Part shown: one piece after another, positions 1 through 64,000 of the stretch | Numbering within the stretch: the stretch's first letter is position 1 | Layout of the letters: each line of letters opens with the position of its first letter | DNA from: Verrucomicrobiia bacterium | Lineage (GTDB): Bacteria > Acidobacteriota > Terriglobia > Terriglobales > Acidobacteriaceae | Length of the DNA: 64,000 nucleotides | Direction of reading: 5' to 3' | NCBI GenBank assembly: GCA_035508215.1 | Contig: DATJNK010000012.1 | Span: forward strand, 32,007 to 96,006 | Program-made: the position numbers and the translations under genes | Notes under the pieces: model-generated | Database searches by the model: none | Told to the model about the DNA's origin: nothing | Seen by the model: only the letters and a program-made list of their open reading frames with translations

Positions 1-93
1 ATTCGGTCCCGACGCCACCGTCTTCTTTCAGGGCGCCGAGGGTCCCAAGCAAGCCCACATTACAGAACTTCTTCCGGAGGGATTTCGCCTCAA

Positions 94-1449
94 GTGAGCT
101 CTCCGTCAAGTGCATCGCGAACCTTCCGCGCCATCGATGTCATCCGCCGGAAACGGGACGGCGCCGAGTTGTCCGGTGCCGAAATCGAAGGACTGGTCAA
201 CGCTTACACCAGCGGAGAGATTCCGGACTATCAAGTCTCGGCCTGGCTGATGGCCGTGGTCCTCCGCGGTATGACGCGCGCCGAGACGGCCGCGCTTACC
301 GACGCAATGCTTCACTCGGGCGAAGTGCTTGATCTCTCGTCGTTGATCCCGAGGAAAGTCGACAAGCATTCCACCGGCGGAGTGGGTGACAAGACTTCCC
401 TCGTGCTGGCACCGCTCGCGGCGGCTGCCGGCGTCGTCGTTCCGATGATCAGCGGCCGTGGCCTGGGGCATACGGGAGGAACGCTCGACAAGCTCGAAGC
501 GATTCCTGGGTTCAACGTTAATTTGCCGGTCTCGGAGTTTCGCCGCGTGCTTGGCATCTGCGGCTGCGCCATGATCGGGCAGACGGCGGAGATCGCGCCC
601 GCGGACCGCAAGCTCTATGCGCTCCGCGACGTCACAGGTACGGTCGAGAGCCCGTACTTGATCTGTGCTTCGATCATGAGCAAGAAGCTCGCGGAGGGGA
701 TCGACGCACTCGTGCTCGATGTGAAAACCGGCTCCGGCGCCTTCATGAAGAAGGAAGACGACGCGGCCTTTCTTGCTGAACTCATGGTCGAAACCGGGGA
801 GCGCATGGGCAAGAGGGTGGTTGCGCTGATTACCGACATGGATCAACCGCTTGGCAACATGATCGGCAATGCGCTGGAGGTCGTCGAGGTTGTCGAGATG
901 CTGCGCGGCGGCGGTCCCGGCGATTTGCGTGAGCTCTGTCTTGAACTAGCCGGATGGATGCTGCATCTTGGCGGTGCGTCGAAGTCCGTTGCCGAAGGAC
1001 GAGAGAAGAGCGCGCACTTGATTGCCTCGGGCGCAGCGCTCGAGAGATTCCGGAAAATGATTGAATTGCAGGGCGGAGATCCGCGAGTCATCGAGGACTC
1101 AAAGCGACTGCCCCAGGCGCGGCAAACGGCTGCCATTCGAAGCGCGAGGTCTGGATATGTCGCCGCCATGCAATGCGAACAGATCGGCACGGCCTGCGTC
1201 ATCCTCGGCGGCGGGCGTGAGCGCAAAGAGGATTCGGTCGATGCCGCGGTCGGGATTGTGTTGCACAAAAAAGTGGGCGACCGGGTTGCCACAGGCGAGC
1301 CGCTGGCCACGCTCCACTACAACGACGAAGCTCGGGGCGAACGGGCGCGGAACCTGATCGAAGCTGCCTGCGAGATTGCGGATTCGGCTCCGTCTCTGAA
1401 ACCGCCGCTGATCCATCGAATCATCGGAAAGTTCGCGGAGAACAACTGA
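94..1449 (+). CDS. deoA: thymidine / pyrimidine-nucleoside phosphorylase
   Basis: 451 aa ORF. It has the N-terminal IRRKRDG..LSGAEIEGLV motif plus HSTGGVGDKTSL and SGRGLGHTGGTLDKLE, typical of the thymidine phosphorylase family. GTG start at 94 taken from the ORF track. Confidence 0.9.
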   Translation: MSSPSSASRTFRAIDVIRRKRDGAELSGAEIEGLVNAYTSGEIPDYQVSAWLMAVVLRGMTRAETAALTDAMLHSGEVLDLSSLIPRKVDKHSTGGVGDKTSLVLAPLAAAAGVVVPMISGRGLGHTGGTLDKLEAIPGFNVNLPVSEFRRVLGICGCAMIGQTAEIAPADRKLYALRDVTGTVESPYLICASIMSKKLAEGIDALVLDVKTGSGAFMKKEDDAAFLAELMVETGERMGKRVVALITDMDQPLGNMIGNALEVVEVVEMLRGGGPGDLRELCLELAGWMLHLGGASKSVAEGREKSAHLIASGAALERFRKMIELQGGDPRVIEDSKRLPQARQTAAIRSARSGYVAAMQCEQIGTACVILGGGRERKEDSVDAAVGIVLHKKVGDRVATGEPLATLHYNDEARGERARNLIEAACEIADSAPSLKPPLIHRIIGKFAENN

Positions 1450-1452
1450 CAA

Positions 1453-2682
1453 ATGGGACACTACACAGGAATTCTCGGCCTTCTGACCATGCTGGGCCTG
1501 GCTTACGCGTTTTCGACCAATCGTCGCGCCATTCGTTTGAAGACGGTTTTCTGGGGCCTTTTCCTGCAGATCACCTTTGCCGTCTTTGTGCTGAAGTTCC
1601 CGCTCGGCCGCGACATGTTTCAGAAGATCGGCGATGCGGCCAACAAGATGCTGAGCTATTCGTACGCCGGGTCGGAGTTTGTCTTCGGGGATCTGGGCAA
1701 GCAGACCGCGCATGTCGGGTTTGTTTTTGCCTTCCAGGTGTTGCCGGTCGTGATATTCATCTGCGCGCTGTTTGCCATCCTGTACCACTTTGGCATCATG
1801 CAGTTCATCATTCGCATAGCATCCTGGGCGATGATTCGTTTCATGGGTGCCAGCGGCGCGGAGTCTCTGAACGTCGCCGCCAGCATCTTCATGGGGCAAA
1901 CCGAAGCGCCGGTAACAATTCGTCCGTTTCTGCCGGAGCTGACGCATTCCGAATTGATGACCGTGATGACGAGCGGCATGGCGCACGTCTCGGGCTCAAT
2001 CATGGCCGCCTACTTTGCCTTCGGCGCTGAGCCCCGACACGTGCTGAGCGCTGTCATTATGACCGCACCGGGAACCATTCTCGTTTCGAAGATGCTGGTA
2101 CCGGAGACGGAAGTTCCGAAGACGGCCGGTAAAGTGGTCATGAGCGCGACCGAAGAACAACAAGAGAAGCAGGAGAACCTGCTGGGCGCGATTGCCCGCG
2201 GCACCGGCGACGGCCTGCACATGGCGCTGAACATCGGGGCGATGCTGATCGCGTTTCTGGCCCTGATCGCGCTGCTGGATGGCATTCTCGGCGGGGTTCA
2301 CCGGCACCTCGGATGGTTTCCGTCGAGCCTCGAAGGAATCCTGGGCGTGCTCTTCTCGCCCGTGGCCTGGATCATTGGCATTCCCTGGCATGATTGCCAG
2401 ATCATTGGCAACCTTCTCGGCACGCGAATGGTCCTGAACGAACTCGTCGCATTTTCCATGCTGGGGCCGCAAAGAGCTGTGCTGGCCCCGCGTTCATTCA
2501 CGATTGCGACTTTCGCGTTGTGTGGATTCGCGAATCTCAGTTCGATCGGGATACAGATCGGCGGCATCGGCGCTTTGGCTCCGAACAAGAAGGCGGAACT
2601 GGCGCGGCTCGGGATTCGCGCCATGCTCGCCGGCACGATGGCCAACCTGATGTCGGCTTCGATCGCCGGCATGTTGTTGTAA
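1453..2682 (+). CDS. nupC: NupC/CNT-family concentrative nucleoside transporter
   Basis: 409 aa polytopic membrane protein starting 4 nt after the deoA stop. N-terminal GILGLL...NRRAI..K.V.WGL.LQ and C-terminal FALCGFANLSSIGIQIGG are hallmark NupC motifs. Confidence 0.85.
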   Translation: MGHYTGILGLLTMLGLAYAFSTNRRAIRLKTVFWGLFLQITFAVFVLKFPLGRDMFQKIGDAANKMLSYSYAGSEFVFGDLGKQTAHVGFVFAFQVLPVVIFICALFAILYHFGIMQFIIRIASWAMIRFMGASGAESLNVAASIFMGQTEAPVTIRPFLPELTHSELMTVMTSGMAHVSGSIMAAYFAFGAEPRHVLSAVIMTAPGTILVSKMLVPETEVPKTAGKVVMSATEEQQEKQENLLGAIARGTGDGLHMALNIGAMLIAFLALIALLDGILGGVHRHLGWFPSSLEGILGVLFSPVAWIIGIPWHDCQIIGNLLGTRMVLNELVAFSMLGPQRAVLAPRSFTIATFALCGFANLSSIGIQIGGIGALAPNKKAELARLGIRAMLAGTMANLMSASIAGMLL

Positions 2683-2814
2683 TCTACAAATCGCCCTCTG
2701 ATTCTGAGAGGCGGAAGCGGTCGCATCCTCCCTGGGAAAAGAAGCCCGCAGAAGGCTCGCGATCGGGCGGATGACCGACCAGAACAACGCTGTTCCATTA
2801 CCTACTGTTTCTAC

Positions 2815-3861
2815 TTGAGGACCACACCTGTGAAACGACTCATCATTCTGATCGCGATTCTTGCTTCGCTGGTCTGTGCCGCCCACGCTCAAACCCGCGT
2901 GATCATCGATACCGATCCCGGCATCGACGACGCCATGGCGTTGTTGCTCGCCATCAACTCACCCGAACTGAAAGTCGAGGCCATCACCGTCGTTCCGGGA
3001 AATGTCGAAGGCTGGCAAGGTCTCGAGAATGCCCTGAAGATCGCGTCGCTGGCGGGACGTTGCGACATACCGGTGGCCGCCGGCGCGCAACACCCCCTCA
3101 ATCAGAAACTGATCACCGCGCAATACTGGCATGGCAAGAATGGCCTCGCCGGCGTCGAGTTGCCTGTATCGAAATGCAAGGCCGACGCCCGCTTTGGCCC
3201 GGATCTCATCATCGAAACCGTGCATAAGTACCCACATGAGGTGACCCTGATTCCAATTGGGCCGTTGACGAATATTGCGCTCGCGGTGTCCAAGGATCCA
3301 TCGATCGTGCCCCTGGTGAAGGACGTCGTCATCATGGGCGGGTCAATCTCGGGCGGCAACGTCGATGGCGCTGCGGAGGCCAATATTTATGGCGACCCCG
3401 AAGCGGCGTCGATTGTATTCAATGCCGGATGGATGGTAACGATGATCGGCTCCGATGTTGGCGAGCGCACCCTGATTACACGCAATTATCTGACTGATCT
3501 GCAGGCGCAGCACGGGCCGGAGAGCGATTTCATTGAAAAGCTCGCGGATTTCTATTTGACCCGCTCCGAAAAGAGCGGATACCAGGGAGCCGCGATGTAC
3601 GATCCGCTGGCGGTTGCGACCGTGATCGACCCTACGCTCGTGACGCTGAAAGATATGCACGTCGACGTGGAGACGAAAGGCGAGTTTACGCGGGGCGAGA
3701 CCGTCGCCAATCGCATGGGATCGGACGAAAACAATGTGTTGCATGGCGATCACTATGAGATCGAGGGAGTGATTCCACTGACGCCGAACGCGCGCGTGTG
3801 CCTGGCCTCAGACGCGGCACGATTCCTGAAACTCTTTATTGGCCGCATTAAAGGAAAATAG
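2815..3861 (+). CDS. inosine-uridine-preferring nucleoside hydrolase family protein, signal-peptide-bearing (periplasmic/secreted)
   Basis: Canonical IUNH aspartate cluster IIDTDPGIDDAMALLLA follows a hydrophobic leader ending LVCAAHAQ. The start could be TTG 2815 or GTG 2830. Confidence 0.85.
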   Translation: MRTTPVKRLIILIAILASLVCAAHAQTRVIIDTDPGIDDAMALLLAINSPELKVEAITVVPGNVEGWQGLENALKIASLAGRCDIPVAAGAQHPLNQKLITAQYWHGKNGLAGVELPVSKCKADARFGPDLIIETVHKYPHEVTLIPIGPLTNIALAVSKDPSIVPLVKDVVIMGGSISGGNVDGAAEANIYGDPEAASIVFNAGWMVTMIGSDVGERTLITRNYLTDLQAQHGPESDFIEKLADFYLTRSEKSGYQGAAMYDPLAVATVIDPTLVTLKDMHVDVETKGEFTRGETVANRMGSDENNVLHGDHYEIEGVIPLTPNARVCLASDAARFLKLFIGRIKGK

Positions 3862-3874
3862 GTCGACCTGGGTT

Positions 3875-4852
3875 TTATTGGCTGGCGTGAGCGACCAGCA
3901 AAATCGCTAGGCCGTAGAACACGAACATTAAGGTCAAATAGGTCTTTGCCCGCGAACCGGAACCGGCGAACTCCTTCCATGCCAGCAATCCCCACAGCGC
4001 GGCCACCATCGGCGCCGACTGGCCAATCGCGTAGGAGATCGCGTAACTGGTGCTCTTTCCCGCGACGACGTTGAAGACCGTCCCCACCCCCCAAACCGCT
4101 CCGCCAAACAGGCCCAAGAGATGCCCCGAGGGCGGCCCGCCAAAAAATCCACTGAGACGGACCGGTTCGCCAACCAGCGGCTTCTTCATGAAGTAGAGAT
4201 TCCAGATAAAGCACGACAGCAGCGCACCCAGCGTGAGGAACACGACGGAGCTGTACGGAGTCAACGGATTTCCCCGGGTTGCGCCATAGGCGACAAAAGG
4301 ATTCCACAACCCCATCAATACTCCGGAGATGACGCAGATGACGATGCTTCTTCGGGAAATGGAGCGTCCGGCGCTGACCAGGCTTCCATACGCTTTACCG
4401 TCAAGGACGACCGCGATCACGGCGCAGATCACCCCGATCGCGAGGAAAAGGGCGTTTCCCTTGGGTTGCAGCGCGTAGCTCAGCACGACTCCGACAACGA
4501 GAGCAATTCCGATGGAGACGGGAAAGGCGACGGCCAGGCCGGCCATGTCAATTGCGGCAACAAGCAACAGATTGGCGAGATTGAAGATCGCGCCGCCAAC
4601 CATAGTCGACACGATGTTTGAGGTGTCGGACGACCGCACGTTATTCAGAAAGCTGGAGGCGTCGTGTCCACTGCTTCCCATCGTAAGAGCCAGCAAAAGA
4701 GAAATCAGGAAAATGCCGATGGCGTAGTCCCAGTAAAAAAGCTCGAAACGATAATTCTTGACGCCCTTGTAGGTATTGGCCCACGATCCCCAGCAGATCG
4801 CGCTGGTGATCATCATCAGCAAGGCTACGGTCAGGTTCGGCGGTGTGAACAT
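3875..4852 (-). CDS. DMT-superfamily transporter (GRP glucose/ribose-porter or ureide-permease-like)
   Basis: About 10 hydrophobic segments. The motifs ICWGSWANTYKG and GAVWGVGTVFN...YAIGQSAPMVAALWG resemble GlcU/RbsU and ureide-permease-type DMT carriers. I moved the start to ATG 4852 (MFTPPNL), because the 4927 start leaves only 26 bp to the divergent gene. Confidence 0.6.
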   Translation of the reverse strand: MFTPPNLTVALLMMITSAICWGSWANTYKGVKNYRFELFYWDYAIGIFLISLLLALTMGSSGHDASSFLNNVRSSDTSNIVSTMVGGAIFNLANLLLVAAIDMAGLAVAFPVSIGIALVVGVVLSYALQPKGNALFLAIGVICAVIAVVLDGKAYGSLVSAGRSISRRSIVICVISGVLMGLWNPFVAYGATRGNPLTPYSSVVFLTLGALLSCFIWNLYFMKKPLVGEPVRLSGFFGGPPSGHLLGLFGGAVWGVGTVFNVVAGKSTSYAISYAIGQSAPMVAALWGLLAWKEFAGSGSRAKTYLTLMFVFYGLAILLVAHASQ

Positions 4853-4953
4853 TCGGTCTCTCCCCAGAAAACGTGTAACTCTACTCTTCTTTCCGGAAGG
4901 GAACAAGGTGCTATCGAGCAGGCGCAAGCGCTTTCTCTGCTATCCTTACGCGC

Positions 4954-5916
4954 GTGTCACGCACATTCCTGATCGATACGGATACGGCTTCGGATGACGC
5001 AGTCGCGTTGATCATGGCCCTGCGCTGCCCCGATGTTCGGGTGGCCGCGATTACGGTAGTGGCCGGGAACGTCGATGTCCATCAGGCCACACGAAATGCG
5101 CTTTACACCGCCGAGCTTTGCGGGTCCGATGTTCGCGTGTTCTCCGGCGCGGATCGCCCGCTGTTGCGCTCTTATGAAAACGCGACCTGGTTTCACGGGC
5201 GCGACGGGCTTGGGGACCATAACTATCCGGCGCCCAGACGACGTCCAGAGAAATTGAATGCCGTGGATGCCATCATCGAAACAGTCGACGCTAACCGTGG
5301 GCTGGTGCTGGTTACGCTGGGTCCGCTGACGAACGTTGCCCTGGCAGTGTCGAAGGATCCTTCCATTACAGCCAAAGTCGGCCGCTGCGTTGTGATGGGA
5401 GGCAACCCGTGCTGTGAAGGGAACGTGACGCCCGCGGCCGAATACAACATTTGGGTCGACCCAGACGCGGCGCGAATTGTCATGCACAGCGGTTTGCCGA
5501 TCGAGTTGGTCGGCTGGCATCTATGCCGGGGAGACGCGGTTCTCAGCCCGAGTGACATCAGTTTTGTCGAAGATGTTCGCACTCCGCTTGCGCACTTCGC
5601 GATCGAGTGCAACAGCCACGCCCGGGCGGCATACAGGATTCAGACGGGGGAAGATGGAATCTGCCTGCCGGATCCGGTAGCGATGAGTCTTGCGCTCGAC
5701 CCATCGGTGGGCGTCAACTGGAGCGATCACTACGTGGAAGTAGAGACGCAGAGCGAATTAGCGCGCGGCATGACGGTTGTCGATCGCCTGAATGTCGCCG
5801 CGGACGAGAGGAACCGCGCTGTGTGGGCCCCCGCTCTGCAGGCGCGGAAAGCAAACGTCTGCTGGAACATCGACACGACCAGGTGGAAAAGCGCGCTTTA
5901 TAAGGCCCTTCAGTAG
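4954..5916 (+). CDS. nucleoside hydrolase (IUNH family), cytoplasmic
   Basis: N-terminal FLIDTDTASDDAVALIMAL aspartate motif directly after the start, with no signal peptide. 320 aa, typical Rih/IunH length. Confidence 0.85.
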   Translation: MSRTFLIDTDTASDDAVALIMALRCPDVRVAAITVVAGNVDVHQATRNALYTAELCGSDVRVFSGADRPLLRSYENATWFHGRDGLGDHNYPAPRRRPEKLNAVDAIIETVDANRGLVLVTLGPLTNVALAVSKDPSITAKVGRCVVMGGNPCCEGNVTPAAEYNIWVDPDAARIVMHSGLPIELVGWHLCRGDAVLSPSDISFVEDVRTPLAHFAIECNSHARAAYRIQTGEDGICLPDPVAMSLALDPSVGVNWSDHYVEVETQSELARGMTVVDRLNVAADERNRAVWAPALQARKANVCWNIDTTRWKSALYKALQ

Positions 5917-5930
5917 GATCTCGCTATCCT

Positions 5931-7328
5931 TTATCCTTTCGGCTGGGCATAAGTCGAACGCTTCAGGAACTCCCCCTGGCCCGCCCTGCCGAAAAACTTG
6001 CCGCCTTCGACGACGACCCTGCCGCGCGAAAGCACGACCTCGGGCATCCCCGTGACTTCAATGCCTTCGAACATCGAATAATCGACCCGCATATGATGAG
6101 TCTTGGCGCTGATCGTGTGCCGCTGCTTCGGATTGAAGATCACCAGGTCCGCATCACTGCCAACCGCAATCGTCCCCTTGCGCGGATAAAGGCCGAACAA
6201 TTTGGCGGGTGTGGTTGACACAAGTTCGACGAATCGATTCGCGTTGAACCGGCCTCCGGCCACACCTCCCGAATAGATCAGACTCATCCGATGCTCGACG
6301 CCGGGGCCGCCGTTCGGAATTTTGGTGAAGTCGTCGCGTCCAAGTTCCTTCTGCTCTTTGAAACAGAAGGGACAATGATCAGTGGAGACCACCTGCAGGT
6401 GGTCGCGTTTCAGGCCATTCCAAAGTTTTTCCTGGTGCCACTTTTCCCGCAGCGGCGGCGTGAAGACATACTTCGCTCCCTCGAAGCCGGGGGCGTCGAA
6501 GTTCTCCAGGGAAAGATAAAGATACTGAGGGCACGTCTCGGCGTAGACGGGAAGTCCGCGATCGCGGGCTTCGCGCACCTTTTCGAGAGCGTCGTTGCAG
6601 CTCAAATGCACGATATAAATCGGCGCTCCCGCCATCTCCGCCAGGGCGATTGCTCGCGCCGTCGCCTCGGCTTCGGCGGTGGTTGGACGGGTGAGCGCGT
6701 GGTATTTTGGCGCTTTCTTTCCTTCGGCGAGGGCTTGCTGCACGATCACGTCGATCGCCGAGCCATTCTCGGCGTGCATGCAAACCAAGCCTCCATTCCT
6801 GGAGGTCGTTTGCAGCGCTTTGAAGATGCTGCCGTCGTCAAGCATGAACACTCCGGGGTAGGCCATGAAGAGTTTGAAACTGGTCACGCCTTCGTGGACC
6901 AAGTCATTCATCTCGGCGAGTTGCCCTCCGGAGATGTCCGTCACGATGCAGTGGAAAGCGTAGTCGCAGACTGCCTTCGACGCAGCTTTAGTCATCCAAG
7001 TGTCGAAGGCTTGCCGCAGAGCCTGGCCTTTGTACTGGATGGCGAAGTCGATCAGGGTCGTAGTTCCACCGAAGGCGGCCGCACGCGTACCGGTCTCAAA
7101 ATCGTCGGCGCTGGTTGTGCCGCCGAATGGCATGTCGAGGTGAGTATGAACGTCGATGCCTCCCGGGAGAACCAGTTTGTCCGAGGCGTCGAGAAGGTTG
7201 CCGGTGTTCTGCGCGGGAAGATCGCGTCCGATGGCGACAACCTTGCCGTTTGTGATCGCAACGTCGGCTGTGTATGTGTCGGTTGCTGTCACTAGCGAAC
7301 CGTTTCTGATGATGGTGTCAAAGGTCAT
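5931..7328 (-). CDS. hydA: dihydropyrimidinase / D-hydantoinase
   Basis: 465 aa cyclic amidohydrolase. It has GGIDVHTHLDMPFGGT (HxH metal site), the GTRAAAFGGTTT..DFA motif and a downstream VSTDHCPF motif, typical of dihydropyrimidinases. Confidence 0.88.
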   Translation of the reverse strand: MTFDTIIRNGSLVTATDTYTADVAITNGKVVAIGRDLPAQNTGNLLDASDKLVLPGGIDVHTHLDMPFGGTTSADDFETGTRAAAFGGTTTLIDFAIQYKGQALRQAFDTWMTKAASKAVCDYAFHCIVTDISGGQLAEMNDLVHEGVTSFKLFMAYPGVFMLDDGSIFKALQTTSRNGGLVCMHAENGSAIDVIVQQALAEGKKAPKYHALTRPTTAEAEATARAIALAEMAGAPIYIVHLSCNDALEKVREARDRGLPVYAETCPQYLYLSLENFDAPGFEGAKYVFTPPLREKWHQEKLWNGLKRDHLQVVSTDHCPFCFKEQKELGRDDFTKIPNGGPGVEHRMSLIYSGGVAGGRFNANRFVELVSTTPAKLFGLYPRKGTIAVGSDADLVIFNPKQRHTISAKTHHMRVDYSMFEGIEVTGMPEVVLSRGRVVVEGGKFFGRAGQGEFLKRSTYAQPKG

Positions 7329-7450
7329 GATGCCCTCGGCTGTAGACCTGGCAACGCCAGTCGGGATTGGAGAAAGAATTCTATGCTAAACTGCCGCCCT
7401 TTAGTTCTTCTCTGCCGGTTCCGGCATCTTTCACGGGAAGGGGACCCGCC

Positions 7451-8455
7451 ATGCAATTCGGTATTACTTTGAAGCCTGATATTTCTGTCGAGCGCATCGT
7501 CGGATTAACTCGGCAGGCCGAGTCTGCTGGATTCACCTATGGCTGGGTCTTTGATTCGCATGTTCTTTGGATGGAGCCGTATCCGCTCCTGACCCTGATG
7601 GCCGCCAACACCAAGGCCATGCGTCTGGGCACGTGTGTGACGAATCCCGCGACGCGTGATTTGAGTGTGACGGCAAGCCTGTTTGCCACGCTGAATCTGA
7701 TCTCCGGCGACCGAATGGAACTCGGCATCGGACGAGGTGATAGCTCGCGCCGCGTGCTCGGCAAGAAGCCTGTGAGCTGGTCGCAACTGGAAACCGCGGT
7801 GCAGGAGTTTCGTGCGCTCACTTCAGGCGCAGAAGTCCATCATGACGGGCAAACGACCAGGCTGAGTTGGGCAAAGAATTCTCCGCGAGTCTGGATCGCC
7901 GGTTATGGGCCCAAAGTGTTGCACATGGCGGGGCGTGTCGCAGACGGCATCATTCTGCAGTTCGCGGACCCGGCGCTCATTGAGTGGTGCCTGAGTTTCG
8001 TCCAGGAAGGCGCTCGAGCCGCAGGACGCGATCCGAAGCGGATTGAAGTGATGTCGGCCGCGCCGGTCTGGGTGTCAGATGATCTGCAGGTTGCTCGCGA
8101 ACGCGTCCGCTGGTTTCCGGCCCTGGTGTCGAACCACGTAGTGGACCTGATCCGGCAGTACAAGCCGGAAGATCTTCCTCCCGCGCTTACGTCTTATGTT
8201 CAGGATCGTGGCCACTACGATTATCAGCACCACTGCGAGGTGGGGAGCGATAATTCGGAATTCGTCTCCGATGAGGTTATCGACCGTTTCTGCCTGATTG
8301 GACCGGCGGAAGCGCACCAAAAGAAACTGCGCCAGTTGCGCGACGTCGGAGTCACGCAATTCAACATCTATCTGATGTGCGGCGACGAGGAGCAGACCCT
8401 CGACATCTACCAGCAAAGAGTCCTCCCCGCCATTTTGCAATCAAAGAAGTCGTAA
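7451..8455 (+). CDS. luciferase-like (LLM) flavin/F420-dependent oxidoreductase, Mer-like subgroup
   Basis: MQFGITLKP...GWVFDSHVLW...LGTCVTNPATRD...GIGRGDSSRRVLG resembles methylene-H4MPT-reductase-like F420-dependent LLM proteins. I chose the start at ATG 7451, which has a GGAAGGGG Shine-Dalgarno-like element upstream, over the 7367 ORF start. Confidence 0.75.
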   Translation: MQFGITLKPDISVERIVGLTRQAESAGFTYGWVFDSHVLWMEPYPLLTLMAANTKAMRLGTCVTNPATRDLSVTASLFATLNLISGDRMELGIGRGDSSRRVLGKKPVSWSQLETAVQEFRALTSGAEVHHDGQTTRLSWAKNSPRVWIAGYGPKVLHMAGRVADGIILQFADPALIEWCLSFVQEGARAAGRDPKRIEVMSAAPVWVSDDLQVARERVRWFPALVSNHVVDLIRQYKPEDLPPALTSYVQDRGHYDYQHHCEVGSDNSEFVSDEVIDRFCLIGPAEAHQKKLRQLRDVGVTQFNIYLMCGDEEQTLDIYQQRVLPAILQSKKS

Positions 8456-8462
8456 GCGCGAT

Positions 8463-9902
8463 CTAGGCTGCCGCAGGTGGAGTGAAAGCGTCCCTTCGAC
8501 CGGAAGCCATCATTACGTAATACGCGACGAACGAAACCGCGAATCCCACGAACCACGAATAATCGTAGAGCGGGCGCACCGAAGGCACCGCCAGTCCGGC
8601 CAGCGCTGCGCCGGCGCCCAGCCCAAGCGCAAGGATCGCGCGCCAGTTGAATCCCCGTGAGTATTCGTAGGCGCCATTTCGAAGATACAGATCGTCGACC
8701 ACCAACACCCGCCGTCGAATGAGGAAGTAATCGCAGATCATGATTCCTGCCACCGGCCCGAGAAACGCCGCGTAGCCGCCCAGCCAGCCGAGGATGAATG
8801 TTCTGTAGTTCGCCAGCAGTTTCCACGGCATGAGCGCAATTCCCATGAAGCAGGTGAGGATTCCGCCCGCGCGAAAGCTGATGCGACGAGGCCAAAGATT
8901 CGAGAAGTCATTTGCCGGAGAGACGACATTGGCTCCGATGTTGACATTCAGCGTGGCCAGCAAGATGGCGATCAGCGAAACTACGACTGCTGCCGGCGAG
9001 TGAAAGCGGCTCAGCAATTGCACCGGATCCCATATCGCCTGGCCATAGATCACAACGGTGGCTGAAGTGACCAGGATTCCAACCAATGCATAAAGCGTCA
9101 TGGTGGTCGGAAGGGCCAGCGCCTGCCCAATCACTTGCTCCTTCTGGTTCCGGGCGAAGCGCGTGAAGTCTGGAATATTCAAGGAAACGGTGGCCCAGAA
9201 TCCGACAGTGCCATTCAGCGCCGGGATGAGGAATTTCAGGAAATCAGAGAAGCTCTTGAAGCGCGAGGGCGCAGAGAGCATCGGGCCAAAACCACCCGCA
9301 GCGTGATACGCCCAACCGAGCAGAAGCAATCCGACGCCCAGCAGAACCGGTGCGCTGATTCCTTGCAGGATCCGAATGTACTCAATTCCCTTCACGACCA
9401 CCGCCAGGTTGATCAGCCAGAAAATCAGGAAGCAGATTGCCGGGCCGTAGGAAACATCTTTCCAGCCGGGGACGAGCGTCGCGAGAAGTGTGCTGATTGC
9501 TTCACCACCAATCCAGGCTTGAATCCCGAACCAGCCGCAGGCAACCAGGGCGCGAAGCACGGCAGCGACATTCGCTCCCAGCACGCCAAACGATGCGCGC
9601 GCCAGAACCGGGAACGGAACCCCGTATTTGGCGCCGGGATGCGAGTTCAGGAGCATGGGAACCAGCACGATGACGTTGCCGAGAAAAATCGTCGTGACCG
9701 CCTGACGCCAGTTCATCCCACCCTGAATCAGACTCGCCGCCAGCATGTAGGTGAGGATATTCACCGACATGGAAATCCACAAAGCCGCGAAGTTGTACGT
9801 TCCCCAGTGACGTTGCGCGGGGGTTGCCGGCGCCAGGTCGTGGTTATAGAGCGGGCTTGCCTGGATCTTTGCCGCGAGTGCGATGGGGTTTGATTCGCGC
9901 AT
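8463..9902 (-). CDS. NCS1-family nucleobase:cation symporter (cytosine/uracil/allantoin/hydantoin permease type)
   Basis: 479 aa with about 12 TM segments. N-terminal NHDLAP....R.WG.YNFAALWISMSVNI is the typical NCS1 signature. Confidence 0.85.
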   Translation of the reverse strand: MRESNPIALAAKIQASPLYNHDLAPATPAQRHWGTYNFAALWISMSVNILTYMLAASLIQGGMNWRQAVTTIFLGNVIVLVPMLLNSHPGAKYGVPFPVLARASFGVLGANVAAVLRALVACGWFGIQAWIGGEAISTLLATLVPGWKDVSYGPAICFLIFWLINLAVVVKGIEYIRILQGISAPVLLGVGLLLLGWAYHAAGGFGPMLSAPSRFKSFSDFLKFLIPALNGTVGFWATVSLNIPDFTRFARNQKEQVIGQALALPTTMTLYALVGILVTSATVVIYGQAIWDPVQLLSRFHSPAAVVVSLIAILLATLNVNIGANVVSPANDFSNLWPRRISFRAGGILTCFMGIALMPWKLLANYRTFILGWLGGYAAFLGPVAGIMICDYFLIRRRVLVVDDLYLRNGAYEYSRGFNWRAILALGLGAGAALAGLAVPSVRPLYDYSWFVGFAVSFVAYYVMMASGRRDAFTPPAAA

Positions 9903-9949
9903 GCTTCCTGGTGAGTGGGACGATTTGCCGGATTCCGAACGTCAGGTCT

Positions 9950-10843
9950 TCAGTCGGCAGCGATCGAACTTGCGCTCTGCATGGTCAGGGGGCCATAAGT
10001 CTCGGGACGACGATCGCGAAAGAATTGCCATACCCTTCGCACCTCAGTGATCATCTCGAGGTCGAGATCGGCAACTACGACTTCGTCTTTGTCGCGGCTG
10101 GCTTGGGCAATGATCTTTCCGCGAGGATTGCAGAAATAGCTCTTGCCGTAGAATTCGCCGATGCTCCACGGCTTCTCGGTCCCCACGCGATTGATCGCCC
10201 CCACAAAATAGCCGTTAGCGACCGCATGCGCGGGCTGCTCGAGCTCCCACAGATATTCGGAGAGGCCAGCCACCGTCGCCGACGGATTAAAGACAATCTC
10301 AGCGCCGTTCAGTCCGAGGATGCGCGCGCCTTCAGGAAAATGGCGATCGTAACAGATGTAGACTCCGACCCGAGCGTACTTGGTTTCAAACACGGGATAT
10401 CCCAGATCGCCCGGGGTGAAGTAGAACTTCTCCCAGAAGCCGGGATGGCAATGCGGAATGTGATGCTTACGATATTTTCCGAGGTAGCGGCCATCTGCAT
10501 CGATGACCGCGGCAGTATTGAAATATACGCCGGGCATCTGCTCTTCATACACCGGAACCACAATCACCATGTGATGCTTGGCAGCAACCTTCTGCATAAG
10601 TCGAACGGTCGGCCCGTCCGGGACCCGCTCGGTGAGTTCATACCAGCGCGCGTTTTGTTCGGCGCAAAAATATGGGCCATAGAAAAGCTCCTGGAGGCAC
10701 AAGATCTGCGTCTTCTTTTTAGCTGCTTGTTGGATCAGCTTCATGTGCTTGTCGAGCATGGCCTTTCGAATCTGCGCGAGCGGACGCTCGGTGCTGAGCG
10801 CATTGCTGGCTTGAATCAAGGCACAGCGGACGATACGGGGCAT
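9950..10843 (-). CDS. beta-ureidopropionase-like carbon-nitrogen hydrolase (nitrilase superfamily)
   Basis: 297 aa. It carries the CN-hydrolase catalytic E-K-C context (LCLQELF..., YRKHHIP, VYICYDRHFPE) and the C-terminal FFRDRRPETY typical of eukaryote-type beta-alanine synthases. Strong GGAGGA RBS upstream. Confidence 0.8.
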   Translation of the reverse strand: MPRIVRCALIQASNALSTERPLAQIRKAMLDKHMKLIQQAAKKKTQILCLQELFYGPYFCAEQNARWYELTERVPDGPTVRLMQKVAAKHHMVIVVPVYEEQMPGVYFNTAAVIDADGRYLGKYRKHHIPHCHPGFWEKFYFTPGDLGYPVFETKYARVGVYICYDRHFPEGARILGLNGAEIVFNPSATVAGLSEYLWELEQPAHAVANGYFVGAINRVGTEKPWSIGEFYGKSYFCNPRGKIIAQASRDKDEVVVADLDLEMITEVRRVWQFFRDRRPETYGPLTMQSASSIAAD

Positions 10844-10956
10844 GACTCCTCCAGACTCGACTTTCGAGGAACGAAACTATAGCAGAAATTGTGGCGCAGA
10901 AAGCGGGCAGGCGCGAGATTCGAAGCCGGGATTGCTCGCGTTACTCGACATTGACA

Positions 10957-10985
10957 TTGACATGCCCTAAGACGCTGGCTACACT
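10957..10985 (+). promoter_or_regulatory. sigma-70-type promoter candidate for rbsK
   Basis: TTGACA (10957-10962), a 17-nt spacer, then TACACT (10980-10985), about 30 nt upstream of the rbsK ATG. A second overlapping TTGACA lies 6 nt upstream (ATTGACATTGACAT). Confidence 0.4.
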
Positions 10986-11017
10986 CGCCCTTCTTTGAAC
11001 TTCAGCCTCCGGAGCTT

Positions 11018-11947
11018 ATGGCAAAACGCCCGCGAATCGTGGTAGTCGGCAGCGCGAACATCGATCTCACGACATTTACCAATCAATTTCCGAAGCCGGG
11101 CGAAACCCTGTTTGCGGAGAGATTCGACCTGGGTTTCGGCGGGAAAGGCGCGAATCAGGCGGTGGCCGCCAGGCTGTGCGGCGCGGAGGTTTTCATGGTC
11201 GCGCGCGTGGGCAGCGATCTCTTCGGCCCCGCGACAATTGAGAACTTTCGCAAACAAGGGATCGACCCGACACACGTAAAACAGGTCGCAGGACTGTCGA
11301 GCGGTGTGGCTCCGATCTTTGTCGAGTCCAACGGACAGAATCGGATCCTGGTGGTGAAAGGCGCCAACGATGCATTGAAACCCTCAGACGTGGATGCGGC
11401 CGCCGAGACTCTGAAGACTGCCGACTGCATCGTGCTGCAGTTCGAAATCCCGCTCGAGACGGTTTACTACACTGTCGATTTTGCCCGGCGCAATAATATC
11501 CGCTGTATTGTGAACCCGGCGCCGGCGCAACCGGTCGATCTTTCAGCGCTCCGGGATCTGGATTACTTTGTTCCCAACGAGAGCGAGGCGGAGGCCATCG
11601 CGGGCGCGCCCGTGAAGAATCTGGACGACGCCAGGAAATGCGCCGAACGAATGCTGAAGGCGGGAATTCGCAGAGTAATTATCACTCTCGGGGCGAAGGG
11701 GTGCCTCCTGGCCGGCAGCGAGGGATGCGACCACATTCCACCGTTCAAAGTGGAGAGTGTCGACAGCACCGGGGCGGGAGACGCATTCATTGGCAGCTTT
11801 GCCGTCTTTCTCGGCGAAGGAGCCCCGGAAAAAGAAGCATTGCGGCTCGCCAATCTCTACGCTGCTTTATCCACCACAGGGGTTGGAACGCAGAAATCGT
11901 TCTACGACCGTGCCCGCTTCGACGCCCAGTGGGCTGCTCGCCGCTGA
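11018..11947 (+). CDS. rbsK: ribokinase
   Basis: VVVGSANIDL, GGKGANQAVAA and the C-terminal DSTGAGDAFIGSFA (PfkB signature 2) are present. 309 aa. Confidence 0.9.
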   Translation: MAKRPRIVVVGSANIDLTTFTNQFPKPGETLFAERFDLGFGGKGANQAVAARLCGAEVFMVARVGSDLFGPATIENFRKQGIDPTHVKQVAGLSSGVAPIFVESNGQNRILVVKGANDALKPSDVDAAAETLKTADCIVLQFEIPLETVYYTVDFARRNNIRCIVNPAPAQPVDLSALRDLDYFVPNESEAEAIAGAPVKNLDDARKCAERMLKAGIRRVIITLGAKGCLLAGSEGCDHIPPFKVESVDSTGAGDAFIGSFAVFLGEGAPEKEALRLANLYAALSTTGVGTQKSFYDRARFDAQWAARR

Positions 11948-12115
11948 GTAGGAACCGTTGTTTTCGCAGAACATAACTTGTGTTTCGCGACCGTTTCGTC
12001 GTGCTCTGCCAGCCTGCCGGTCGCAGATTCGCTGAAAGAACGAAGCCTTCGACATTTCTGCTGATTGCGATTCAGAAAATGACGACGAACGGCGCTGTTG
12101 TCTCGCCGAAAAGTC

Positions 12116-12144
12116 TTGACTTACCGACGAGCGGAGATTTATAA
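12116..12144 (+). promoter_or_regulatory. sigma-70-type promoter candidate for the TonB-dependent receptor
   Basis: TTGACT (12116-12121), a 17-nt spacer, then TTATAA (12139-12144), about 90 nt upstream of ATG 12233. Confidence 0.4.
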
Positions 12145-12232
12145 GCCGAGTCTGCGGTCGGGGGCTCTCCCAGGTTCAATCTGCGGGAGAATACTCTCTT
12201 TTTGGGGCAGGCCGCCGAAAGGGGTTCAGTCG

Positions 12233-15200
12233 ATGCCAAGCACGAAGATGCTTGTCGCAGTGGTGGTGTCAGCGCTGGTTTTTGTGTGCGGTCCCTTTGC
12301 GTTGGGTCAGGCGACCGGCAGCTTTTCGGGCACGGTGTCGGACAACTCGGGAGCTGTCATCGCCGGCGCGAAAGTGACAGTCACTGCTCAGGCGACGAAT
12401 ATCTCGCGCCAGGCGCCGACCGATGATAGCGGGCACTACATTGTGCCGCTGCTTGGCGTTGGCGAATACACGGTCCGAGTCGAGGCCGCAGGCTTCAAAC
12501 CGGGTGAGTCGAAAGACATTCGCCTGCAAATCGACGAACACCGCGAGCTGGACTTCAAGCTGGTTCCCGCCTCAGTGACAACCAATGTTGAAGTGAGCGC
12601 AACCGAAGTAGCGGTCGAAACGTCCACTCCAACGCTCGGTCAAGTCATTACTGCTGAAGAAGTGTCCGAACTGCCGCTGAACGGGCGAAATTTCGTACAA
12701 CTGGCGACCCTTACCCCCGGCACCACGGCCTCCACGAGTCCGGTGAGTTTCTTCACGAGCGCGGCGAGCAGCGAGGCTGCCACGCGTGGTTCCTTTTCGC
12801 TTTCGGTGGGTGGTTCGCGAGAACAGGAAACCGACTGGCTCCTCGATGGCAACGACAATAACCAACTCGATGAAGGCGGCATCGCCATCTTCTCGTCTAT
12901 CGACGACATCCAGGAGTTCAAGGTTCTCACCTACAACTATTCTGCAGAATTTGGCGAGCGCGCCGGCCCGACCGTGCTGGTGACAACCAAGTCGGGATCG
13001 AATCAGTTTCACGGATCGGTGTTCGAGTTCTTCCGCAACACCAAGCTCGACGCCCGCAGTTACTTCGCGAGTTCGGTTGAGAAATTCAACTTAAACCAGT
13101 TTGGGGGGTCTCTCGGCGGTCCGATCAAGAAGGACAAGACATTTTTCTTTGTAGATTATCAAGCGAAAATGCAGCGGCACGGGATACCATTCACCGGCTT
13201 CGTTCCTACGACCGCGATGTATACACCGGACGCAAATGGCAATTACGACTTCAGCGGCACCGCCACTGGGAGGCAGCTGAATGACCCGTTCTCCGGTTCA
13301 CCTTTCCAGTGCCTGCCGGGCACCTCGACTTCGGAACCCGTCTTGGCAGATGGGAGTCAGCCGACAGGTCAGAATTGTAACGTTATCCCGGGCGCGCTCG
13401 CGAGCCCGATCGGCCAGCAGATTCTGCAACTTTATCCGGCCCCGAACGTGAGCGGAGCCGGCTATAACTACGTTAACGAGCCGGTAAGAAAGCTGAATGA
13501 GGGGACATTTGACGTTCGGCTGGACCACTCCTTCTCGAACAAAGACTCCGCCTTTGCGCGCTTCAGCTACGATCAGGCGACGAACTTCGTCCCCGGCGGC
13601 TCACCGACGTGGGCCGAAGTCAACGCGTTTGGCAGCAATCAGCATATCGAGAATCATGGCCGCAACCTGGCAATTTCGGAAACCCACATCTTTTCCTCCA
13701 GCACCATCAACCAGGCGAGCGTTGGTTTCAATCGCATCTTCAACCACATTCTTTCCTTCGGCACAGACGGCAGCTGCAAAGCGGCGCTGATCGGCATTCC
13801 GGGTTCAGATCTGGGAGCGGCGTGCGATGGGATCACAGGCTACCCAGCCAGCCTCAATCAGTCCAGCAAGGATTGCATCAGTTGTGGCATGACGTCCTTC
13901 CTGATGTCGAACTACATGTCGGTGGGCGATCGCGGCTATTCTCCCTACCAGGGCGGCACCAACGTCTATTCGATTTCTGACACGCTCGACTTGATTCGCG
14001 GGAAACATAATCTGCGCGTCGGCGCCGTCTATCGCGCTAACGAAATGAACATCCGGAACAACGCCTTCCAGGACGGGTTCGCGGTTGAGAACGCAATGTG
14101 GACGGGCGATGATGCAGCCGATCTGCTGCTGGGAGCGTGGGGTGTATTCGCCGCGCACGACCAGACGTTCTTGGGCGGGACGGTTGGCCGTCGCTGGAAG
14201 CTGTTTCGCCCATTTGTGCAAGACGATTGGCGTGTAACCAACAACCTTACGGTGAACATCGGCGTGGCGTGGGCGCTGGCAACACCGGAAACCGAAGTTG
14301 GACACCGCCAGGCGAATTTCGATATCCAGACCCTGAAGTGGTATGTCCCGAAGGGAAGTCCGACGTTAGACACCTGCACCGTCTGCATTGCCAGTGACGC
14401 ACGAGCTGGAATTCAGCTGGACAAGACAGCGTTCGAGCCGCGCATCGGGTTGTCCTGGAAACCGATGGGCAGCGACAAGACTGCGATTCGTGCCGGCTAC
14501 GCCATCTATCACGATTCTGCCTGGAATCAAGGCGGACAAGGACTCTGGCAGAACCCGCCTTACTATGCCGAAGTCGATCCGTGCGCCTTCTGCTTCTCGT
14601 ACGGAAGCGCGTTCGGAGCGCTCGGAGGGGGTTTCCTGTTGGCACCGGATACCCCATCTGCTCTCAATGTTCCAGGTGGCGCCATCTACGACGCCCCGGT
14701 CAATCCGGCGGACTACAGCGGAACCATCCAATCGATGAACCGGAATTTCAAGCAGGGCATGGTGCAACAGTACAACCTGAACGTGGAACACCAACTCCCT
14801 GGCAACGTTGTGCTCACGGCAGGTTATGCCGGCTCGAAGAGCACGCACATTCTGGTCGGCCAGTCGAACGAGAACCTCAATGAACCGAGCGCCTGCCCGG
14901 GCGAGCCGAATGAGACCGCGGGCTACACCGTCGGCTGTGGCTTTGGGAATTTTCCTTATGCGTTGGCTTTTCAGAGCGTGAGCGCGAACAACAGCGTTGG
15001 GACCGCGCGATATGATTCCCTGCAGGTGAAAGCCGAGACCAAGAGTTCGCGGCACGGGCTTTACGCTCTGCTTGGCTACACCTGGTCGCGCACGTTTGAC
15101 TCCGGCATGCCCGATGGTCTGGGCACCAATCCCGGTGCAATCTACTATCCGCTGCCCGGGTACAAGAAGCTTGACTGGGGATTGTCGCAGCTCAACCTGA

Positions 15201-15817
15201 ATGACAGCTTCACGGCGAGCGTTCTTTATGACTTGCCCTTCGGCAAGGGGAAACACTTCGGCAGCAACTGGAACGGAGCCACCAATACTGTCTTCGGCAA
15301 CTGGCAACTGGATCTGATCGAACGCGCAACCTCGGGATTTCCCCTCTTTGTGGTTGACAGCGCGGATGAGTCCGGGACCTTTTTCTCGTACAACGGCGGC
15401 ACCTATCAACGCCCGAACCAAGTCGGGGATCCAAACCGGCCCGGCCCCGTGGCCGGGAATCCTGGGTGCACTGCGCCGTCGCAGATTCACACGATACAGA
15501 ACTGGTTCAATCCTTGCGCTTTCATGCAGGCGCCGACCGGAGAGCTAGGCACGGCAGCTCGAGCGCCAGTGTATGGTCCGCGTTTCGTAAACACGGATTT
15601 CTCGATCATCAAGGACTTTCCGTTCCCCTGGCGTGAAGGCATGAACCTGCAGTTCCGAGCTGAATTCTTCAATCTGTTTAACCATCCGCAGTTCTTCCTG
15701 CAAGGAGCCGGAGGCAGTGGTGAGCAGGATATCAACGCGTCGGCGACGTTTGGGGTAATCAACGCGACGGTGAATAATCCCCGGCTTATTCAGTTTGCAT
15801 TGAAACTGAGGTTCTGA
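12233..15817 (+). CDS. TonB-dependent receptor with N-terminal carboxypeptidase-regulatory-like domain
   Basis: Signal peptide MPSTKMLVAVVVSALVFVCGPFALGQA. CarboxypepD_reg-like segment GSFSGTVSDNSGAVIAGAKVTV...DDSGHYIVP..GEYTVRVEAAGF. Plug region (LNGRNFVQLATLTPG) and a long barrel ending ...FALKLRF with terminal aromatic residue. Start set at ATG 12233 rather than the 12098 ORF start. Confidence 0.85.
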   Translation: MPSTKMLVAVVVSALVFVCGPFALGQATGSFSGTVSDNSGAVIAGAKVTVTAQATNISRQAPTDDSGHYIVPLLGVGEYTVRVEAAGFKPGESKDIRLQIDEHRELDFKLVPASVTTNVEVSATEVAVETSTPTLGQVITAEEVSELPLNGRNFVQLATLTPGTTASTSPVSFFTSAASSEAATRGSFSLSVGGSREQETDWLLDGNDNNQLDEGGIAIFSSIDDIQEFKVLTYNYSAEFGERAGPTVLVTTKSGSNQFHGSVFEFFRNTKLDARSYFASSVEKFNLNQFGGSLGGPIKKDKTFFFVDYQAKMQRHGIPFTGFVPTTAMYTPDANGNYDFSGTATGRQLNDPFSGSPFQCLPGTSTSEPVLADGSQPTGQNCNVIPGALASPIGQQILQLYPAPNVSGAGYNYVNEPVRKLNEGTFDVRLDHSFSNKDSAFARFSYDQATNFVPGGSPTWAEVNAFGSNQHIENHGRNLAISETHIFSSSTINQASVGFNRIFNHILSFGTDGSCKAALIGIPGSDLGAACDGITGYPASLNQSSKDCISCGMTSFLMSNYMSVGDRGYSPYQGGTNVYSISDTLDLIRGKHNLRVGAVYRANEMNIRNNAFQDGFAVENAMWTGDDAADLLLGAWGVFAAHDQTFLGGTVGRRWKLFRPFVQDDWRVTNNLTVNIGVAWALATPETEVGHRQANFDIQTLKWYVPKGSPTLDTCTVCIASDARAGIQLDKTAFEPRIGLSWKPMGSDKTAIRAGYAIYHDSAWNQGGQGLWQNPPYYAEVDPCAFCFSYGSAFGALGGGFLLAPDTPSALNVPGGAIYDAPVNPADYSGTIQSMNRNFKQGMVQQYNLNVEHQLPGNVVLTAGYAGSKSTHILVGQSNENLNEPSACPGEPNETAGYTVGCGFGNFPYALAFQSVSANNSVGTARYDSLQVKAETKSSRHGLYALLGYTWSRTFDSGMPDGLGTNPGAIYYPLPGYKKLDWGLSQLNLNDSFTASVLYDLPFGKGKHFGSNWNGATNTVFGNWQLDLIERATSGFPLFVVDSADESGTFFSYNGGTYQRPNQVGDPNRPGPVAGNPGCTAPSQIHTIQNWFNPCAFMQAPTGELGTAARAPVYGPRFVNTDFSIIKDFPFPWREGMNLQFRAEFFNLFNHPQFFLQGAGGSGEQDINASATFGVINATVNNPRLIQFALKLRF

Positions 15818-15846
15818 CAGACTCTGAAATGTATACGGGAAAATCG

Positions 15847-15884
15847 GGGCAGACTGGAGAGTCTCCGGTCTGCCCTTTGCTTTT
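15847..15884 (+). terminator. Rho-independent terminator after the TonB-dependent receptor gene
   Basis: GGGCAGACTGGAGA-g-TCTCCgGTCTGCCC hairpin followed by TTTGCTTTT, 30 nt after the stop codon. Confidence 0.7.
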
Positions 15885-15914
15885 CGAAGAGTCGGCGAAT
15901 CTTTAGGAGAAACC

Positions 15915-17015
15915 ATGGGGTCTTGGGGTTTGAGACGGACATTGTTGGGAGTTATTCTTCTTTCCAGTTCGCTGGCGGCGCAGAAGATCAAAATCATCGT
16001 GGACCAGGATGCCCGCGGCCCCGGAACCAGTGATCAACAAGCGATTCTTGTCTTCCTCCAGTCGGAGAAGTTCGATGTCCTCGGGATCACGACCGTCAGC
16101 GGCGACCAGTGGGTGAAGGAAGAGACCCAGCACGCTCTTCGTCTATTGGAAATTTCCGGGCACGCAGATGTCCCCGCCTATCAGGGCGCCGAATTTCCGC
16201 TCCTCAACTCCAAAGAAGAAACCGAGCGCTGGGAGGCGCTCTACGGAAAGCTCGAATACAAGGGCTGCTGGACCGACTTCGAAGCCAACCGCTCCACAAT
16301 TTACCGCGAGCCTTATCACGGGCCGGATATCGTGCCACCGATGCCGGAGGGTGAGCCGCATATTCACGCTCAGCCCGGAACTGCCGCTGAGTTTATCGTC
16401 CAGATGGTCCACAAGTATCCCGGGGAAGTCGTCTTGTGGGCGGGAGGTCCGCTGACCAACTATGCGCTTGCTTTGAAACTCGATCCTTCCATCGCAGGCC
16501 TGGCAAAAGAGTTTGTCTTGATGGGCAGCGGCCTCTACGCTGACAAGGGTGCCATCGACGCTGGAGCGATTGACGCGCGGCGGGAATTCAACTGGTGGTT
16601 CGATCCAGAAGCGGCGCGTATCGTGCTGCGCGCTCCATGGAAGAAGATGACCATTACCCCGATCGACATTTCCGTCAAGACCCGCTTCACTTCGGAAATG
16701 AAGGCGACCATCGCGAAGGCCGACACCCCGATCACTCGCTATATCGACAAATACTCGCTGCCCGGCTACATGTGGGATGAAATTGCCGGGGTGGCTCTGA
16801 TCGATCCATCGATCATTACCGGCGAGAAGAGGCTCTATATGGATATCGACATCGACCATGGAGCCAGTTATGGCAAGACTTTATTCTGGGATGCGTCGGC
16901 TTCGGTCCCGCCGTACGAACGCCTGGCCAACGTTCAATTCGACATTGACGCAGAGAAGTTCTACAAGATATTCATCGACCTGATGACACGCCCTCCGGGC
17001 GGAGAGCCGAAATAA
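15915..17015 (+). CDS. secreted nucleoside-hydrolase-family protein, divergent subgroup (paralog 1)
   Basis: Signal peptide (LLGVILLSSSLAAQ). IUNH-like fold markers are present (IIVDQDARGPGTSDQQAIL, VLGITTVSGDQW, GGPLTNYALAL, NWWFDPEAARIV), but the aspartate cluster is interrupted. AGGAGA RBS upstream. Confidence 0.75.
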   Translation: MGSWGLRRTLLGVILLSSSLAAQKIKIIVDQDARGPGTSDQQAILVFLQSEKFDVLGITTVSGDQWVKEETQHALRLLEISGHADVPAYQGAEFPLLNSKEETERWEALYGKLEYKGCWTDFEANRSTIYREPYHGPDIVPPMPEGEPHIHAQPGTAAEFIVQMVHKYPGEVVLWAGGPLTNYALALKLDPSIAGLAKEFVLMGSGLYADKGAIDAGAIDARREFNWWFDPEAARIVLRAPWKKMTITPIDISVKTRFTSEMKATIAKADTPITRYIDKYSLPGYMWDEIAGVALIDPSIITGEKRLYMDIDIDHGASYGKTLFWDASASVPPYERLANVQFDIDAEKFYKIFIDLMTRPPGGEPK

Positions 17016-17033
17016 GATCCAGGGACTCGTCTT

Positions 17034-18128
17034 GTGATCCTCACCGCGAACCTCATGCAAAGATCGAGATACGTTTCTGCAGGCGCGCTTTTGTTGGCAT
17101 CCACCCTCACGCTGGCTGCGCCCCGACGAAAGATCATCATCAACGAGGACTGCTCCGGGCCGGGTGGAAGCAACATGCAAACCGTGGCTCTTCTGGTGCA
17201 GTCGCCGGAAGTGGAAGTACTCGGCGTGACCGTGGTCAGCGGCGATCAATGGCGCGACGAAGAGGTAGCGCACACCTTGCGCCTGCTCGAAATCATGGGG
17301 CGCGCCGATATCCCGGTTGTTCCCGGCGCAGAGTTCCCGCTGGTGCGAACGCGAAGAGAAGAGCAGTTCTGGCAAGCGCAGTATGGCAAAGTCGCCTACG
17401 CCGGAGCCTGGGACGATCGCTGGTGGCACGAAGCCTCCGTCATTCCCGAACTGCCCGAGGGTTCCCCGACCGCGAAAGCACTCAACGAAGACGCGGCGCA
17501 TTTCCTGATTCGGATGGTGCACCGGTATCCGCATCAAGTGACAATCTACGAAGGCGGGCCCATGACGAACCTCGCGCTCGCCATCTCGCTCGACCCAGAA
17601 TTTCCTGAACTGGCGCAGGAACTCGTGTTTATGGGCGGCAGCCTGAGTCCGGAGACCAATAACCCTGAGTTCCTGAACAATCCGCGCCACGAGTTCAACT
17701 TCTGGTTCGATCCAGAGGCGGCAGAGATTGTTCTACGCGCGCCCTGGAAGAAAATCACGTGCACTCCGGTCGACATCTCGGTGAAGACCCATTTGACCGA
17801 AGCGCTCGTCAAGCAGATTGAGGCGAGTGGGACGCCGCTGGCCCGCTATATTGCCCGCTTCGCCATGCTTACTCCCGGAGCGGACATCATGTGGGACGAA
17901 TTGGCCGCCGCTGCCTGGATTGATCCCTCGCTCATCACGAAAACTGAGACTCGCCACATGGGAGTGGACCTCGACCGCGGCGCTGGATATGGAAATACCG
18001 TAACCTGGCCGGCGACGAGTGATGCTAAGGCGGCCGCTCAGCCGGTTGCGATCCAAATGGATCTCAATAAAGAAAAGTTCTATCGCATGTTCGTGACTCG
18101 GATGAGCGCCTCCACGCCCGCGCCCTGA
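17034..18128 (+). CDS. secreted nucleoside-hydrolase-family protein, divergent subgroup (paralog 2)
   Basis: Clearly homologous to the preceding gene along its whole length (VLGVTVVSGDQW, GGPMTNLALAI, NFWFDPEAAEIV). The N-terminal motif is degenerate: IIINEDCSGPGGSNMQ. The start may be GTG 17034 or ATG 17055 (MQRSRYVSAGALLLAS... signal peptide). Confidence 0.7.
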   Translation: MILTANLMQRSRYVSAGALLLASTLTLAAPRRKIIINEDCSGPGGSNMQTVALLVQSPEVEVLGVTVVSGDQWRDEEVAHTLRLLEIMGRADIPVVPGAEFPLVRTRREEQFWQAQYGKVAYAGAWDDRWWHEASVIPELPEGSPTAKALNEDAAHFLIRMVHRYPHQVTIYEGGPMTNLALAISLDPEFPELAQELVFMGGSLSPETNNPEFLNNPRHEFNFWFDPEAAEIVLRAPWKKITCTPVDISVKTHLTEALVKQIEASGTPLARYIARFAMLTPGADIMWDELAAAAWIDPSLITKTETRHMGVDLDRGAGYGNTVTWPATSDAKAAAQPVAIQMDLNKEKFYRMFVTRMSASTPAP

Positions 18129-18194
18129 TTTCTGTCGCATGCTGGCACCTGACGGGGCGGACAGCATACAATGCTGCCTTGCGAGCTTTTTGAA

Positions 18195-18671
18195 ATGTCT
18201 CCCATTCCCGACGATCTTTCCACCATCAAAGATGACATGATCGCCTTCATTGAAGGCCACGGCATGCGCCGGTTCCACGGCTTCGTCGATTACGAGGAAG
18301 TGCAGTGCATCATGTGGGAGATGGGCGACAACCCTGAAGGCTGGAAGGATTTCGTGGAACTCGCCAAGACTGCGGGTGCGCCTTTTCTGACCATGCACTC
18401 GTGGACCCTGGAGCGCGAAGAGCTCGATGAGCTGGTGCAGCGCCTGACGAGCTCGGAGTTCACAGACGGCGACGACGTCGAAGATGCTCGCTGGCTGCGC
18501 GCTCATGCCGGCAAAGTGGGATATCTGCAACTGGGATGGGCCTATCAGGGTTCGATGTTTCTGTGTGAGGTTTCCGCCGAGTGGTATGAACGCTACCAGC
18601 GTCTGCTCGAAGTCTCCGACGAATTTGGCGGAATCACCCTCGACGAACCCGATCAGGACGAAGAGAACTAG
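18195..18671 (+). CDS. hypothetical strongly acidic protein
   Basis: ORF 18171-18671, with a likely start at ATG 18195 (MSPIPDD). It is D/E-rich throughout and ends DEPDQDEEN. Its stop lies 2 nt before the recJ GTG start, which suggests translational coupling. I recognise no family. Confidence 0.5.
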   Translation: MSPIPDDLSTIKDDMIAFIEGHGMRRFHGFVDYEEVQCIMWEMGDNPEGWKDFVELAKTAGAPFLTMHSWTLEREELDELVQRLTSSEFTDGDDVEDARWLRAHAGKVGYLQLGWAYQGSMFLCEVSAEWYERYQRLLEVSDEFGGITLDEPDQDEEN

Positions 18672-18673
18672 CC

Positions 18674-20659
18674 GTGCGCTGGGATCTTCGTTGTGTGGAC
18701 GACGAACCGGTTCGCATCCTCGCCGCAACCCTTTTAGAGTTGCCTGCGCTCAAGGCGAAGCGTGGTTCTTCCCAGAACTCGCAGGAGGTGTGCTCGATTC
18801 TGGCCGGCCTCCTTCTGCGTCGCGGGATCTCGGACGCCGATTCAGCCGGGCATTTCCTGTCGCCTTCGCTTGCGCATCTTCATCCGCCGAGCCTGATGTC
18901 TGGCCTGCCCGCCGCCGTTGACCGCATTTCTGCCGCCATCGCGCGCCACGAGCCGATTCTCATCTACGGCGACTACGACGTGGACGGCACGATGGCTGTG
19001 ATCATCCTGAAAACGGCGATCGAGCTGTGTGGAGGCACCGCCAACTTTCACGTCCCTCACCGCATTCGTGAAGGCTACGACATGCGCGACGACGTGATCG
19101 AGCGAGCCGCGGCGGCGGGAATTCGGCTCATCATCAGCGTCGACATGGGCATTCGCGCCTTTGCTCCGGCTGAAACGGCGAAGCGCCTGCAAGTCGACCT
19201 GATCGTCACCGATCACCACTTGCCCGGCCCAGACGGCATACCCCCGGCTTTTGCGGTCGTGAATCCGAATCAGAATGGATGCGGCTATCCGTACAAGCAG
19301 CTCTGCGGCGCCGGCGTGGCGTTCAAAGTGGCGGAGGGGTTGATGCGGCGACATCTCGATGACAAAGACCAGAACAAGCTCCTGCTGTCGTTCATGAAGG
19401 TCGTTGCCATCGCTACCGTGGCCGATGCCGTGCCGCTCACGGGCGAGAATCGCGTCTTCGCTTCCCTGGGGCTCGACGCTCTACGGAGAGCGGTGAATCC
19501 GGGATTGAAGGCTCTGCTCGAGGTAGCGCAAGTTTCTCCCAACCGCCCGCCAACTTCAGTCGAGGTCGGATTCCGCATCGCGCCGCGCATCAATGCGGCC
19601 GGCCGCATGGATGTAGCTCGCGACGTGATCGAGTTGTTCAGCGTGAAAGAGCCGGAGCGCGCCAGGGAACTGGCGGCGAAGCTCGACCAGCTCAACACCG
19701 AGCGGCAAGAAGAGGAACGACGAATCCTGCGGGCGGTCGAGGAGCGCTTCTCCGGTGACCCGTCCTTGTGCGATGCCTACTGCATCGTCGTCGATGGCGA
19801 CGGCTGGCACCGCGGAGTCATTGGCATTACCGCGACGAGAATTGTCGAGCGTTATAACCGTCCGACGGTCGTGATTTCCCGGGAGGGGACAGAGGCCTTC
19901 GGATCGGGCCGATCGATTCGCGCTTTCCACCTGCTGGAGGCGATCGAATCCTGCAGCGCTTTGTTCTCGCGATACGGTGGCCATGGGCATGCTTGTGGAT
20001 TTGCCATGCCCGCGAAGAATGTCGAGTCTCTGCGGACGCAGCTTGACGCTTTTGCCCGAAAACGGCTCACCATCCAGGATTTTGACCCGGTTCTCGAAGT
20101 GGATGCGGAAGTCGACTTAACCGATGTGACTCCGGCGTTTTTTCAGGCGCTGAGCATGTTAGAGCCATACGGAGTCGGCAATCCCGAGCCCGTCTTTTCC
20201 GCCCACGGTGTTGAACTGATGGCGCCTCCGCGAATCCTGAAAGAAAAGCACGTGAAGCTGAAGCTTCGTGCGGGAAAGCGCGAAGCGAAATCGGCCGCCG
20301 CGGCGCCGGAGCAATCACCCGAGCTTTCCGCCGAGGCCATCCTGACGTCGCCCCGGTGCCATCCGGACGGGGCAGCGATCCGCCGCAGCGAGAAGACCGC
20401 AGCCGCAGCCGAGCGCGTGGCAGGGGATGCGCAAAGCGCAGCGGATCGCAAACCGGGATCGACGCTGCGGGTCACCTTTGATGCCCTGGCCTGGAACATG
20501 GCCGAGAGGCTGGACCAGACACCGCTGCTGGCGGGCGATCCGCTCGATATAGCCTTCACGATCGGTCACAACGACCATCCCGAATATGGTGGCCTGGAGC
20601 TCACGTTGCGGGATTTCCGCGTCCAAGAAACGCAGACAGAAGGAAAACGCAACCTCTAG
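18674..20659 (+). CDS. recJ: single-stranded-DNA-specific exonuclease RecJ
   Basis: DHH-family motifs ILIYGDYDVDGTMAV, SVDMG, LIVTDHH, and DHHA1-type GGHGHACG. 661 aa. Confidence 0.9.
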   Translation: MRWDLRCVDDEPVRILAATLLELPALKAKRGSSQNSQEVCSILAGLLLRRGISDADSAGHFLSPSLAHLHPPSLMSGLPAAVDRISAAIARHEPILIYGDYDVDGTMAVIILKTAIELCGGTANFHVPHRIREGYDMRDDVIERAAAAGIRLIISVDMGIRAFAPAETAKRLQVDLIVTDHHLPGPDGIPPAFAVVNPNQNGCGYPYKQLCGAGVAFKVAEGLMRRHLDDKDQNKLLLSFMKVVAIATVADAVPLTGENRVFASLGLDALRRAVNPGLKALLEVAQVSPNRPPTSVEVGFRIAPRINAAGRMDVARDVIELFSVKEPERARELAAKLDQLNTERQEEERRILRAVEERFSGDPSLCDAYCIVVDGDGWHRGVIGITATRIVERYNRPTVVISREGTEAFGSGRSIRAFHLLEAIESCSALFSRYGGHGHACGFAMPAKNVESLRTQLDAFARKRLTIQDFDPVLEVDAEVDLTDVTPAFFQALSMLEPYGVGNPEPVFSAHGVELMAPPRILKEKHVKLKLRAGKREAKSAAAAPEQSPELSAEAILTSPRCHPDGAAIRRSEKTAAAAERVAGDAQSAADRKPGSTLRVTFDALAWNMAERLDQTPLLAGDPLDIAFTIGHNDHPEYGGLELTLRDFRVQETQTEGKRNL

Positions 20660-20813
20660 ACGCAGCAGGTTCCGCAAATCGTGGCGGAGCCTGGCAAAAT
20701 ACGCGGCATGGCGGTTGCTTTTGGCGGCGCGAGCCTCCGCGCGTGGTGTGCGCGGTGTGGTCGAGAAACCTCTCGCGTCACCGGTACCGTCTTTCTTCGT
20801 CGAATCCCAGATG

Positions 20814-22331
20814 TCAGTCCGGCGGACTGGCAGGGATATTCGCGTAGAAAATGTCCTGTTGGCCGGCGCTGACCAGCTTCGTGTTTCCGAAGATAGCCGA
20901 GCCCTCGAAAGGTCCTGCCACGAAGACCTTGCCCGTGGCCGAATTCACTGCCACGCGCGCATCGTTTTCAAGATTGGAATCAGACCCACCCGGGGCCATC
21001 TTCGCCCAGTCGAGTGTCGAGCCGGTGAACTTCAGCACGAACAGATTGTTCGCCGCCGGGCCGTCGAGCGTGATGCCGCCGAAATCCACAGCGCCGGCGA
21101 ACTCCCCGGAGACGTAGAGATTCCCTTGTGCATCATAAGCCACACCGGTGCCGGCATCGGTCTGAGGACCTCCGATGCGGCTGGCGCTCTCGACCACTCC
21201 ATCGCGGTCATAGGTGACGAGGAATCCGTCGGTGGTATAGTCGCCGCCGCCAAGATTGACTGTCGTCCCCGGCGGTTGCGACGATACCAGCGTAACGGCG
21301 CGGCTGTCGCCCGAGTTGATGTTGGACATGAATCCTGTCAGCGTGACCTCGCCAGTCAGTGGATTCACCGCGACATCATTGGCGATGGCCTTCCAGCCGC
21401 CGACGTGATTGATCCACTCCGCGTCGCCGTGGCTGTTGAACTTGGCGACGAAACCGTCATCGGGATACGGATATCCACCCGGACCCGGGCTGTAGCCCTG
21501 CACCGATAAGCTGTGGCCGTTCCGGCTGGTGAAGGTGAGTCCGCCCTCGAACCATCCGACCAGATAGGCGTTGTTGTTGGAATCGATCGCCACTTTGTGG
21601 GCGATGGAGTTGCCCGAAGCCGCCGACTGCTCCAGCCACTGGCAGTTGCCGTGGCTGTCGTACTTCACCAGGTACGCATGCCATTCGCCATCGCCATTCG
21701 CCAGGGTGCAAGTGCGGCCATTGACCGAACTGAACCTCGTAGAGCCTTGGGCACGGCCAGTCATATAGACGACGCCCGAGGCTGGATTCACAGCCACTCC
21801 GAAACCCTCGTTATCACCGCCGCTGTCACCCTGCCCGGTCTCGACCCACAGCAGGTCGCCCGAAGCATCGTACTTGGCAAGGAACATGGAGTTGCCGTTC
21901 GTGTGTACGATCGTGTCCACGTGGTCAACCGATCCAAAGGTCACGTTGCCGGTGATCGAGCCTGAAACGTACACGTTTTCGTCGCCGTCGAATCCGATGT
22001 CAAACGCCTGGTCATAGTCACTACCGCCGATTTGGGCGACCCAGCCGAACGAGCCGTCGGATCTGAATTTCATCACGAACCCGTCAGCGTTGCCCGCCGA
22101 AGTCAGGATGCGGTTTCCGAATCGCACCCGCCCGGAAAAATAGCCGGCCACGTACTTGTTACTCTTGCGGTCCACCTTGATCACGCTTGCCGTGTCATCG
22201 CCGTTGCCGCCGAAGCTCAGTGCCTGTCCCCAGGGAGGTGCCTGAGCCGCGGCAGACGAGCCGGCGGAAAGAATCGCGAGAAGAGCAAGGGATAGACAAG
22301 AAGTGGGGAGGAAGCAGGTGCGAGTGCCCAT
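20814..22331 (-). CDS. secreted SBBP beta-propeller repeat protein
   Basis: Signal peptide (LSLALLAILSAGSSAAAQA). This is followed by about 9 repeats of the pattern G(G)..D.a..va.D..GN.YV.G.f.G...FG, typical of the SBBP repeat. Start set at ATG 22331, which has a GGAGGG RBS. Confidence 0.75.
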   Translation of the reverse strand: MGTRTCFLPTSCLSLALLAILSAGSSAAAQAPPWGQALSFGGNGDDTASVIKVDRKSNKYVAGYFSGRVRFGNRILTSAGNADGFVMKFRSDGSFGWVAQIGGSDYDQAFDIGFDGDENVYVSGSITGNVTFGSVDHVDTIVHTNGNSMFLAKYDASGDLLWVETGQGDSGGDNEGFGVAVNPASGVVYMTGRAQGSTRFSSVNGRTCTLANGDGEWHAYLVKYDSHGNCQWLEQSAASGNSIAHKVAIDSNNNAYLVGWFEGGLTFTSRNGHSLSVQGYSPGPGGYPYPDDGFVAKFNSHGDAEWINHVGGWKAIANDVAVNPLTGEVTLTGFMSNINSGDSRAVTLVSSQPPGTTVNLGGGDYTTDGFLVTYDRDGVVESASRIGGPQTDAGTGVAYDAQGNLYVSGEFAGAVDFGGITLDGPAANNLFVLKFTGSTLDWAKMAPGGSDSNLENDARVAVNSATGKVFVAGPFEGSAIFGNTKLVSAGQQDIFYANIPASPPD

Positions 22332-22434
22332 GGTGCCCTCCTGCAACACGATCGTTAGAGCGTGGTCCGGGCGATGATTATGGTTCCGGCCAGGAAGGCT
22401 GTCAATAGCGGGTTGGCCGGACGCTCACGCGGAG

Positions 22435-23226
22435 CTACCACAAATGATAGTAGCCGTCCCGCCGCGCCATATCGACGGTCACGCCGAACAGCGCCGAAAG
22501 ACGCTCGACCGTCAACATCTCCGCCTTCGCACCGTCGGCAACGATGCGTCCCTTGCTCAGCAGCACCACGCGGTCGATCTCCGGAACAATATCGGCCAGT
22601 TCGTGCGTAACCAGAATGATCGCCGTGCCGGAGCGGGCGAGAGTGCTCATGGTTTGGCGGACATTCTGCTGCGCCGTCAGGTCGAGCGAGTTGCAAGGCT
22701 CGTCGAACAGCAGAGCGCGTGGCCTGTGAACCAGCGCCCGCGCAATCAACACGCGCCGCGCCTCACCGGACGACATTTCAGCGACTGGACGGTCCGCAAG
22801 ATGGGAAATCTTCAATTCGGCGAGGGCAGCATCGGCGCGCTCTCGCTTTGGCCCATCCACCGTGTGATTGGGCCAGATGGCGGTGCTGCTGAAAAAGCCG
22901 GAGAGTACGACGTCACGCCCGCTGGCTTCGCCCGTGCAGGAAAGCATCAAATCGTTCGACACGATCCCGAGGCTTTCGCGGAGCTTGAACACGTCCCAGC
23001 TGTCCTCTCCCAGGATGGCGATCGAGGATTCCGCGCGCGCTACCGGATAGCATTCGCGGGTGATGGTTTTGATGAGAGTCGATTTGCCGCAGCCGTTTGG
23101 TCCGAGAATGGCCACGTGTTCGTCGGCTTCGATGCGCAGGCTGAAATCGTCCAGCGCAATCTTCTGTCCTCGCATCACGCGGAGATTCTGGAAGTCGAGA
23201 AGCGGCGGCGAGAGTTTCTTGTTCAT
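22435..23226 (-). CDS. ABC transporter ATP-binding protein (stand-alone, ModF/YlmA-like)
   Basis: Walker A GPNGCGKST, signature MSSGEARR, Walker B LLFDEP, H-loop VTHE. No permease gene is adjacent. Confidence 0.85.
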   Translation of the reverse strand: MNKKLSPPLLDFQNLRVMRGQKIALDDFSLRIEADEHVAILGPNGCGKSTLIKTITRECYPVARAESSIAILGEDSWDVFKLRESLGIVSNDLMLSCTGEASGRDVVLSGFFSSTAIWPNHTVDGPKRERADAALAELKISHLADRPVAEMSSGEARRVLIARALVHRPRALLFDEPCNSLDLTAQQNVRQTMSTLARSGTAIILVTHELADIVPEIDRVVLLSKGRIVADGAKAEMLTVERLSALFGVTVDMARRDGYYHLW

Positions 23227-23316
23227 CGCATCTGACGTTCAGTTGCCCGGAGGTGCCAGGACAGGGAACCGGGCGCCCGGTACTCCGTACTGGTTTTAGC
23301 TTACACTGAACTCGAG

Positions 23317-25713
23317 ATGCCCCTGCCGGTCTACCATCTTCGACGCCTGCTGGCTGCGACGGCCGTAGTGCTCACTGTCGTGGTTGCCGGCATGTATTTC
23401 TACGCCCGGATGCGGACCCGGAACGTGCTCAACGAAGTGCCCAGCAAGATCGGGTACGACATCAAGCAAACCGCCTCGGGCTTCCAGTTTTCCAAATCGG
23501 ACGGGAAACGCACGCTGTTCACGGTGCAAGCCAGCCATGTCAAGGAATTCAAGCTCAACGGTCTGGCCGAATTGCAGAATGTCAGCATCGTTCTCTACGG
23601 CCGCGACTCTTCGCGATACGACCGGATCTACGGCGACAGCTTCGCCTACGATCCCAAGACCGGCAATGTTACGGCAAAGGGAGGAGTGCAGATCGATCTG
23701 CTGGCCAATCCTGCCGGTCTTCTGAGTCCGGATCAATCGGCTCCAGCCGACCTCAAAAACTCAATCCATCTGAAGACGCGGGACCTGGTTTTCAACCGGG
23801 ACTCGGGAAACGCATGGACCGATGCTCGAGTCGAGTTTCAGACACCGCAGGCCAGTGGGTGGGCTGTCGGGGTGAAGTACGCGGGTAAAACCAACACATT
23901 GACGCTGGCGTCGCAGATTCACGTTGCCTTAAGCGGAGATGAAGCGGCGATCATTGACGCCGAACACGGCTCGGTCACCAACGATCCCCGGCAGATCGTG
24001 CTGGACCACCTTCATCTCGAACGCGAGGGGGGAAGCTTGGGCTCGGATCGGGCAGTGCTTTATCTCGATCAGGACAACGCGGTGAAACAGGCTATGGCGG
24101 TTGGCAACGTGGAAGTACAGGCCAAAACAAACGACCAGACTCGATCACAGGCGGCGAACACCTCGGAGATCCACGTCTACGCGCAGAAAGCGGACTTCGC
24201 CCTGCAGGCGCACAATCTATTACGGACCGCGACGTTGACAGGAGACGTTCACATTGAACAGTCTGGACCTCGTCCGATGCAGGGGCAGGCCGGACGACTG
24301 GTGCTCGACTTCGCAGGCCACAATCAGTTGCAGACGGTGCATGCGCTGGATGGTGCTCACCTTGCCGAGGCGAACGTCCAAGGGGCTAGCAGCTCAACAG
24401 CCAATTCTGCGACCCAGGATTTTGAACTCACCGCTCCGGGCATCGACTTTGTTGTGGCCGAGGGTCACAGGCTGGAACGAGCCGTCACCTCCGGGGCAGC
24501 CCGGATTATCCTGACCCCGGCAGAACGAGTGTCAGCAAATGCGGTCAAACCGGCTGCGCGCGCGGAACAGACGACGGTTGTGACCGCCGGGAGATTCGAA
24601 GCGAAGTTCACCATGGCCGACGGCCAGAATCATCTCTCCAGCATCTATGGCGCCCCCGATGCCCGCATCGTGAATTCGGCCTCGGGGCGGCAGGAACGGG
24701 TCAGCACCAGCGAATCCGTGGAAGCGCTATTCCTGCCGCAGGGGGGAATTGCGGCTATCACCCAGCGTGGAGACGTGGCCTACACCGATGGGCTGCCCTC
24801 CGACCGGCGAATGCAGGCTTGGGCCAGCAACGCCCACTACACCCCGGCGGACCAGGTTCTTGTGCTAACCGGCAATCCTCGGGTTGCCAGCGGCAGCATG
24901 GTGACGACTGCACGGGACATCCGCATCAACCGGGTGACCGGAGATGCGCTGGCCGCGGGCGACGTTAAGAGCACCTACACTGAGTTGAAAGAACAGCCCG
25001 ATGGTGCCTTGCTCGCCTCAGCCTCTCCCATTCATGTGACCTCCCATACCATGACAGCCCGCGATAACCCCGGCATAGCGCTTTACACGGGAAATGTGCG
25101 CCTCTGGCAGGATGCCAATGTGATCGAGGCGCCATCGATCCAGTTCGATCGGGAGCGGCGGTTCGTCACCGCGCAGGGAACACCGTCACAACCGGTAAAG
25201 ACCATCCTCGTTCCACCCGAAAACACGGCGAACGCGGTTTCAAAAAAGCCGGCAAACGAAGCCACTCTCGATACATCCAGTCCGATCACGATCACGGGAA
25301 ACCGCCTGACGTATGCCGATCCGGAACGAAAGGTGCATTACGAGGGCAACGTGGTCGCCAAGGGAGCGGATTTCACCGCCTCGGCCAAGACGCTCGACGC
25401 CTATCTGCGGTCGCGGAGTCAGACCCAAGCTTCTGGGAGCCAAGCGTCTGCCGGGCCAAGCCAACTGGACCGGATGGTCGCGGAGGGGGATGTGCTGGTC
25501 CGCCAGAATGCCCGCCGGGCGGAGGGGCAGAAACTGGTTTACACGGCAGCCGAGGAGAAGTTTGTCCTGACCGGCGGTCCGCCTAGCATTTTTGATGCCG
25601 AACGGGGCAAGATTACCGGGGTTTCGTTGACTTTCTTCAGACGCGATGATAGGGTGCTGGTAGAAGGCGAAGCAAGTACTCCTGTGGTAACTCAGACGCG
25701 AGTGGCCCAATAA
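23317..25713 (+). CDS. membrane-anchored LptC/LptA (OstA-like) multi-domain LPS-transport protein
   Basis: N-terminal TM anchor (LLAATAVVLTVVVAGMYFYA). After it come several OstA/LptA-like beta-jellyroll-type segments, for example HLKTRDLVFNRDSGNAWTD..VEF, ITGNRLTYADPERKVHYEGNV and AEGQKLVYTAAEEKFVLTGGP. The gene sits immediately upstream of lptB-rpoN-hpf, the position of lptC-lptA in other bacteria. Confidence 0.7.
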   Translation: MPLPVYHLRRLLAATAVVLTVVVAGMYFYARMRTRNVLNEVPSKIGYDIKQTASGFQFSKSDGKRTLFTVQASHVKEFKLNGLAELQNVSIVLYGRDSSRYDRIYGDSFAYDPKTGNVTAKGGVQIDLLANPAGLLSPDQSAPADLKNSIHLKTRDLVFNRDSGNAWTDARVEFQTPQASGWAVGVKYAGKTNTLTLASQIHVALSGDEAAIIDAEHGSVTNDPRQIVLDHLHLEREGGSLGSDRAVLYLDQDNAVKQAMAVGNVEVQAKTNDQTRSQAANTSEIHVYAQKADFALQAHNLLRTATLTGDVHIEQSGPRPMQGQAGRLVLDFAGHNQLQTVHALDGAHLAEANVQGASSSTANSATQDFELTAPGIDFVVAEGHRLERAVTSGAARIILTPAERVSANAVKPAARAEQTTVVTAGRFEAKFTMADGQNHLSSIYGAPDARIVNSASGRQERVSTSESVEALFLPQGGIAAITQRGDVAYTDGLPSDRRMQAWASNAHYTPADQVLVLTGNPRVASGSMVTTARDIRINRVTGDALAAGDVKSTYTELKEQPDGALLASASPIHVTSHTMTARDNPGIALYTGNVRLWQDANVIEAPSIQFDRERRFVTAQGTPSQPVKTILVPPENTANAVSKKPANEATLDTSSPITITGNRLTYADPERKVHYEGNVVAKGADFTASAKTLDAYLRSRSQTQASGSQASAGPSQLDRMVAEGDVLVRQNARRAEGQKLVYTAAEEKFVLTGGPPSIFDAERGKITGVSLTFFRRDDRVLVEGEASTPVVTQTRVAQ

Positions 25714-25725
25714 TTGGCAAGATAA

Positions 25726-26454
25726 ATGCGTACCCTGGCCACAGAAGAGATTGGCAAATCGTACCGTGGCCGGCGCGTGGTAAACGGAGTCAGCCTTACC
25801 GTCGACCAGGGTGAAGTCGTTGGATTACTTGGCCCGAATGGCGCTGGCAAGACCACCACTTTCTATGCCATCGTCGGCCTGATTCCGCCCGATACCGGCC
25901 GCGTGCTCTATGACGGCCAGAACATCACTGACGTTCCCATGTACCTCAGGGCCCGTCAATATGGCATTAGTTATCTCCCTCAAGAAGCTTCGGTCTTTCG
26001 CAAGTTAACCGTAGAAGAGAACATTCTCGCTGTGCTGGAAGCGCAGCCGATCTCCTGGCACGAACGCCGCGAGAAGATGGAGAGGTTCATTGACGAGCTC
26101 GGGCTGGAACACATCCGCCAGAACCGCGGATATGCCCTCTCGGGCGGAGAGCGGCGGCGCGTGGAGATTGCCCGCTGCCTATGCATTAATCCGACGTTCA
26201 TCCTGCTGGATGAGCCGTTTTCGGGGATCGACCCGATCGCAGTGCTCGACTTGCAGAAGATTATCAGCGGCTTGCGGGCGAGCGGCATCGGCGTGCTGAT
26301 CACCGATCACAACGTGCGTGAGACACTTTCCGTTACCGATCGGGCATACATCATCGACGAAGGCAGGATCTTCCGCCAGGGACAGCCTGGCCAGCTGGCG
26401 GGTGACCCGGATGTGCGCCGCGTGTACCTGGGCGAGAGTTTTTCGCTGGTTTAG
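25726..26454 (+). CDS. lptB: LPS export ABC transporter ATP-binding protein LptB
   Basis: Walker [10 protein letters not shown], signature [13 protein letters not shown], Walker [13 protein letters not shown]. 242 aa, in the conserved position upstream of rpoN. Confidence 0.9.
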
Positions 26455-26465
26455 GCTTTTGGGAG

Positions 26466-26485
26466 GGCACGGCTCGAGCCGTGCC
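26466..26485 (+). terminator. perfect 20-bp palindrome after lptB (attenuator/terminator-like hairpin, no U-tract)
   Basis: GGCACGGCTCGAGCCGTGCC lies 12 nt after the lptB stop. The missing T-run makes terminator function uncertain. Confidence 0.3.
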
Positions 26486-26573
26486 GCCAGCGGGGTAATG
26501 AGAAGAGCGCCTATCGGCACTGAGGATTCGATCACAAGGCTGCTGCATTCGTGAAGCATTGAGATTTGGAAAC

Positions 26574-28397
26574 ATGGTCCTCTTACAGCACAAACTCAGC
26601 GTGAAGCTCTCCCAGCGCCAGATCCTGACTCCTGGCCTGGTGCAGATGGTTTCCGTCCTGGCGCTCAACAAGCTTGAACTCAAGGACATGATCAACGCTG
26701 AGATGGTCGAGAACCCGGTTCTGGAGGAACTCGATGATTCCGTTCCTCTTCTCGATGAGGTCGGCAAGAAGGAGGAAGATCGCGAGCGGGCTTCCACAGC
26801 CACAACCGAAGAGAATCCCATTACCGCCGTCGAGAAGAAAGATCCCTTCGAAGAGATCGATTTCGGCTCGTTCTTTCAGGATTATCTGGACCCCGGCTAT
26901 CGCACCCATAGCGAGATGGAGGAGATCGAGCGTCCATCGTTCGAGAACTTTCTCTCCAAGCCTTCCAATCTGACGGATCATCTCTCGTGGCAGCTCGGTT
27001 CTCTGAGTTTGCGGCCGGAGGTCCGGGAGGCTGCCGACCTGATTGTCGGCAACTTGAACGAAGATGGATATCTGATCGCCAGTGACGACGAGTTGCTCGG
27101 CATCGTGCCGGCCGCGTCTCCTGAGGCCGATGCAGCAACAGCCAAGAACATTGTGAGCGAGGCTCAGGCCCTGGGGTTGGGAGAGGACGCTGGTCCGAGT
27201 ATTGAATCCGAAGAGGCGTCGACCTCCGTTGGAACGGAGTCTTCTGAAATCCCCGACCGGACCGGAACCGACGCTGACTCTGGTTACAGCGACATCGTGA
27301 ATGCTTCGCCCGGCGATGTGCTGCCGGGGGTTGAGCTTCCTCGCGAGGCATCGGTGTCGTCGAACGGAGACTCGGCTGCCGCCACGGCTCCGGCCAAGGT
27401 CCCGACATCGCAATCGACTCCGGCTTACAAACCTCGATTCACCGCTACGGACCTGCAGGAGGCTCTCGAAGTCATCCGCCAGCTCGATCCTCCGGGCGTG
27501 GGCTGCCGAGACCTGCGCGAATGCCTGCTCTCTCAGCTTCGCTATCATCAGGCCCAGTTGGCTCTCCACAAGAATGGGAACGGCACCGCGCAGGTTCTGC
27601 GCGATGCCATTGCCGTTGTCGATCAGCACCTGCGCGATCTGCAAAGCAAGCGTCACAAGGAAATTGCCAAGGCGATCGGCCGCCCGATCGAAGCCGTCGA
27701 GCAGGCGCTCGGCTATATTCGGACGCTCGATCCTCGCCCCGGTCTGCGTTACAACAAGGTGCAGGCAAGGCTGATCGAGCCCGATGTGGCCTTCGTCAAG
27801 CACGGGGACGAATGGCTGGTCATCATGAATGACGAAGACCTGCCGCAGCTGCGCCTGAATCCCGCCTACAAGAAGCTGCTGGCGCGCGACGGCAACGAGA
27901 AAAGCACGCGCGATTACGTGAAAGAGCGCTACAAGAGCGCCATTCAGCTGATCAAGAACATCGAGCAGCGCAAGCAGACCATCACCAAAGTCTGCTACTG
28001 CATCCTTGCCCGGCAGCAGGAATTCCTGGAACGGGGCATCGACTTTCTCAAGCCGATGATGATCAAGGAGGTAGCCGAAGAAATCGGCGTGCATCCGTCG
28101 ACGGTCAGCCGTGCCGTGGCCAACAAGTACGCCCACACTCCGCAAGGCGTATTCGAGCTGCGGTATTTCTTCAGCGAGAGTGTGCAGGGGCCGGAGGGCG
28201 GCAATACTTCCTTGCTCATCCTCAAGCGCCGCGTCAAGAAACTCATCGATGAAGAGGATCCCAGCCGTCCGTTGACCGACGAGCAGATCACCCGCATCCT
28301 GCAGTCACAGGGCATTCAGGTGACCCGCCGCACGGTGGCCAAATACCGCGAAGACATGCGCATTCCCAGCACGCACCAGCGCCGAGTCAAGAAATAG
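26574..28397 (+). CDS. rpoN: RNA polymerase sigma-54 factor RpoN
   Basis: Region I LSQRQILTPGLVQMVSVLAL, HTH EVAEEIGVHPSTVSRAV, and RpoN box RRTVAKYRE. Start taken at ATG 26574; an in-frame TTG at 26559 is also possible. Confidence 0.92.
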   Translation: MVLLQHKLSVKLSQRQILTPGLVQMVSVLALNKLELKDMINAEMVENPVLEELDDSVPLLDEVGKKEEDRERASTATTEENPITAVEKKDPFEEIDFGSFFQDYLDPGYRTHSEMEEIERPSFENFLSKPSNLTDHLSWQLGSLSLRPEVREAADLIVGNLNEDGYLIASDDELLGIVPAASPEADAATAKNIVSEAQALGLGEDAGPSIESEEASTSVGTESSEIPDRTGTDADSGYSDIVNASPGDVLPGVELPREASVSSNGDSAAATAPAKVPTSQSTPAYKPRFTATDLQEALEVIRQLDPPGVGCRDLRECLLSQLRYHQAQLALHKNGNGTAQVLRDAIAVVDQHLRDLQSKRHKEIAKAIGRPIEAVEQALGYIRTLDPRPGLRYNKVQARLIEPDVAFVKHGDEWLVIMNDEDLPQLRLNPAYKKLLARDGNEKSTRDYVKERYKSAIQLIKNIEQRKQTITKVCYCILARQQEFLERGIDFLKPMMIKEVAEEIGVHPSTVSRAVANKYAHTPQGVFELRYFFSESVQGPEGGNTSLLILKRRVKKLIDEEDPSRPLTDEQITRILQSQGIQVTRRTVAKYREDMRIPSTHQRRVKK

Positions 28398-28810
28398 TTT
28401 TGGAAAGGGCATGGCTTTCGTCATGCCGAACAAGTTGGACCCAGGAACCGGGGCTTTAGCCCCTGAGGTTTCCGCAACGATGAAGCGATTAGTGACAAGT
28501 GCCATAATCGCAACCTGCCTCTGTCCGATCATTGTTTACTCCACTTCAGTGAGTCAGAGCATCTGCTCAAACGGGAAGACGTGCGACTGCGTGGTGGAAT
28601 GGATTCCACCGTTTCACCGTCCCGTTCGCATCCCTGAGGCTCGCTGGTGGACGCTGCTCCGAATCCAGTTTGCGTCGATGGTTGTACCCGCTGCGCTCTG
28701 GACATCCGTCGGAGTGGGAAAGCTGCGTTCTCAATTGCTCGTCCATGATCTTGCTGTCGAGGGTTCTAATAGGAGTCCCAATTCGTAACCACAATTAGGG
28801 AGGGGCGCTC

Positions 28811-29419
28811 ATGAACGTGGAGTACACCGGAAGACACTACGAAGTCACCCCCACGATCCGCAAAGAAGTTGAAACCGGCCTCGCTAAAATCCGTAAAATC
28901 CTGGGCGATCGATTCGAAACCAAAGTCATTCTCGCGGTCGAGAAACACCGTCACAAGGCGGAAATCACCATCAGTCCACGCAATGGCCCGCTGGTCGGCC
29001 TGGCTCAGGCCAAAGACATGACGATCGCCGTGAATGAAGCCCTCGAGCATCTCGAGAAGCAGGCCATCAAATACAAAACGCGCTGGGAATCCAAGAAGCG
29101 TTCGGCCCGCAAGAGCGAAGAAGACAAGAAGTGGAATGGTCACGCGACACAGGAAGACGTGCACACCGCCGTCGGACTGACTGAAAAGACGGCCGTGCCC
29201 GTTCTGGTGCATAAGTATCCAGCCGTGGCTAAAACCACCGAGGTGCATCTGGTTCGTTCCGACGACTCGGTGGCGATGCGGCCTATGACCCTCGAAGAAG
29301 CCATCAAGGAAGCCCATTTCAAGGACCGCGATGTCTTCGTCTTCCGCGATCCCAAGGGCAAAGTGATGGTGCTGCACCGTGCTCGGGACGGCAAATTGCA
29401 GTTGATCGAAGTGCCGTAA
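28811..29419 (+). CDS. hpf: ribosome hibernation promoting factor, long form (HPF)
   Basis: MNVEYTGRHYEVTP..R..VE.....KIL...... is the S30AE/HPF N-domain. A C-terminal dimerisation domain is also present (MTLEEAIKEAHFKDRDVFVFRDPKGKVMVLHR). GGGAGGGG RBS upstream. Confidence 0.9.
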   Translation: MNVEYTGRHYEVTPTIRKEVETGLAKIRKILGDRFETKVILAVEKHRHKAEITISPRNGPLVGLAQAKDMTIAVNEALEHLEKQAIKYKTRWESKKRSARKSEEDKKWNGHATQEDVHTAVGLTEKTAVPVLVHKYPAVAKTTEVHLVRSDDSVAMRPMTLEEAIKEAHFKDRDVFVFRDPKGKVMVLHRARDGKLQLIEVP

Positions 29420-29564
29420 GAACAGCTGGCGGCGGTCAGCCATCGGCTGTCAGCAATGAGTTGGGCGCCCCACTTCTGGCCGGTGTTGCCGGGAGCGATG
29501 GTCGTCATGCAATCGGACCAGCAGGCCCTACGAAGCGCTCCAGTTTCTCGAAGGTTATAGTAGA

Positions 29565-30419
29565 TCATTTGCTCTGTAGGGTGATGCCCTCGGCTTCGAC
29601 CGGGACGCCGCACTTTCCGCCTCGCAAAGCGTCAAGAAATGCCAAGGTCTCCAGCAGTGTGAGTTTCTCGGTTGTCCGGGCGAAGCCGATTCCCGCGAAA
29701 TTCATGTGCGTGGCGCCGGCAATCACGCCGAGCCACTTACATCCCGGCGGCAGGCTGTCGTACGGAATCGTGCGCGTCTTCCATTCGCCGTCCAGTGACC
29801 CGTCGCGCGTGCCCGTGAGCAGCAGCATGGGTTTTCGAATCCCGCTCCACGCATTCTGCGGAAACATCGTTCCCGGACCGTCGGGCGAGAGCGCGACATA
29901 GGCGTCGAACCGGTCAAGACCTTTCACGCCGAAATTGTTCCTGGTTCCGGCCTCGACTTCGACCGTGCGCGCTCCCATGGAGTGTCCGAGCAACGCCACG
30001 AACGGAGCTTTGCACGAGGCGTTGGCAAACTGAAGAGCGGCAGCAATATCCATAAGTCGGGCGTTGTAAGCTGCCGGATCGTTCACCAGTTCCTGCAATC
30101 CTTTCTTGATTCCGCGGGACTCCCGCATGTCCGATCGCAAGGCGGCTGCCCCGCTTTCCTTGTGGCCCATCACGATGACACGCCAGCCGTCATCGCGCAT
30201 GCCTTCGGCCAGGTATTTGTAGCCGTCTTCGCTGCCTCCGGCTCCAGGGGAAATCAGAGCCAGCGGAGCGCAGCTGCCGGACTTCGGCGCATACACGCGC
30301 AACGGAGTTCGGGCCCCATCGGCGCGTTGTGCTTGTACCAGATCCTGGCCAAAAGCGGCGCCGGATAGACCAAATGTCACGCTTGTGAACACGACAGCCG
30401 CCGTCCGGAAAAGTCTCAA
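29565..30419 (-). CDS. secreted alpha/beta hydrolase (lipase / dienelactone-hydrolase / PAF-acetylhydrolase-like)
   Basis: Nucleophile elbow LLGHSMGARTV. The signal peptide RLFRTAAVVFTSVTFGLSGAAFGQ follows a TTG start at 30419, which is preceded by an AGGAGA RBS. The ORF-track start at 30533 is probably too far upstream. Confidence 0.7.
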   Translation of the reverse strand: MRLFRTAAVVFTSVTFGLSGAAFGQDLVQAQRADGARTPLRVYAPKSGSCAPLALISPGAGGSEDGYKYLAEGMRDDGWRVIVMGHKESGAAALRSDMRESRGIKKGLQELVNDPAAYNARLMDIAAALQFANASCKAPFVALLGHSMGARTVEVEAGTRNNFGVKGLDRFDAYVALSPDGPGTMFPQNAWSGIRKPMLLLTGTRDGSLDGEWKTRTIPYDSLPPGCKWLGVIAGATHMNFAGIGFARTTEKLTLLETLAFLDALRGGKCGVPVEAEGITLQSK

Positions 30420-30610
30420 GTGAATCTCCTGTTCAGTAGGATGCCCAACAGAATAAAACACCGCGAGACGAACCGAGTTGCACAGCGTTGTACTGACGCC
30501 GCGTCGGATTGAGTTTTGCATGGACGTCGACATCCCGACATGCCTCTATTGATACGTTTGAATGGCTGGATTTGCGTGCTAAAATTCGCGGTCGAGGGAG
30601 ATCCGCAACC

Positions 30611-31522
30611 ATGATTCGTACCTTTGTGCGTTTTGCTGCAGCCCTTGCCTCCGTGGTCTCGTCCATCATTCTGGTCCCGGCCCCGCCCGTTTGTGCACAA
30701 TCAGTCGCGCCTGAGGCCAAGCTGTCGGTTCATTGGGAGGAACTGACCGCGTCCGACTTTCGCGAAGGCATTCATCGATCGCAGGGAACCTGCCTGCTCC
30801 CCTTCGGGATTCTCGAAAAGCATGGTCCTCATTTGCCGCTGGGGACGGATTTGCTTGATGTCCGCTATGCTGCACTGCACGCCGCAGAAAAAGAATATGC
30901 CGTGGTCTTTCCCGAATATTATTTTGGCCAGATCGCCGAGGCCCGCCACGAGCCGGGGACAATTGCCTACAGCCGCGACTTGCAGCTTGAACTGCTCCAG
31001 GAGACGACCGACGAAATGGCGCGCAACGGCTGCAAGAAAGTTCTGATCGTCAATGGCCACGGCGGCAACGAACACCTGCTGCCGTACTTTGCCCAGACGC
31101 AACTGGACAAGCCACACGATTACGTGGTCTACGTTCTCGACGAGCGCACGCCCGAACACGGCGGCCCGCCGAAGAAGAGCACCATCGATATGCACGCCGG
31201 AGAGAGTGAGACCTCAAAGATGCTGGTGGCGCGGCCCGATCTGGTGCACATGGATCGGGCGAAAAACGAATCGGGAGCGGATCAAGCCCGTCAGAAGATT
31301 CCCGACGATCTCTACACCGGCATTTGGTGGTATACGCGCTTTCCCTTCCACTACTCCGGTGATGGCTCGGTGGCGACGCGGGAACTGGGTGAGTATCAGA
31401 TGAATTGGTGGATCGACCAGATTGTCAACGGCATCCGCGCTGTCAAAGGTGACGATGTCAGCCTGAAGCTGCAAAAGGAGTTCTACGAGAAGACCACGCA
31501 CCCGCTCGACACGCAGCCGTAG
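30611..31522 (+). CDS. creatininase-family amidohydrolase with signal peptide
   Basis: Creatininase (PF02633-type) motifs LPFGILEKHGPHLPLGTD and LIVNGHGGN. The N-terminus MIRTFVRFAAALASVVSSIILVPAPPVCAQ looks like a Sec signal. Start set at ATG 30611. Confidence 0.8.
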   Translation: MIRTFVRFAAALASVVSSIILVPAPPVCAQSVAPEAKLSVHWEELTASDFREGIHRSQGTCLLPFGILEKHGPHLPLGTDLLDVRYAALHAAEKEYAVVFPEYYFGQIAEARHEPGTIAYSRDLQLELLQETTDEMARNGCKKVLIVNGHGGNEHLLPYFAQTQLDKPHDYVVYVLDERTPEHGGPPKKSTIDMHAGESETSKMLVARPDLVHMDRAKNESGADQARQKIPDDLYTGIWWYTRFPFHYSGDGSVATRELGEYQMNWWIDQIVNGIRAVKGDDVSLKLQKEFYEKTTHPLDTQP

Positions 31523-31588
31523 GTTTCAGCGCGATTTCAGGGCCGCAAGTTGCGGGGGAAGAAGTCAAGAAATCTGCAAGCTGGAATC

Positions 31589-32545
31589 CTAGGAGCTTCC
31601 GATCAGCACGCCGGTGATGAACACCAGCACGCCGCCGAGACCCACTTGCAGCGCCGCAGTCACCCACGGTGTGTCCATATAGCGGCGCCGGATCCAGGTA
31701 ATCGCTCCCAGCTCGCCGAGCACGACTAATCCCGCCGCCCAGAGCGCAACCCGGAAGTCGTGAATCAGGAACGGGAGTGTATGTCCGATTCCGCCAACAG
31801 CGGTCATTAAGCCGCAGATTACGCCGCGTACCCATGGGTGCCCGCGGCCAGTCAGGCTGCCGTCGTCGGAGAGTGCCTCGGCAAAGCCCATGCTGATCCC
31901 CGCGCCCGCTGATGCGGCCAGGCCAACCAGAAAGGCGTCCCAACTCTTCTGCGTCGCCAATGCTGCCGCAAACACCGGGGCCAGAGTCGAGACAGAACCA
32001 TCCATCAGGCCGGCCAGACCCGGTTGCACGATCTGCAGCACGAATAGGCGCCGCTGGGCCTGCTCTTCGTCCGCTTTCACGTTTGCAGGAAGCTTCTCTT
32101 TATCGAGCTCCAGAGCGCGCTCTTCGTGCGATCGCTCTTCCGTCGCAAGATCGTCAAGGAGTTGTCGAATGCTGACGTCCTGGGTGCGTGCCGCGGCCTT
32201 TTCGTAGAAGCGGCGGGTTTCGACTTCCATCGTGCTGGCCTCTTTGCGTACCGCTTCGATCCGCAAGGGCCGGACCAGCCAGAGCGCCGGTCGTTCCACA
32301 AAGCCGCGCACGTCCTGCCGCCGAATCAACGGAATATGTTCGCCGAATTTCTTCTGGAAAAGCTCCAACAAGCGGCGCCGATGTCCGGATTCCTCTTCCC
32401 GCATTCCGTCAAACATCGAAGCCGTTCCCGGGTAGTCCGCCCGCAGGCCCTCGGCAAAATCCGCGTAAACACGCTCGTCTTCCTCTTCCAGAGAGATCGC
32501 CAGCGCCAGCACTTCCCGTTCGGTCAGCTCTTCGAACTTTTTCAT
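31589..32545 (-). CDS. ferritin-like domain / VIT1(CCC1)-family iron transporter fusion
   Basis: The N-terminal rubrerythrin/ferritin-like helices are [17 protein letters not shown] and [11 protein letters not shown]. The C-terminal hydrophobic VIT1-type domain contains [17 protein letters not shown] and [11 protein letters not shown]. Start set at ATG 32545 (MKKFEE). Confidence 0.8.
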
Positions 32546-32692
32546 GACGCCATAGATTACCTGCCCATCGCGGCGGAAGACAATCCGTAATTCCGGTTTC
32601 CTCTCCGCCCATGCTTGCCGCAGAGCGACGTATCTCAATCGCCAATCGTCCAGCCGAAGCGGGCACGGGGCTTTCGATGCTACTATCCGTTC

Positions 32693-33628
32693 ATGCGGTC
32701 GCGAAAAGCTTCAGGAGGCTTGCGGGCAACACCCCGTCAAAGCGGGAAGCAAGGGAAGAGGAAAAAGGGCAAAGCGACGCCGGAACTGGTCATCATCACC
32801 GGGATGAGCGGCTCCGGGAAGGCTTCTGTCTTGAAGGCCTTCGAGGATCTCGGCTATTACTGCGTCGATAACCTGCCGATCCAGTTGATCCCGGAATTTG
32901 CCGAACTCGCCGTGCAGTCGAGCGAAATCCGTCGGACCGCGCTGGTGGTGGATGTTCGAGAGGGCTCCCGCCTGGAAAGGCTGCCGGGAATTTTGAAGTC
33001 CGTCCGGCGGATGATCCCGACCAAGGTCGTGTTCCTCGAGGCCTCCGACGCAGTCCTGTTGCGCCGCTTCAGCGAGACGCGCCGCCCGCATCCGCTGGGC
33101 ACCAATGCCCCGGTCAAGGCCGCATTGAAAGAAGAGCGACGCCACCTGGGCTCGATTCGTCGTCTTGCTGACTTCGTCATCGACACATCCAAGTTCAACG
33201 TCCACGAACTGCGCGCGCACATCCACGAGCGCTTTCAGCGGCAGTCTGCTGAGAAGAGCATCCTGGTCTCCTGCGTCAGCTTCGGCTTCCGCCAGGGCGT
33301 TCCTGAAGATGCCGATCTTGTCTTTGACGTTCGTTTCCTGCCCAACCCGCATTTCGTTCCCGAGTTTCGACCCCTCACGGGACGTCACCCGCGAGTCGCA
33401 AAATACATTCGTTCGTTTCCCCAGACCAAAGAATTCGTCTCACGCATCTCCGATCTGCTGATCTATTTGTTGCCTCACTACATCCACGAAGGCAAGAGCT
33501 ACCTGACTATCGCCTTTGGCTGTACTGGCGGCCAGCATCGCTCGGTGATGATCGCCGAAGAGGTTCGCAAGCATCTTCGTCGCGCCGGATACCGCGTCAA
33601 AGTTGTGCATCGCGACAGCCCCAGATAG
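32693..33628 (+). CDS. rapZ: RNase adapter / nucleotide-binding protein RapZ (YvcJ family)
   Basis: Walker [20 protein letters not shown], and the C-terminal [11 protein letters not shown] motif. Start set at ATG 32693. Confidence 0.9.
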
Positions 33629-33771
33629 CCAGGCTCGGGGGCACACACCAGGGCCGAAGGGAAACCACAATGCCATATCCTCGGATGGCAAGTCCGGTAG
33701 AATAAGGCCTTGCAGCATATGTTGATTCAACGGGCAGTCGGCGGTTGCCGTTCGCCTCGCCCGGGAGCCCC

Positions 33772-35622
33772 ATGCGGCAACTGACGCGTCTCATTCGTTA
33801 TGCTTTGCCCTATTGGTGGCAGATCCTGGCCTCGGTGATGCTCATGGCGGCCGTCGGGGCGCTCGATGCCTTCAAGTACCTGCTCATCCGCCCCATCTTC
33901 GATCGCGTCCTCAACCCGGCCAGCGGCTCCAAAGCCATTCAACTGTTTACCATTCCCCACACCCATCACACGCTCTACCTGCAGCAACTGGTGCCCTCGC
34001 ATTTCACCAACGCCTGGAATATAGTCGCCTTCGCCCTCGTCGCTTCGACCATCCTGAAAGGAATCTGCGACTATACCGGGACGTATCTGGTCAATCACGC
34101 CGGATTCGGCATGATTACCGACCTGCGTGACGACCTTTACACCGCTATCCTCCGCCGCTCCGCCGCATTCTTCTCGCGCCACACGACCGGCACGCTTCTT
34201 TCCACGATCGTCAACGATATCGAGCGCGTTCAGTACGCCATGTCGACCGTGTTGGCCGAATCCTTGCAGCAGTTCTTTACCTTCGTCTTCGTGGCTGGAG
34301 TCGTCATCGTGCTCGGCAGGGAACTTTCCTGGATTCTTCTACTCTTCGTTCCGGTCATCATTTACTCCTCGCGCAAGATCGGGACTCGCGTCCGGCGCAC
34401 AACCCGTCACGGCCAGGACAAGCTCGCTGAAATCCAGAACATCCTGCACGAAACCATCACCGGCAACCGCATCGTCAAAGCGTTCAATACCGAGAACTGG
34501 GAAATCTCCCGTTTTCGTAGCGCGGCCCTGCGCCTGTTTCGCGCCAATCTCCGTTCTGTTGCCGCCGCGGCCCTGAGTTCTCCGCTGATGGATATCTTCG
34601 GCATGATCGGCGTTGCGCTTCTTCTTCTGTTCGGCCGCGAGCAGATCAAAGATGGCCGCATGGAACTCGGTGTCTTCGTCGCTTTCATTACGGCCGTCTT
34701 CAGCCTCTACAATCCTGTCCGCAAGTTTGCTGTGTTCAACAACAACTTCCAGCAGGCTCTCGGTGCCTCCTCGGAGGTCTTCAAGTTTATGGATCTTGAA
34801 GACGACGTCAAAGAGAAGCCCCGCGCCTTGGTGCTCCCGAGATTCAATTCAAGTGTCCGCTTTGAGAGCGTCAGCTTTTCCTACGCTCCGGAGCACGCCG
34901 GTGACGGAGCACGTGAGGCTCTCCACGGGATCGATCTCGACGTCAAACGTGGCGAAGTGCTGGCCATCGTCGGGTCGAGCGGCGCCGGCAAGAGCACCCT
35001 GGTTCACTTGATCCCGCGTTTCTTCGACGTTACCGGCGGACGTATCCTCATCGATGGTCACGACGTCCGCGATGTGACCCTGACCTCGTTGCGATCTCAG
35101 GTCGGCATCGTCACCCAGGAGACCGTGCTATTTAACGACACGGTTCGCAACAACATCGCTTACGGCCAACCCAGTGTCCCCATGAAGGACGTCGAAGCTG
35201 CCGCCCGCGCCGCGCTCGCTCACGACTTCATTCGGAGCCTGCCCTCGGGTTACGATACGGTGATCGGAGAGCGGGGCGTGCGGCTTTCCGGAGGCGAACG
35301 TCAGCGTCTTGCGATCGCGCGGGCTTTGCTGAAGAATGCGCCGATTCTGATTCTCGACGAAGCGACCTCGGCTCTCGACAGTGAGTCGGAAGCACTGGTA
35401 CAGTCCGCTTTGCACAACCTGATGACAGGCCGCACCGTGTTCGTCATCGCCCATCGCCTTTCGACTGTCCGGCGTGCGGATCGGATCATGGTCATTGAAA
35501 ATGGGGCAATCTCCGATATCGGCGCCCACGAGGAACTGATGCGCAAGCTGGGTACCTATCGGCGTCTTTACGAGCTGCAGTTTGTGAATATGGAAGCACC
35601 CAGAGCAGTGGCGAAGACTTAA
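33772..35622 (+). CDS. ABC exporter, fused permease/ATPase (MsbA-like lipid flippase family)
   Basis: Six-TM N-domain, then Walker A GSSGAGKST, signature LSGGERQRLAIARAL and Walker B ILILDEATSALD. The MsbA assignment is suggested only by family resemblance and by proximity to the lpt genes. Confidence 0.75.
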   Translation: MRQLTRLIRYALPYWWQILASVMLMAAVGALDAFKYLLIRPIFDRVLNPASGSKAIQLFTIPHTHHTLYLQQLVPSHFTNAWNIVAFALVASTILKGICDYTGTYLVNHAGFGMITDLRDDLYTAILRRSAAFFSRHTTGTLLSTIVNDIERVQYAMSTVLAESLQQFFTFVFVAGVVIVLGRELSWILLLFVPVIIYSSRKIGTRVRRTTRHGQDKLAEIQNILHETITGNRIVKAFNTENWEISRFRSAALRLFRANLRSVAAAALSSPLMDIFGMIGVALLLLFGREQIKDGRMELGVFVAFITAVFSLYNPVRKFAVFNNNFQQALGASSEVFKFMDLEDDVKEKPRALVLPRFNSSVRFESVSFSYAPEHAGDGAREALHGIDLDVKRGEVLAIVGSSGAGKSTLVHLIPRFFDVTGGRILIDGHDVRDVTLTSLRSQVGIVTQETVLFNDTVRNNIAYGQPSVPMKDVEAAARAALAHDFIRSLPSGYDTVIGERGVRLSGGERQRLAIARALLKNAPILILDEATSALDSESEALVQSALHNLMTGRTVFVIAHRLSTVRRADRIMVIENGAISDIGAHEELMRKLGTYRRLYELQFVNMEAPRAVAKT

Positions 35623-35638
35623 GGACACTTTACGATCG

Positions 35639-36571
35639 ATGGCCATCCGTTCCATGACGGGGTTCGCGCAGGTTCGGGGCGAAGTGCAGCGCCAGCCCGG
35701 TTCCGCCGGCCGGGTCGCGCCGACTGCATCCAACGGACGGCTATCGTTCGCGCTCTCGCTCAAGTCAGTGAATCACCGGTTCCTCGATCTGCATTTCCGC
35801 CTACCGGCGGGCGCGGACTCGCTCGAGATGCAGCTGCGCCGCCTGCTCAAAGAGAAGATTTCGCGCGGCCACGTCGAAGTCACTTTGAGCATGGAACGCT
35901 CGGGCACGGATGCATTCGCCCTGAACCGCGAAATCATCGGAGGGTACATCGCGGCATTTCGCGCCGCGGCGGCGGAGTTCTCGCTCTCAGCCGACCCCGA
36001 TCTCAATGCCGTTCTGCGTATTCCCGGGGCGCTCGATTCGGCCACTCAATCTCCCGATGACGAAATTGAGGCTTCGGTTTTGGCGGCGGTGGATGAAACT
36101 CTCCAGCGCCTCAACCAGATGCGGGAGGAGGAGGGTCTCAGCATTGCCCGTGAACTGCGCGAGCGTATGGCGCATTTATTGCAGGCCGGCAAGAGCGTCC
36201 AGAGTCACCGCAAGACAGTGCTGCAGGACTACAGCCAGAGGCTGCAGTCGCGGCTGCAGGAATTGCTCGGCTCCAGTGTCGACAAAGAGCGCGCGCTACA
36301 GGAAGCCGCTCTCCTGGTCGATCGCAGTGATATTCAGGAAGAGATTGTGCGCCTGGAAACCCACGTCCAGCACTTCCTCACTCTGCTCGATTCGGGCGGC
36401 GAAATTGGAAAGAAGCTGGATTTCCTTCTGCAGGAAATGAATCGCGAAGCCAATACGCTGCTTTCGAAAACCTCGGGTTTAGCCGGCGAGGCATTGAAGA
36501 TCACCGAAGCTGGGCTCGTGATGAAGGCGGAAATCGAAAAGTCGCGCGAGCAGGTGCAGAATCTCGAATGA
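35639..36571 (+). CDS. yicC: YicC-family stress-induced protein (endoribonuclease YicC/YloC)
   Basis: N-terminal IRSMTGFA and C-terminal LLQEMNREANTLLSKT motifs. It occupies the conserved yicC-gmk-rpoZ position. Confidence 0.85.
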   Translation: MAIRSMTGFAQVRGEVQRQPGSAGRVAPTASNGRLSFALSLKSVNHRFLDLHFRLPAGADSLEMQLRRLLKEKISRGHVEVTLSMERSGTDAFALNREIIGGYIAAFRAAAAEFSLSADPDLNAVLRIPGALDSATQSPDDEIEASVLAAVDETLQRLNQMREEEGLSIARELRERMAHLLQAGKSVQSHRKTVLQDYSQRLQSRLQELLGSSVDKERALQEAALLVDRSDIQEEIVRLETHVQHFLTLLDSGGEIGKKLDFLLQEMNREANTLLSKTSGLAGEALKITEAGLVMKAEIEKSREQVQNLE

Positions 36572-37275
36572 GTCTGCCGCACAAACCGGTCGTCTATATC
36601 ATCTCCGCTCCCTCCGGCTCGGGGAAATCGACTCTGGTCAATAAGCTGCTGAAGACGATTCCCGATCTCGATTTCTCCATTTCATACACGACGCGGCCGC
36701 CGCGCGGCCGCGAGCAGAACGGAAAACAATACAACTTTGTTACCCGGAACCAGTTCGAAGAAATGATTCGTGCGGGCGCGTTTCTCGAGCACGCCGATGT
36801 CTTCGGAAACTACTACGGCACAGCGCGGCGGTTCCTCAGTGAGGCAGAACTGGCGGGTCACGATCTTCTGCTCGATATCGACGTTCAGGGCGCCCGGCAG
36901 ATCAAGCAGACGCTGCCCGACGCTGCCAGCATCTTCATCCTCCCTCCCAACCGGAAGACTCTGGAGAAGCGATTGCGCGAGCGGGGGGAAGACGCCGAGA
37001 GCGTGATCCAGCGCCGGCTCGACACCGCGACTCGCGAAATCGAGGATTACGACAAGTACAACTACGTTCTCATCAACGATGAGCTGGAAAAGTCAATCAG
37101 GAACCTGCAGGACATCGTGCTGGCCGAGCGCCTCGGCCGCACCAGCCAGCCGCTTTCCCCCGAGCAGAAGGCGGTCGTCGATCAGGCGGAGCGGTGTCGG
37201 CTCACGAACGTTCGGGAGCGAATCCAACCGATCCTGGCTTCGTTTAGCACTTCCGTGCCCTCAGCAGGCATTTAG
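36568..37275 (+). CDS. gmk: guanylate kinase
   Basis: P-loop SAPSGSGKSTL and TTRPPRGREQNGKQYNFV. There is a 4-nt ATGA overlap with yicC. Confidence 0.92.
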   Translation: MSLPHKPVVYIISAPSGSGKSTLVNKLLKTIPDLDFSISYTTRPPRGREQNGKQYNFVTRNQFEEMIRAGAFLEHADVFGNYYGTARRFLSEAELAGHDLLLDIDVQGARQIKQTLPDAASIFILPPNRKTLEKRLRERGEDAESVIQRRLDTATREIEDYDKYNYVLINDELEKSIRNLQDIVLAERLGRTSQPLSPEQKAVVDQAERCRLTNVRERIQPILASFSTSVPSAGI

Positions 37276-37422
37276 CTTTCGCGGTATGATCTTATGAGTC
37301 CGAAGGGTCTGGTACGGAGCGGTTTGATGAATGGGAACCAATCCCGGTCATCGTGAGCGGAATGCACGGTTTGAGTTCGGCACTGATTGAGGCTTCACTA
37401 TCTGGATCAAGGGAGATCCCTT

Positions 37423-37656
37423 ATGAAGTTGATCGAAGGCTTTGACAGCAACTACCGTTACATTCTGGTGGCGGCGCGCCGCGCCCGGCAACTGCAATCC
37501 GGAGCACCGCCCGTCGTTGACACCAATTCCCGCAAACCGTGCCGCATCGCGCAAGACGAAATTCGTGCCGGCAAAGTGAAGTGGGAAATCCCTGACAATC
37601 GCACGGCCGCCGAGCAAGCCGGAGAGACTCTCGACAAGGCGCTCGGGCAGGAGTAG
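37423..37656 (+). CDS. rpoZ: DNA-directed RNA polymerase subunit omega
   Basis: MKLIEGFDSNYRYILVAARRARQLQSG is the typical omega N-terminus. Start set at ATG 37423. Confidence 0.85.
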   Translation: MKLIEGFDSNYRYILVAARRARQLQSGAPPVVDTNSRKPCRIAQDEIRAGKVKWEIPDNRTAAEQAGETLDKALGQE

Positions 37657-37765
37657 CGGCAAGCCTGCTCCGAATTCGCTGCCAGCGGCGCTTTTCGATG
37701 TGCTCGTGCGTCGCAGCGGTTCCATCGGGAATCGGACTTCGAACATCTAAAAACTTGGGCTGGTT

Positions 37766-38980
37766 ATGAAGATTGTTCTGGGAGTTACTGGCGGAATCGC
37801 GGCCTACAAGGCAGCGGAAATTGTCCGGCTGCTCCAAGATCGCGGCATCCGCGTTCAGGTCGTAATGACCCGAGCCGCCCAGGAATTTGTCCGGCCTCTC
37901 ACCTTCGCCGCGCTGTCCGGGGAAAAAGTCATCACCAGTATGTTCGCGCCCGGCGAGGAACAAACACCCAACATCGATTCGGCGATCGAACATATTGCGG
38001 TTGCGCAGTCGATCGATGCCCTGGTGGTTGTGCCCGCGACGGCCGATGTCCTGGCTCACTTCGCGCAGGGCATTGCAAGCGACTTCCTCACCACGCTCTA
38101 TCTCGCCACCACGGCCCCCGTCGTGGTCGCGCCGGCGATGAATGTCAACATGTGGAACCACCCTGCGACACAGGCGAATCTCGAAATCCTGCGCAAGCGG
38201 GGTATAAGGATCGTCGAACCCGGATCCGGCTATCTCGCCTGCGGCATGACCGGGCCCGGCCGTCTCGCAGAAAACGAAGCCATCGTCACCGCAGTCCTCG
38301 AAGCGCTCGGCGCCTCTCAGGATCTTGCCGGAGAAACCGTGCTTATCACTGCCGGTCCCACGCGTGAGAAGATCGATCCCGTCCGCTATCTCACCAACCG
38401 CTCCAGCGGACGCATGGGCTACAGCCTCGCTGAAGCCGCTCTCCGCCGTGGTGCTCGCGTTCTGCTTGTCAGTGGACCGACTTCGATCACGCCGCCCGGT
38501 GCGGCTGAACTGATCCGCGTCGAATCAGCGCAAGAGATGCGCGATGCCGTTCTCGACCTCTTGCCCCGGGCCGGCATTGTCATCAAGACCGCGGCTGTCT
38601 CCGACTATCGACCGAAAACCTCCGCGCCGCAAAAAATCAAGCGCAAAGGTCCTTTAGCCCTCGACCTCGAGCCCACGCCCGATATTCTCAAGGAGCTTTC
38701 CAGCCGGGAGCGCGCGCAACTGGTGATCGGCTTCGCCGCGGAAACCGACAACGTCCTGGAAAACGCCCGCCAGAAGCTGGTTTCGAAGAATCTCGATGCC
38801 ATCGTCGTAAACGACGTCTCGCGGGAGGGCGTCGGTTTCGATTCCGATCGCAACGCCGTTACCATCATCACCCACGACGAAGTCATCGAAGTTCCTGAGA
38901 CCACGAAGCGGGAAGTTGCCCAGCGCGTCCTCGACCAGATCATCAAGCTCCGGCGACGCACCTCTGCAGTGAAGGGCTAA
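37766..38980 (+). CDS. coaBC: bifunctional phosphopantothenoylcysteine decarboxylase / phosphopantothenate-cysteine ligase
   Basis: Flavoprotein N-domain GVTGGIAAYKA and PAMN.NMW. CoaB domain ITAGPTREKIDPVRYLTNRSSGRMG. Confidence 0.92.
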   Translation: MKIVLGVTGGIAAYKAAEIVRLLQDRGIRVQVVMTRAAQEFVRPLTFAALSGEKVITSMFAPGEEQTPNIDSAIEHIAVAQSIDALVVVPATADVLAHFAQGIASDFLTTLYLATTAPVVVAPAMNVNMWNHPATQANLEILRKRGIRIVEPGSGYLACGMTGPGRLAENEAIVTAVLEALGASQDLAGETVLITAGPTREKIDPVRYLTNRSSGRMGYSLAEAALRRGARVLLVSGPTSITPPGAAELIRVESAQEMRDAVLDLLPRAGIVIKTAAVSDYRPKTSAPQKIKRKGPLALDLEPTPDILKELSSRERAQLVIGFAAETDNVLENARQKLVSKNLDAIVVNDVSREGVGFDSDRNAVTIITHDEVIEVPETTKREVAQRVLDQIIKLRRRTSAVKG

Positions 38981-39055
38981 TGGCGGGGGGGGCCGTTTTC
39001 GGACGGTCCGGTCGAGCCAAGTTCGACCGGCTTCTCACGTATAATTCGAGCATTC

Positions 39056-39928
39056 ATGCCATCCCTTGACTCTGGAGTGCGCCGCGCGCTTGCCGATCGC
39101 TTGCGTTACTATCAGGAACTCGGCATCTACGATTTCTATCGACGGGAATCGCAAGGTCCGGTCTCCAGTTCCGCTCCCGTCGAACCGGCTCAGCCCGTTT
39201 CATTCCAGCCAGAATTGCGAGAGGAAATGCCCGCAAGAAAATCCGCCGCCGTCGCCACCATCGTCGAAGACAACATCTTCGAAGTCCTCGCGCCCAAGCC
39301 GGAATCCGCCACGGCCGATCCCGTCGCTGCACTCCGCCTGATTCGCGAAGACCTCGGCGACTGCACCCGCTGCAAGCTGCATAAGCAAGGACGCAAGCAG
39401 ATCGTTTTCGGCGTCGGCAATCCACGCGCTGAGCTGATGTTCGTCGGTGAGGGCCCCGGTGCTGATGAAGACGCGCAAGGCGAGCCTTTCGTCGGCCGCG
39501 CCGGACAGCTGCTCAACAACATGATCAAGGCGATGGGGCTAAAGCGGGAAGAAGTCTACATCGCTAATGTCGTCAAGTGCCGCCCGCCGGGCAATCGCAC
39601 TCCCGAGCGCGACGAATGCGAAATCTGCTCGCCATTTCTCATGCGCCAGATCGCCGTCATCAAACCAAAAGTCGTGGTCGCCCTCGGCGCGGTCGCCGCG
39701 AAAAATCTCCTTGCCATCAACGCGCCCATGGCTGAACTCCGTGGACGCTTCTACGACTTCATGCCTGCCGGTGTGCGCAGCAACGATCCGTCATGGCGAG
39801 GAGCGAAGCTGGCCGTGACTTACCACCCTGCATTCCTCTTGCGCGATCCGCGTCAGAAGGGCGAAGCCTGGAAGGATCTGCAGATGGTGATGAAGTATCT
39901 CGGCCTGAAGCCGCCCCAAGCCACGTAG
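39056..39928 (+). CDS. uracil-DNA glycosylase, family 4
   Basis: C..CKLH......[37 protein letters not shown] and the C-terminal TYHPAFLLR motifs. An N-terminal extension of about 100 aa precedes the UDG core. Confidence 0.85.
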
Positions 39929-40036
39929 CGCCGACAACGCCCGACTCGCGAGTTTTCGATCCGTGAGAATTCGGTGCGAGTCGGAAGCTTATCCGTTCTC
40001 CGCTCCCCATTCGCCGCGTAGTTTATCCTTCCCTCA

Positions 40037-42559
40037 ATGCCCGAATTCTGCGACGTCGCTCTGCCTGTCCCGCTCGACATGGCGTTTACGTACCACATCC
40101 CTGCGGAAGCCACGCCAGTCGTCGGCGGGCGCGTCCTCGTCCCGTTCCGTCAGCAGCGCATGTCGGGCATCGTCGTCGAACTGCATGACCGCAAGCCGTC
40201 CGTCGCGACAAAAAACATCATTACGGTCCTCGACGCCGCTCCCGTCGTCGACGACCATCTCCTTCGCCTCGGTCGCTGGATCGCCGGCTACTATCTCGCC
40301 CCCATCGGCGAAGTCTTGCGCACCATGCTGCCGCTCGGCGCCGAATTCAAGCGCAGCGTTGAATATCGCATCACCGAAGACGGCCGCATGGCGCTGCATC
40401 TCGCCGGGATGGCCGGATCGCCCGCCCGCTCTCGTCGCACGCCCGAAGACCAGGCCGCTGAATTCCGCGTGCTCGATTACCTTGCCGCGCATGCCGACGA
40501 GGGCGAGTCGTCTGCCGGAGTAGTCACACACAGCGAAAATGGGCCGCCTCAGGCTGCACCGCCTTCGCGAGACGCGGGAACTCTTATTCGGGAACAAACC
40601 CTCCGCTCCGCCACCCGCATCTCCCGCTCCGTACTCAACGGCATGGTCCGCAAGAAATGGATCATCCGCCAAGACGTTTCCGCTCCCCAGGATGCCCGCC
40701 GCACCGTCAAGGTCGCGCTGCTTAAATCTGGGGAAGGCAGGCTCAACGACAACCAGCGCACAATCCTCGACACTCTCGCGGCCACCGGCGGGCGAATCCC
40801 AGTTGAGGCTCTCCAATCCCTCGACGTTCCTCGAACCACGCTCAGTACGCTTGTGCGTCGCGGCCTCGTCGAACTTGTAGAAGAGCCCGCCGATTTTACC
40901 GTTTCCCGCACCCGGCCGCGACCTTCACCCTTCGACTTCGATTTCAACCCCGCGCAGCAATCCGCACTCACCCGCCTGCGCGAAAGCGTCGGCTCTCGCC
41001 AATTCTCGGGGATGCTTTTGCACGGCGTTACCGGCTCCGGCAAAACCGCGGTCTATCTCGCCGGCATGCGCTCCGTCCTGGAAGCTGGACGCTCTGCCAT
41101 TCTTCTGGTCCCCGAGATCGGCCTTACTCCTGCCGTGGCCGCCGACCTTCATCAGATTTTCGGCGAGGAAGTAGCCATCCTCCATTCAGCGCTCACAGAC
41201 CAGGAGCGTGCCGAACAGTGGCATCGCATCAAGCGCGGCGAGGCGCGCATGGTGGTCGGCACGCGCTCCGCGGTATTCGCCCCGGTCTCTGATCTTGCCC
41301 TCATCATCGTCGACGAAGAGCACGACGCCTCCTACAAACAGGAAGAAACGCCGCGCTACCATGCGCGTGATGTCGCAGTCATGCGCGCCAAGATGGGCAA
41401 CGCTGTGGTCGTTCTTGGTTCGGCAACGCCCTCCCTTGAGTCCTACTTCAACGCCAGGAAGGACAAGTACTCCCTGATCGAACTTCCGGACCGCGTCGAA
41501 CAGCGGCCGCTGCCCGAAGTCGAAATTGTCGACATGCGCCAGGAGTTTCAGGAAACCGGCCAGGAGCAGGTCATTTCGCGCAAACTTGCCGCCGAAATCA
41601 AAGATCGCCTCGACCGGAAAGAGCAGGTCATGGTGCTGCTCAACCGCCGCGGATATTCTCCCGTTGTTCTCTGCCGCAGTTGTGGCAAAAAGCTCGAATG
41701 CGCCAACTGCGCCATCGCTCTCACGCACCACAAGCGCGAGCACAAGATGGTCTGCCATTATTGCGGATACACCGCGCCCGTGCCCCAAGCCTGCGTCCAC
41801 TGCGGCAGTGAATATGTCTACTTCCTCGGCACCGGATCGGAAAAGCTGGAAGAGTTGCTCCACGGTGTGTTTCCTCAGGCTCGAATCGCGCGCCTCGATC
41901 GTGATACCGTCCGCGGCCACGAAGATTTCGAACGCACACTGAACGCCCTCAATGAAGGCGAACTCGATCTCCTTGTGGGCACGCAAATGATCGCCAAGGG
42001 ACACGACATTCATGGCGTCACGCTGGTCGGTGTTGTCGGCGCCGATGTCGCGCTCGGCCTGCCGGACTTCCGCGCCGCTGAACGCACCTTCCAACTCCTG
42101 ACCCAGGTCGCGGGACGCGCCGGCCGCGGCCAGTCTCCCGGCAAAGTCATTCTGCAAACTTATTTTCAGGATCACTATGCCGTGCAGTACGCCGCCCGCC
42201 ACGATTTTGTCGGATTCTACGAGAAAGAACTCCGCTTCCGGAGCTGGATGCATTACCCGCCTTACTCCGCGCTCGCCAATGTCCTGGTCCGCAGCGATAA
42301 GCTCGACGAAGCCTTGCGCTGGTCGGGACTGCTGGGAAAGTGGTTCGACTCAACCCGTCACGAAGGCGTCCGCGTTCTCGGTCCGGCGGCCGCGCCCATC
42401 CTGCGTCTGAAACGCGACTATCGCTACCACTTCGTGCTCAAGTCTCCCAGCCGCGAGACGCTCAACCGCACCCTTCGCGCCATGCTGGCTCATGCGGCCG
42501 CGCACAAGGTCCCTCGCACCCAGGTCATCGTTGATGTGGATGCTCTCTGGCTGATGTGA
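40037..42559 (+). CDS. priA: primosomal protein N-prime, replication restart helicase PriA
   Basis: N-terminal 3'-DNA-binding domain (CDVALPVPLD..FTY). Walker A HGVTGSGKT and DEEH box IIVDEEHD. Cys-rich zinc region CRSCG..LECANC...HYCGY...CVHCGS. Confidence 0.9.
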   Translation: MPEFCDVALPVPLDMAFTYHIPAEATPVVGGRVLVPFRQQRMSGIVVELHDRKPSVATKNIITVLDAAPVVDDHLLRLGRWIAGYYLAPIGEVLRTMLPLGAEFKRSVEYRITEDGRMALHLAGMAGSPARSRRTPEDQAAEFRVLDYLAAHADEGESSAGVVTHSENGPPQAAPPSRDAGTLIREQTLRSATRISRSVLNGMVRKKWIIRQDVSAPQDARRTVKVALLKSGEGRLNDNQRTILDTLAATGGRIPVEALQSLDVPRTTLSTLVRRGLVELVEEPADFTVSRTRPRPSPFDFDFNPAQQSALTRLRESVGSRQFSGMLLHGVTGSGKTAVYLAGMRSVLEAGRSAILLVPEIGLTPAVAADLHQIFGEEVAILHSALTDQERAEQWHRIKRGEARMVVGTRSAVFAPVSDLALIIVDEEHDASYKQEETPRYHARDVAVMRAKMGNAVVVLGSATPSLESYFNARKDKYSLIELPDRVEQRPLPEVEIVDMRQEFQETGQEQVISRKLAAEIKDRLDRKEQVMVLLNRRGYSPVVLCRSCGKKLECANCAIALTHHKREHKMVCHYCGYTAPVPQACVHCGSEYVYFLGTGSEKLEELLHGVFPQARIARLDRDTVRGHEDFERTLNALNEGELDLLVGTQMIAKGHDIHGVTLVGVVGADVALGLPDFRAAERTFQLLTQVAGRAGRGQSPGKVILQTYFQDHYAVQYAARHDFVGFYEKELRFRSWMHYPPYSALANVLVRSDKLDEALRWSGLLGKWFDSTRHEGVRVLGPAAAPILRLKRDYRYHFVLKSPSRETLNRTLRAMLAHAAAHKVPRTQVIVDVDALWLM

Positions 42560-42583
42560 GAAGAAGTTGCTGCGCGCACTTGA

Positions 42584-43588
42584 TCAGTGCCAGTTGATCT
42601 GAAACGGAGAGACCATAAATGTGAGCACCAGCATGACCAGCGCGAGAAGCGCCCATGGCCAGCGGCTCGACGGAAGGTCGGGAAAGTTGGGGGCTTGCCG
42701 CTGCCGGTAGGTAAGCACGTTCATGACGATCAGCAATCCTGCCCACACGCGCCAGCCGACGTAAATGCGGCCGATGTAGATGAGACCGATCACGGTGATC
42801 CAGGAAACGATGCGGTGGGCCCGGGGCCAGACGGCGTAAACAATGTGGCCACCGTCGAGTTGGCTGCTGGGCAGCAGATTCAGCGCCGTGGCGAACATAC
42901 CCACCCAGGCCGCGACCGCGGTCGGGTGCAAGTACACGCGGTTCAGTGGCAAAGCCGCGATGGAGTGGCTCGGCATCAGGATGCGCAGGAGCCGGTGCAA
43001 GACATAGAAAATCTGCGGCAGCCCCAATTGCAAATCCGACGGTCGCATGCCCTGCGGCAGCGGTTTTGAGAGATTCAGGGCAAAGGCCAGCGTGATGACC
43101 GCCACGACGAATCCAGCAATCGGCCCGGCAATCCCGATATCAAACAGCGCCGCCCGCGAGCGAATCGGGGCCTTGATGCGAATGACGGCGCCCAGCGTCC
43201 CGATCAGGGTGGGCGCCGGAATGAAGAACGGCAGTGTCGCGCGCACTCCGTAGTACCGGCAAAGCAGATAATGCCCCATCTCGTGTGCCAGCAGAATCAA
43301 CAGCAGCGTCGCCGCGAACGGAATGCCCAGAAGCAGCCTCGATGGTTGTGCCAGCGCCCAACCCAGCGGGAAAAACGGCAAGACTTCGCCTTCATCGACA
43401 AACGGCGGCAGGTTATGCAGGAAGTTGTATTCCATGCGAGCCCCCACCACCAGGGTTGTGAAAAACGTCGCCAGCAGGAGAAGCGCATGAAGCCAGTATC
43501 GCTCTCTCGGAGGCGGGCCCACCGGCTCAGGAAGCGCATAGTAATACTCGATCGTGGAGGTGGGCAGCGAAGGATCAGTTTCCGGCAT
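42584..43588 (-). CDS. M50 / site-2 protease family membrane metalloprotease
   Basis: HEMGHYLLCRYYG (HExxH) lies in a TM helix. Multiple TM segments and a downstream LLPSSQLDGGHI motif. Confidence 0.8.
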   Translation of the reverse strand: MPETDPSLPTSTIEYYYALPEPVGPPPRERYWLHALLLLATFFTTLVVGARMEYNFLHNLPPFVDEGEVLPFFPLGWALAQPSRLLLGIPFAATLLLILLAHEMGHYLLCRYYGVRATLPFFIPAPTLIGTLGAVIRIKAPIRSRAALFDIGIAGPIAGFVVAVITLAFALNLSKPLPQGMRPSDLQLGLPQIFYVLHRLLRILMPSHSIAALPLNRVYLHPTAVAAWVGMFATALNLLPSSQLDGGHIVYAVWPRAHRIVSWITVIGLIYIGRIYVGWRVWAGLLIVMNVLTYRQRQAPNFPDLPSSRWPWALLALVMLVLTFMVSPFQINWH

Positions 43589-43761
43589 GCGTCCTTAATC
43601 CGGGCGGGTCACAGCGTTACTGCGACGTTTGATTCTTTGATGCTACTACGAATGAGGCGAATGTGGGATCGCTGACCCAGATCGAGGAAATGGAAATCAC
43701 CAGCCCGCGGACTCCTCTTGGCAGCACCGGCGGCCAAGCGCAGGGTGCAATCGCAGGTGGC

Positions 43762-44031
43762 TTAGTCGATCGACTGCAACTCTTTGCCCGGCTTGAACCG
43801 CACCGCGCGTCCTGGCGGAATCGAGACTTCCGCCCCCGTTCGCGGATTGCGCCCAATTCCCGTCTTCCGCGGACGCACGTTGAACACGCCAAATCCTCGC
43901 AGCTCAATGCGGCTGCCCTGTGCCAGCGCCTTCTTCATACTTTCGAAGACGGTTTCCACCGCCAGCTCGGCTTTGGTTTTGGTGATGCCGGTCTTGGCGA
44001 CCACTTCGTTGATAATGTCGAGCTTGATCAC
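43762..44031 (-). CDS. HU/IHF-family DNA-binding protein
   Basis: 89 aa. ELRGFGVFNVRPRKTGIGRNPRTGAEVSIP..RAVRFKPGKEL is the classic DNA-binding arm of HU/IHF. Confidence 0.85.
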   Translation of the reverse strand: MIKLDIINEVVAKTGITKTKAELAVETVFESMKKALAQGSRIELRGFGVFNVRPRKTGIGRNPRTGAEVSIPPGRAVRFKPGKELQSID

Positions 44032-44151
44032 GAGCCGCTCCCGGTTGCAGGGTCAAGATGATGCTTCAAGTGATTGATGCTATGGGAGATAAGTGAGATT
44101 GTCAACGGGAGCATCTATCCCGTAAACTGGCAGGCACCAGCCAGAGCAACT

Positions 44152-44248
44152 GAGTAATTGTGTAATCGGGGAACCGTGTAATTTCGGACGCCGCAGGAAC
44201 CACCCGATTCGCCTTTTCAATTACTCATGCAAAATCACCAATTACTCA
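44152..44248. promoter_or_regulatory. repeated CAATTACTC(A) motif upstream of dcd / HU-IHF divergent pair
   Basis: CAATTACTCA occurs at 44218-44227 and 44239-44248 (21-bp spacing), with an inverted copy GAGTAATTG at 44152-44160. GTGTAAT is repeated at about 44160 and about 44176. Confidence 0.35.
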
Positions 44249-44266
44249 ATTCCTCAAGGGAGCTTC

Positions 44267-44818
44267 ATGCCGAAGAGTGATCGCTGGATCCGCAAGATGG
44301 CGCTGGAACACGACATGATCAACCCGTTCTCCGAAAAACAGGTTCGCGAGGGCGTGATTTCCTACGGTCTGTCGTCGTACGGCTATGACCTTCGCGTCGC
44401 CGACGAGTTCAAGATCTTTACCAATGTGAACAACGCGCTGGTCGACCCAAAGCACTTCGACGAGAAGTCGTTCGTGAATATCACCACGGATATCTGCATC
44501 GTTCCGCCCAACTCCTTTGCGCTGGCGCGTTCGGTCGAATACTTCAAGATTCCCCGCGACGTGCTGACGATCTGCGTGGGCAAGAGCACCTACGCCCGCT
44601 GCGGGATCATCGTCAATGTCACTCCATTCGAGCCCGAATGGGAGGGCTTTGTCACCCTCGAAATCTCGAATACCACGCCCCTTCCCGCCCGCATCTATGC
44701 CAATGAAGGCCTGTGCCAGATTCTGTTCTTTCAGTCCGACGAAGTCTGCGAGACCAGCTACGCCGACCGCAAAGGCAAATACCAGGCGCAGAAGGGAATC
44801 GTGCTGCCCAAGCTCTAG
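44267..44818 (+). CDS. dcd: dCTP deaminase
   Basis: 183 aa. SDRWI....L....INPF......[13 protein letters not shown] and [10 protein letters not shown] motifs. Confidence 0.92.
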
Positions 44819-44895
44819 AGATCGGAGCCATTAGACCGGAATGCTCCATGTCGCGCTGTCCTTGCGAAACCTGGAACCTGCCTATTTTTTCCCTT

Positions 44896-47055
44896 TTACT
44901 TCTGGGCTATGAACGTCGCTTGCGGAGCGCCGATCTGCGCCTTGATGCTCTGCACACTCTGACGCGTCTCGCGCAACTCGGACCTCAAACTGCGAATGGC
45001 AGCCGCCTGCGCCCGCAACATGGCATTCTGCTGCCGAATCTGTTGTTGTTGCTCTTTGGTAGCTTCGATCAGCAGGGCCGTGAGCCGCGAGTAGTCGACG
45101 CTGCGCGCGTCTTTGCCGTTGGCTTCGTACGTGACCAGTTCCGGTACGATCCCCCCGACTTCTTCGGCAATCACGCCGACTTCATGCTTTCCCGAGTCTT
45201 TCATGTCGTAGGTGACGCCGCGCAGTCGTTCCACCTTGCCTAGCGCATTGTGCAGCGTGTGGATGTTGGTCTTCCAGCGGCGGGAGCTGTAGGTTTCCCA
45301 GCTGTCGCTGACGGGATGCCCAGCGCCTTGCGCGATGGTGAGGATCGCGGTGGGAGTTTCGGTTCCGATGCCGACTTTGACGGCATATTGCCCCGTGCCG
45401 CCCAAAATCAGCGAATTGCTGGCCCCAACGCGCGCATGCGCGCCGATGGCCGTGGCGTTAGAAAGGCTGTCGGAAGCGACGGCACAGTTGAATCCGACGC
45501 ACGTGAGAAGGTTGCCGGTGGTGTTAGTAGAGAGCGAGTCCTGGCCAACTGCCGTGTTGTAGCTGCCGGTCGTGTTGGTATAGAGCGATTCGGTGCCAAC
45601 GCTCGTATTTTGTGCACCCACGGTGTTGGCGGCGAGGGCGTAAATGCCGACACCTACGTTGCTGTATCCCGTGTTATTTACGGAGAGCGAAAACGCGCCG
45701 TCGGCGGTGTTAAAGCTCCCTACGGTGTCTGCCGACAGGGCGAGATAGCCACTGGCGGTATTCCAACTCCCAGTGGTGAAGGCAACGAGCGAAGAAACGC
45801 CAGTTGCCGTGTTATTCGTTCCCATGCCGGCTGTGCTCCCGCCAAAGCCAAGGAATGCGTTGGCGTTTGAGTAGTCACCGAACGCGAACAGATTGCTCCC
45901 GATCTGGAAGCTGCTGCCGGTCACAGCTCCCGTCGCGTTCAGATTCCCGTTCACCGTCTGATTCCCCGTGAATGTGTTCACTGCATTCAGCTGGGGCACT
46001 CTGGTGGTGTCGAGATTCAGGGTGACGACGCCGCTGGTGCCTCCGCCGGTCAAGTCCGTTCCCGCCGCCACCTTCGTGATTGTTCCGGGGAACGACTGAC
46101 CGCCGGCGAACGTAATCTGCCCCTTGTTGTTGATCCTGAGGCCAGTTTCCGCCGCCGCTGCGGGAGCGACCGCAAACAGCAGGTTCAGCGTTGCCGAAGG
46201 CGAAGGCGTATTGTTCGCTACTGGCTCTGCTTGCCAGTGGAACACTTGGTTCACTGCCGCCTTACTGTTGCTGTTGAAGGCCGATGCTACCAATCCCAGG
46301 GGCCGCGAGTTGGCGCCGGCTGCCGCCGTCGCGTTTGATGCCGCCGGCAAATTCAGCAGACCGCGCACCGTCGCTCCGCCGGTCACGTCGAGCGTGGCGG
46401 CTGGAGTTGTATTTCCGATTCCAATTTTCGCTGAGCTGCCGCTGCCCGACTGGAACAGCACCGAACTGCCTAGAGTGCTCGCACTCGTCCACAGCGGTAA
46501 ATAATCAGTCGTTCCGGTTCCGGACAGAGACGGCGATAGTGTCCCCGCCGATTCCGCCGGAGTGGCGGAGTTCACTGCGGCTGTTGCCGGCGCCGCCAGC
46601 ATGAAAGCGGAGGCCGGCAGCCCTCCGACCGTCTCGGCATCCGCCGCCTTCAGCGCGTAGGGCACGCTCAACAACAACACGCGCGCCTGCTCCTCTCCGC
46701 CGTTGACCCTCACGCCCAGCCAGCGCGCTTCTCCGGAAGTGAACAACTCCAGCGGCAATCCCTCGGTCTGGGTTGCACCGAGTTGGGCGGTGTAATTGCC
46801 TTTTGCGTCGACGTTGACGTTCTGGGTTTCGAGCCAAAGCGGAGATCCGCCAGTCTGCACGCTGTAGATAGCGAACGTGACTCCGGCGACACCAAAATAG
46901 CCTCGCCCGTCGGCCGCGACGGCCTTCCCCGAGAAATTCACCAGCCTTGGTACCACCGCCGAGGAAGCGCCCACAACGGCTGCCTGTTGCGCCCTCAGCC
47001 AGGAAACCAGCAGAAACAACGCGGCCAATCCGATCAGCGCATTGCGGCGTTTCAT
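44896..47055 (-). CDS. secreted tail-fibre-like repeat protein with C-terminal S74 intramolecular-chaperone (endosialidase chaperone) domain
   Basis: Signal peptide MKRRNALIGLAALFLLVSWLRAQQ. The central part has degenerate repeats rich in N/T/G/S (NTATG..., NTASG..., NTADG..., NTSVG..., NTAVG...). The C-terminus SSRRWKTNI......L.G.TYDMK...GKHEVGVIAEEV..IVPELV is typical of Peptidase_S74, followed by a Q-rich coiled coil. Start set at ATG 47055. Confidence 0.7.
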   Translation of the reverse strand: MKRRNALIGLAALFLLVSWLRAQQAAVVGASSAVVPRLVNFSGKAVAADGRGYFGVAGVTFAIYSVQTGGSPLWLETQNVNVDAKGNYTAQLGATQTEGLPLELFTSGEARWLGVRVNGGEEQARVLLLSVPYALKAADAETVGGLPASAFMLAAPATAAVNSATPAESAGTLSPSLSGTGTTDYLPLWTSASTLGSSVLFQSGSGSSAKIGIGNTTPAATLDVTGGATVRGLLNLPAASNATAAAGANSRPLGLVASAFNSNSKAAVNQVFHWQAEPVANNTPSPSATLNLLFAVAPAAAAETGLRINNKGQITFAGGQSFPGTITKVAAGTDLTGGGTSGVVTLNLDTTRVPQLNAVNTFTGNQTVNGNLNATGAVTGSSFQIGSNLFAFGDYSNANAFLGFGGSTAGMGTNNTATGVSSLVAFTTGSWNTASGYLALSADTVGSFNTADGAFSLSVNNTGYSNVGVGIYALAANTVGAQNTSVGTESLYTNTTGSYNTAVGQDSLSTNTTGNLLTCVGFNCAVASDSLSNATAIGAHARVGASNSLILGGTGQYAVKVGIGTETPTAILTIAQGAGHPVSDSWETYSSRRWKTNIHTLHNALGKVERLRGVTYDMKDSGKHEVGVIAEEVGGIVPELVTYEANGKDARSVDYSRLTALLIEATKEQQQQIRQQNAMLRAQAAAIRSLRSELRETRQSVQSIKAQIGAPQATFIAQK

Positions 47056-47260
47056 AGGTTTGCACATCCCCCTTTGTCTATTTGGTGATCGACCGCTTGG
47101 CAGGACAAGGCCTGTCTTACCCAGATAAGACAATCCAGGCAAAAACCTTTCAGTTCTCCAATCAGGATTTTCGGGAAGCAGAAACGGACAGAATCGTGGA
47201 CTCTGACGGAAGCCGATTGCGAGCGAATGCCTACCCTTTGGCCGAACTGAGGCCTATGCT

Positions 47261-49093
47261 CTAGGCCAAGCGCAGGTACGTCATGTAGGGCTGGTCTCCT
47301 AAGGTCGTCCAAGTCACCATTTTCATGGGGGAGTTCGGCGTGAGCACGTGCCACAAGCCCTGTGCCATCTTTTTGGCGGCTAACAATTGCTCTCGCGTCA
47401 CGGCTGGCTGCGATTCTCCGATCGAAAACAAGACCAGGGGCCCGACCAGGAGAGCCACCGTATCCGCGTGCTGAGGATCCACCGGCTCCAGGCGCGTCGC
47501 CATCGGCAACTCCAGATCGATGCGGTCACCGTTCTTCCATTCGCGCTCGATCCGGGCAAAAGCTCCTGCCGCCGCGGTTTCCCGCTTGCCGTTCACCGCG
47601 AACGACACATTGTCTGCCCACGCTGGAATCCGCAGGTTAACGGCAAACTTCGCTGCCTTCGCCGCCCTTACCTCAAGTCGTATGGAAGACTCGTACGGAT
47701 ACTCGGTCTTCTGCGTCAGCGCGACCGGTGCTCCATCCTGTGTCCATCGGACGCTCGAGGGAATGTAGAGATTCACGTAAACGTCGCGTCCGTCGCGGAA
47801 ATACGTGCTGGTCCGATAGTCCGCCACGACCTGCGGCATGGTTCCCGAGCAACAGGGCCACCGGTGCGGCGAATAAAGTTTCTGTCCTTTGAAGTTGTAG
47901 TCGGAGTAATAGAACGTTCGCCCGTCCGGCTCGAGCGGCTTCGCTCCAAGAATCGTGTTGTACATGACTCGTTCCATGCTGTCGCCGTAGCGTGGATCGC
48001 GCGTCACTCGCAGCAAGTAGCGCGTCAGTTTGAAATGCGCATACGATCCGCAAGGCGTCTCGAAGCCGCTGTGAGTCTTGCTCAGGCTGTCATAAACGTC
48101 AGGGCTGCCGGTGGCGCGCAATTGCTCATCCGGGCCCCAGCCCCCGGTCGCGAAACTCTGCGCCTGAACCATGTCGAATCCGTTCTTCGCCGCCCGCAGA
48201 TGTTTCTCGCTGCCCAGGGTCAGGTAAGCCTGCATCGCCGAGCAGAGGCAATTGACATGGCTGTAGGCATGCCGCCCCGCCAGGTCGTTCTGTCCGGACG
48301 CCAGGCGGTCGTAGAACTGGTCATGAAGATATTGAACCGCCAGCTCGCGATATCGTTCTCCCGCTCCGCGCTGATAGGCCAGGAACAGGTTCTCGGGCAT
48401 CGTGTACGATTCGTCCCAGCTCCATGAGACATCTTTTCCCGGACGCCAGTTGGTTCCGTGCTCGACTGCATGCGGAGGCAGATGCGGCAATGCCGTGTCC
48501 GTGGTTTTCTTCAGGATCGCCCACGCCTGCGGATCTCCCACGAACTTCTGCGAATCGATCAGGCCGCACACTAGTTTGTCGTAACAATAAGCAGGGAATC
48601 GATTGTTCTGGAAAAACGGTGCATCGATCGCCTCGGCATACAGCCGGTTGAGCCGCAGTACTTTCTCTCGCGTCGCCGGCGATCCGTCGATCGCATACGA
48701 TCTAGCCAGTGCGGAAACCCATTGCCCGAAGGTCGCCGCTGGGGCAAAGCCGACATCGAATGTGTGCCAGTCATAGTTCGGGACGTACTCATACCACCCG
48801 CCCAAATCCTCGCCGGGCGCGGCTTTCCCGCTCATCGCGCGGAACGGCTTCATGAGGCTGTCTTCGTTGAGGCCCATCAGCACCGCATGAGTTTCCCGCA
48901 ATTGCTGCTCGTGCCGTTCGCTTTCGAGCGAGACGTCTCCGTAGCCGAACTCTTCCAGTGGAGTGGGACGCGTGGGCTGTGCGCGAAAGGCAGTTCGGAG
49001 CCCCGCGGATCGCGAAGACAACAATCCTGCGGCTGAGGCCAGGGCGCTCGATTGAAGGAAGGTTCTGCGGGAAACTGCGCGCAAACGGGACAT
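47261..49093 (-). CDS. glycoside hydrolase family 127-like (beta-L-arabinofuranosidase, DUF1680) with Tat signal
   Basis: Twin-arginine leader SRRTFLQSSALASAAGLL. About 610 aa with the Cys-containing WPCCSGTMPQ motif typical of GH127/146 enzymes. GGAGGA RBS before ATG 49093. Confidence 0.78.
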   Translation of the reverse strand: MSRLRAVSRRTFLQSSALASAAGLLSSRSAGLRTAFRAQPTRPTPLEEFGYGDVSLESERHEQQLRETHAVLMGLNEDSLMKPFRAMSGKAAPGEDLGGWYEYVPNYDWHTFDVGFAPAATFGQWVSALARSYAIDGSPATREKVLRLNRLYAEAIDAPFFQNNRFPAYCYDKLVCGLIDSQKFVGDPQAWAILKKTTDTALPHLPPHAVEHGTNWRPGKDVSWSWDESYTMPENLFLAYQRGAGERYRELAVQYLHDQFYDRLASGQNDLAGRHAYSHVNCLCSAMQAYLTLGSEKHLRAAKNGFDMVQAQSFATGGWGPDEQLRATGSPDVYDSLSKTHSGFETPCGSYAHFKLTRYLLRVTRDPRYGDSMERVMYNTILGAKPLEPDGRTFYYSDYNFKGQKLYSPHRWPCCSGTMPQVVADYRTSTYFRDGRDVYVNLYIPSSVRWTQDGAPVALTQKTEYPYESSIRLEVRAAKAAKFAVNLRIPAWADNVSFAVNGKRETAAAGAFARIEREWKNGDRIDLELPMATRLEPVDPQHADTVALLVGPLVLFSIGESQPAVTREQLLAAKKMAQGLWHVLTPNSPMKMVTWTTLGDQPYMTYLRLA

Positions 49094-49155
49094 GGCTCCT
49101 CCGTAGCGGTGGCGCTCCACGCTCGATCGGCGAAGTCAGTGCCCGGAGACAACCT

Positions 49156-49617
49156 CTAGCGCAGGTTTTCCCCTTCCTTGTACATGTACTTGATTGCGGG
49201 CTTGTAGATCATCAGGTTCGGCTCGCCGGAGTCGCGGTTCACTTTGATGCAATTGCGATCATACCACTCGATGACACCGTGTATTTCCTGACCGTCGCGC
49301 AGTACGATCACCATGGGCGTCCGGGCCTGCATCTGTTTTTGATAGTAGAAATTCTCGGCGTTCGTCTGCTCGGGAGGCGCCGGCTTTTTACCGCTGCTGC
49401 CCAGTCGTTCGCCGCGATCTGATCTCTCTCCTCGATCCCCACGCTCTCCGCGGTCGTGCCGCTCCGAACGTTCGCGCCTCTCCTGCATCGGCGCAGGAGC
49501 AGAGTTATGATTGCCATGATTCTCGCGCGGCAAAGTCGGCCGGATGAGCTTGCGGTTCGCGAAGTGTTCTTTGTCGGAAACCTCGCCCGCTGAAACAGGA
49601 TCCATAATATCCTTCAT
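49156..49617 (-). CDS. Hfq-like Sm-fold protein with long N-terminal Arg/Glu/Asp-rich extension
   Basis: The C-terminal about 60 aa resemble Hfq Sm1/Sm2: [25 protein letters not shown] and [12 protein letters not shown], against the YKHAI consensus. The N-terminal about 90 aa include [26 protein letters not shown]. Confidence 0.6.
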
Positions 49618-49834
49618 AAGTGGCGCACCTCACTGCACGCATTCGTATTCAGGAGTCGGGGAGCCAGGGAATTATCGACGAAGGCGTGAAATTTTACTTA
49701 CCGTACCACAGGAAACCGCCCGTGACAATGTTTTCGTGACAGCCGGCCCGAGCCCGCCCGACGCTGGATTCTCCCCCTAGAATATCGTTTCGGCCGCGAT
49801 TCCGCCTCATGTTTTTGCCGCGACCCGCGCTCTG

Positions 49835-51061
49835 CTAGCGCGTGTTCGAGAGATCCGCTCCTCGACGCTCCTTCCCGCTCCAGGTCACGATCGCGACCAG
49901 ACCAGCAACCAGCAGCACCGTCCACGCGAGCACAGGACTGAAGCTGCCTCCATATCGCCGCTCCGCCAGCCTCGACTGAAGCACCGCATTCCATGACGCG
50001 AGCAGGTTTCCTAGTTGATAGGCAAATCCGGGGAACGTTCCTCGCACTCCGGGTGGCGACAGTTCGTTCAGGTGTGCCGGGATGACGCCCCAAGCGCCTT
50101 GCACCATGAACTGCATGAGACATCCGCCCAGAGCCAGCATCGGAACGGTATGCGAATACGCCCACAGAGGGATCACCGGAATCGCCAGCAGGGCCGCGAT
50201 CACAATCGCCTTCCGCCGTCCGATCCGCTCCGACCAGGTGCCAAACAGAATGCCGCCGAGCAGCGCGCCGATGTTGTACACCACCGCGATGAGTCCCACC
50301 GTCTGCGGTGTGAAGTGCAGGTTCTTCTGAAGAAACGTCGGATACAGATCCTGCGTGCCGTGACTGAACGAATTGAACGCGAACATCAACACGACGAGAA
50401 AAAGGAAGTTCCCGGCATGCGACAGGATGTCCTCGCCCAGCCCCCTATTCTCTTTGGTGACCTGTCCTTGCGCCCAGGCCGGCGACTCCTCCACTTTGCT
50501 GAGAATGTACAAGACCACGGCCGCGGGCAGCGCCCCAATCACGAACATGCCGCGCCATCCGATGACCGGGAAGAGCGTCGCGTACACCAGGGACGCGATC
50601 AGGTAGCCCACGACGTATCCCTCTTGCAGCAGCCCGGAGAAAAAGCCACGCCCTTCCGCCGGCAGCGTTTCGAAAGCCAGTGCCGCACCAACGCCCCACT
50701 CGCCTCCCATGCCAATTCCAAATAAGGCCCGCACGATGAGAAATACTTTTAGTGTCGGGGCAAAGGCTGAGGCCACTTCGAAAAGCGTATAGACGACGAT
50801 GTTGACGATCAGCGTCGGACGCCTGCCGAACTTGTCGGCCATCAGCCCGAACAGAAACGCTCCCACCGGTCGCATAGCCAGCGTGAGAAAGATGGCCTCG
50901 CTGACGTAAGAAACCTGCACCCGGAATTGCGTAGCCAGCGCGCTCACGCAGAAGATCAGAATGAAAAAATCAAACGCATCGAGCGACCATCCCAGGAAGC
51001 AGGCGACAAACGTGTTGCGTTGCACCGGTGTTAGCCGACGAAAATGTCCCAGGAATTCCAT
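49835..51061 (-). CDS. MFS transporter
   Basis: 408 aa, about 12 TM segments. MFS motif A GLMADKFGRRP lies between TM2 and TM3. Confidence 0.85.
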   Translation of the reverse strand: MEFLGHFRRLTPVQRNTFVACFLGWSLDAFDFFILIFCVSALATQFRVQVSYVSEAIFLTLAMRPVGAFLFGLMADKFGRRPTLIVNIVVYTLFEVASAFAPTLKVFLIVRALFGIGMGGEWGVGAALAFETLPAEGRGFFSGLLQEGYVVGYLIASLVYATLFPVIGWRGMFVIGALPAAVVLYILSKVEESPAWAQGQVTKENRGLGEDILSHAGNFLFLVVLMFAFNSFSHGTQDLYPTFLQKNLHFTPQTVGLIAVVYNIGALLGGILFGTWSERIGRRKAIVIAALLAIPVIPLWAYSHTVPMLALGGCLMQFMVQGAWGVIPAHLNELSPPGVRGTFPGFAYQLGNLLASWNAVLQSRLAERRYGGSFSPVLAWTVLLVAGLVAIVTWSGKERRGADLSNTR

Positions 51062-51167
51062 AGAGAGAGCGAACTCTCCTCGACGCGACAGCGGATGCTA
51101 GCATAAGCTTTCATTGAATCTGAAATCGGACTTCTGCTTTCGGACCTCTAACTTCGGAACCTCTTCC

Positions 51168-52283
51168 ATGCCCGAACTCGACCTTCCACAGCGCCAAACC
51201 ACCGATACCCTGATGCTCACCAGCTTCTGGTATCGCGCGCTGCCCGCCGATCGCGTCCGTCGCAATCAGTTGCGCAAAGCTACGCTGCTGGAAGTTCCTC
51301 TGGTGATCGGACGGGATCGGGTCGGGCAGCCCTTTGCTCTGCGCGACGCCTGCCCGCATCGCGGCATGCCCCTGAATGGCGGCAAGTTTGACGGCGAGAA
51401 TCTCGAGTGTCCGTACCACGGCTGGCAGTTCGATGCGCACAACGGCCAATGCCAGCTCATCCCCTCGCTCACCTCAGACCAGACGATGAAAGTGGATCGC
51501 ATCTACGCCGGGAGCTATCCCTGCGAAGAGCAGGATGGCTTCATCTGGGTCTTCATCCCCGATCCGAGCCCGCAGGGCGCTGGGTTCACCAAGCCGGAGG
51601 AAGCCTGCGAGCCCGCGCCCGCGATCCAGAAATTCAGTCCGAAGTACAAGCTGGCTTACCTGCAAGCCGAAATGCCGGTGTCGATCGATCACGGCATCAT
51701 TGGCCTCATGGATCCCGCTCACGGGCCCTTCGTGCATCAAGCCTGGTGGTGGCGCACCCGCCACAGCATTCACGAGAAGAAGAAGAATTTCGAGCCGATT
51801 CCCAACGGCTTTCGCATGAGCGCCCACACGCCCAGCTCAAACTCCGCGCCCTACAAGCTTCTTCGCCTCTATGCCGACGCGGAGTCGATCACCACCACCA
51901 TCGATTTCGTTCTGCCCAACATTCGCACCGAGACCATTCGCGCCGGCAAGTATTGGTTCTCCAGTTTGACGACGGTTACGCCGATCACGCGCAGCCAGTG
52001 CCGCATCGATGTCGTCGCCGCCTGGAATCTGTTTCGCTGGATTCCCTTCGGCCCCGATCTGCTGAAATTTGTCTTTGCGAAATTCGTGGAGCAGGACCGC
52101 CGCACCATGGAGATGCAGGCCGAAGGCCTCAAGCACAACCCGCACCTCATGCTGATCGACGATGCCGACCGCCCGGCGAAGTGGTATTTCCAGTTGAAGG
52201 CTGCCCACCTTGAATCCAAACGCACCGGCACAACGATGACGCACCCCATGGCCGGGCCAGTCACTTTGAAATGGAGAAGTTGA
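51168..52283 (+). CDS. Rieske [2Fe-2S] non-heme-iron oxygenase (PaO/Tic55-like)
   Basis: Rieske CPHRGMPL...CPYHGWQF. Mononuclear iron motif MDPAHGPFVH (D-x2-H-x4-H). Start set at ATG 51168. Confidence 0.8.
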   Translation: MPELDLPQRQTTDTLMLTSFWYRALPADRVRRNQLRKATLLEVPLVIGRDRVGQPFALRDACPHRGMPLNGGKFDGENLECPYHGWQFDAHNGQCQLIPSLTSDQTMKVDRIYAGSYPCEEQDGFIWVFIPDPSPQGAGFTKPEEACEPAPAIQKFSPKYKLAYLQAEMPVSIDHGIIGLMDPAHGPFVHQAWWWRTRHSIHEKKKNFEPIPNGFRMSAHTPSSNSAPYKLLRLYADAESITTTIDFVLPNIRTETIRAGKYWFSSLTTVTPITRSQCRIDVVAAWNLFRWIPFGPDLLKFVFAKFVEQDRRTMEMQAEGLKHNPHLMLIDDADRPAKWYFQLKAAHLESKRTGTTMTHPMAGPVTLKWRS

Positions 52284-52392
52284 TACGTCTCGCTGGCGCT
52301 AGTGAAGTCGAGCTCCGCGCCGAAATCTCGAGTGCAGCTCGCGGAGAATCTGCTATCAGAAAAGAGCGTTTGAATCTGCCTGCGCCGGAGGC

Positions 52393-52761
52393 TTAGTCCA
52401 CTACCAGCCAGTCCATCGCCTCTTCCCGCGTCTTGAACGTCGGGAACTCGCGCTGCGAAAAGCTCTTGAAGTTTTCGTAGAAGACGTGAGGCAGGTTTTC
52501 GGTCCCCACCCAAGCCGATTTCTTCACAAAGGGACGGTCCAGCACCAGCACTTCCTTGATCCGCGTGGCCACCTTCTTGTCGATTTCCGCGCCTTCGAAA
52601 TCCGCGAGCGTCAGCACTGATCCGGGCGCGTGCCGTGCAATGTCGGCCCGCACTTGATCGAGCAGCAGCAGCATTTCCTTCGCCGGGCAGTGGCTGAAAT
52701 CGATGAGAAAAATAGCCTGCTCTTTGTGCTTGACGAACTTCAGCCGATCTTCTGCATTCAT
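52393..52761 (-). CDS. hypothetical small protein (possibly STAS/SpoIIAA-like)
   Basis: 122 aa ORF whose ATG overlaps the alaS stop by 4 nt (ATGA), so it is probably co-translated. I see no recognisable catalytic motif. The STAS-like call is only an impression from its size and alternating beta/alpha-like pattern. Confidence 0.5.
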
Positions 52762-55700
52762 GCGAGCAGGCCTTCCACCACGCTATAGGCCGCATCCAGC
52801 GCGGCATCCAGCGCGCCCGCGTCTTTTCCGCCCGCCTCCGCCAGATCCGGACGCCCGCCTCCCTTGCCCCCCACTTTCTCCGCCACTTTGCCCACGACTT
52901 TGCCGGCCTGCACGCGCGTGGTCAAATCTTTTGTGACGCCCACAATCAGCGCCACGTTCCCGTCCGTCGCCGATCCCAGCACCACCACGCCCGACCCGAT
53001 TTTGTCGCGCAGCTGATCGACCAGCGTCCGCATCTGCGCCCTCTCCAGATTGTCCACGCGATGCGCCAGCACCTTCACACCTTTCACTTCCCTGATCTTC
53101 TCCCCGATGTTGGCCGTCGACGACGTCGCCGACTTCATCCGCGCCTGATCCAGTTCCCGCGTCAGCCGCTTGATCTCCGCATCTTTCTTTTCGAGTTCGG
53201 CCTTCAACGCCTCCGCCGGAGAAAAGCCCTCTCCGTCGGAATCCGCACTGGACGTGGTTGCCCCACCCTGAACCGCGCCGTTTGCGGTTAGGGTGGGCCG
53301 GGCAAGCGCGGGCGATACGAATGCCGACACCACGTTTTCCAGCTGATGATCTCTCCGGAAATGCTGCACCGATCCTTCGCCCGTGATCGCCTCGACCCTC
53401 CGCACGCCCGAAGAAACGCTGCCTTCTTTCAGAATCTTGATCAGCCCGATCTCGCCGGTGGCGCGGGTATGCGTGCCGCCGCACAACTCCGTCGAAAAAT
53501 CGCCAATCCGGATCACCCGCACGCGATCGCCATACTTTTCCCCAAACAGCGCCATCGCGTGATATTCATTCACCGCCACATCGATCGGGACACTTTCGAT
53601 CACTTCCACTTTCTGGTTGCGCAGCACTTCCTTGTTGATGATGTCCTCAATATCCTGCAGTTCTTCATCCTCGACCGCCGCGAAGTGCGAAAAATCAAAG
53701 CGCAGATGGTTCGGAGCGACCAGCGATCCCGCCTGCTTCACATGCTTGCCCAGCACTTCGCGCAAGCCCGCATGCAGCAGATGCGTCGCCGTATGATTCC
53801 GCATCGTCGCTTCACGGATGTCGGTGTTCACGACGGCATCAACCTTGTCGCCAATACGAATCGGATGCTTGACGAACACGAGATGCGCGCGCACACCTTG
53901 AATCGGGTAGTAACAGCCTTTGACATCCGACATAACATAAGGCGCGTCGCTGAACCCAAGATATTCAACACGGATATCCGAGCCCGCACTTGGGAGATGT
54001 CTGCCGGTTTGCACGAGCCAACCCTGATCCCCGACTTGCCCGCCGGACTCGGCATAGAACGGCGTGTGATCGAGAATGACCTCGCCTTCTTCGCCCGCCT
54101 TCAACTCGCGCACACCCTGGCCGTTGCGGATAATCGCCAGTACCTCGCAGCCATCCGAGCGCGTCTGTTTGTAGCCCTCGAACTGCGATTTTGGCAACTG
54201 CTGATACGCCGGGTTCGCCGTCTGCTTCGCCGCGCCTTTCCAGGACGCGCGAGCACGAGCCTTCTGCTCGGCCATCGCGCGATCGAAGCCTTCTTGATCG
54301 AACGCGATCCCCTGATCCCGAGCGGCATCCTGCATGAAGTCCAACGGCATGCCGAAAGTGTCGTAGAGCTTAAAGGCGTCCTCGCCACTTAACGTTGGAT
54401 GCTTCATGAGATCCTGCGCAACGATGTACGTCATTGCGGGGCCGGCGAGTTCGGAGCCGAAGAGCTCCTGCAGTGCTTGCTGTAGCTCCGGCTCGGGAGT
54501 GTTGGCTAGATTTTTCTCAGCACTCAAGAAGCTCAATTTAGTGTGCAGGCTAGTTGCCGCGCCACCGAGCCCTTTTTCAACAAAATATTCCACAAATCGA
54601 GGGGAGCGTCGTTTTACGTCGCCCAGCGACTCTTCGAGCTTTGCAAATCCAACATCCATAGTCTGCGCAAAACGCTTTTCCTCCTCGTGTAGGACCTTTT
54701 GAACCCTTTCCTCGCTGTGCAGCAGTTCCGGATAGGGGCGATGCTGCGCAGGTTGGGTCATCAATCTCACAACCTCCGGAACCATATGGTAGAAGAACAA
54801 TTCTCGCTGCCCGAGCAGCCGTCCGTGCGTGATCGCGCGACGGATGATCTTCCGCAGAACGTATCCGCGGCCTTCATTTGATGGCAGTACCCCATCCGAA
54901 ATTAGAAAAGTCGCCGCCCGGGAATGGTCGGCGATCACGCGCAACGACGCTGCCGACTTCGTATGCTCTTCCTTTTTCAGCTCTTTCTTGAGGGATGTAC
55001 CCGTCAGCTCCGCCGCCCGTTTAATCAGCGGCGTAAACAAGTCCGTCTCATAATTCGAGATCACTCCTTGCAGAACTGCCGCCACGCGCTCCAGGCCCAT
55101 CCCCGTATCGATCGACGGCTTGGGAAGCGGCGTCAGCTTGCCCGAAGCATCCCGGTCAAACTGCATGAAGACCAGATTCCAGAGCTCCACATAGCGCCCA
55201 CAGTCGCAGCCGAAGGCGCAATCCGTGTGCCCCTGGTCGGAAGCCGCCGGTCCCATGTCGTAATGAATTTCGCTGCACGGCCCGCACGGACCGGTATCGC
55301 CCATCTGCCAGAAGTTGTCCTTCAGGCCGAACTCGAAGATGCGGTTCTTCGGCACTCCCTGGCCGAGCCACAGCTCATCTGCTTCCGCGTCGCGCGGCAC
55401 GCCGCCTTCACCGTTAAAGATCGTCACGTACAGCTTGTCTTTCGGAATTCCAAACCATTCGGGCGAGGTGATCAGCTCCCATGCGTAGGCGATCGCGTCT
55501 TTCTTGAAATAATCTCCAAACGAAAAATTCCCCAGCATTTCGAAGAAGGTGTGATGGCGATTGGTGAACCCGACATTCTCCAGATCGTTGTGCTTGCCGC
55601 CGGCGCGCACGCACTTCTGCGAGGTCGTGGCCCGCGAATAGCCGCGCGTCTCGAGGCCGAGAAAGACGTCCTTGAACTGATTCATCCCGGCGTTGGTGAA

Positions 55701-55811
55701 CAGCAGCGTGGGATCGTTCGCCGGAACCAGCGACGAGGAGTGCACTTCCTTGTGCCTTTTCTGCACAAAGAAATCCAGGAATTTTCTGCGAATTTCCGAA
55801 CCGGTTGGCAT
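52758..55811 (-). CDS. alaS: alanine--tRNA ligase
   Basis: [11 protein letters not shown] and [18 protein letters not shown] (class II core), editing-domain HTATHLLH, and C-terminal [14 protein letters not shown]. 1017 aa. Confidence 0.95.
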
Positions 55812-56042
55812 GAATAGGTAATTCTAAATGATCGACGGCAGAACTCCCCTTCGGCGCGGTCCCCGGCGGAAGCCCGAGAGTTCGCCGTTCATGCGTTGGC
55901 GTCTCCCGTGGCGCCGCATTTGTGCCAGCGGCGCGAGGGATGTCCTGCGTTGGAGCTCGGCTTTGGAAAGATCCTTCGGGCCCGCCGGTGAAAGCGCGGG
56001 CCTTCATGCTCTGCTTGCTTGATCGAGCCGGGTTGCCTCGAG

Positions 56043-56552
56043 CTACTTCACCGCGTCGCCGGTTTTCTCGGTGCCCTTCTTAACCTCGTGGCCCATGCCC
56101 TTGACGCCCTTCTTGATGCCGCTGCCCGTTTTCTTCGCGGTCTTCTCGGTCGCCTTGCCGGTCTTATCCGCGGCCTTCTCCGTGTCCTTGGTGGCGGTCT
56201 TGGCGCCCTTCTCCGTGTCCTTGGTGGCGGTCTTGGCGCCCTTCTCGGTGTCCTTGGCCGCGGCTTTCGTATCCTTCGACGTAGTCTTGGCCACTTTCTT
56301 GGTGGCGTGCTCGGTCTTCTTGGCGCCCTTCTCGGTATCTTTGGTCGCCGTCTTGGCGCCCTTCTCGGTATCCTTGGTCGCCGTCTTGGTGCCCTTCGCC
56401 GTATCCTTTTCCGTGGTCTTGGCAGCGTGCTTCATTTCGCTGCCGGCGCCGCTGGACTTCTCCTGGCCCGTGCTCCCTGTGTTCTGTCCGTATACCAGCG
56501 GCACCGCGCTCAGCATAGCTGCCATCAGCGTAACTGCCCATTTCGTTTTCAT
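56043..56552 (-). CDS. secreted Lys/Thr-rich 11-mer repeat protein (LEA/apolipoprotein-like)
   Basis: Signal peptide MKTKWAVTLMAAMLSAVPLVYG, followed by about 11 tandem 11-residue repeats (consensus AKTATKDTEKG). These are encoded by 33-bp DNA repeats. Confidence 0.65.
   Translation of the reverse strand: MKTKWAVTLMAAMLSAVPLVYGQNTGSTGQEKSSGAGSEMKHAAKTTEKDTAKGTKTATKDTEKGAKTATKDTEKGAKKTEHATKKVAKTTSKDTKAAAKDTEKGAKTATKDTEKGAKTATKDTEKAADKTGKATEKTAKKTGSGIKKGVKGMGHEVKKGTEKTGDAVK
56174..56392. repeat. 33-bp tandem coding repeats
   Basis: The units at 56174-56206 and 56207-56239 are identical. The units at 56327-56359 and 56360-56392 differ at 2 positions. Degenerate copies lie between and beside them. 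They encode the 11-residue repeats of the 56043-56552 protein. Confidence 0.85.
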
Positions 56553-56777
56553 AGCCCCTCCTCAAGAATGAGCCCGTCTCAAGTCTGGAGTATGCGACAT
56601 TTTCTCCCCGGCCGCAACGGAACGTTCACTCCGGCAGTGGGTCAGTTTGATTTCCACAATGAACGAAAGGCGCCAAACAAAACCAGGCAGTCAATCCCCA
56701 GCGCCCACAGCCACATGAATGCTCCCATGCAGCGGTGCACCTCTCAGACCCTCTTGACGATTTGTGTAAATCGTGAT

Positions 56778-56809
56778 ATGACTATGGTCATTTATGACTG
56801 TGGTCATTT
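56778..56809. promoter_or_regulatory. tandem TetR-type operator (two 16-bp direct repeats, each containing ATGAC-N4-GTCAT)
   Basis: ATGACTATGGTCATTT and ATGACTGTGGTCATTT are directly adjacent. The second copy contains the predicted TetR ATG. A TTGACG (56754-59) / 17 nt / TATGAC (56777-82) promoter-like pair overlaps the first copy. Confidence 0.55.
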
Positions 56810-57408
56810 CAAGACGAAAACGCAAGAAAACTGCAATCCGGGCCCAGATTTTGACTACCGCTATGAAACTCTTCTCGCGCCATGGCCTCGACGCAGTAAC
56901 TGTCGACCAGATTGCGGAAGCGGCCGATGTCGGCAAGGGCACAATCTATAACTACTTCAAGACCAAAGAAGACGTAGTGGTTGCCTTCATGGCGGACATC
57001 GAGTCGAGAGTGCAATCAAAGCTTGGCCGCCTGGTTGCGAGTGCGGGTCCGCTGGAGCTGATTCTGGCTCAATTTATCGAATTCCAGTTTCGGCTCAAGA
57101 AGCAGTACCACCAGTTCGTGCGGGTCGTCTTGGGGCAAATGTTCGTCCATACGGAGCATTTTCTGCCTTACATGATCGAAATGCAGAAGGTGATTGATCC
57201 GCAACTGGAGGCGTTATTGCTTCGGCTGCAGAAACGAGGATTAGTGCGGGGGGACATCGATCTTTCGCAGCTGATGCTGGTCTTCAAGACCATGCATTTG
57301 GGATTGACCGCACTCTGGGCGATCGAGGGACCACCTTTCCGTCAAACCACTGAAACACTACGTCAGGAGATGAAGTTCTTCTGCGAAGGGATAGGGACGA
57401 AATCATGA
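56794..57408 (+). CDS. TetR/AcrR-family transcriptional regulator
   Basis: N-terminal HTH RAQILTTAMKLFSRHGLDAVTVDQIAEAADVGKGTIYNYFKTKEDV. 204 aa. Confidence 0.85.
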   Translation: MTVVISRRKRKKTAIRAQILTTAMKLFSRHGLDAVTVDQIAEAADVGKGTIYNYFKTKEDVVVAFMADIESRVQSKLGRLVASAGPLELILAQFIEFQFRLKKQYHQFVRVVLGQMFVHTEHFLPYMIEMQKVIDPQLEALLLRLQKRGLVRGDIDLSQLMLVFKTMHLGLTALWAIEGPPFRQTTETLRQEMKFFCEGIGTKS

Positions 57409-58289
57409 GTAAGATCAGCGCAATCCTTCTAGCTTTGTGCACTTGTTCCACTCTGCTGACCGCGCAAACCCCCGCCGCAACCCACAATCCACTGCTTCGT
57501 CAATATCGCGCTGGCGAGACTCTGGTCTGGCGGATGAAGGGTGTCAACGAGAACTGGCACTACGAAATCCGGGCAGACGGCATCGTGAAAAAGGATTCGG
57601 CAGGAGCGTACTTCGAGGAATACCGCTGGTCGAATATGCTCTCGGACAATCAGCCCGTCACGCTCACGCCCGCAAGCATGGAATTCCGCCAGCAGCTTTC
57701 CCTCGACCCCAACTTCAATCCCGCTATGCCAAAACTGGGCCAGGTAGATCCGAAACTGATCGGGCCGATCACTGATCTGATGACCTTCTATGTGGATCTT
57801 TGGCTGGCCGTGAAGACGGGACAGTTAGTTCACGCCGGCGACCATTTTTATGTCAAGAACGGTACGCCGAATTCATGGGCAGATGGTACCTATGTGCTTA
57901 CAGGGCAAAGCGCCATTGATTTCGATATGACTCTAAAGGCGCTGGATCATGCGGATAACACGGCGATCGTTTTGATTCGCCACGTCCCGCCGGAACCGTC
58001 TCAAATCCGGATGCCTGCCACGTGGATGGAGAAGCCCATTGCGGATACACCGAATAACTGGGTGATGGTCTCAAAGACGCCCGACGGTAAGTACGTGGCT
58101 GGAGTGGGCAAAGAGACATTCGACGTCGAAATGAAAGTGAGTCTAGAGGATGGAAGAATACTAGGCGGCAGCATGGACAATCTGGTCAAGACCGTGATGC
58201 GGCAATGCGAGGACCAGACCCTAACGAAATGCAGTGACCCGATGCCTCATCCAATCAGCCGGAAGATTGAGATCTCGCTGGCGCCTTGA
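57405..58289 (+). CDS. hypothetical secreted protein
   Basis: Signal peptide MSKISAILLALCTCSTLLTAQ. Its start overlaps the TetR stop by 4 nt (ATGA). I recognise no family. Confidence 0.6.
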   Translation: MSKISAILLALCTCSTLLTAQTPAATHNPLLRQYRAGETLVWRMKGVNENWHYEIRADGIVKKDSAGAYFEEYRWSNMLSDNQPVTLTPASMEFRQQLSLDPNFNPAMPKLGQVDPKLIGPITDLMTFYVDLWLAVKTGQLVHAGDHFYVKNGTPNSWADGTYVLTGQSAIDFDMTLKALDHADNTAIVLIRHVPPEPSQIRMPATWMEKPIADTPNNWVMVSKTPDGKYVAGVGKETFDVEMKVSLEDGRILGGSMDNLVKTVMRQCEDQTLTKCSDPMPHPISRKIEISLAP

Positions 58290-58442
58290 TTCCGTCTCTG
58301 CGCCGATCTTTCGATTTTCCGGCAGCAGGCCGCACATTTCCTCCACGCTCCGAACGTGATCTGAGCTACCCGCTTCCATTGCCGGGTGACTTTCAGCGTT
58401 TGGTGAACGCGGCCGACATCGTGATACATGACCCGCTGCCGT

Positions 58443-58988
58443 TCACTCCGCGCCGCTGTCGTTCTCCAGCGCGCTCAGGGTTTCGTCATCCACGTCCCAC
58501 TTTTTCAGGATGGTGAAAATTGTCTTGCTGCGGAACCCGGCGCGCAGCAACTGGCGAAAGATGCGCGCCGTCTCCTTCTCGTTTTTCGGCTTCTCCAGCC
58601 GCTTCTTTCGCAGGTATTCGCGCGCCTGCTTCTCTTCATTCACGCCTTCAAATGCCGTGTCGATCGCTTTCTCGATCACTTCGCCATGGACGCCCTTGGC
58701 TTTGAGTTCGGTGACAATCCGCATCCGGCCATAACGCTGGTTGTCGCGCCGCATCGAGGAGTAGGCTGCCGCATATTGCGAATCGTTGACGTATCCCTGA
58801 TCCTTCAATCTCCGGATCACCAACTCCACCAGCGTTTGCCCATATTCGGAGCCGGCATCCTCGATCCGGGCGCGCATCATCCGCTTCAATTCGGCAACCG
58901 TACGCATCCGCCGCGCCAGGGCGCCGACCGCGTATTCGTAGAGTTCGTCTTCGGAATAGCTGCGTTTCCTGGGACGCGCGAATGCCAT
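58443..58988 (-). CDS. recX: recombination regulator RecX
   Basis: 181 aa. It shows the three-fold helical repeat pattern (YAVGALARRMRTVAELKRMM, LKDQGYVNDSQYAAAY, LKAKGVHGEVIEKAI) typical of RecX. Confidence 0.8.
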   Translation of the reverse strand: MAFARPRKRSYSEDELYEYAVGALARRMRTVAELKRMMRARIEDAGSEYGQTLVELVIRRLKDQGYVNDSQYAAAYSSMRRDNQRYGRMRIVTELKAKGVHGEVIEKAIDTAFEGVNEEKQAREYLRKKRLEKPKNEKETARIFRQLLRAGFRSKTIFTILKKWDVDDETLSALENDSGAE

Positions 58989-59038
58989 ACGCTAACTCTA
59001 GCGCAAAAGAGAGCCCATGACTGCTTCCGGCGGGGCAG

Positions 59039-59066
59039 AAAAAAGGGGCGCGTTATTCACGCGCCC
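59039..59066 (-). terminator. Rho-independent terminator after pilT
   Basis: On the minus strand, the GGGCGCG-tgaataa-CGCGCCC stem-loop is followed by CTTTTTT, about 65 nt downstream of the pilT stop. Confidence 0.7.
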
Positions 59067-59131
59067 GTTCAAGGAGACAACCCCAATTACGAAGGCGAAT
59101 CCCGAATTTCCAGGACAGCGGGCGGTCCCGG

Positions 59132-60256
59132 CTAGCGGCCGCCAAATCCCGCGGATTGCATCGACTGCCGCGAGATGTCGGCGGTCGAAGCGATGCCCTG
59201 CATACGCAGCTTGAAGTCGTCGGCGTTGGAAGCGTTCTCCAGAGCCGTTTCGTAGTTCACCAGCCCGGCCTGGAACAGATCCCAAAGCGACTGATCGAAC
59301 GTCTGCATGCCGTATTGCGACGTGCCCGCCGCGATGGCATCGCGGATGGCGCGGGTCTTTTCCGGCACCAGCACGCACTCGCGGATGTATGCGGTATTGA
59401 TCATGACTTCCACGGCGGGCACGCGCCCTTCCGCGTCGCAGCGCCGGACCAGGCGCTGGCTGATGATGGCTCGCAGCACTGCCGCCAGCTGCATGCGAAT
59501 CTGTTTCTGCTCCGGCGGAGGGAAGATGGAAATCACGCGGTTGATGGTTTCCACCGCGTCCAGAGTGTGCAACGTCGAGAAGACCATGTGACCGGTTTCG
59601 GCCGCGTGCAGGGCGGTCGAGATCGTCTCCAGGTCTCGCATTTCGCCGACCAGGATGACGTCCGGATCCTGACGCAAGGAAGCTCGCAGCGCCGCGCCAA
59701 ACGATGGGGTGTCGACTCCAATCTCGCGCTGGTTGACGTATCCCTTCTTGTCGCGGTGCAGGAATTCGATCGGGTCTTCGATGGTGATGATGTGTTCCGC
59801 CCGCGAGGAGTTCACGCGATCGACCATCGCGGCCAGCGTGGTGGACTTACCGGAACCGGTCACGCCCGTGACCAGCACCAGGCCTCGCGGCATGTCGCAA
59901 ATCTGCTCCACCACCTTGGGCAGGAAGAGTTCGTCGAGAGCCCGAATCTTGGTGGGAATGACGCGCAGCACCAGCCCCACGTTGCCGCGCTGCTGGAAAA
60001 TGTTCACACGGAAACGTCCCAGGCCGGCCACGCCGTACGCCATATCGATTTCCGTGGTTTCTTTGAACTTCTGCTTCTGCCGCGCCGACATCATGCTGAA
60101 CGCCATGTTCAGCATGTCTTCCGCGCTGATCCGTGGCTGGTCCGTCAGCGGCACCAGTTCGCCGTCAATCCGCAGATGCGGATAGTTCCCGACCTTCAGG
60201 TGCAAGTCGCTGGCTCGCCGTTCCGTCGCAATCCGTAGCAGATCGTCAATATTCAT
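59132..60256 (-). CDS. pilT: type IV pilus twitching-motility ATPase PilT
   Basis: ASDLHL, Walker A GVTGSGKST, Asp box, Walker B ILVGEMRD, His box TGHMVFSTLHT. Start set at ATG 60256 (MNIDDLL). Confidence 0.9.
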   Translation of the reverse strand: MNIDDLLRIATERRASDLHLKVGNYPHLRIDGELVPLTDQPRISAEDMLNMAFSMMSARQKQKFKETTEIDMAYGVAGLGRFRVNIFQQRGNVGLVLRVIPTKIRALDELFLPKVVEQICDMPRGLVLVTGVTGSGKSTTLAAMVDRVNSSRAEHIITIEDPIEFLHRDKKGYVNQREIGVDTPSFGAALRASLRQDPDVILVGEMRDLETISTALHAAETGHMVFSTLHTLDAVETINRVISIFPPPEQKQIRMQLAAVLRAIISQRLVRRCDAEGRVPAVEVMINTAYIRECVLVPEKTRAIRDAIAAGTSQYGMQTFDQSLWDLFQAGLVNYETALENASNADDFKLRMQGIASTADISRQSMQSAGFGGR

Positions 60257-60444
60257 GGAGAATGTCCGTTCAGAGCCGCGGAGGTGATGTGACCGCAACG
60301 ATCCGACTGCGGAGCCGGACCCAGCCCTGACGCTCTTCTAGCATCATCACCCGAGTCGTCACCTTCCCCAAGATGACCTAGGTAATGGCCGCATCCTGGC
60401 TAACGGACAGGCCTTTTCGTGCCCATTCCCCGCAGCCGTTCTCT

Positions 60445-60475
60445 AATAAGAAAGCCGCCCCGGGAAGGGGCGGCT
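60445..60475 (-). terminator. Rho-independent terminator after the DinB-family gene
   Basis: On the minus strand, AGCCGCCCC-ttccc-GGGGCGGCT is followed by TTCTTATT, 20 nt after the stop. Confidence 0.7.
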
Positions 60476-60494
60476 TGGATCAGGATCGCAAGGC

Positions 60495-61019
60495 CTACGC
60501 CGCGGTCTCGGCTGGCGGGACAAAGGGTTCGTCATAGCTTCCCCCATAGATCGACGGGACTTTCGCGCCCATCGGCCGGAGATATGTCGCCAGTTGGCCG
60601 CGATGATGGACGTGGTGGTTGTTCAGGAATCCCAAGTAGAAGACGGCAGGCATGTTGAAGACGCCGAAGAACATAACCGGCGTCAGCAACTGTTCCGGCG
60701 TCATCGCCGCTACCCGGGCGATGCCCCGTTTCAGGTTCTCGTCATACCAGGCCAGCACGCCGGCGGAGGTCTGCGGTTGCGTGGGCGAGTCCATGCCGAA
60801 CTTTAGGTCGGCAATGCCATCCAGGAACTGAACATCGACTTCCGCGATGTGCCACGCCAGGTCCTTGGCGGAGCGCGCGCAGGGATCGGGCCGGTAGTCC
60901 GACTTCGCATCCGGCACTGCAGCAATCACCTTTTTCGTTGTCTCCGCTTCGCGCGCGATGCCATCCAGCATCATGGCGCGATAGCCGAGCGCAAATTCAG
61001 GAGTCAGGCCTTCAGACAT
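60495..61019 (-). CDS. DinB-family (DinB_2-like) metal-dependent protein
   Basis: 174 aa from ATG 61019, which has an AAGGAGGAAA RBS. AWHIAEVDVQF and HHVHHRGQLATYLR are typical of the DinB four-helix-bundle family. The upstream part of the ORF-track frame (to 61661) overlaps ilvE and is not coding. Confidence 0.8.
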   Translation of the reverse strand: MSEGLTPEFALGYRAMMLDGIAREAETTKKVIAAVPDAKSDYRPDPCARSAKDLAWHIAEVDVQFLDGIADLKFGMDSPTQPQTSAGVLAWYDENLKRGIARVAAMTPEQLLTPVMFFGVFNMPAVFYLGFLNNHHVHHRGQLATYLRPMGAKVPSIYGGSYDEPFVPPAETAA

Positions 61020-61074
61020 ATTTCCTCCTTGCACAGAGTGAGTATTGGTTTTGTTTTTTTCGGGCCGAGAAGCC

Positions 61075-61111
61075 AAAGGGGCGACGGCTGTTTCGGAAAA
61101 CGCCGCGCCCC
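61075..61111 (-). terminator. terminator-like long hairpin after ilvE
   Basis: On the minus strand, GGGGCGCGGCGTTT-tccg-AAACaGCCGtCGCCCC is followed by TTTGG, about 20 nt downstream of the ilvE stop. Confidence 0.5.
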
Positions 61112-61132
61112 TGGCTCGGATTGACCGCCGAA

Positions 61133-62077
61133 TTATACCCCGACCGGCTGCTTGCTGCGCGTGGGTACCGGAGTCAGCCAGCCGTAGCGGTCTGACTTCT
61201 CGCCGCGCACGATGGCGTAGAACTCTTTTTGCAGAGTCTTTGTAATCGGGCCCATCCCGCCTTTGCCCACGTTGATTTTGTCCACCGTGCGGATGGGGGT
61301 GACTTCGGCCGCGGTGCCGGTGAAGAAGGCCTCGTCGGCTAGATACAGCATCTCGCGAGGAATCATCTGCTCGACGATGGGAACGCCCAAGTCGCGGGCA
61401 ATCTGCAGCACGGAATCGCGGGTGATGCCGGGCAGCACGGAGTTGCCCAGGGGCGCAGTGATCAGCCGGTCGCGATGCACGATGAACAGGTTCTCTCCCG
61501 AGCCTTCGCTGACGAACCCGTTGGCGTCGAGCGCGATGCCCTCGGCATAGCCGTTCACCACCGCTTCCATCTTGATCAGCTGCGAGTTCATGTAATTGGC
61601 GCCGGCCTTGGCCATGGCGGGCAGCGTGTTGGGAGCCAGACGCGTCCATGAGGAGACGCACACGTCGCAGCCTTCACCATCGCCGCTCAAGTACTTTCCC
61701 CACGGATAGTTGATGATGTAGACCTCGGTTGGCGAGTTGAACGGATTCACTCCCGCTTCGCCATATCCGCGCAGCACGATCGGGCGGATATAACACGGCC
61801 ACACGCCATTGTGGCCGACCGTTTCCAGCATCCCCTTAACGACCTCATCGCGGCTAAAGGGCACGTCAATGCGGTAGACCTTGGCCGAGTCAAGCAGCCT
61901 CTGGATGTGCTCACTGGCCCGGAAAATGGCCGGACCGGACGGCAGGGCGTAGCAGCGGATGCCTTCGAACACCGAAGACCCATAGTGGATTACGTGGGAC
62001 ATGACGTGGATGGTGGCGTCGTCCCAGTTGATGAGCTTGCCGTTATGCCAGATCTTGTCGGTCTTCTGGATGGCCAT
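61133..62077 (-). CDS. ilvE: branched-chain amino acid aminotransferase
   Basis: IWHNGKLINWDDATIHVMSHVIHYGSSVFEGIRCY and the PLP class IV motif EGSGENLF...PGITR. AGGAG RBS upstream. Confidence 0.92.
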   Translation of the reverse strand: MAIQKTDKIWHNGKLINWDDATIHVMSHVIHYGSSVFEGIRCYALPSGPAIFRASEHIQRLLDSAKVYRIDVPFSRDEVVKGMLETVGHNGVWPCYIRPIVLRGYGEAGVNPFNSPTEVYIINYPWGKYLSGDGEGCDVCVSSWTRLAPNTLPAMAKAGANYMNSQLIKMEAVVNGYAEGIALDANGFVSEGSGENLFIVHRDRLITAPLGNSVLPGITRDSVLQIARDLGVPIVEQMIPREMLYLADEAFFTGTAAEVTPIRTVDKINVGKGGMGPITKTLQKEFYAIVRGEKSDRYGWLTPVPTRSKQPVGV

Positions 62078-62181
62078 CGAAACTCCTTCTCGGCAGGGGT
62101 CGTTGCTTCAACATTATAGCGCGCCGGGCCGGACGGGCCAGGTCCGGCGACCGGGAGAGCCAGAGAACTGGCCCGGCCTAA

Positions 62182-62236
62182 ATGTTCCGTAAGGAACATA
62201 AGCGAAGTTTGCAGAAATGTTCCTTGCGGAACATTT
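62182..62236. promoter_or_regulatory. two related perfect palindromes (ATGTTCC-N4-GGAACAT) in the ilvE / isoaspartyl-peptidase divergent intergenic region
   Basis: ATGTTCCgtaaGGAACAT at 62182-62199 and AAATGTTCCttgcGGAACATTT at 62215-62236, 35 bp centre to centre, in an unusually AT-rich spacer. Confidence 0.5.
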
Positions 62237-62433
62237 TGCCGTACATGGCAGTACATACAATATTATACATAAGTAGATAAACCGTTCCGATTGTGTGGGT
62301 TGCGGGCTGCCGAAATATCGGCAGGAAGGTGTGCCCCGCCCGGGAGGGATTGCCCGGGCGGGTATTCCGCCAGCCCGGGCCGAGCTCCTGCTATGCTAAG
62401 CAATTACTCTCCCTTGGGAACTCACTGCCGAAA

Positions 62434-63378
62434 ATGCCTACTGACCCGGTACTGGTTGTGCACGGCGGCGCCTGGGCCATGCCCGACGACATGGTCGAGG
62501 CCCACATCCGGGGTGTCAAGAATGCCCTGGCCGCTGGATGGCGCGCGCTGGAGCGCGGTGGCTCGGCGCTCGATGCAGTCGAAGCAGCGGTCGTCGTCAT
62601 GGAAGACGACGAAACCTTTGACGCCGGCCGCGGAAGCTTCCTGAATCGCGATGGCAGAGTCCAGCTCGATGCCCTCATCATGGACGGAGCTACGCTGCGC
62701 GCGGGCGGTGTGGGATGCGTGGAGCATCTGCGGAATCCGATCCGGGCGGCGCGGAAAATCCTGAGCGAGAGCCCGCACGTCTACTTTGTGGGCGAAGGCG
62801 CCGAAAACTTTGCCGCACTGCACGGAATTGCGCTCTGCAAGAACGAAGAACTCGTCATTCCGCGCGAGGTGGAGCGACTGCGCGCCTATCAGGCCGCGCA
62901 GGCGGGATCGAAGCCGGACGGCAACGATCTATTTGCGCCCAGTTCCGATGACGTGACGATTTCGCACGATACAGTGGGCGCGGTCGCTCTCGATCGCGAG
63001 GGCAATATTGCCGCCGCCACTTCCACCGGCGGCACACTCAACAAGGCTCCGGGCCGGCTTGGCGACTCGTCATTGATCGGATGCGGCTGTTATGCCGACA
63101 ATGAGAGCGCAGCGGCATCGACGACCGGCTGGGGCGAGCCGATCATGAAGCTGGTGCTCGCCAAATGGACCGCCGACCGTATCGCCGCCGGCAATCTGCC
63201 CGAGTGGTCGGCCCAGGAAGCGATGAACTATCTGAAGCAGCGGGTCAACGGACACGGGGGCATTATCGTGCTCAACCGCGAAGGCCACATCGGCATCGCC
63301 CACAACACCCCGCGCATGGCCTGGGGTTTTAAGACCGGGAAGGTGGAAGAAACAGGAATAGAGAGAAGCGCTGTCTGA
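62434..63378 (+). CDS. isoaspartyl peptidase / L-asparaginase (Ntn hydrolase, plant-type)
   Basis: VLVVHGGAW, the autoprocessing site HDTVGAVALD, and GAATSTGG. Start set at ATG 62434. Confidence 0.85.
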   Translation: MPTDPVLVVHGGAWAMPDDMVEAHIRGVKNALAAGWRALERGGSALDAVEAAVVVMEDDETFDAGRGSFLNRDGRVQLDALIMDGATLRAGGVGCVEHLRNPIRAARKILSESPHVYFVGEGAENFAALHGIALCKNEELVIPREVERLRAYQAAQAGSKPDGNDLFAPSSDDVTISHDTVGAVALDREGNIAAATSTGGTLNKAPGRLGDSSLIGCGCYADNESAAASTTGWGEPIMKLVLAKWTADRIAAGNLPEWSAQEAMNYLKQRVNGHGGIIVLNREGHIGIAHNTPRMAWGFKTGKVEETGIERSAV

Positions 63379-63433
63379 CGCCAGTATCGCTATGGCGTCG
63401 TTCTTCGAATCGAGCTTGCCCCGAAGATAGACC

Positions 63434-64000
63434 TTACAGCCACCCCTTGGTTCTTGCGATTCGCGCAGCTTCGATGCGATTGCTTGCGCCCAGCTTGCTG
63501 ATTGCTTCCGAGAGATAGTTGCGCACCGTGCCGTCCGAGAGTCCCAGTTCGCTGGCGATATCGACGCTGGCCATGCCTTCACCGGCGAGCCGTAGCACCT
63601 GCCGCTCGCGGTCAGTGAGCGGATCCATTTCAGCCCAGGCCTCGGTGGCAAGTTCCGGATGAATCACCCGGAGTCCCTGATGCACGCGGCGCACTGCCTC
63701 GGCCAGCTCCTCGGCGCGCATGTCTTTGAGGAGGTAGCCAGAAGCTCCGGCTTCGAGCGCCCGCCGCAAATATCCGGCGCGGGCGAAAGTGGTCACGATG
63801 ACCACGCGGGTTCCGGTCTTGCGGCGTTTCAGCTCGGCGGCGACATCGAGCCCGCTCATGTGCGGCATTTCAATGTCGGTAATGAAGACGTCGGGCTTGT
63901 GGGCGAGCACGGCGTCGAGTGCCTCCTTGCCGTTGCGGGCCTGGGCGACGACAGAAATGTCGCCCTCGATGTCGAGCAGAGCCGCCAGTGCGCCGAGCAC
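63434..64000 (-). CDS. NarL/LuxR-family two-component response regulator (partial, N-terminus beyond window end)
   Basis: Receiver-domain segment PDVFITDIEMPHMSG...VVIVTTFAR..Y...A...GASGYLLKD. C-terminal LuxR HTH LTDRERQVLRLAGEGMASVDIASELGLSDGTVRNYLS. Confidence 0.85.
   Translation of the reverse strand: MLGALAALLDIEGDISVVAQARNGKEALDAVLAHKPDVFITDIEMPHMSGLDVAAELKRRKTGTRVVIVTTFARAGYLRRALEAGASGYLLKDMRAEELAEAVRRVHQGLRVIHPELATEAWAEMDPLTDRERQVLRLAGEGMASVDIASELGLSDGTVRNYLSEAISKLGASNRIEAARIARTKGWL

Follow-up and report, generated by a model that had tools for sequence, protein, structure and literature searches.

The described system closest to the locus analysed here is the Bacteroides rus locus, which is thought to be aimed at an unidentified ribose-containing nutrient; as the first-pass annotation of this DNA had presumed, the literature searched yielded no other characterised counterpart. 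TonB-dependent transporters typically take substrates that porins cannot supply because of their size or scarcity, and those characterised so far are nearly all importers. Since nucleosides are small enough to pass ordinary porins, it is not obvious why they would need an energised transporter. The sole characterised protein of the Oar subclass of such receptors, Myxococcus Oar, is needed for the secretion of the protease PopC (PMC6434023).

The locus described below combines an Oar-subclass receptor gene with genes for nucleoside uptake and breakdown. We read it, with a probability of roughly 0.6 for the whole of this explanation including its mechanism, as a locus for nucleoside utilisation that is divided into several transcription units and belongs to an acidobacterium of the Terriglobales, a relative of Candidatus Sulfotelmatobacter.

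Gene content and extent of the cluster

The families of the genes, their order and their conserved synteny were observed directly. All 13 ORFs that had been listed for positions 94–18128 of the window (the whole stretch of 64,000 nucleotides that was analysed) were recovered at these coordinates, their named families were matched by profiles far above curated cut-offs, and every one of them fits the theme of nucleoside scavenging and reductive pyrimidine degradation. The theme and the absence of a SusD partner stand from the earlier interpretation; the nature of the receptor, two of the hydrolases, the ring reduction, the substrate of the DMT carrier and the cluster extent had to be amended. 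The right boundary at 18128 holds, with a small ORF and then recJ beyond it. The start at 94 reflects only where the window is cut: upstream of deoA, contig L001 (100% identical to window positions 1–11449) carries, in this order, cdd, deoC, a 794-aa double aldehyde dehydrogenase gene, a 501-aa aldehyde dehydrogenase gene and the PyrR gene, and the end of cdd overlaps the start of deoA. This extends the cluster by about 5.8 kb to about 24 kb and 17 genes; cdd, deoC and the two aldehyde dehydrogenase genes supply its deoxyribose branch, and the PyrR gene lies just outside. As the GC content of 57–60% equals that of the remainder of the window, this is a gene cluster and not a compositionally foreign island. 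In agreement with the first-pass annotation, neither a transcription factor nor a riboswitch was found inside 94–18128, where an Rfam search gave no match at E ≤ 1.

The window part begins with deoA (94–1449, forward strand), encoding a thymidine/pyrimidine-nucleoside phosphorylase (NF004490, 563 bits versus a cut-off of 269; three Pfam domains), and nupC (1453–2682, forward), encoding a CNT-family inner-membrane nucleoside transporter with Nucleos_tra2_N, Gate and Nucleos_tra2_C domains that scores 437 bits against TIGR00804, slightly below the cut-off of 442. The permease of the DMT superfamily (3875–4852, reverse strand; 325 aa after correction of the start in the listed ORF 3875–4927) is of the GRP/ureide-permease type, as had been proposed, and its candidate substrate is ribose/deoxyribose or a nucleobase: the plant ureide/uracil permease model (Ureide_permease, 72 bits) scores higher than the sugar-porter model (Sugar_transport, 32 bits), and therefore a sugar is not settled as substrate. 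This carrier is present in 38 of 57 orthologous loci with full flanks, usually next to deoC, NH1 or rbsK. The NCS1 nucleobase:cation symporter (8463–9902, reverse) matches TIGR00800 with 398 bits versus 353 and Transp_cyt_pur with 407 bits. Ribokinase, which may phosphorylate deoxyribose too, is encoded by rbsK (11018–11947, forward; TIGR02152, 342 bits versus a cut-off of 300), preceded by a sigma-70-type promoter (TTGACA-17 nt-TACACT, 10957–10985, forward) that matches 10 of 12 positions, ranks as the top promoter-like site of the scan, and has hexamers conserved in 49 orthologous upstream regions.

The Oar-subclass receptor and its neighbourhood

The receptor gene (12233–15817, forward) encodes an outer-membrane transporter consisting of a signal peptide, a CarboxypepD_reg extension (75 bits), a TonB-box-like TNVEVSA, a plug-like segment, a barrel of about 940 aa (OMP_b-brl_4, 668 bits) and a C-terminal Phe. 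We place its start at 12233 and not at 12098, as the longer ORF would cross the gene's own conserved promoter at 12116–12145. The earlier assignment as a CarboxypepD_reg-type receptor is retained, now specified to the Oar subclass, and its TonB dependence rests on the architecture together with a weak plug homology. In profile-profile comparison (hhalign), the receptor aligns to classical plugs over 149 colinear columns with E = 9.7e-4 at a probability of only 22%, and its segment IQEFKVLTYNYSAEFGERAGPTVLVTTKSG aligns with a C-terminal plug stretch of FhuA and five other classical receptors, which we take to be their hallmark plug motif. The succession of TNVEVSA, 13 residues and QVITAEEV resembles BtuB, where DTLVVTA is followed by TVVTRQDI. 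Searches with the receptor gave no match to the Plug HMM, to NCBIfam or to PDB sequences, the AF2 model was unusable (mean pLDDT 33.5), and public names are limited to carboxypeptidase-regulatory-like or hypothetical protein. Given that Myxococcus Oar, the one characterised member of the subclass, exports a protein, transport direction and substrate of the receptor are inferred.

Transcription of the receptor gene would start at its own promoter (TTGACT-17 nt-TTATAA(G), 12116–12145, forward), a sequence unique in the window; within it, conservation over 41 loci reaches at least 90% for TCTTGACT and for TTATAAG. The 5' leader can form hairpins (CUCUCCC...GGGAGA, or alternatively GGGAGA...CUCUC; 12165–12203, forward) followed by a U-run, with a terminator-like site at 12185–12198. 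The arrangement appears attenuator-like; about 14 orthologous leaders share a CCUCC/GGGAG hairpin with a U-run, and covariation is minimal, with compensatory changes in one of five pairs. Downstream of the gene, a hairpin with a 14-bp stem and nine G-C pairs followed by TTGCTTTT (15846–15876, forward) ranks first among the terminator-like sites scanned. As this strong intrinsic-terminator-like element separates the receptor from NH3 and NH4, and as no shared operator motif was found, co-regulation is unproven.

The genomic linkage was assessed in 80 species-representative loci of Terriglobales and Bryobacterales with receptor orthologues at 55–79% identity; in 57 of them, 9-kb flanks were complete, and cluster genes were counted at ≥50% identity. 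At least one cluster gene adjoins the receptor orthologue in 53 of these 57 loci, and the adjacency of receptor, ribokinase and secreted hydrolase genes, whose recurrence the first-pass annotation had asked about, was found in dozens of acidobacterial species; its absence from all related genomes, which would have spoken against the proposal, is clearly not what the sample contains. rbsK lies directly upstream of the receptor gene in 40 of 71 evaluable loci and a variant-clade hydrolase gene directly downstream in 34 of 69, and the most conserved neighbour is an NH4/NH5-type hydrolase (best match NH4, ≥50% identity; 44/57). The modules cdd-deoA-nupC-NH1, deoC-Ald794 and DHPase-LLM-NCS1-Nit (dihydropyrimidinase, LLM oxidoreductase, permease and nitrilase-type amidase) are reshuffled and inverted between species and still adjoin the receptor, which argues for selection on the linkage, beyond mere inheritance. 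Two unrelated lineages pair a classical receptor (Plug + TonB_dep_Rec) with the same hydrolase clade. On a Novosphingobium plasmid, a single run contains such a receptor, an M20 peptidase, an adjoining NH4 homologue (40% identical), an NCS2 permease and an adenosine-deaminase-family gene, with a 91% identical metagenome copy; on metagenome contig L095, a classical receptor gene lies directly upstream of a gene of the NH3/NH4 clade.

Nucleoside hydrolases and pyrimidine degradation

The proposal of four proteins of the IU-nucleoside-hydrolase family (PF01156), three of them with signal peptides, was borne out, the signal peptides being read by eye from basic, hydrophobic and Ala-rich N-terminal stretches in this order. 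NH1 (2815–3861, forward; 303 bits) is a secreted canonical enzyme with the motif DTDPGIDD and the N-terminus MRTTPVKRLIILIAILASLVCAAHA followed by QT; in the alignment, it has the canonical residue at every catalytic or ribose-contacting position and a Tyr at the position of His241. NH2 (4954–5916, forward; 291 bits) is canonical and cytoplasmic, without signal peptide, and its motif DTDTASDD is conserved in eight orthologues; the public annotation loses this motif by placing the start at 5014. NH3 (15915–17015, forward; 181 bits) and NH4 (17034–18128, forward, with a probable start at 17055; 195 bits) are not ordinary IU-nucleoside hydrolases, because their DXDXXXDD motif is altered. In NH3 (DQD-ARG-PGTSD), Ser takes the place of the ribose-binding third Asp, three residues are inserted, and the equivalents of Asp10, Thr126, Glu166, Asn168 and Asp242 are retained; in NH4 (NED-CSG-PGGSN), the first Asp is changed to Asn, the third to Ser and the fourth to Asn. 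The Asn160 equivalent is probably also lost in NH3, NH4 and NH5. By their sequences, NH3 and NH4 are members of a large secreted clade, uncharacterised so far, that has an altered catalytic motif; their signal peptides are ordinary and lack a lipobox, and owing to the missing canonical motif they may act on something other than ordinary nucleosides.

For ring degradation to beta-alanine, the proposed dihydropyrimidinase and beta-ureidopropionase are supported, and the uracil/thymine reductase that is also needed had been overlooked: no dihydropyrimidine dehydrogenase is encoded in the cluster. The dihydropyrimidinase (PydB, D-hydantoinase; 5931–7328, reverse) scores 636 bits against TIGR02033 (cut-off 393). 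The nitrilase-superfamily N-carbamoyl amidase (9950–10843, reverse; CN_hydrolase, 224 bits) reaches no NCBIfam equivalog above cut-off; its best PDB matches are the Drosophila and human beta-ureidopropionases (E = 7e-64 and 6e-60, versus 2e-29 for D-carbamoylase), so that it most likely has this activity (PydC function). Between dihydropyrimidinase and NCS1 permease lies the gene of an F420-type LLM-class oxidoreductase of the TIGR03842 family (7451–8455, forward; 416 bits versus 295; 334 aa after correction of the start in the listed ORF 7367–8455); among proteins of solved structure, F420-dependent Mer enzymes are the nearest to it. In the promoter region between the divergent genes for dihydropyrimidinase and LLM lies the block GAATTCTATGCTAAACTGCCGCCCTTTAG (7376–7404), conserved at ≥70–90% in most positions over 21 orthologous intergenic regions, which may be a promoter or operator.

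The LLM protein is the only candidate uracil/thymine reductase in the cluster, and we propose that it replaces PreT-PreA. Its gene adjoins that of the dihydropyrimidinase in 20 of 20 evaluable acidobacterial loci, and no LLM-bearing locus sampled has PreT or PreA in the surrounding ±10 kb. Two Bryobacterales loci (L079, L080) carry PreT-PreA beside the receptor orthologue, one with Nit and one with dihydropyrimidinase and NCS1, and lack LLM; in L080, PreA-PreT is placed exactly between dihydropyrimidinase and NCS1, i.e. at the position of LLM in the window. In two Streptomyces replicons, LLM directly follows dihydropyrimidinase with Nit nearby (46–56% identity), and on a Variovorax plasmid the same enzyme trio is followed by npdG and cofGHDCE (30–36% identity to the window proteins). 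In Paracoccus and Leisingera, an F420 biosynthesis operon ends with the gene of the LLM family member. F420 biosynthesis genes have been reported in some Acidobacteria (PMC8498797). None were found in the 1.67 Mb of acidobacterial sequence that was sampled, and as this sample covers only this locus, their absence is uninformative either way.

Proposed pathway and its alternatives

From sequence and gene context, we infer substrates, transport directions, F420 dependence and co-regulation as follows. The Oar-subclass receptor, whose gene has a strongly conserved promoter of its own, would import nucleosides, or ribosides somewhat larger than these, into the periplasm in a TonB-dependent manner at low external concentrations. 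There, three secreted IU-family hydrolases would cleave the N-glycosidic bond, namely the canonical NH1 and, from the distinct clade in which residues for ribose and Ca binding are changed, NH3 and NH4. The sugar would enter via the DMT carrier and be phosphorylated by RbsK, free bases would enter via the NCS1 permease, and via NupC intact nucleosides, on which Cdd, DeoA and the cytoplasmic NH2 would then act. DeoC would split deoxyribose-5-phosphate, and the aldehyde dehydrogenases encoded next to it, just outside the window, would oxidise the acetaldehyde. Uracil and thymine would be reduced by the LLM oxidoreductase with F420H2 as proposed donor, the dihydropyrimidinase would open the ring, and the nitrilase-type beta-ureidopropionase would remove the carbamoyl group from the product, which yields beta-alanine or beta-aminoisobutyrate together with NH3 and CO2.

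What alternatives exist for the role of the receptor? It could function outwards, as Oar does for PopC (PMC6434023), and secrete NH3/NH4 across the outer membrane, such that nucleosides are cleaved extracellularly and ribose and bases enter through porins and then the inner-membrane carriers. The Oar architecture, the NH3/NH4/NH5 clade as most conserved neighbour and the ordinary signal peptides without lipobox agree with this idea, which nevertheless is rather improbable, as Novosphingobium and L095 pair the hydrolase clade with classical importer-type receptors, some loci (e.g. L014, L023, L028, L038) have receptor and rbsK without adjacent variant hydrolase, and import is the direction of almost every TonB-dependent transporter characterised. 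Similarly doubtful is the import of a larger or different ribose-containing compound with variant hydrolases specialised for that glycone (oligonucleotides, NAD/nicotinamide riboside, ADP-ribose, 5'-modified or deoxy-nucleosides, cytokinin ribosides, nucleoside antibiotics). It would suit the usual size or scarcity of TonB-dependent substrates, the loss of the third Asp and probably of the Asn160 equivalent in NH3, NH4 and NH5, the up to five hydrolase paralogues after the receptor in some loci (e.g. L053, L054, L082, L100) and the supposed target of the rus locus, but no nuclease, phosphatase or nucleotidase gene is present in the window or among the additional genes examined at other loci, which encode TPR, FG-GAP, amidase and FGE-sulfatase proteins, and the cytoplasmic part is ordinary nucleoside and pyrimidine catabolism. 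That the receptor is adjacent by descent only, serving an unrelated substrate independently of its neighbours, is very improbable: Oar-type receptors are indeed very numerous in Acidobacteria (567 relatives), the gene is flanked by a terminator and separate promoters, and four of the most distant loci (55–57% identity) lack cluster genes, but the linkage has persisted in two orders although the flanking modules were rearranged repeatedly, and it arose independently with non-homologous classical receptors.

As to ring reduction, LLM may have another function if PreT-PreA or a different reductase is encoded elsewhere in the genome, or if the block is a hydantoin module, since hyu-type clusters also combine D-hydantoinase, nitrilase-family carbamoylase and NCS1 permease (Mhp1, D-carbamoylase). 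Each genome was sampled only ±10 kb around the receptor, the Variovorax trio is only 30–36% identical, and the family members of Paracoccus and Leisingera have no pyrimidine genes next to them. We regard this as unlikely, because the amidase scores far higher against beta-ureidopropionases (219 bits) than against D-carbamoylases (106 bits), the block travels with cdd, deoA, nupC and nucleoside hydrolases, LLM and PreT-PreA are mutually exclusive at the same position in the sampled loci, and the adjacency to dihydropyrimidinase is conserved in Streptomyces.

If the proposed reductase function is true, the LLM oxidoreductase is a non-orthologous replacement of PreT-PreA in pyrimidine degradation. 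In Acidobacteria of soil and peat, one gene for an outer-membrane receptor of TonB type stays beside a full set of genes for the uptake and breakdown of nucleosides and pyrimidines.

Content, extent and conservation of the cluster

The cluster at 94-18128 is very probably a nucleoside and pyrimidine catabolic cluster, a main reading from sequence to which we assign a probability of about 0.9. All 13 open reading frames described in the first-pass annotation were found, each in the family named there and far above the curated thresholds. Family matches in the window cover thymidine phosphorylase, NupC, four IU_nuc_hydro proteins (here NH1 to NH4), the NCS1 permease and ribokinase, and the DMT carrier matches Ureide_permease better than Sugar_transport. 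The dihydropyrimidinase is a TIGR02033 equivalog (635.6 bits, cut-off 393), the LLM oxidoreductase belongs to TIGR03842 (415.6 bits, curated cut-off 295.45) and NCBI gives an identical protein the same TIGR03842 LLM-class F420-dependent name, and the receptor is an outer-membrane protein of 1194 aa with CarboxypepD_reg and OMP_b-brl_4 domains (P0001 and P0121 are proteins identical to the LLM and the receptor of the window). The amidase (9950-10843, minus strand) falls into the nitrilase superfamily; its best solved relatives in the PDB are animal beta-ureidopropionases (E = 7e-64 and 6e-60), an N-carbamoylputrescine amidase is close behind (5e-57), and the best NCBIfam model, aguB, is matched with 254 bits, under its cut-off of 410. 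The gene context favours beta-ureidopropionase as the predicted activity. With these functions, the locus would join scavenging with complete catabolism.

Start sites were corrected for the receptor (12233), the LLM (7451) and the DMT carrier (4852), in case of the receptor because a longer reading frame would take in its own promoter. The public gene call of NH2 begins at 5014 (300 aa) and cuts off the catalytic DTDTASDD; as this motif is kept in eight orthologues, the GTG at 4954 is likely the true start. GC content is even throughout the window, and a horizontally acquired island was rejected because there is no compositional anomaly; the uniform composition thus indicates that the cluster is native and not foreign. 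The source MAG is labelled Verrucomicrobiae bacterium by NCBI, and the close relatives of the locus are all Acidobacteriota (Terriglobales); the source bin is probably misclassified.

A metagenome contig (L001) that is 100% identical to window positions 1-11449 reveals that the window edge, at L001:9908, cuts the cluster. Its upstream genes (L001:3621-10004) are cdd (cytidine deaminase), the end of which overlaps the start of deoA, a divergently transcribed deoC, a 794-aa double aldehyde dehydrogenase and a 501-aa aldehyde dehydrogenase; beyond these lie a gene for PyrR (regulator / uracil phosphoribosyltransferase) and one for a GGDEF protein. With the upstream genes, the unit therefore comprises about 24 kb and 17 genes, and a deoxyribose branch is included. 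To the right of NH4, a small ORF is followed by recJ. This ORF (166 aa, 18171-18671) occupies the NH4-recJ gap, a spacing of about 650-740 bp is kept in many orthologous loci, and the data suggest a real small gene. Past recJ, the region 20814-25713 contains a minus-strand SBBP beta-propeller-repeat protein, a minus-strand ABC ATPase (22435-23226) and a 798-aa protein with LptC-like and LptD_N/LptA-like domains, and looks like an LPS-transport neighbourhood that is unrelated to the nucleoside cluster.

The earlier annotation had asked whether the gene adjacency recurs in related genomes, which is indeed the case. When one genome per GTDB species was queried with the receptor and all cluster proteins were then mapped onto the loci, 80 loci with receptor orthologues (55-79% identity) were obtained, all of them in Acidobacteriota (Candidatus Sulfotelmatobacter and other Terriglobales, plus Bryobacterales), and at least one cluster gene (at least 50% identity) is present in 53 of the 57 loci that have complete 9-kb flanks. 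The four loci that have none are all the most distant ones (55-57% identity). Ribokinase (rbsK) lies immediately upstream of the receptor in 40 of 71 evaluable loci, and a variant hydrolase (see below) immediately downstream in 34 of 69. The commonest receptor neighbours are an NH4-type hydrolase (44 loci), rbsK and the DMT carrier (38 each), and deoC and the double aldehyde dehydrogenase are near the receptor in 31 loci each. The modules cdd-deoA-nupC-NH1, deoC with the 794-aa aldehyde dehydrogenase, and dihydropyrimidinase-LLM-NCS1-amidase are permuted and inverted among species and still stay beside the receptor, a pattern that selection for linkage would produce. Elsewhere, extra genes for CarboxypepD_reg-TPR, FG-GAP/ASPIC-TPR, amidase and FGE-sulfatase proteins are found between the receptor and the hydrolases, and none of these hints at a nuclease or phosphatase step.

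The Oar-type receptor and its secreted hydrolases

The receptor (12233-15817, plus strand) has the architecture of the Oar subclass of TonB-dependent transporters, which was described for Myxococcus (PMC6434023). Publicly, it is named carboxypeptidase-regulatory-like or hypothetical protein. The N-terminus, MPSTKMLVAVVVSALVFVCGPFALGQA, is signal-like; PF13620 (CarboxypepD_reg) is matched with 75.5 bits (cut-off 32.3) at residues 76-155 of the long ORF, PF25183 (OMP_b-brl_4) with 668 bits across 937 residues, and the C-terminus, FALKLRF, has an aromatic last residue. An AlphaFold2 model from 40 homologues at 76-81% identity had a mean pLDDT of 33.5 and was unusable.

A Plug domain (PF07715) was not matched by Pfam in the receptor sub-sequence even at E <= 10, NCBIfam gave no relevant match at E <= 10, PDB searches, whether with the sequence alone or with a profile of 40 sequences, yielded nothing beyond the carboxypeptidase regulatory domain (that of carboxypeptidase D in case of the orthologue profile), and an hhalign comparison with one classical receptor was negative. 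A 78-sequence orthologue profile was also compared by hhalign with six classical receptors (FhuA, FepA, BtuB, CirA and two others), and here residues 137-314 align with the FhuA plug (E = 9.7e-4, probability 22%, 149 colinear columns). This alignment spans the plug start, both the RG and the DG motif, and a stretch in the C-terminal part of the plug, IQEFKVLTYNYSAEFGERAGPTVLVTTKSG, which we take to be a standard hallmark motif of plugs. Overall, the evidence leans towards the presence of a plug. Thirteen residues ahead of the plug start, there is a TonB-box-like T117-N-V-E-V-S-A123, a motif-level match without statistics, in which VEV is invariant among 40 homologues; BtuB has a similar layout, with DTLVVTA before its plug, and in Oar, TonB-box mutations at E118 and I122 have been described (PMC6434023). 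The receptor is thus probably a TonB-dependent transporter.

What does such a receptor transport? As judged by its published description, Oar of Myxococcus xanthus shares with the receptor a signal peptide, a CarboxypepD_reg extension and a large barrel, and its TonB box near residue 120 would correspond to the TonB-box-like motif of the receptor, but Oar has a Pfam Plug match (PMC6434023), which the window receptor lacks. Oar is needed for the export of the protease PopC (PMC6434023), and therefore a real alternative to import would be that the adjacent hydrolases are exported in an Oar-like manner. Unlike the PopC export by Oar, however, the context of the window receptor points to nutrient acquisition, and on balance we lean towards the view that it imports the substrates of the cluster.

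The hydrolases next to the receptor are unusual. NH3 and NH4 match PF01156 with 181 and 195 bits (cut-off 34), and their PDB relatives are nucleoside hydrolases without exception. NH1 (secreted) and NH2 (cytoplasmic) have the canonical DXDXXXDD and the canonical ribose-contacting residues; NH3 and NH4, which are 45% identical to each other, form a separate clade together with NH5, a third paralogue of many other loci. In the canonical motif, the second and fourth Asp bind Ca2+, and the third binds ribose (bioRxiv 10.1101/574913). This motif is absent from NH3 and NH4, which read D-D-S-D and N-D-S-N: in the variant clade, the third, ribose-binding Asp is exchanged for Ser or Thr, a three-residue insert lies ahead of a conserved GPG, and the His241 equivalent is Trp; NH4 also has Asn in place of the first and fourth Asp. 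The equivalents of Asp10, Thr126, Glu166, Asn168 and Asp242 are kept, and the variant motif pattern is maintained across orthologues. A survey of 1.84 billion cluster representatives, in clusters of 50% identity, returned 256 clusters at E <= 1e-30; [DN]xDxxGPxx[ST][DN] occurs in about 65 of the best 150 of the 256 representatives, and the canonical DD in only 9 of these best 150, which are the more distant ones. The variant clade is large, conserved and predicted to be secreted. It has, so far as we know, not been characterised, and is probably catalytically active with an altered glycone recognition. The likewise secreted NH5 has the motif IDQDAAGPAGTDQQ (e.g. L013:13685-22469 and L009:14835-17479, and many other loci) and is usually found next to a divergent CarboxypepD_reg-TPR protein and a large FG-GAP/ASPIC/TPR protein; in four loci (L053, L054, L082 and L100), five hydrolase paralogues follow the receptor in series.

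Homology searches with the receptor and the LLM gave only close relatives among the matches listed, and plasmids were then searched by tblastn. On a plasmid of Novosphingobium sp. KACC 22771 (NZ_CP117882.1), a signal-peptide-bearing homologue of the NH4-type hydrolase (40% identical) lies in a co-directional run (L087:6179-13436) of a classical TonB receptor (Plug and TonB_dep_Rec), an M20 peptidase, the hydrolase, an NCS2 nucleobase permease and an adenosine-deaminase-family protein. A metagenome copy is 91% identical, and L092 likewise has a classical TonB receptor directly 5' of an NH4-clade secreted hydrolase. In another metagenome contig (L095:5496-9026), a classical receptor stands directly 5' of a secreted hydrolase of the NH4 clade; several further hydrolases of the clade stand alone. 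The Novosphingobium and L095 cases therefore indicate that a non-homologous receptor type has been recruited to the hydrolase clade at least twice, and this double recruitment is the strongest argument for a functional pairing of receptor and hydrolase.

The LLM oxidoreductase and the missing pyrimidine reductase

The degradation of the pyrimidine ring that the first-pass annotation had read from the cluster holds for the dihydropyrimidinase (TIGR02033) and probably for the amidase, which is beta-ureidopropionase-like, but a dihydropyrimidine dehydrogenase is not present, and tblastn searches with PreT and PreA of E. coli gave no match in the window. Among 168 sampled loci (2.4 Mb), PreT/PreA homologues occur in only three (L079, L080 and, with PreT only, L066), all of which lack the LLM; the LLM-bearing sampled loci lack PreT-PreA, the sole exception being a weak match to part of PreT in L024 (30% identity across some 200 residues, E = 7e-8). 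The order in L080 is receptor, aldehyde dehydrogenase, dihydropyrimidinase, PreA, PreT and NCS1. PreA-PreT thereby fill exactly the position of the LLM (7451-8455, plus strand), which in the window sits between the dihydropyrimidinase and the NCS1 permease. The L079 locus has PreA-PreT next to the amidase and near the receptor.

The LLM adjoins the dihydropyrimidinase in all 20 evaluable acidobacterial loci, and the association extends to other bacteria. On two Streptomyces replicons, the LLM (46-47% identity) comes immediately after a dihydropyrimidinase (55-56%), and the amidase (57-59%) is close by; Pfam searches of the intervening ORFs of this cluster were uninformative. Plasmid 3 of Variovorax sp. 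PBL-E5 carries a more distant trio (30-36% identity) in a cluster (L091:5414-15973) of amidohydrolase, CN-hydrolase, LLM (32% identical and annotated just as flavin-dependent LLM), CobW-type GTPase, npdG, RidA and cofGHDCE, which looks like an F420-supplied pathway for the degradation of cyclic amides. On plasmids of Paracoccus alcaliphilus (L084:2587-9002) and Leisingera (L085:2510-9002), a cofG-cofH-cofD-cofC-cofE-npdG operon ends with the gene for a TIGR03842 LLM. As there are no pyrimidine genes nearby in these two cases, the substrate of the family may differ between lineages.

The closest solved relatives of the LLM are F420-dependent Mer enzymes (E = 1e-33, full length). A pyrimidine monooxygenase of the RutA type was rejected as an assignment for the LLM, because the 22 NCBIfam matches include no RutA model and the protein groups with the Mer-like F420 enzymes. 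Because of the exchange of positions with PreT-PreA, the adjacency to the dihydropyrimidinase, the contexts in Streptomyces, Variovorax and the F420 operons, and the relatedness to Mer, we propose that the LLM could be an F420H2-dependent uracil/thymine reductase that replaces PreT-PreA, as far as the sampled loci show; the chances of this proposal are about even or slightly lower. Compared with the known F420-dependent LLM enzymes (Mer, Fgd, Adf, hydroxymycolic acid dehydrogenase), of which Mer is the closest solved relative, uracil or thymine would be a substrate new to the TIGR03842 family. Genes for F420 biosynthesis have been reported in some Acidobacteria, and according to a review of 2021, a role of F420 outside Actinobacteria had not been experimentally studied (PMC8498797). 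Searches with CofG/H/D/C/E and NpdG of Paracoccus (tblastn) found none in 1.67 Mb, a sample that consists of this locus in each genome and is uninformative in this respect. In the searched literature, we found no described substrate for any TIGR03842 member, and nothing relevant in full texts that links F420 or LLM proteins with dihydropyrimidinase or uracil reduction.

Regulation, related systems and implications

Neither a transcription factor nor an obvious riboswitch had been seen within the cluster, and this impression was borne out: no transcription factor is encoded within 94-18128, and Rfam gave no match at E <= 1 in window positions 1-24000 or in the 10.5 kb upstream. In six orthologous loci, searches at the Rfam gathering threshold returned just one unrelated sRNA, an Acido-Lenti-1 (RF01687; L022:2886-2931, 48 bits against a gathering score of 37) immediately 3' of the gene for the double aldehyde dehydrogenase. 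Ten upstream regions were compared by phylogenetic footprinting, which revealed conserved sigma-70-type promoters of rbsK (10957-10985) and of the receptor (12116-12145), in the latter of which TCTTGACT and TTATAAG reach at least 90% conservation across 41 loci, and also at the divergent dihydropyrimidinase/LLM pair (block 7376-7404), the amidase, cdd and deoC. Across the ten regions, promoter hexamers are conserved but no palindromic operator is shared, and therefore a co-regulation of the cluster is unproven. In the 5' leader of the receptor (12165-12203), two mutually exclusive hairpins are possible, CUCUCCC/GGGAGA or GGGAGA/CUCUC followed by UUUUU; a CCUCC/GGGAGG hairpin with a U-run right behind it is shared by about 14 orthologous leaders, and others are of a different type. 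This topology is attenuator-like, but as covariation is almost nil, we do not claim a riboswitch or attenuator. A strong terminator-like hairpin (15846-15876) lies 3' of the receptor gene. PyrR, which is near the cluster here, adjoins it in just one further sampled locus (L065), and no PyrR-binding RNA was found.

By function, the closest known system is rus of Bacteroides thetaiotaomicron (BT2802-09; bioRxiv 10.1101/574913). Both have a gene for an outer-membrane TonB-dependent transporter, a ribokinase, a periplasmic IU-family nucleoside hydrolase and an inner-membrane sugar permease, assigned in our case by predicted function, and in both the enzyme content differs from species to species. 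However, rus has a SusC/SusD pair, the linked regulator rusR, two ribokinases and a glycoside hydrolase, whereas this locus has an Oar-type receptor, no SusD, no linked regulator or rusR equivalent, three secreted hydrolases, of which two are non-canonical, and in addition NupC, NCS1, cdd, deoA, deoC and a putatively complete block for pyrimidine-ring degradation. The likeness is functional only, since the transporter, the permease and two hydrolases belong to other families or clades. Of the resemblance to rus and to polysaccharide-utilisation loci that had been noted earlier, the rus-type gene combination thus stands, in dozens of loci, but a SusC/SusD-like pair is not present: the receptor is flanked by rbsK and NH3, all 13 genes belong to other families, and for lack of SusD the locus is not a Sus-type locus in the strict sense. 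In B. thetaiotaomicron, RusC/D and RusNH are not needed for growth on nucleosides (bioRxiv 10.1101/574913).

With the reductive pyrimidine pathway, the locus shares PydB, the beta-ureidopropionase-like amidase and a nucleobase permease. Relatives in Bryobacterales hold the canonical PreT-PreA in the same context, where the window has the TIGR03842 LLM instead, and the PydC step would be represented in the window by an amidase of the nitrilase (eukaryote-like) type and not of the M20 type. With the enterobacterial cdd/deo/nupC regulon and RihA/B/C, cdd, deoA, deoC, nupC and cytoplasmic IU-family hydrolases are shared; here, however, there is no linked CytR or DeoR, no deoB or deoD was seen, a TonB-type receptor takes the place of Tsx, and some hydrolases are secreted. 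Clusters of the hyu type combine D-hydantoinase, D-carbamoylase and an Mhp1-type NCS1 permease, and by this composition, which we give from general knowledge, they unite the same three protein families in one block. In our case, though, the amidase is far nearer to beta-ureidopropionase than to D-carbamoylase, there is no racemase, and the block lies amid nucleoside genes.

Taken jointly, TIGR03842 LLM proteins might be F420H2-dependent uracil/thymine reductases and Oar-type receptors with variant-clade hydrolases might serve high-affinity nucleoside scavenging, a combination that we put forward tentatively and with the odds rather against it. The replacement of the Fe-S flavoprotein PreT-PreA by an LLM could apply to Terriglobales, Streptomyces and others, and, if true, would fill a missing step of pyrimidine degradation in several phyla; it would give F420 a defined catabolic function outside Actinobacteria and methanogens and would be its first defined physiological role in Acidobacteria. 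The variant hydrolase clade (256 clusters at 50% identity, E <= 1e-30) represents a sizeable enzyme family. Acidobacteria are among the most abundant bacteria of soil and peat and encode very many Oar-type outer-membrane receptors, and we know of no assigned substrate for any of these. The conserved link to nucleoside catabolism provides a first concrete substrate hypothesis for them and, if true, would for the first time assign a substrate to this very large family of receptors. A scavenging system of an Oar-type receptor and [DN]xDxxGPxx[ST][DN] hydrolases could be widespread in peat and soil Acidobacteria, and the linkage points to breakdown products of extracellular RNA and DNA as a source of carbon and nitrogen in oligotrophic soils.

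Follow-up and report, generated by a model that had tools for sequence, protein, structure and literature searches.

A TIGR03842 luciferase-like oxidoreductase encoded among pyrimidine catabolism genes is a candidate F420H2-dependent uracil/thymine reductase

A luciferase-like oxidoreductase of family TIGR03842 (LLM; 7451–8455, plus strand) is encoded among genes for steps 2 and 3 of the reductive pyrimidine pathway in the 64-kb stretch of DNA analyzed here (the window). On balance, we favor with moderate confidence the reading that it is a uracil/thymine reductase catalyzing step 1 with F420H2, non-homologous to PydA, free of Fe-S clusters, and standing in for PydA. This function is inferred and rests on no enzyme assay. 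The window carries a nucleoside scavenging and pyrimidine catabolism island of a Terriglobales-like acidobacterium, described as a soil bacterium.

The genes flanking LLM were identified by profile scores and comparison with solved structures. Dihydropyrimidinase (PydB), the step-2 enzyme, is encoded at 5931–7328 on the minus strand and scored 635.6 bits with TIGR02033 (cutoff, 393). Between it and LLM lies a divergent intergenic region of 122 bp (7329–7450), presumably a shared control region, although that function has not been shown; its only sigma-70-like match, a weak one on the minus strand, was within shuffle expectation. Also on the minus strand are genes for an NCS1 nucleobase:cation symporter (8463–9902; TIGR00800, 398 bits; cutoff, 353), presumed to take up uracil, thymine, or dihydropyrimidine, and for a nitrilase-family beta-ureidopropionase (PydC, step 3; 9950–10843; PF00795 [CN_hydrolase], 2.1e-66). 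No curated equivalog model matched the latter protein; its best solved relatives were Drosophila/human beta-ureidopropionases (2vhh, 8.8e-64; 8pt4, 9.9e-60; 6ftq, 1.1e-59), and the E-K-C motif context was found. An earlier sequence-only reading had placed these four genes at these coordinates and strands and had described the cluster as steps 2 and 3 with an NCS1 permease; both claims held, the second by profile scores and PDB relatives.

The pyd cluster is surrounded by genes for thymidine phosphorylase, cytidine deaminase, NupC, nucleoside hydrolases, ribokinase, and DeoC. On the plus strand upstream are a thymidine/pyrimidine-nucleoside phosphorylase that frees thymine or uracil from nucleosides (94–1449; NF004490, 563 bits, cutoff 269; TIGR02644, 561.8 bits, cutoff 409; Pfam Glycos_transf_3 and PYNP_C), a NupC-type nucleoside transporter (1453–2682; Pfam Nucleos_tra2_N, Gate, and Nucleos_tra2_C; TIGR00804, 436.6 bits, slightly below the cutoff of 442), and two nucleoside hydrolases. 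The first of these is of the inosine-uridine type with a signal-peptide-like N-terminus, VKRLIILIAILASLVCAAHAQ (2830–3861; PF01156, 3.7e-90), and its start is that of the gene called in locus L001; the second lacks a signal peptide (5014–5916; PF01156, 1.8e-86; also a called gene in L001). Between them, on the minus strand, lies a ureide-permease-like membrane transporter (3875–4852; PF07168, 5e-20; a 325-aa called gene in L001) that is kept in 14 related loci. Beyond PydC, all on the plus strand, are a ribokinase (11018–11947; TIGR02152, 341.8 bits; cutoff, 299.65), which would consume ribose freed by the nucleoside hydrolases; a TonB-dependent-receptor-like outer-membrane protein with CarboxypepD_reg and beta-barrel domains (12233–15817; PF25183, 3.4e-200; PF13620), called as a 1194-aa gene product with a signal peptide; and third and fourth nucleoside hydrolases, both with signal-peptide-like N-termini (15915–17015, PF01156, 4e-53; 17055–18128, PF01156, 2.8e-57, the latter a called gene in L002). 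From 94 to 18128, LLM is the sole oxidoreductase accompanying the step-2 and step-3 enzymes, the base permease, and the base-releasing enzymes, which supports the step-1 reading.

No canonical step-1 enzyme was found in the cluster, in the 64-kb window, or in ~8.5 kb further upstream, so the earlier claim that it is missing from the cluster held and was extended. A tblastn search of the window with E. coli PreT/PreA gave nothing better than E = 0.05, and Pfam/NCBIfam scans of large ORFs up to ~58.3 kb detected no DHODH-like or Fe-S flavoprotein. Genes for F420 biosynthesis (cof), Fno, and FGD were likewise absent from the window and the ~8.5 kb upstream. The genome-wide search for preT/preA and F420 genes proposed in the earlier reading was covered for this region only, with none found, and PydA elsewhere in the genome is not excluded. 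As the rest of the genome was outside our scope, the F420 supply of the source organism is unproven, and its source of F420H2 is inferred.

LLM belongs to TIGR03842 (415.6 bits; cutoff, 295.45), as do diverse representative homologues by the curated cutoff. The mechanical ORF begins at TTG 7367; ATG 7451 is preceded by a purine-rich stretch and yields a 334-aa product identical to recorded protein P0001, so the start at 7451 given by the earlier reading is correct. The protein is a single luciferase-like TIM barrel without Fe-S motifs and contains both VTNPATRD and GIGRGDS. Its strong NCBIfam matches were without exception F420-type LLM families, and all of the top 17 Foldseek hits of its AF2 model (pLDDT, 82.8) were F420-dependent LLMs. 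By both sequence and fold, its nearest solved structures were F420 enzymes, with Mer (PDB 8qpl, 8qpm, 1z69, and 1f07) closest (E ~1e-33; TM ~0.8). Assignment to the Mer-like F420 branch, proposed earlier, was upheld by the TIGR03842 score, these structures, and Foldseek.

Comparison with Mer, using published residue roles (PMC11094777), revealed both shared and divergent features. LLM and its family conserve the VTNP segment, in which a non-prolyl cis-peptide serves as the F420 backstop, together with the position-C carboxamide of Mer; the equivalent of Asp96, which contacts the pyrimidine ring, is retained in 71 of 74 family members. In contrast, the catalytic Glu6 of Mer is Thr in LLM and acidic in none of the 74, LLM scored far under the Mer model cutoffs (134.8 versus 348.7 and 158.6 versus 276), and Mer functions in C1 metabolism, whereas the context of LLM is pyrimidine catabolism.

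RutA, which acts on uracil, is also luciferase-like, and the earlier reading had offered a hybrid oxidative route as an alternative, with LLM acting as a RutA-like FMN-dependent monooxygenase in ring opening or oxidation. We consider this very unlikely. RutA-like identity was rejected: BLASTP of LLM against E. coli RutA gave E = 0.054 over 58 residues, no significant similarity, and the RutA model was not among the 25 NCBIfam families matched at E ≤ 0.001; TIGR03842 is a separate family. RutA is an FMN- and O2-dependent ring opener that needs RutB-F, and no homologues of RutB, RutC, RutD, RutE, or the flavin reductase RutF were found in the 64-kb window. Relatives of LLM occur in operons with F420 biosynthesis genes and the F420 reductase gene npdG, and a ring-opening oxygenase would leave dihydropyrimidinase superfluous. 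F420, which obligately transfers hydride, has no known role in supporting oxygenase chemistry (reviewed in PMC8498797).

Conservation of the neighborhood was analyzed for 80 loci from GTDB species representatives of Terriglobia, Blastocatellia, Chloroflexota, Dormibacterota, and Eremiobacterota, with LLM homologues at 54 to 87% identity. Dihydropyrimidinase was encoded within 10 kb of LLM in 64 loci and beta-ureidopropionase in 56; an NCS1 transporter was present in 34. None had E. coli PreT/PreA homologues at E ≤ 1e-8. Where at least 5 kb was available on each side, 38 of 42 loci carried a pyd gene, the exceptions being L023, L043, L059, and L078. The tightest and most conserved partner of LLM was dihydropyrimidinase, often less than 150 bp away, and not the aminotransferase. 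In Terriglobales the two genes diverge (28 loci), and in 33 loci from Acidiferrales, Chloroflexota, Dormibacterota, and Eremiobacterota they run in the same direction, mostly separated by short gaps. CofE was encoded within ~1.5 to 2 kb of LLM in four Chloroflexota loci.

More distant members (40 to 47% identity) keep the pyd linkage. In Acidimicrobiia, Aquihabitans and Ilumatobacteraceae share an operon for a CN_hydrolase (beta-ureidopropionase), dihydropyrimidinase, an aldehyde dehydrogenase, and LLM, with a class-III aminotransferase nearby. The aldehyde dehydrogenase is a CoA-acylating (methyl)malonate-semialdehyde dehydrogenase (TIGR01722, 700 bits), so steps 2 to 5 are covered and step 1 alone is vacant. 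On two Streptomyces replicons, genes for beta-ureidopropionase, aminotransferase, and dihydropyrimidinase are followed directly by LLM. Plasmids of Leisingera caerulea and Paracoccus alcaliphilus carry cofG-cofH-cofD-cofC-cofE-npdG-LLM, with LLM last. The Leisingera operon runs divergently from pntAB and genes for omega-aminotransferase, carbamoylase, HydA, and NCS1, the last adjoining hydA; no dihydropyrimidinase was encoded within 12 kb on the Paracoccus plasmid. NpdG, an NADPH-dependent F420 reductase, and PntAB would feed reducing power, which fits an F420H2-consuming reductase.

The adjacency could in principle be meaningless, reflecting inherited synteny or chance, since the 80 loci include many closely related Terriglobia (the class accounts for ~38 of them) and the sample is phylogenetically non-independent. 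This explanation is all but excluded. Recurrence in 64 of 80 loci is far beyond chance, and the pairing of LLM with pyd genes spans six bacterial phyla, 40 to 87% identity, three gene orders, and a swapped step-3 enzyme, a Zn carbamoylase replacing the nitrilase in Leisingera, L046, and L054. The proposed check that LLM-dihydropyrimidinase adjacency be conserved was thus passed, across several gene-order rearrangements.

LLM might act at another step of the same pathway, such as conversion of malonic semialdehyde to 3-hydroxypropionate (PydE or RutE-like) or another side reaction, with PydA encoded elsewhere reducing the ring. Alcohol and sugar dehydrogenases (Adf and FGD) are among the F420-dependent LLMs, the genome beyond the window and upstream flank could still encode PydA, and downstream steps are unassigned in Terriglobales because neither a beta-alanine aminotransferase nor a malonate-semialdehyde dehydrogenase is encoded near the island. 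We regard this alternative as unlikely, given the partnership with dihydropyrimidinase and the absence of PreT/PreA from all 80 loci; bacterial Pyd clusters described in the literature encode PydA close to PydB (PMC7332683). Moreover, with a dedicated CoA-acylating malonate-semialdehyde dehydrogenase already encoded in the clusters of Acidimicrobiia and Chloroflexota, another enzyme for the semialdehyde would be superfluous there and step 1 still empty.

It is similarly improbable that LLM works in a hydantoin-type utilization system, reducing or oxidizing some other cyclic amide or ureide, whether a 5-substituted hydantoin precursor, a modified pyrimidine, or some purine-derived ring. In its favor, TIGR02033 takes its name from both D-hydantoinase and dihydropyrimidinase, which form one family; hydantoin and allantoin permeases are found among NCS1 transporters; and a similar proposal has been made for a purine-derived substrate in Chloroflexota (PMC12507026). 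Against it, the surrounding nucleoside catabolism genes yield uracil and thymine, the amidase is nearer beta-ureidopropionases (~1e-60 to 1e-64) than D-carbamoylases (~1e-29), and other phyla add the pyrimidine-specific downstream beta-alanine-type aminotransferase and (methyl)malonate-semialdehyde dehydrogenase.

As a step-1 reductase, LLM would share its reaction and pathway place with PydA (NADPH), PreT-PreA (NADH), and clostridial PydAc (ferredoxin), whose genes occupy the same position beside pydB, pydC, and a base permease (PMC7332683). These enzymes are not homologous to LLM; they resemble DHODH and contain FMN, several 4Fe-4S clusters, and, in some, FAD, whereas LLM is proposed to draw hydride directly from a diffusible deazaflavin. 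Uracil-ring reduction by SSGG-03002/NpsU in mureidomycin/napsamycin biosynthesis provides a chemical precedent, but its substrate is a uridyl-peptide antibiotic of secondary metabolism, no activity was obtained in vitro, and any relation to TIGR03842 is unproven. In reductive uric-acid clusters of Chloroflexota, a putative F420 "luciferase family" reductase replaces the PydA-like/YgfK ring reductase (PMC12507026). This case follows the same logic, with an LLM filling the ring-reductase slot beside a cyclic amidohydrolase, but the substrate is purine-derived, the partner is SsnA, the suggestion is likewise only bioinformatic, and the relation to TIGR03842 in sequence is unknown.

In the proposed route, nucleosides would be imported and cut by the phosphorylase and four nucleoside hydrolases to uracil and thymine. 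LLM would pass a hydride from reduced F420 to the C5=C6 bond, giving the 5,6-dihydropyrimidine, whose ring dihydropyrimidinase would open; the nitrilase-type beta-ureidopropionase would then release beta-alanine (or beta-aminoisobutyrate), NH3, and CO2. The activity of LLM, its substrate, the reaction direction, and use of F420H2 are inferred, and the C5 proton donor is unidentified. Also weighing against this route are the four full-flank loci without pyd genes, the Paracoccus plasmid, and the lack of biochemical or genetic data for any TIGR03842 member. The earlier suggestion that LLM is a candidate uracil/thymine reductase is thus supported, with its enzymatic function still an inference.

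We found no earlier description of an LLM as a pyrimidine step-1 enzyme in the searchable literature. TIGR03842 (F420_CPS_4043) is listed in NCBIfam as an LLM class F420-dependent oxidoreductase of unknown function, a hypothetical equivalog whose sole annotation is GO:0008150, without an assigned substrate or process. The connection to pyrimidine catabolism adds to that annotation, and since the pairing with pyd genes recurs in six phyla, the family is probably an unrecognized step-1 enzyme.

The four genes that the sequence-only reading had placed in a reductive pyrimidine cluster were all confirmed, together with their positions, and their identities are established. Dihydropyrimidinase (PydB, the step 2 enzyme; 5931-7328, minus strand) scored 635.6 bits against TIGR02033 (cutoff, 393), and the NCS1 nucleobase:cation symporter (8463-9902, minus strand) scored 398 bits against TIGR00800 (cutoff, 353). 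The carbon-nitrogen hydrolase (PydC, step 3; 9950-10843, minus strand) matched PF00795 at 2.1e-66. The fourth gene encodes a luciferase-like protein, hereafter LLM (7451-8455, plus strand), with VTNPATRD and GIGRGDS motifs. Its mechanically called ORF starts at TTG 7367, and ATG 7451 gives a 334-amino-acid product identical to HUA14255.1; 122 bp separates it from the divergent dihydropyrimidinase gene. No curated equivalog model exists for beta-ureidopropionase, and the 9950-10843 product scored below the cutoff of the aguB model. Its nearest solved proteins were Drosophila and human beta-ureidopropionases (2vhh, 8.8e-64; 8pt4, 9.9e-60; 6ftq, 1.1e-59), with N-carbamoylputrescine amidase ranking behind them and D-carbamoylases far behind (~1e-29). 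A scan of the cluster for promoters and terminators returned nothing exceeding shuffle expectation.

These genes lie within an island (94-18128) that also encodes a thymidine/pyrimidine-nucleoside phosphorylase, NupC, four inosine-uridine-type nucleoside hydrolases, a ureide-permease-like transporter, ribokinase, and a TonB-dependent-type outer-membrane protein. This content of nucleoside uptake and cleavage genes therefore indicates that the island imports nucleosides and frees uracil, thymine, and ribose. LLM is its sole oxidoreductase. Signal-peptide-like N-termini were found on three of the four nucleoside hydrolases (2830-3861, 15915-17015, and 17055-18128) and on the outer-membrane protein (12233-15817). 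The island resembles a PUL-style system, and it is possible that nucleosides or nucleic-acid debris are imported and cleaved in the periplasm.

Just upstream, the source contigs encode cytidine deaminase, DeoC, two aldehyde dehydrogenases, and a phosphoribosyltransferase. The two aldehyde dehydrogenases, which adjoin DeoC in the locus just upstream of the window (L091; 2919-4424, 501 amino acids, and 4558-6942, an unusually long 794 amino acids), do not meet the malonate-semialdehyde dehydrogenase cutoff (~292 versus 448 bits), and they might oxidize acetaldehyde from deoxyribose-phosphate aldolase. Among large ORFs searched with Pfam and NCBIfam to ~58.3 kb, only housekeeping and unrelated genes were found outside the island. 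These include a 798-amino-acid ORF with LptC-like and LptA/LptD_N-like regions, an apparent LptC-LptA fusion (23317-25713, plus strand), followed by LptB (25726-26454) and sigma-54 (26559-28397). A 748-amino-acid protein (44896-47142, minus strand) carries at its C-terminus a Peptidase_S74 (endosialidase chaperone) domain, which is found in phage tail fibers and some surface proteins.

The characterized enzymes of step 1, namely PydA (dihydropyrimidine dehydrogenase), PreT-PreA, and PydAc, are all homologous Fe-S flavoproteins that differ only in their electron donor, which is NADPH, NADH, or ferredoxin (PMC7332683). No credible match to E. coli PreT or PreA was obtained by tblastn anywhere in the 64-kb window, and canonical PydA was absent both from the window and from all 80 related loci, which are GTDB species representatives. 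This lack of canonical alternatives is established locally; like the F420 gene results below, it applies to the window and related loci, not to whole genomes. The only domain recognized in LLM was PF00296 (1.1e-56), without DHODH-like FMN or 4Fe-4S ferredoxin domains. LLM is thus proposed to have the same role as PydA, PreT-PreA, and PydAc but is not a member of their family; that it may act like PydA is inferred, without an assay.

Membership of LLM in TIGR03842 is established (415.6 bits; cutoff, 295.45; E = 1.3e-124; match to positions 1-329 of 329). NCBIfam calls TIGR03842 "LLM class F420-dependent oxidoreductase," types it as a hypothetical equivalog, and assigns it no function. The other strong NCBIfam matches were all to F420-type LLM families, with FMN-type families appearing only at E > 1e-11. 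An AlphaFold (AF2) model of LLM (pLDDT, 82.8; pTM, 0.85) was compared with solved structures by Foldseek, and ranks 1 to 17 were all F420-dependent LLMs (Mer, FGD2, FGD1, and Adf), the first FMN enzyme being at rank 18. LLM is accordingly placed in the F420 branch of the luciferase-like proteins, with a predicted (beta/alpha)8 barrel fold.

By sequence, the closest solved proteins were Mer enzymes (E ~1e-33). Identification of LLM as Mer was rejected, with scores well under the cutoffs (TIGR03555, 134.8 versus 348.7; NF002619, 158.6 versus 276) and loss of the catalytic Glu6. We aligned 74 family members with Mer from M. jannaschii (75 sequences) and took residue roles from published work on Mer (PMC11094777). 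Glu6 of Mer (position A), the catalytic acid that protonates methylene-pterin, is Thr6 in the window protein and is never Glu or Asp in the family (T, 54; V, 8; C, 6; A, 2; Q, 1; N, 1). The Val62-Thr-Asn-Pro segment, which in Mer carries the non-prolyl cis-peptide F420 backstop, is retained as Val63-Thr-Asn-Pro (Val in 74 of 74 members; Thr, Asn, and Pro in 71 to 72). Position C, where a carboxamide affects the Km for F420 (Mer residue 178), is Gln170 (Q in 69/74), and Asp96, which in Mer is in contact with the pterin's pyrimidine ring, is Asp97 (D in 71/74). Mer and LLM thus share the VTNP segment, the position-C carboxamide, and the Asp96 equivalent, whereas Glu6 is replaced in LLM. LLM thus keeps the features of the Mer F420 site and has lost the residue specific to methylene-pterin activation.

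The sequence-only reading had offered a hybrid oxidative route, with LLM as a RutA-like ring-opening enzyme, as its alternative. This part failed. BLASTP against E. coli RutA gave E = 0.054 over 58 amino acids, ruling out RutA membership, and the RutA model was not in the complete list of 25 NCBIfam matches of LLM. The E. coli RutA-F queries gave no credible tblastn match in the 64-kb window; the best for RutB-F was RutD (E = 0.006 over 80 amino acids), inside an MFS transporter ORF region. With BLASTP, the NCBIfam matches, and the lack of rutB-F genes in the window all against it, we consider a RutA-like route very improbable and reject it.

For analysis of gene neighborhoods, GTDB species representatives were scanned with a profile built from the window LLM and nine diverse representatives, all nine of which exceed the TIGR03842 cutoff. 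At least 596 candidate stretches encode relatives. Analysis continued with the 80 best, which share 54-87% identity and represent Terriglobia, Acidiferrales, Blastocatellia, several Chloroflexota classes, Dormibacterota, and Eremiobacterota. Using tblastn with the window proteins, dihydropyrimidinase was found within 10 kb of LLM in 64 of the 80 loci, beta-ureidopropionase in 56, and the NCS1 permease in 34; PreT or PreA (E <= 1e-8) was found in none. Many loci without pyd neighbors are short contigs, and when at least 5 kb was available on both sides of LLM, a pyd gene was present in 38 of 42 loci. In two of the four full-flank exceptions, LLM is flanked by genes for CofE and an aminotransferase. 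The 80 loci are not phylogenetically independent within Terriglobia. Gene order varies by lineage. In 28 loci, all from Terriglobales, LLM and dihydropyrimidinase are transcribed divergently; in 33 loci from Acidiferrales, Chloroflexota, Dormibacterota, and Eremiobacterota they point the same way, mostly separated by short gaps. Synteny across phyla is therefore established, and such conservation of the neighborhood all but excludes a chance adjacency of LLM and pyd genes.

Two records carry discordant labels, HUA14255.1 being labeled 'Verrucomicrobiae bacterium' and locus L005 'Candidatus Binatus sp.' Gene order in the window and in L005 matches that of a dozen Terriglobales/Sulfotelmatobacter MAGs, with proteins 80-94% identical, which ties the window to these MAGs; the labels are therefore likely binning or taxonomy artifacts and not true cross-phylum occurrences.

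Clustering of neighboring ORFs identified recurrent partners in Chloroflexota, namely a CoA-acylating (methyl)malonate-semialdehyde dehydrogenase (TIGR01722, 732 bits), a class-III aminotransferase, and an ABC transporter. In four Chloroflexota loci (L059, L061, L071, and L078), CofE (F420-0:glutamate ligase) is encoded ~1.5-2 kb from LLM; a class-III aminotransferase is also close to LLM in L059, L061, and L078, and neither dihydropyrimidinase nor beta-ureidopropionase was found within 10 kb of LLM in L059 and L078. Weak RutA-like matches (~27% identity) in L059 (16150-16761), L078 (13900-14511), L072 (414-1133), and L061 (14311-14856) show that several Chloroflexota loci encode a second, distinct luciferase-like paralog close to their TIGR03842 gene. 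In three other loci (L046, L054, and L087), step 3 is represented by a Zn-dependent carbamoylase of the TIGR01879 type and not by the nitrilase-type beta-ureidopropionase. Their gene content suggests a non-orthologous displacement at step 3 of the same module, with LLM and dihydropyrimidinase retained.

The association extends to more distant family members. In Acidimicrobiia (43-44% identity; the complete genome of Aquihabitans sp. G128 and Ilumatobacteraceae), an operon encodes CN_hydrolase, dihydropyrimidinase, malonate-semialdehyde dehydrogenase, and LLM, with an NMT1-type ABC transporter and a class-III aminotransferase nearby. As inferred from gene content, the other genes would cover every step of the extended reductive pathway but the first. 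Two Streptomyces replicons (46-47% identity) have beta-ureidopropionase, aminotransferase, and dihydropyrimidinase followed directly by LLM. An LLM with 36% identity on Rhodococcus sp. USK10 plasmid NZ_CP076047.1 (L093) is ~8 kb from CofG/CofH homologs and has no pyd genes in its neighborhood. It was treated as outside the family, and it probably represents a different F420 LLM subfamily that marks the edge of the association.

Two alternatives to a step 1 role bear on these neighborhoods. LLM could act at another step of the pathway, with PydA encoded elsewhere. This is unlikely, fitting poorly with the tight pairing of LLM and dihydropyrimidinase and with clusters that already hold malonate-semialdehyde dehydrogenase, but it cannot be excluded without whole genomes. 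The substrate could also be a non-pyrimidine compound of the hydantoin type, which we likewise regard as improbable, being disfavored by the nucleoside-catabolism context in the window and by the beta-alanine-specific downstream enzymes in other lineages.

Our preferred reading is that LLM is likely the F420H2-dependent uracil/thymine reductase of step 1. The main claim of the sequence-only reading, that LLM is a candidate non-orthologous uracil/thymine reductase, is supported by gene context and synteny; substrate, direction, and cofactor are inferred, in the absence of enzyme data. The TIGR03842 protein would be the missing first enzyme, transferring hydride from F420H2 to the C5=C6 bond of either base, and the resulting dihydropyrimidine would pass to dihydropyrimidinase. 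Asp35, His37, Asp97, Tyr152, and Gln170, all invariant residues of the family, are possible candidates for the as yet unidentified donor of the C5 proton. Breakdown of uracil and thymine via dihydropyrimidines is itself an inference. Two reports provide indirect precedent. In mureidomycins, reduction of the uracil ring across C5-C6 depends on a putative F420/FMN oxidoreductase (PMC10714638), and Chloroflexota uric-acid clusters have a putative F420 LLM in place of a PydA-like reductase (PMC12507026).

A link to F420 was found in Rhodobacterales. On plasmids of Leisingera caerulea and Paracoccus alcaliphilus (40-43% identity), LLM ends a cofG-cofH-cofD-cofC-cofE-npdG-LLM operon. In Leisingera, a divergent gene set beside the operon comprises pntA, pntB, an AptA-type omega-aminotransferase, a Zn carbamoylase of the TIGR01879 type, the dihydropyrimidinase gene hydA, and NCS1 (L087 and L092; plasmid NZ_CP081074.1, record 155760-171227), and the gene content of this island suggests a self-contained F420-driven pyrimidine-catabolism module. 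PntAB would supply NADPH, the NADPH-dependent F420 reductase encoded by npdG would generate F420H2, and LLM would consume it. The Rhodobacterales arrangement thus speaks for F420H2 as the cofactor and for reduction as the direction of the reaction. At ~-340 mV, F420 is known to be slightly more reducing than NADPH. Support for F420 use by LLM, from the relatives in cof operons, the adjacent CofE, and conservation of VTNP and position C, remains indirect.

The source of F420H2 in Terriglobales is also inferred. Leisingera and Paracoccus CofC, CofD, CofE, CofG, CofH, and Fno queries found nothing by tblastn in the window (best E = 0.04) and no homolog in loci L001-L004 or in L091, which covers ~8.5 kb directly upstream of the window. 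Some Acidobacteria are reported to have F420 genes (PMC8498797). An ABC ATPase (22435-23226, minus strand) had 'putative F420-0 ABC transporter ATP-binding protein' as its second-best NCBIfam match (135.8 bits; cutoff, 372), which is no evidence for F420 uptake.

No paper in the open-access full text searched ties F420 or TIGR03842 to dihydropyrimidinase or pyrimidine catabolism (subscription-only literature was outside the scope). The reductive pathway is the most widespread route of pyrimidine-ring degradation, and LLM would represent a non-orthologous replacement within it. If correct, a non-homologous, single-subunit, iron-free, F420H2-driven enzyme would be a fourth solution to step 1, and TIGR03842, a large function-unassigned family with many thousands of similar proteins in metagenomes, would gain a substrate and a physiological role. 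It would also provide a biocatalyst with which pyrimidine C=C bonds could be reduced asymmetrically. Culturable carriers exist (Streptomyces rimosus, Leisingera, Paracoccus alcaliphilus, and Aquihabitans), and the hypothesis is directly testable in them.

Reconstructions in which Terriglobia, Chloroflexota, and Acidimicrobiia are scored as unable to catabolize pyrimidines because pydA is missing would be corrected. A 2021 F420 review listed in its Outlook the reason why Proteobacteria and Chloroflexi make F420 as an open question and noted that no F420-dependent enzyme had then been studied outside Actinobacteria (PMC8498797). The step 1 role, if confirmed, would bear on that question for Proteobacteria and Chloroflexota. 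We lean, by a narrow margin, toward a bolder reading in which TIGR03842 would be an unrecognized Fe-S-free class of dihydropyrimidine dehydrogenase, driven by F420H2 and present in at least six bacterial phyla. In Rhodobacterales such as Leisingera and Paracoccus, where the cof operon ends in the LLM gene, pyrimidine catabolism would on this reading be a principal physiological reason for these non-actinobacterial lineages to make F420.

Follow-up and report, generated by a model that had tools for sequence, protein, structure and literature searches.

The DNA analysed here (the window, 64,000 nucleotides) carries two tandem genes, A and B, for proteins of the nucleoside hydrolase (NH) family. 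They lie just downstream of a TonB-dependent receptor gene, as the initial annotation had it, with A starting 97 nt past the receptor gene. The principal features are the following.

2815–3861: canonical NH paralogue with VIIDTDPGIDDA and a signal-peptide-like N-terminus
3875–4927: DMT-type carrier
4954–5916: canonical NH paralogue with FLIDTDTASDDA, without N-terminal extension
11018–11947, + strand: ribokinase (TIGR02152, 341.8 bits against a cut-off of 299.65 bits)
12098–15817, + strand: TonB-dependent-type outer-membrane receptor gene, TTG start (CarboxypepD_reg, E 4e-21; OMP_b-brl_4, E 3e-200)
15846–15886, + strand: GC-rich hairpin GGGCAGAC..GTCTGCCC with a T-rich tract, between the receptor gene and A
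15905–15909, + strand: AGGAG ribosome-binding site of A, read from the sequence, 5 nt ahead of the ATG
15915–17015, + strand: gene A, NH-family protein, putatively exported (366 aa, ATG start, PF01156)
17034–18128, + strand: gene B, NH-family paralogue, putatively exported (364 aa from GTG, PF01156)

Further genes of the locus encode an NCS1 permease, a CNT nucleoside carrier, a pyrimidine-nucleoside phosphorylase, a dihydropyrimidinase and a CN-hydrolase.

Neither reading frame is interrupted or shortened. The products match Pfam PF01156 (IU_nuc_hydro, cut-off 34.2 bits) with 181.4 bits (E 4e-53) for A and 195.1 bits (E 2.8e-57) for B, as compared with 303 and 291 bits for the canonical paralogues, and share 45% identity. 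For B, an in-frame ATG at 17055 (MQRSRY...) together with the N-termini of orthologues suggests that this codon rather than GTG 17034 is probably the true start, which would give a product of 357 aa. More than 4700 homologues of the gene A product were found at E ≤ 1e-10. AlphaFold2 models were obtained with pLDDT 83.4 and pTM 0.86 for A and with 82.5 and 0.84 for B. In a Foldseek search with the model of A, all top matches were NH crystal structures (TM 0.73–0.85, target-normalised). As modelled, both proteins have the three-layer α/β NH fold, confident outside an insertion in the β3–β4 crossover.

Relative to the cytoplasmic paralogue, A and B carry an N-terminal extension of 22–29 residues with a basic start, a hydrophobic core that is helical in the models and a small-residue end (..LAA/QK and ..LAA/PRRK); in A, the signal-peptide-like stretch is residues 1–22. 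The extension is unconserved among orthologues that are 75–89% identical in the mature part, and inspection of the N-termini of A and B revealed no lipobox Cys. The secretion signals claimed for both proteins in the initial annotation are upheld, at the level of signal-peptide-like N-termini. A similar stretch starts at Met46 of the receptor (about nt 12233).

The stem of the hairpin (15846–15876) comprises 14 pairs, 9 of them GC, and is followed by TTGCTTTTCG. It occurs once in the window, matches no Rfam family and recurs in many relatives, where its position is unchanged. An alignment of 13 sequences predicts 12 pairs, 7 with compensatory changes. Its sequence resembles that of an intrinsic terminator or attenuator. 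The region 15847–15884 had earlier been described as a strong terminator that might make the NH genes a separate transcription unit. Although the hairpin itself is genuine and is conserved, a unit of their own for these genes is doubtful, as the gap of 38 nt from hairpin to the ATG of A contains the AGGAG site and leaves no obvious room for a promoter. A promoter-like TTGACA-17-TACACT was found at 10957–10985, ahead of the ribokinase gene, which is likely the first gene of an rbsK–receptor–NH unit.

The DxDxxxDD fingerprint is treated as the hallmark of NHs and is used both for annotation and for judging catalytic competence. Neither A nor B carries it. The motifs quoted earlier for the two proteins were all found in place: DQDARGPGTSDQ (aa 30–41), SGDQW (62–66), GGPLTN (177–182) and RREFNWWFDPEAA (222–234) in A, and NEDCSGPGGSNM (37–48), SGDQW (69–73), GGPMTN (174–179) and RHEFNFWFDPEAA (218–230) in B. 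The active-site positions, in the numbering of the canonical enzymes, are these.

16002–16037, + strand: modified fingerprint of A, D30-Q-D32-ARG-PG-T-S39-D40-Q (Asp8, Asp10, insertion, Asp14 replaced by Ser, Asp15 kept)
16098–16112, + strand: SGDQW of A, Asp64 at the canonical Asn39 position
16578–16616, + strand: RREFNWWFDPEAA of A, Glu224 and Asn226 for the ribose-binding Glu166 and Asn168, Arg222 clade-specific
16770–16781, + strand: MWDE of A, Trp287 for the leaving-group His241, Asp288 the last Ca2+ ligand, Glu289 clade-specific
17142–17177, + strand: modified fingerprint of B, N37-E-D39-CSG-PG-G-S46-N47-M (Asp8 replaced by Asn, Asp10 kept, insertion, Asp14 replaced by Ser, Asp15 replaced by Asn)
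17889–17900, + strand: MWDE of B, with Trp, the last Ca2+-ligand Asp and Glu

The motif thus reads D-Q-D-ARGPGT-S-D in A and N-E-D-CSGPGG-S-N in B, with a spacing of six residues instead of three and Ser for the third, ribose-binding Asp (Asp14) in both. MAFFT, HMMER pairwise alignment (for A) and hhalign profile–profile alignment agree in placing a three-residue insertion directly after the general-base Asp. In A the inserted residues are ARG, in B they are CSG; they precede the canonical PG and are not GPG as had been supposed. The canonical Ca2+ ligands are Asp10, Asp15, the backbone carbonyl at the Thr126 position and Asp242. By alignment, A holds equivalents of Asp8, Asp10 (which doubles as general base and Ca2+ ligand), Asp15 and Asp241/242, so that all four Ca2+-ligand positions are present (Asp32, Asp40, the GGPLTN loop and Asp288). 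In B they correspond to Asp39, the GGPMTN loop and the MWDE Asp, with Asn47 standing where Asp15 would be. The EFN motif with the Glu166 and Asn168 equivalents is also retained in B.

The disrupted catalytic aspartate cluster of the initial annotation is consequently an overstatement: Asp14 alone is lost in both proteins, and A keeps every Ca2+-ligand position while B changes one. Likewise, the exchange of the first Asp for Asn holds for B while A keeps this residue, and of the DD pair supposedly lost, the first member is Ser in both proteins but the second is replaced only in B. For A, the alignments come near to the outcome that the annotation itself had named as refuting its claim, retention of all catalytic and Ca2+ ligands once the insertion is allowed for. 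Since B has Asn both at the bidentate Ca2+ ligand and at the first Asp, metal affinity or identity may differ.

In A and B, the last Ca2+-ligand Asp is immediately preceded by Trp, as in the purine-specific group II enzymes, rather than by the His of group I. The β3–β4 crossover spans 51–61 residues compared with 34 in the L. major NH (17–27 longer) and holds the conserved Trp106 and Trp119. One crossover helix is modelled in A and two in B, at pLDDT of about 40–65 and partly below 50 in the insertion. The alignments disagree on the equivalents of Trp83, of the His of the β3–α3 loop and of Asn160, the loop of the last being lengthened and unalignable.

The altered motif is unchanged in 19 of 19 A-type sequences and is kept in 18 of 19 B-type sequences, the single exception having Phe for the Ser of CSG. 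Such near-invariance across orthologues of 75–89% overall identity shows that the altered motifs are under purifying selection. The general-base Asp is invariant in all 40 aligned sequences. Counted in 50%-identity cluster representatives, loss of Asp14 and the change of Asn39 to Asp covary strictly (40 swapped, 19 canonical, none with both Asp), in a statistic that ignores phylogeny. Judged by the alignments and this pattern, Asp64 would replace Asp14 spatially. Nevertheless, the trypanosomal IAG-NHs carry both Asp14 and Asp40, so that compensation is not the only possible reason for an Asp where Asn39 stands.

Other features set the clade apart as well. In its signature, [ST]-[DN] takes the place of DD and Gly-Asp that of Gly-Asn39, the last Ca2+ ligand lies in Trp-Asp-Glu, an Arg precedes Glu166 by two residues, and the β3–β4 crossover is longer. 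The Arg was observed in 20 of 44 clade members versus none of 20 comparison sequences, and Glu after the last Asp in 32 of 44 versus one of 20. Trp occupies the leaving-group position in 31 of the 44 representatives and Asn replaces Asp15 in about half of the clade. Asn168 is invariant, while Glu166 varies (Asp, Ala, Ser, Gly) in the more distant members. The clade is large, mainly acidobacterial but spread across several phyla. It counts thousands of metagenomic sequences, and its cultured representatives belong to Rhizobium, Novosphingobium, Mesorhizobium and Paraburkholderia. No characterised member was found in the PDB or the searchable literature. The earlier suggestion of a distinct subfamily is borne out by the conserved altered motifs and by this signature, and the "broken" motif looks, from sequence conservation, more like an active site rearranged in a conserved way than like a lost function.

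Among known NHs, the group I enzymes (C. fasciculata and L. major IU-NH, E. coli RihA/RihB/RihC, plant NRh) belong to the same Pfam family and fold and give the best PDB matches (clade profile E 3e-49 to 1e-39; Foldseek TM about 0.8). The general-base Asp10, Glu166, Asn168, the last Ca2+-ligand Asp and the GGxxTN loop are common to both. However, identity is only 22–27%, DxDxxxDD contrasts with DxD-x6-S-[DN] in A and B, Asn39 and His241 contrast with Asp and with Trp followed by Glu, and the E. coli enzymes are cytoplasmic whereas A and B have signal-peptide-like N-termini. Group II IAG-NHs (T. vivax, T. brucei) resemble A and B in the Trp before the last Ca2+-ligand Asp (Trp260 position), in an Asp (Asp40) at the Asn39 position and perhaps in extra helical crossover material. 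The Trp is the group II stacking residue and the additional β3–β4 crossover helices are a group II trait (PMC8910321), and Asp40 is part of the IAG-NH binding pocket (PMC4660014). On the other hand, the IAG-NHs keep the Asp14–Asp15 pair that A and B lack, and the trypanosomal enzymes are eukaryotic while A and B are bacterial. The clade profile scores far more weakly against IAG-NH chains (E 6.5e-21 to 4e-13) and IG-NH (3e-28) than against group I, to which the A/B clade is nearer in overall sequence and fold. A group I-like fold with Trp-based stacking has a precedent in the hybrid IG-NH of T. brucei (PDB 3FZ0); this hybrid and a Na+-binding NH with altered fingerprint have been described (PMC8910321).

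Two systems with periplasmic NHs offer a comparison. P. aeruginosa Nuh (PA0143), reported to be periplasmic, hydrolyses adenosine and inosine, and external purine nucleosides are used via release of ribose and base (PMC5437708), which, compared by description, is what we propose for A and B; Nuh is regulated by quorum sensing and is without a known dedicated outer-membrane transporter. In the Rus locus of Bacteroides, a periplasmic NH, ribokinases and a transporter accompany a SusC-type receptor, and the activity of RusNH, which alone among receptor-linked periplasmic NHs has been studied, is very weak (bioRxiv 10.1101/574913). The present locus resembles B. thetaiotaomicron Rus (RusC/D, RusNH, RusGH, RusK1/K2, RusT) in having a TonB-dependent transporter, NH, ribokinase and inner-membrane sugar transporter in one cluster, a set which recurs in relatives. 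It differs in several respects. RusNH has the canonical DXDXXXDD, altered in A and B; the SusD lipoprotein and the surface glycoside hydrolase of Rus have no counterpart between receptor and A, and no SusD-like lipoprotein was found among the genes examined (94–20659); the receptor is of the acidobacterial CarboxypepD_reg type and not SusC; nucleoside and base carriers and pyrimidine-degradation genes are present, unlike in Rus.

The association is also seen elsewhere. Of 69 related loci, 48 have a receptor homologue on the same strand no more than 3 kb upstream of an A/B-type NH (directly adjacent in 28), 35 have a ribokinase homologue and 38 at least two NH genes. Ribokinase and ribose-type transporters recur beside A/B-type genes; in three loci of other lineages (L019, L022, L023), whose NHs are about 50% identical to A or B, a ribokinase and a DMT-type transporter adjoin. 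None of the proteobacterial relatives examined has an adjacent receptor, which indicates that the receptor link is lineage-specific.

Taken together, A and B are rather probably active, Sec-exported periplasmic N-ribohydrolases of a large uncharacterised NH-fold clade. Ribosides, most likely nucleosides from nucleic-acid debris, would enter via the upstream TonB-dependent receptor and would be cleaved to ribose and base in the periplasm by A, B and the canonical exported paralogue (2815–3861). The products may be taken up by the DMT-type carrier and the NCS1 permease, and intact nucleosides by the CNT carrier, for use in the cytoplasm by ribokinase, pyrimidine-nucleoside phosphorylase, dihydropyrimidinase and CN-hydrolase. 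According to the alignments, the mechanism would be the standard one, its second shell rewired: the general base, at the same time a Ca2+ ligand, would be Asp32 in A and Asp39 in B; the metal would further be held by Asp40 (A) or Asn47 (B), the GGP(L/M)TN backbone carbonyl and Asp288, and the ribose by Glu and Asn of the EFN motif. The role of the Asp14 carboxylate would pass to the Asn39 position (Asp64 in A), and the leaving group would be activated by stacking on Trp287, in the style of group II and IG-type enzymes, instead of a His proton relay.

It could be argued that A and B arose from the canonical hydrolases by duplication and are now decaying, without selected function, given their lower Pfam scores, the altered fingerprint and a truncated gene call for B in the source annotation (P0121). 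Two intact frames, thousands of homologues, (near-)invariant motifs in orthologues, models confident outside the insertion and the occurrence of the clade in several phyla speak to the contrary, and the conservation data effectively refute this explanation. The initial annotation had also entertained a non-catalytic binding role. A and B would then be riboside- or ribose-binding pseudo-enzymes that pass receptor cargo to inner-membrane carriers, analogous to XopQ, to the NH-like module of Sde_0182 or to the glycan-binding proteins of polysaccharide utilisation loci. The strict DxDxxxDD is indeed absent (of four Asp, B has lost two and A one), catalytically inactive NH-fold proteins are known, the genes directly follow the receptor gene, and the NH of the analogous Bacteroides locus is hardly active. 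XopQ/HopQ1 of Xanthomonas and the Sde_0182 domain of Saccharophagus, secreted or extracytoplasmic as they are, likewise take the NH fold beyond classical hydrolysis. XopQ, however, is without leaving-group residues, is monomeric, has an 80-residue N-terminal addition and a much enlarged pocket, and the XopQ-type chains 4KL0 and 4P5F match the clade profile marginally (E 1.7e-4). A and B retain the general base, the last Asp, Glu166, Asn168 and the Trp shared by most of the clade, and A keeps every Ca2+-ligand position. To our knowledge, binding proteins feeding NCS1, CNT or DMT carriers are not a known arrangement. With the ribokinase and ribose-type transporters alongside, the binding role appears improbable.

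A different question is whether the substrates are ordinary at all. A and B could be active on ribosides with an altered sugar or an unusual aglycone, leaving common nucleosides to the canonical paralogue at 2815–3861; that the locus has three distinct exported NHs points to such a division of labour. Candidates are 5'-substituted compounds (nicotinamide mononucleotide, ADP-ribose, NAD, nucleotides, methylthioadenosine), 2'-modified or deoxy sugars and modified RNA nucleosides. The changes of the clade cluster at sugar contacts (Asp14 to Ser/Thr, Asn39 to Asp, Arg near Glu166, Glu after the last Asp), Glu166, a ligand of the 5'-OH, varies in the wider clade, and the Asn160 loop is longer. There are precedents too: XopQ binds ADP-ribose, a T. 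vaginalis enzyme takes nicotinamide riboside, and a 2'-O-methyluridine hydrolase has been reported. Still, Glu166 and Asn168 are kept in A and B themselves, and the neighbours are genes of ordinary nucleoside, ribose and pyrimidine catabolism, among them a ribokinase, which implies free ribose and not ribose-5-phosphate as product. Such a specialised substrate range is rather unlikely. A broader proposition, which we regard as unlikely, is that the clade constitutes a fourth structural and mechanistic NH group with a non-canonical substrate range, whose enzymes would make up nucleoside utilisation loci together with dedicated CarboxypepD_reg-type TonB-dependent receptors. The carboxylate would have left the fingerprint helix for the Gly-Asp loop, Asp or Asn could serve as bidentate ligand, and the new Arg and Glu would line the 5' side of the sugar; 5'-substituted, 2'-modified and other non-standard ribosides from decaying RNA and cofactors would be the substrates.

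The enzyme family is well understood and the logic of the locus is familiar; A and B are a variation on both, and the surprise is moderate. What is found here is a very large natural clade that breaks DxDxxxDD in a conserved and apparently compensated manner, and one characterised member would reveal how far the Ca2+/ribose site can be rearranged and whether Asn is tolerated for the bidentate Asp. Acidobacteria possess dozens of CarboxypepD_reg-type TonB-dependent receptors, and this locus suggests for one of them a concrete, testable substrate class, nucleosides or related ribosides. Periplasmic cleavage by A and B would be a scavenging strategy parallel to Bacteroides Rus and P. aeruginosa Nuh. 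If the clade should prove to be a fourth NH group, such receptor-linked loci would give soil Acidobacteria a major and so far overlooked means of harvesting nucleic-acid necromass.

Pfam PF01156, the inosine-uridine-preferring nucleoside hydrolase (NH) family, matches the products of both genes that follow the receptor gene in tandem (A, E 4e-53; B, E 2.8e-57), and the motifs quoted for them in the initial annotation were all found in the translated genes where it had placed them.

15915-17015 (+): gene A, open reading frame of 366 aa
17034-18128 (+): gene B, open reading frame of 364 aa counted from GTG

The two products are 45% identical and score ~190 bits with Pfam versus ~300 bits for the canonical paralogues, while the NCBIfam search of A and B gave no equivalog at or above its cut-off. 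An in-frame ATG at 17055 and the N-termini of orthologues suggest a B product of 357 aa. Orthologues of 355-374 aa back the longer frame of B, and the public protein record for this gene (P0121, 317 aa) begins at Met48, which cuts off the signal peptide as well as the altered fingerprint. As the start is misplaced in this record, automated annotation would hide the altered fingerprint. A/B-type proteins carry only the database names 'nucleoside hydrolase' or 'purine nucleosidase'. The G+C content is ~59% across the window, the nearest named relatives of which are metagenome-assembled genomes of Terriglobia and 'Candidatus Sulfotelmatobacter'.

For mapping of the active site, residues 3-300 of L. 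major NH (PDB 1EZR) were rebuilt from the HMMER alignment and used as position reference. The main alignment comprised this enzyme and 67 full-length sequences representing clusters at 50% identity, together with A, B and both canonical paralogues. It was cross-checked by a 40-sequence orthologue alignment, HMMER pairwise alignment of A and hhalign profile-profile comparison, and all were concordant on the mapping.

Active-site positions (L. major NH numbering) and their aligned equivalents in A and B
Asp8 (first fingerprint Asp): A Asp30; B Asn37
Asp10: A Asp32; B Asp39
Between Asp10 and PG: ARG insert in A; CSG insert in B; nothing in canonical enzymes
Asp14: A Ser39; B Ser46
Asp15: A Asp40; B Asn47
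Asn39 (canonical Gly-Asn): A Asp64; B Asp71
Glu166 and Asn168 (ribose contacts in NH structures): retained in both A and B
His240 (C. fasciculata His241; leaving-group activation): Trp in A; Trp in B
Asp241 (last Ca2+ ligand): retained in A and B

In NHs, Asp10 acts as general base and Ca2+ ligand, Asp14 in ribose binding and proton relay, and Asp15 as Ca2+ ligand (PMC8910321; bioRxiv 10.1101/574913). The catalytic aspartate cluster had been described as disrupted, which is too strong because the alignments keep all four Ca2+ ligand positions in A and all but one, which becomes Asn, in B. A HMMER pairwise alignment of B with the Leishmania enzyme, which set Asp39 on Asp8 and Ser41 on Asp10, was dropped as the family-wide MAFFT and hhalign alignments hold an invariant Asp column. 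Prediction of purine activity from a Tyr pair of helix α8 (Tyr276 and Tyr280 of A) was likewise dropped, since MAFFT does not match them to their L. major NH counterparts Tyr225 and Tyr229. The equivalents of the β3-α3 loop His/Trp and of Asn160 are placed differently by two alignments, and the region is of low confidence in both AlphaFold2 models.

The rearrangement is conserved and shared by a clade of NHs. All 19 A-type sequences have the motif VDQDARGPGTSDQQ unchanged, and 18 of 19 B-type sequences conserve INEDCSGPGGSNMQT. In raw tallies of cluster representatives, made without weighing phylogeny, a non-Asp residue at position 14 goes with Asp at position 39 in 40 cases and with Asn in four, while Asp at position 14 goes with Asn at position 39 in 19 and with Asp in none. 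This fits a putative shift of the carboxylate out of the fingerprint helix and into the Gly-Asp loop; caution is required in this reading as Asp14 and Asp40 are both present in trypanosomal IAG-NHs (PMC4660014). The clade carries Trp-Asp-Glu at the last ligand, Glu following the Asp in 32/44 members versus 1/20 canonical-fingerprint relatives, and Arg stands two residues ahead of Glu166 in 20/44 versus 0/20. The loop from Asp10 to position 14 has six residues in the clade, Asp and Asn are about equally frequent at position 15, and the β3-β4 crossover spans 51-61 residues versus 34 in L. major NH.

Beside catalysis on ordinary ribosides, three other readings were weighed. An altered substrate range of A and B, favoured by the clade-specific changes around the 5′ and 3′ side of the ribose, is conceivable though unlikely. 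With the general-base Asp, Glu166, Asn168 and the leaving-group Trp conserved in the alignments, a non-catalytic binding role appears less likely again. That A and B are decaying duplicates is hardly credible for genes with motifs conserved to this degree.

The AlphaFold2 models (A, pLDDT 83.4, pTM 0.86; B, pLDDT 82.5, pTM 0.84) are confident outside the crossover insertion, and Foldseek matched the model of A to NH crystal structures with TM ~0.8, normalised to the target, at 20-27% identity. NH groups are set by the residue preceding the last Asp, namely His, Trp or Cys, and group II enzymes have extra helices in the crossover (Degano review, PMC8910321). Also covered in this review are the inactive XopQ, a Na+-binding enzyme whose fingerprint is altered and a hybrid IG-NH; the A/B fingerprint is not described in it. 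The clade profile matched group I structures best (E 3e-49 to 1e-39), followed by IG-NH (3e-28) and group II IAG-NHs (1e-21 to 1e-13). Since A and B resemble group I overall and have the Trp and the Asp40-like residue in common with group II, they look like another hybrid NH type. By analogy with purine-specific group II and IG-type enzymes, the Trp points to leaving-group activation by Trp stacking, with purine specificity as a candidate property. No characterised or structurally solved clade member was found in the PDB and the literature, and no paper on this fingerprint variant or on the acidobacterial receptor-NH cassette. PDB 8OI7 was ruled out as a clade member, being a T. vaginalis riboside hydrolase and a distant match.

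The N-termini of A and B are 22-29 residues longer than that of the cytoplasmic paralogue. The extension opens with basic residues, followed by a hydrophobic core and by small residues at its end, stops 3-6 residues ahead of the first strand of the fold, forms a lone helix in the AlphaFold2 models and is not conserved among orthologues with 75-89% identical mature parts. No lipobox cysteine was found in either N-terminus. By default, these features are read as Sec export of both proteins to the periplasm. Tat export of A by Arg-Arg at residues 7-8 was ruled out, as this pair is absent as a conserved feature in orthologues.

The stretch 94-18128 is one nucleoside/ribose/pyrimidine catabolic supercluster of ~18 kb, in which one NH is cytoplasmic and three are exported; A and B follow the genes below.

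94-1449: pyrimidine-nucleoside/thymidine phosphorylase
1453-2682: CNT nucleoside carrier
2815-3861: canonical NH, exported (signal-peptide-like N-terminal extension)
3875-4927: DMT-type carrier (ureide-permease and sugar-transport matches)
4954-5916: canonical NH, cytoplasmic (without extension)
5931-7328: dihydropyrimidinase (TIGR02033 above cut-off)
7367-8455 (+): LLM-class F420-type oxidoreductase (TIGR03842, 415.6 bits versus a 295.45-bit cut-off)
8463-9902: NCS1 permease
9950-10843: CN-hydrolase (probable beta-ureidopropionase)
11018-11947: ribokinase
12098-15817: TonB-dependent-type receptor (CarboxypepD_reg and OMP_b-brl_4)

The gene order is largely conserved in four related genome loci (L001, L003, L006, L054). 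No dihydropyrimidine dehydrogenase (PydA/PreTA-type) gene was found in the first 20 kb of the window, and the TIGR03842 oxidoreductase might take over the reduction of uracil/thymine that would otherwise be missing. Its gene is conserved beside those of dihydropyrimidinase and CN-hydrolase. Downstream of B, 18171-18671 (+) encodes an acidic 166-aa protein without Pfam or NCBIfam match. Many Terriglobia loci have it conserved at 83-90% identity, encoded immediately after the B-type NH gene and before recJ; the recJ start (18674-20659, +) adjoins the stop of the 166-aa frame.

The terminator-like hairpin reported between the receptor gene and A is real.

15846-15876: stem-loop
15846-15886: whole element, stem-loop with T-rich tail

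Seven of the 12 predicted pairs show compensatory changes in 13 aligned sequences. The element occurs once in the 64-kb window, at a position conserved among relatives, which rules out a REP-type dispersed repeat. Equivalents are present in L001, L003-L007, L009, L016, L030, L039, L053, L055 and L065; the outer stem GGGCAG...CTGCCC is nearly invariant in sequence though the receptors of the same loci are only 56-78% identical, while the inner stem shows covariation and the loop differs in length. The Rfam search gave no known RNA element at the gathering threshold and only miRNA matches at chance level over the hairpin. With a loop of 3 to ~20 nt and compensatory stem changes, a protein-binding palindrome is less likely than an RNA hairpin. 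The proposal of a separate A/B transcription unit appears doubtful: the 38 nt from the hairpin to the ATG of A hold an AGGAG ribosome-binding site and thus leave no room for a promoter downstream of the hairpin, while one could conceivably overlap the receptor gene at its 3′ end. We infer that A and B are expressed via read-through from the ribokinase/receptor promoter, and that the hairpin is a partial terminator or 3′-end stabiliser setting the receptor-to-enzyme ratio.

Among 80 related loci gathered, 69 had upstream sequence long enough to judge. In 48 of these a same-strand receptor homologue lies no more than 3 kb upstream, directly adjacent in 28; ribokinase is present in 35/69 and at least two NH genes in 38/69. 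A common arrangement is receptor-B-hyp166-RecJ lacking A, and other A-type copies belong to A-canonical-B triads, by which A is an added paralogue and not an obligate partner of B. Further A-type/canonical-type/B-type triad cassettes were seen in many Terriglobia (L008, L011, L012, L014, L016, L059, L080 and others), some having at least two A/B-type copies per locus. In several relatives a divergently oriented gene of ~540-570 aa lies between the receptor and NH genes (L013, 6280-7899, -; L043, 6063-7766, -). Its product starts like a signal peptide and combines an N-terminal part resembling CarboxypepD_reg with TPR-like repeats; this gene is absent from the window. Nearly all related loci are from Acidobacteriota, a few being labelled Binatia or Xenobia. 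Distant clade members in Mesorhizobium, Rhizobium, Novosphingobium, Devosia and Paraburkholderia have signal-peptide-like N-termini and the [ST]-[DN], Gly-Asp, Trp-Asp-Glu signature. Mesorhizobium sp. BR1-1-16 (WP_224575292.1) is one culturable carrier, and further members from cultured proteobacteria include:

L084, 7974-9059: Rhizobium bangladeshense plasmid p4, WP_207609563.1; Glu166 to Ala (DAFN)
L083, ~8870-9990: Novosphingobium sp. KACC 22771; Glu166 to Asp (TDFN)

Both share Gly-Asp and Trp-Asp-Glu. The Rhizobium gene is flanked by those of a LysR regulator and a NUDIX hydrolase. No adjacent receptor gene was found at the Rhizobium and Novosphingobium loci examined (plasmid/chromid relatives).

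The observation of the initial annotation is confirmed and its interpretation is supported in part. We consider it probable that ribosides are imported via the receptor and cleaved in the periplasm before uptake and catabolism. The receptor would admit ribosides for cleavage by A, B and the exported canonical NH, and the neighbouring genes would take up and catabolise the ribose and bases. Precedents are Nuh of P. aeruginosa, a periplasmic adenosine/inosine hydrolase (PMC5437708), and the Rus locus of Bacteroides (bioRxiv 10.1101/574913). A and B represent a variation on known enzymes, encoded in a scavenging locus of familiar type, and the NH family has expanded to a multi-paralogue set in Terriglobia.
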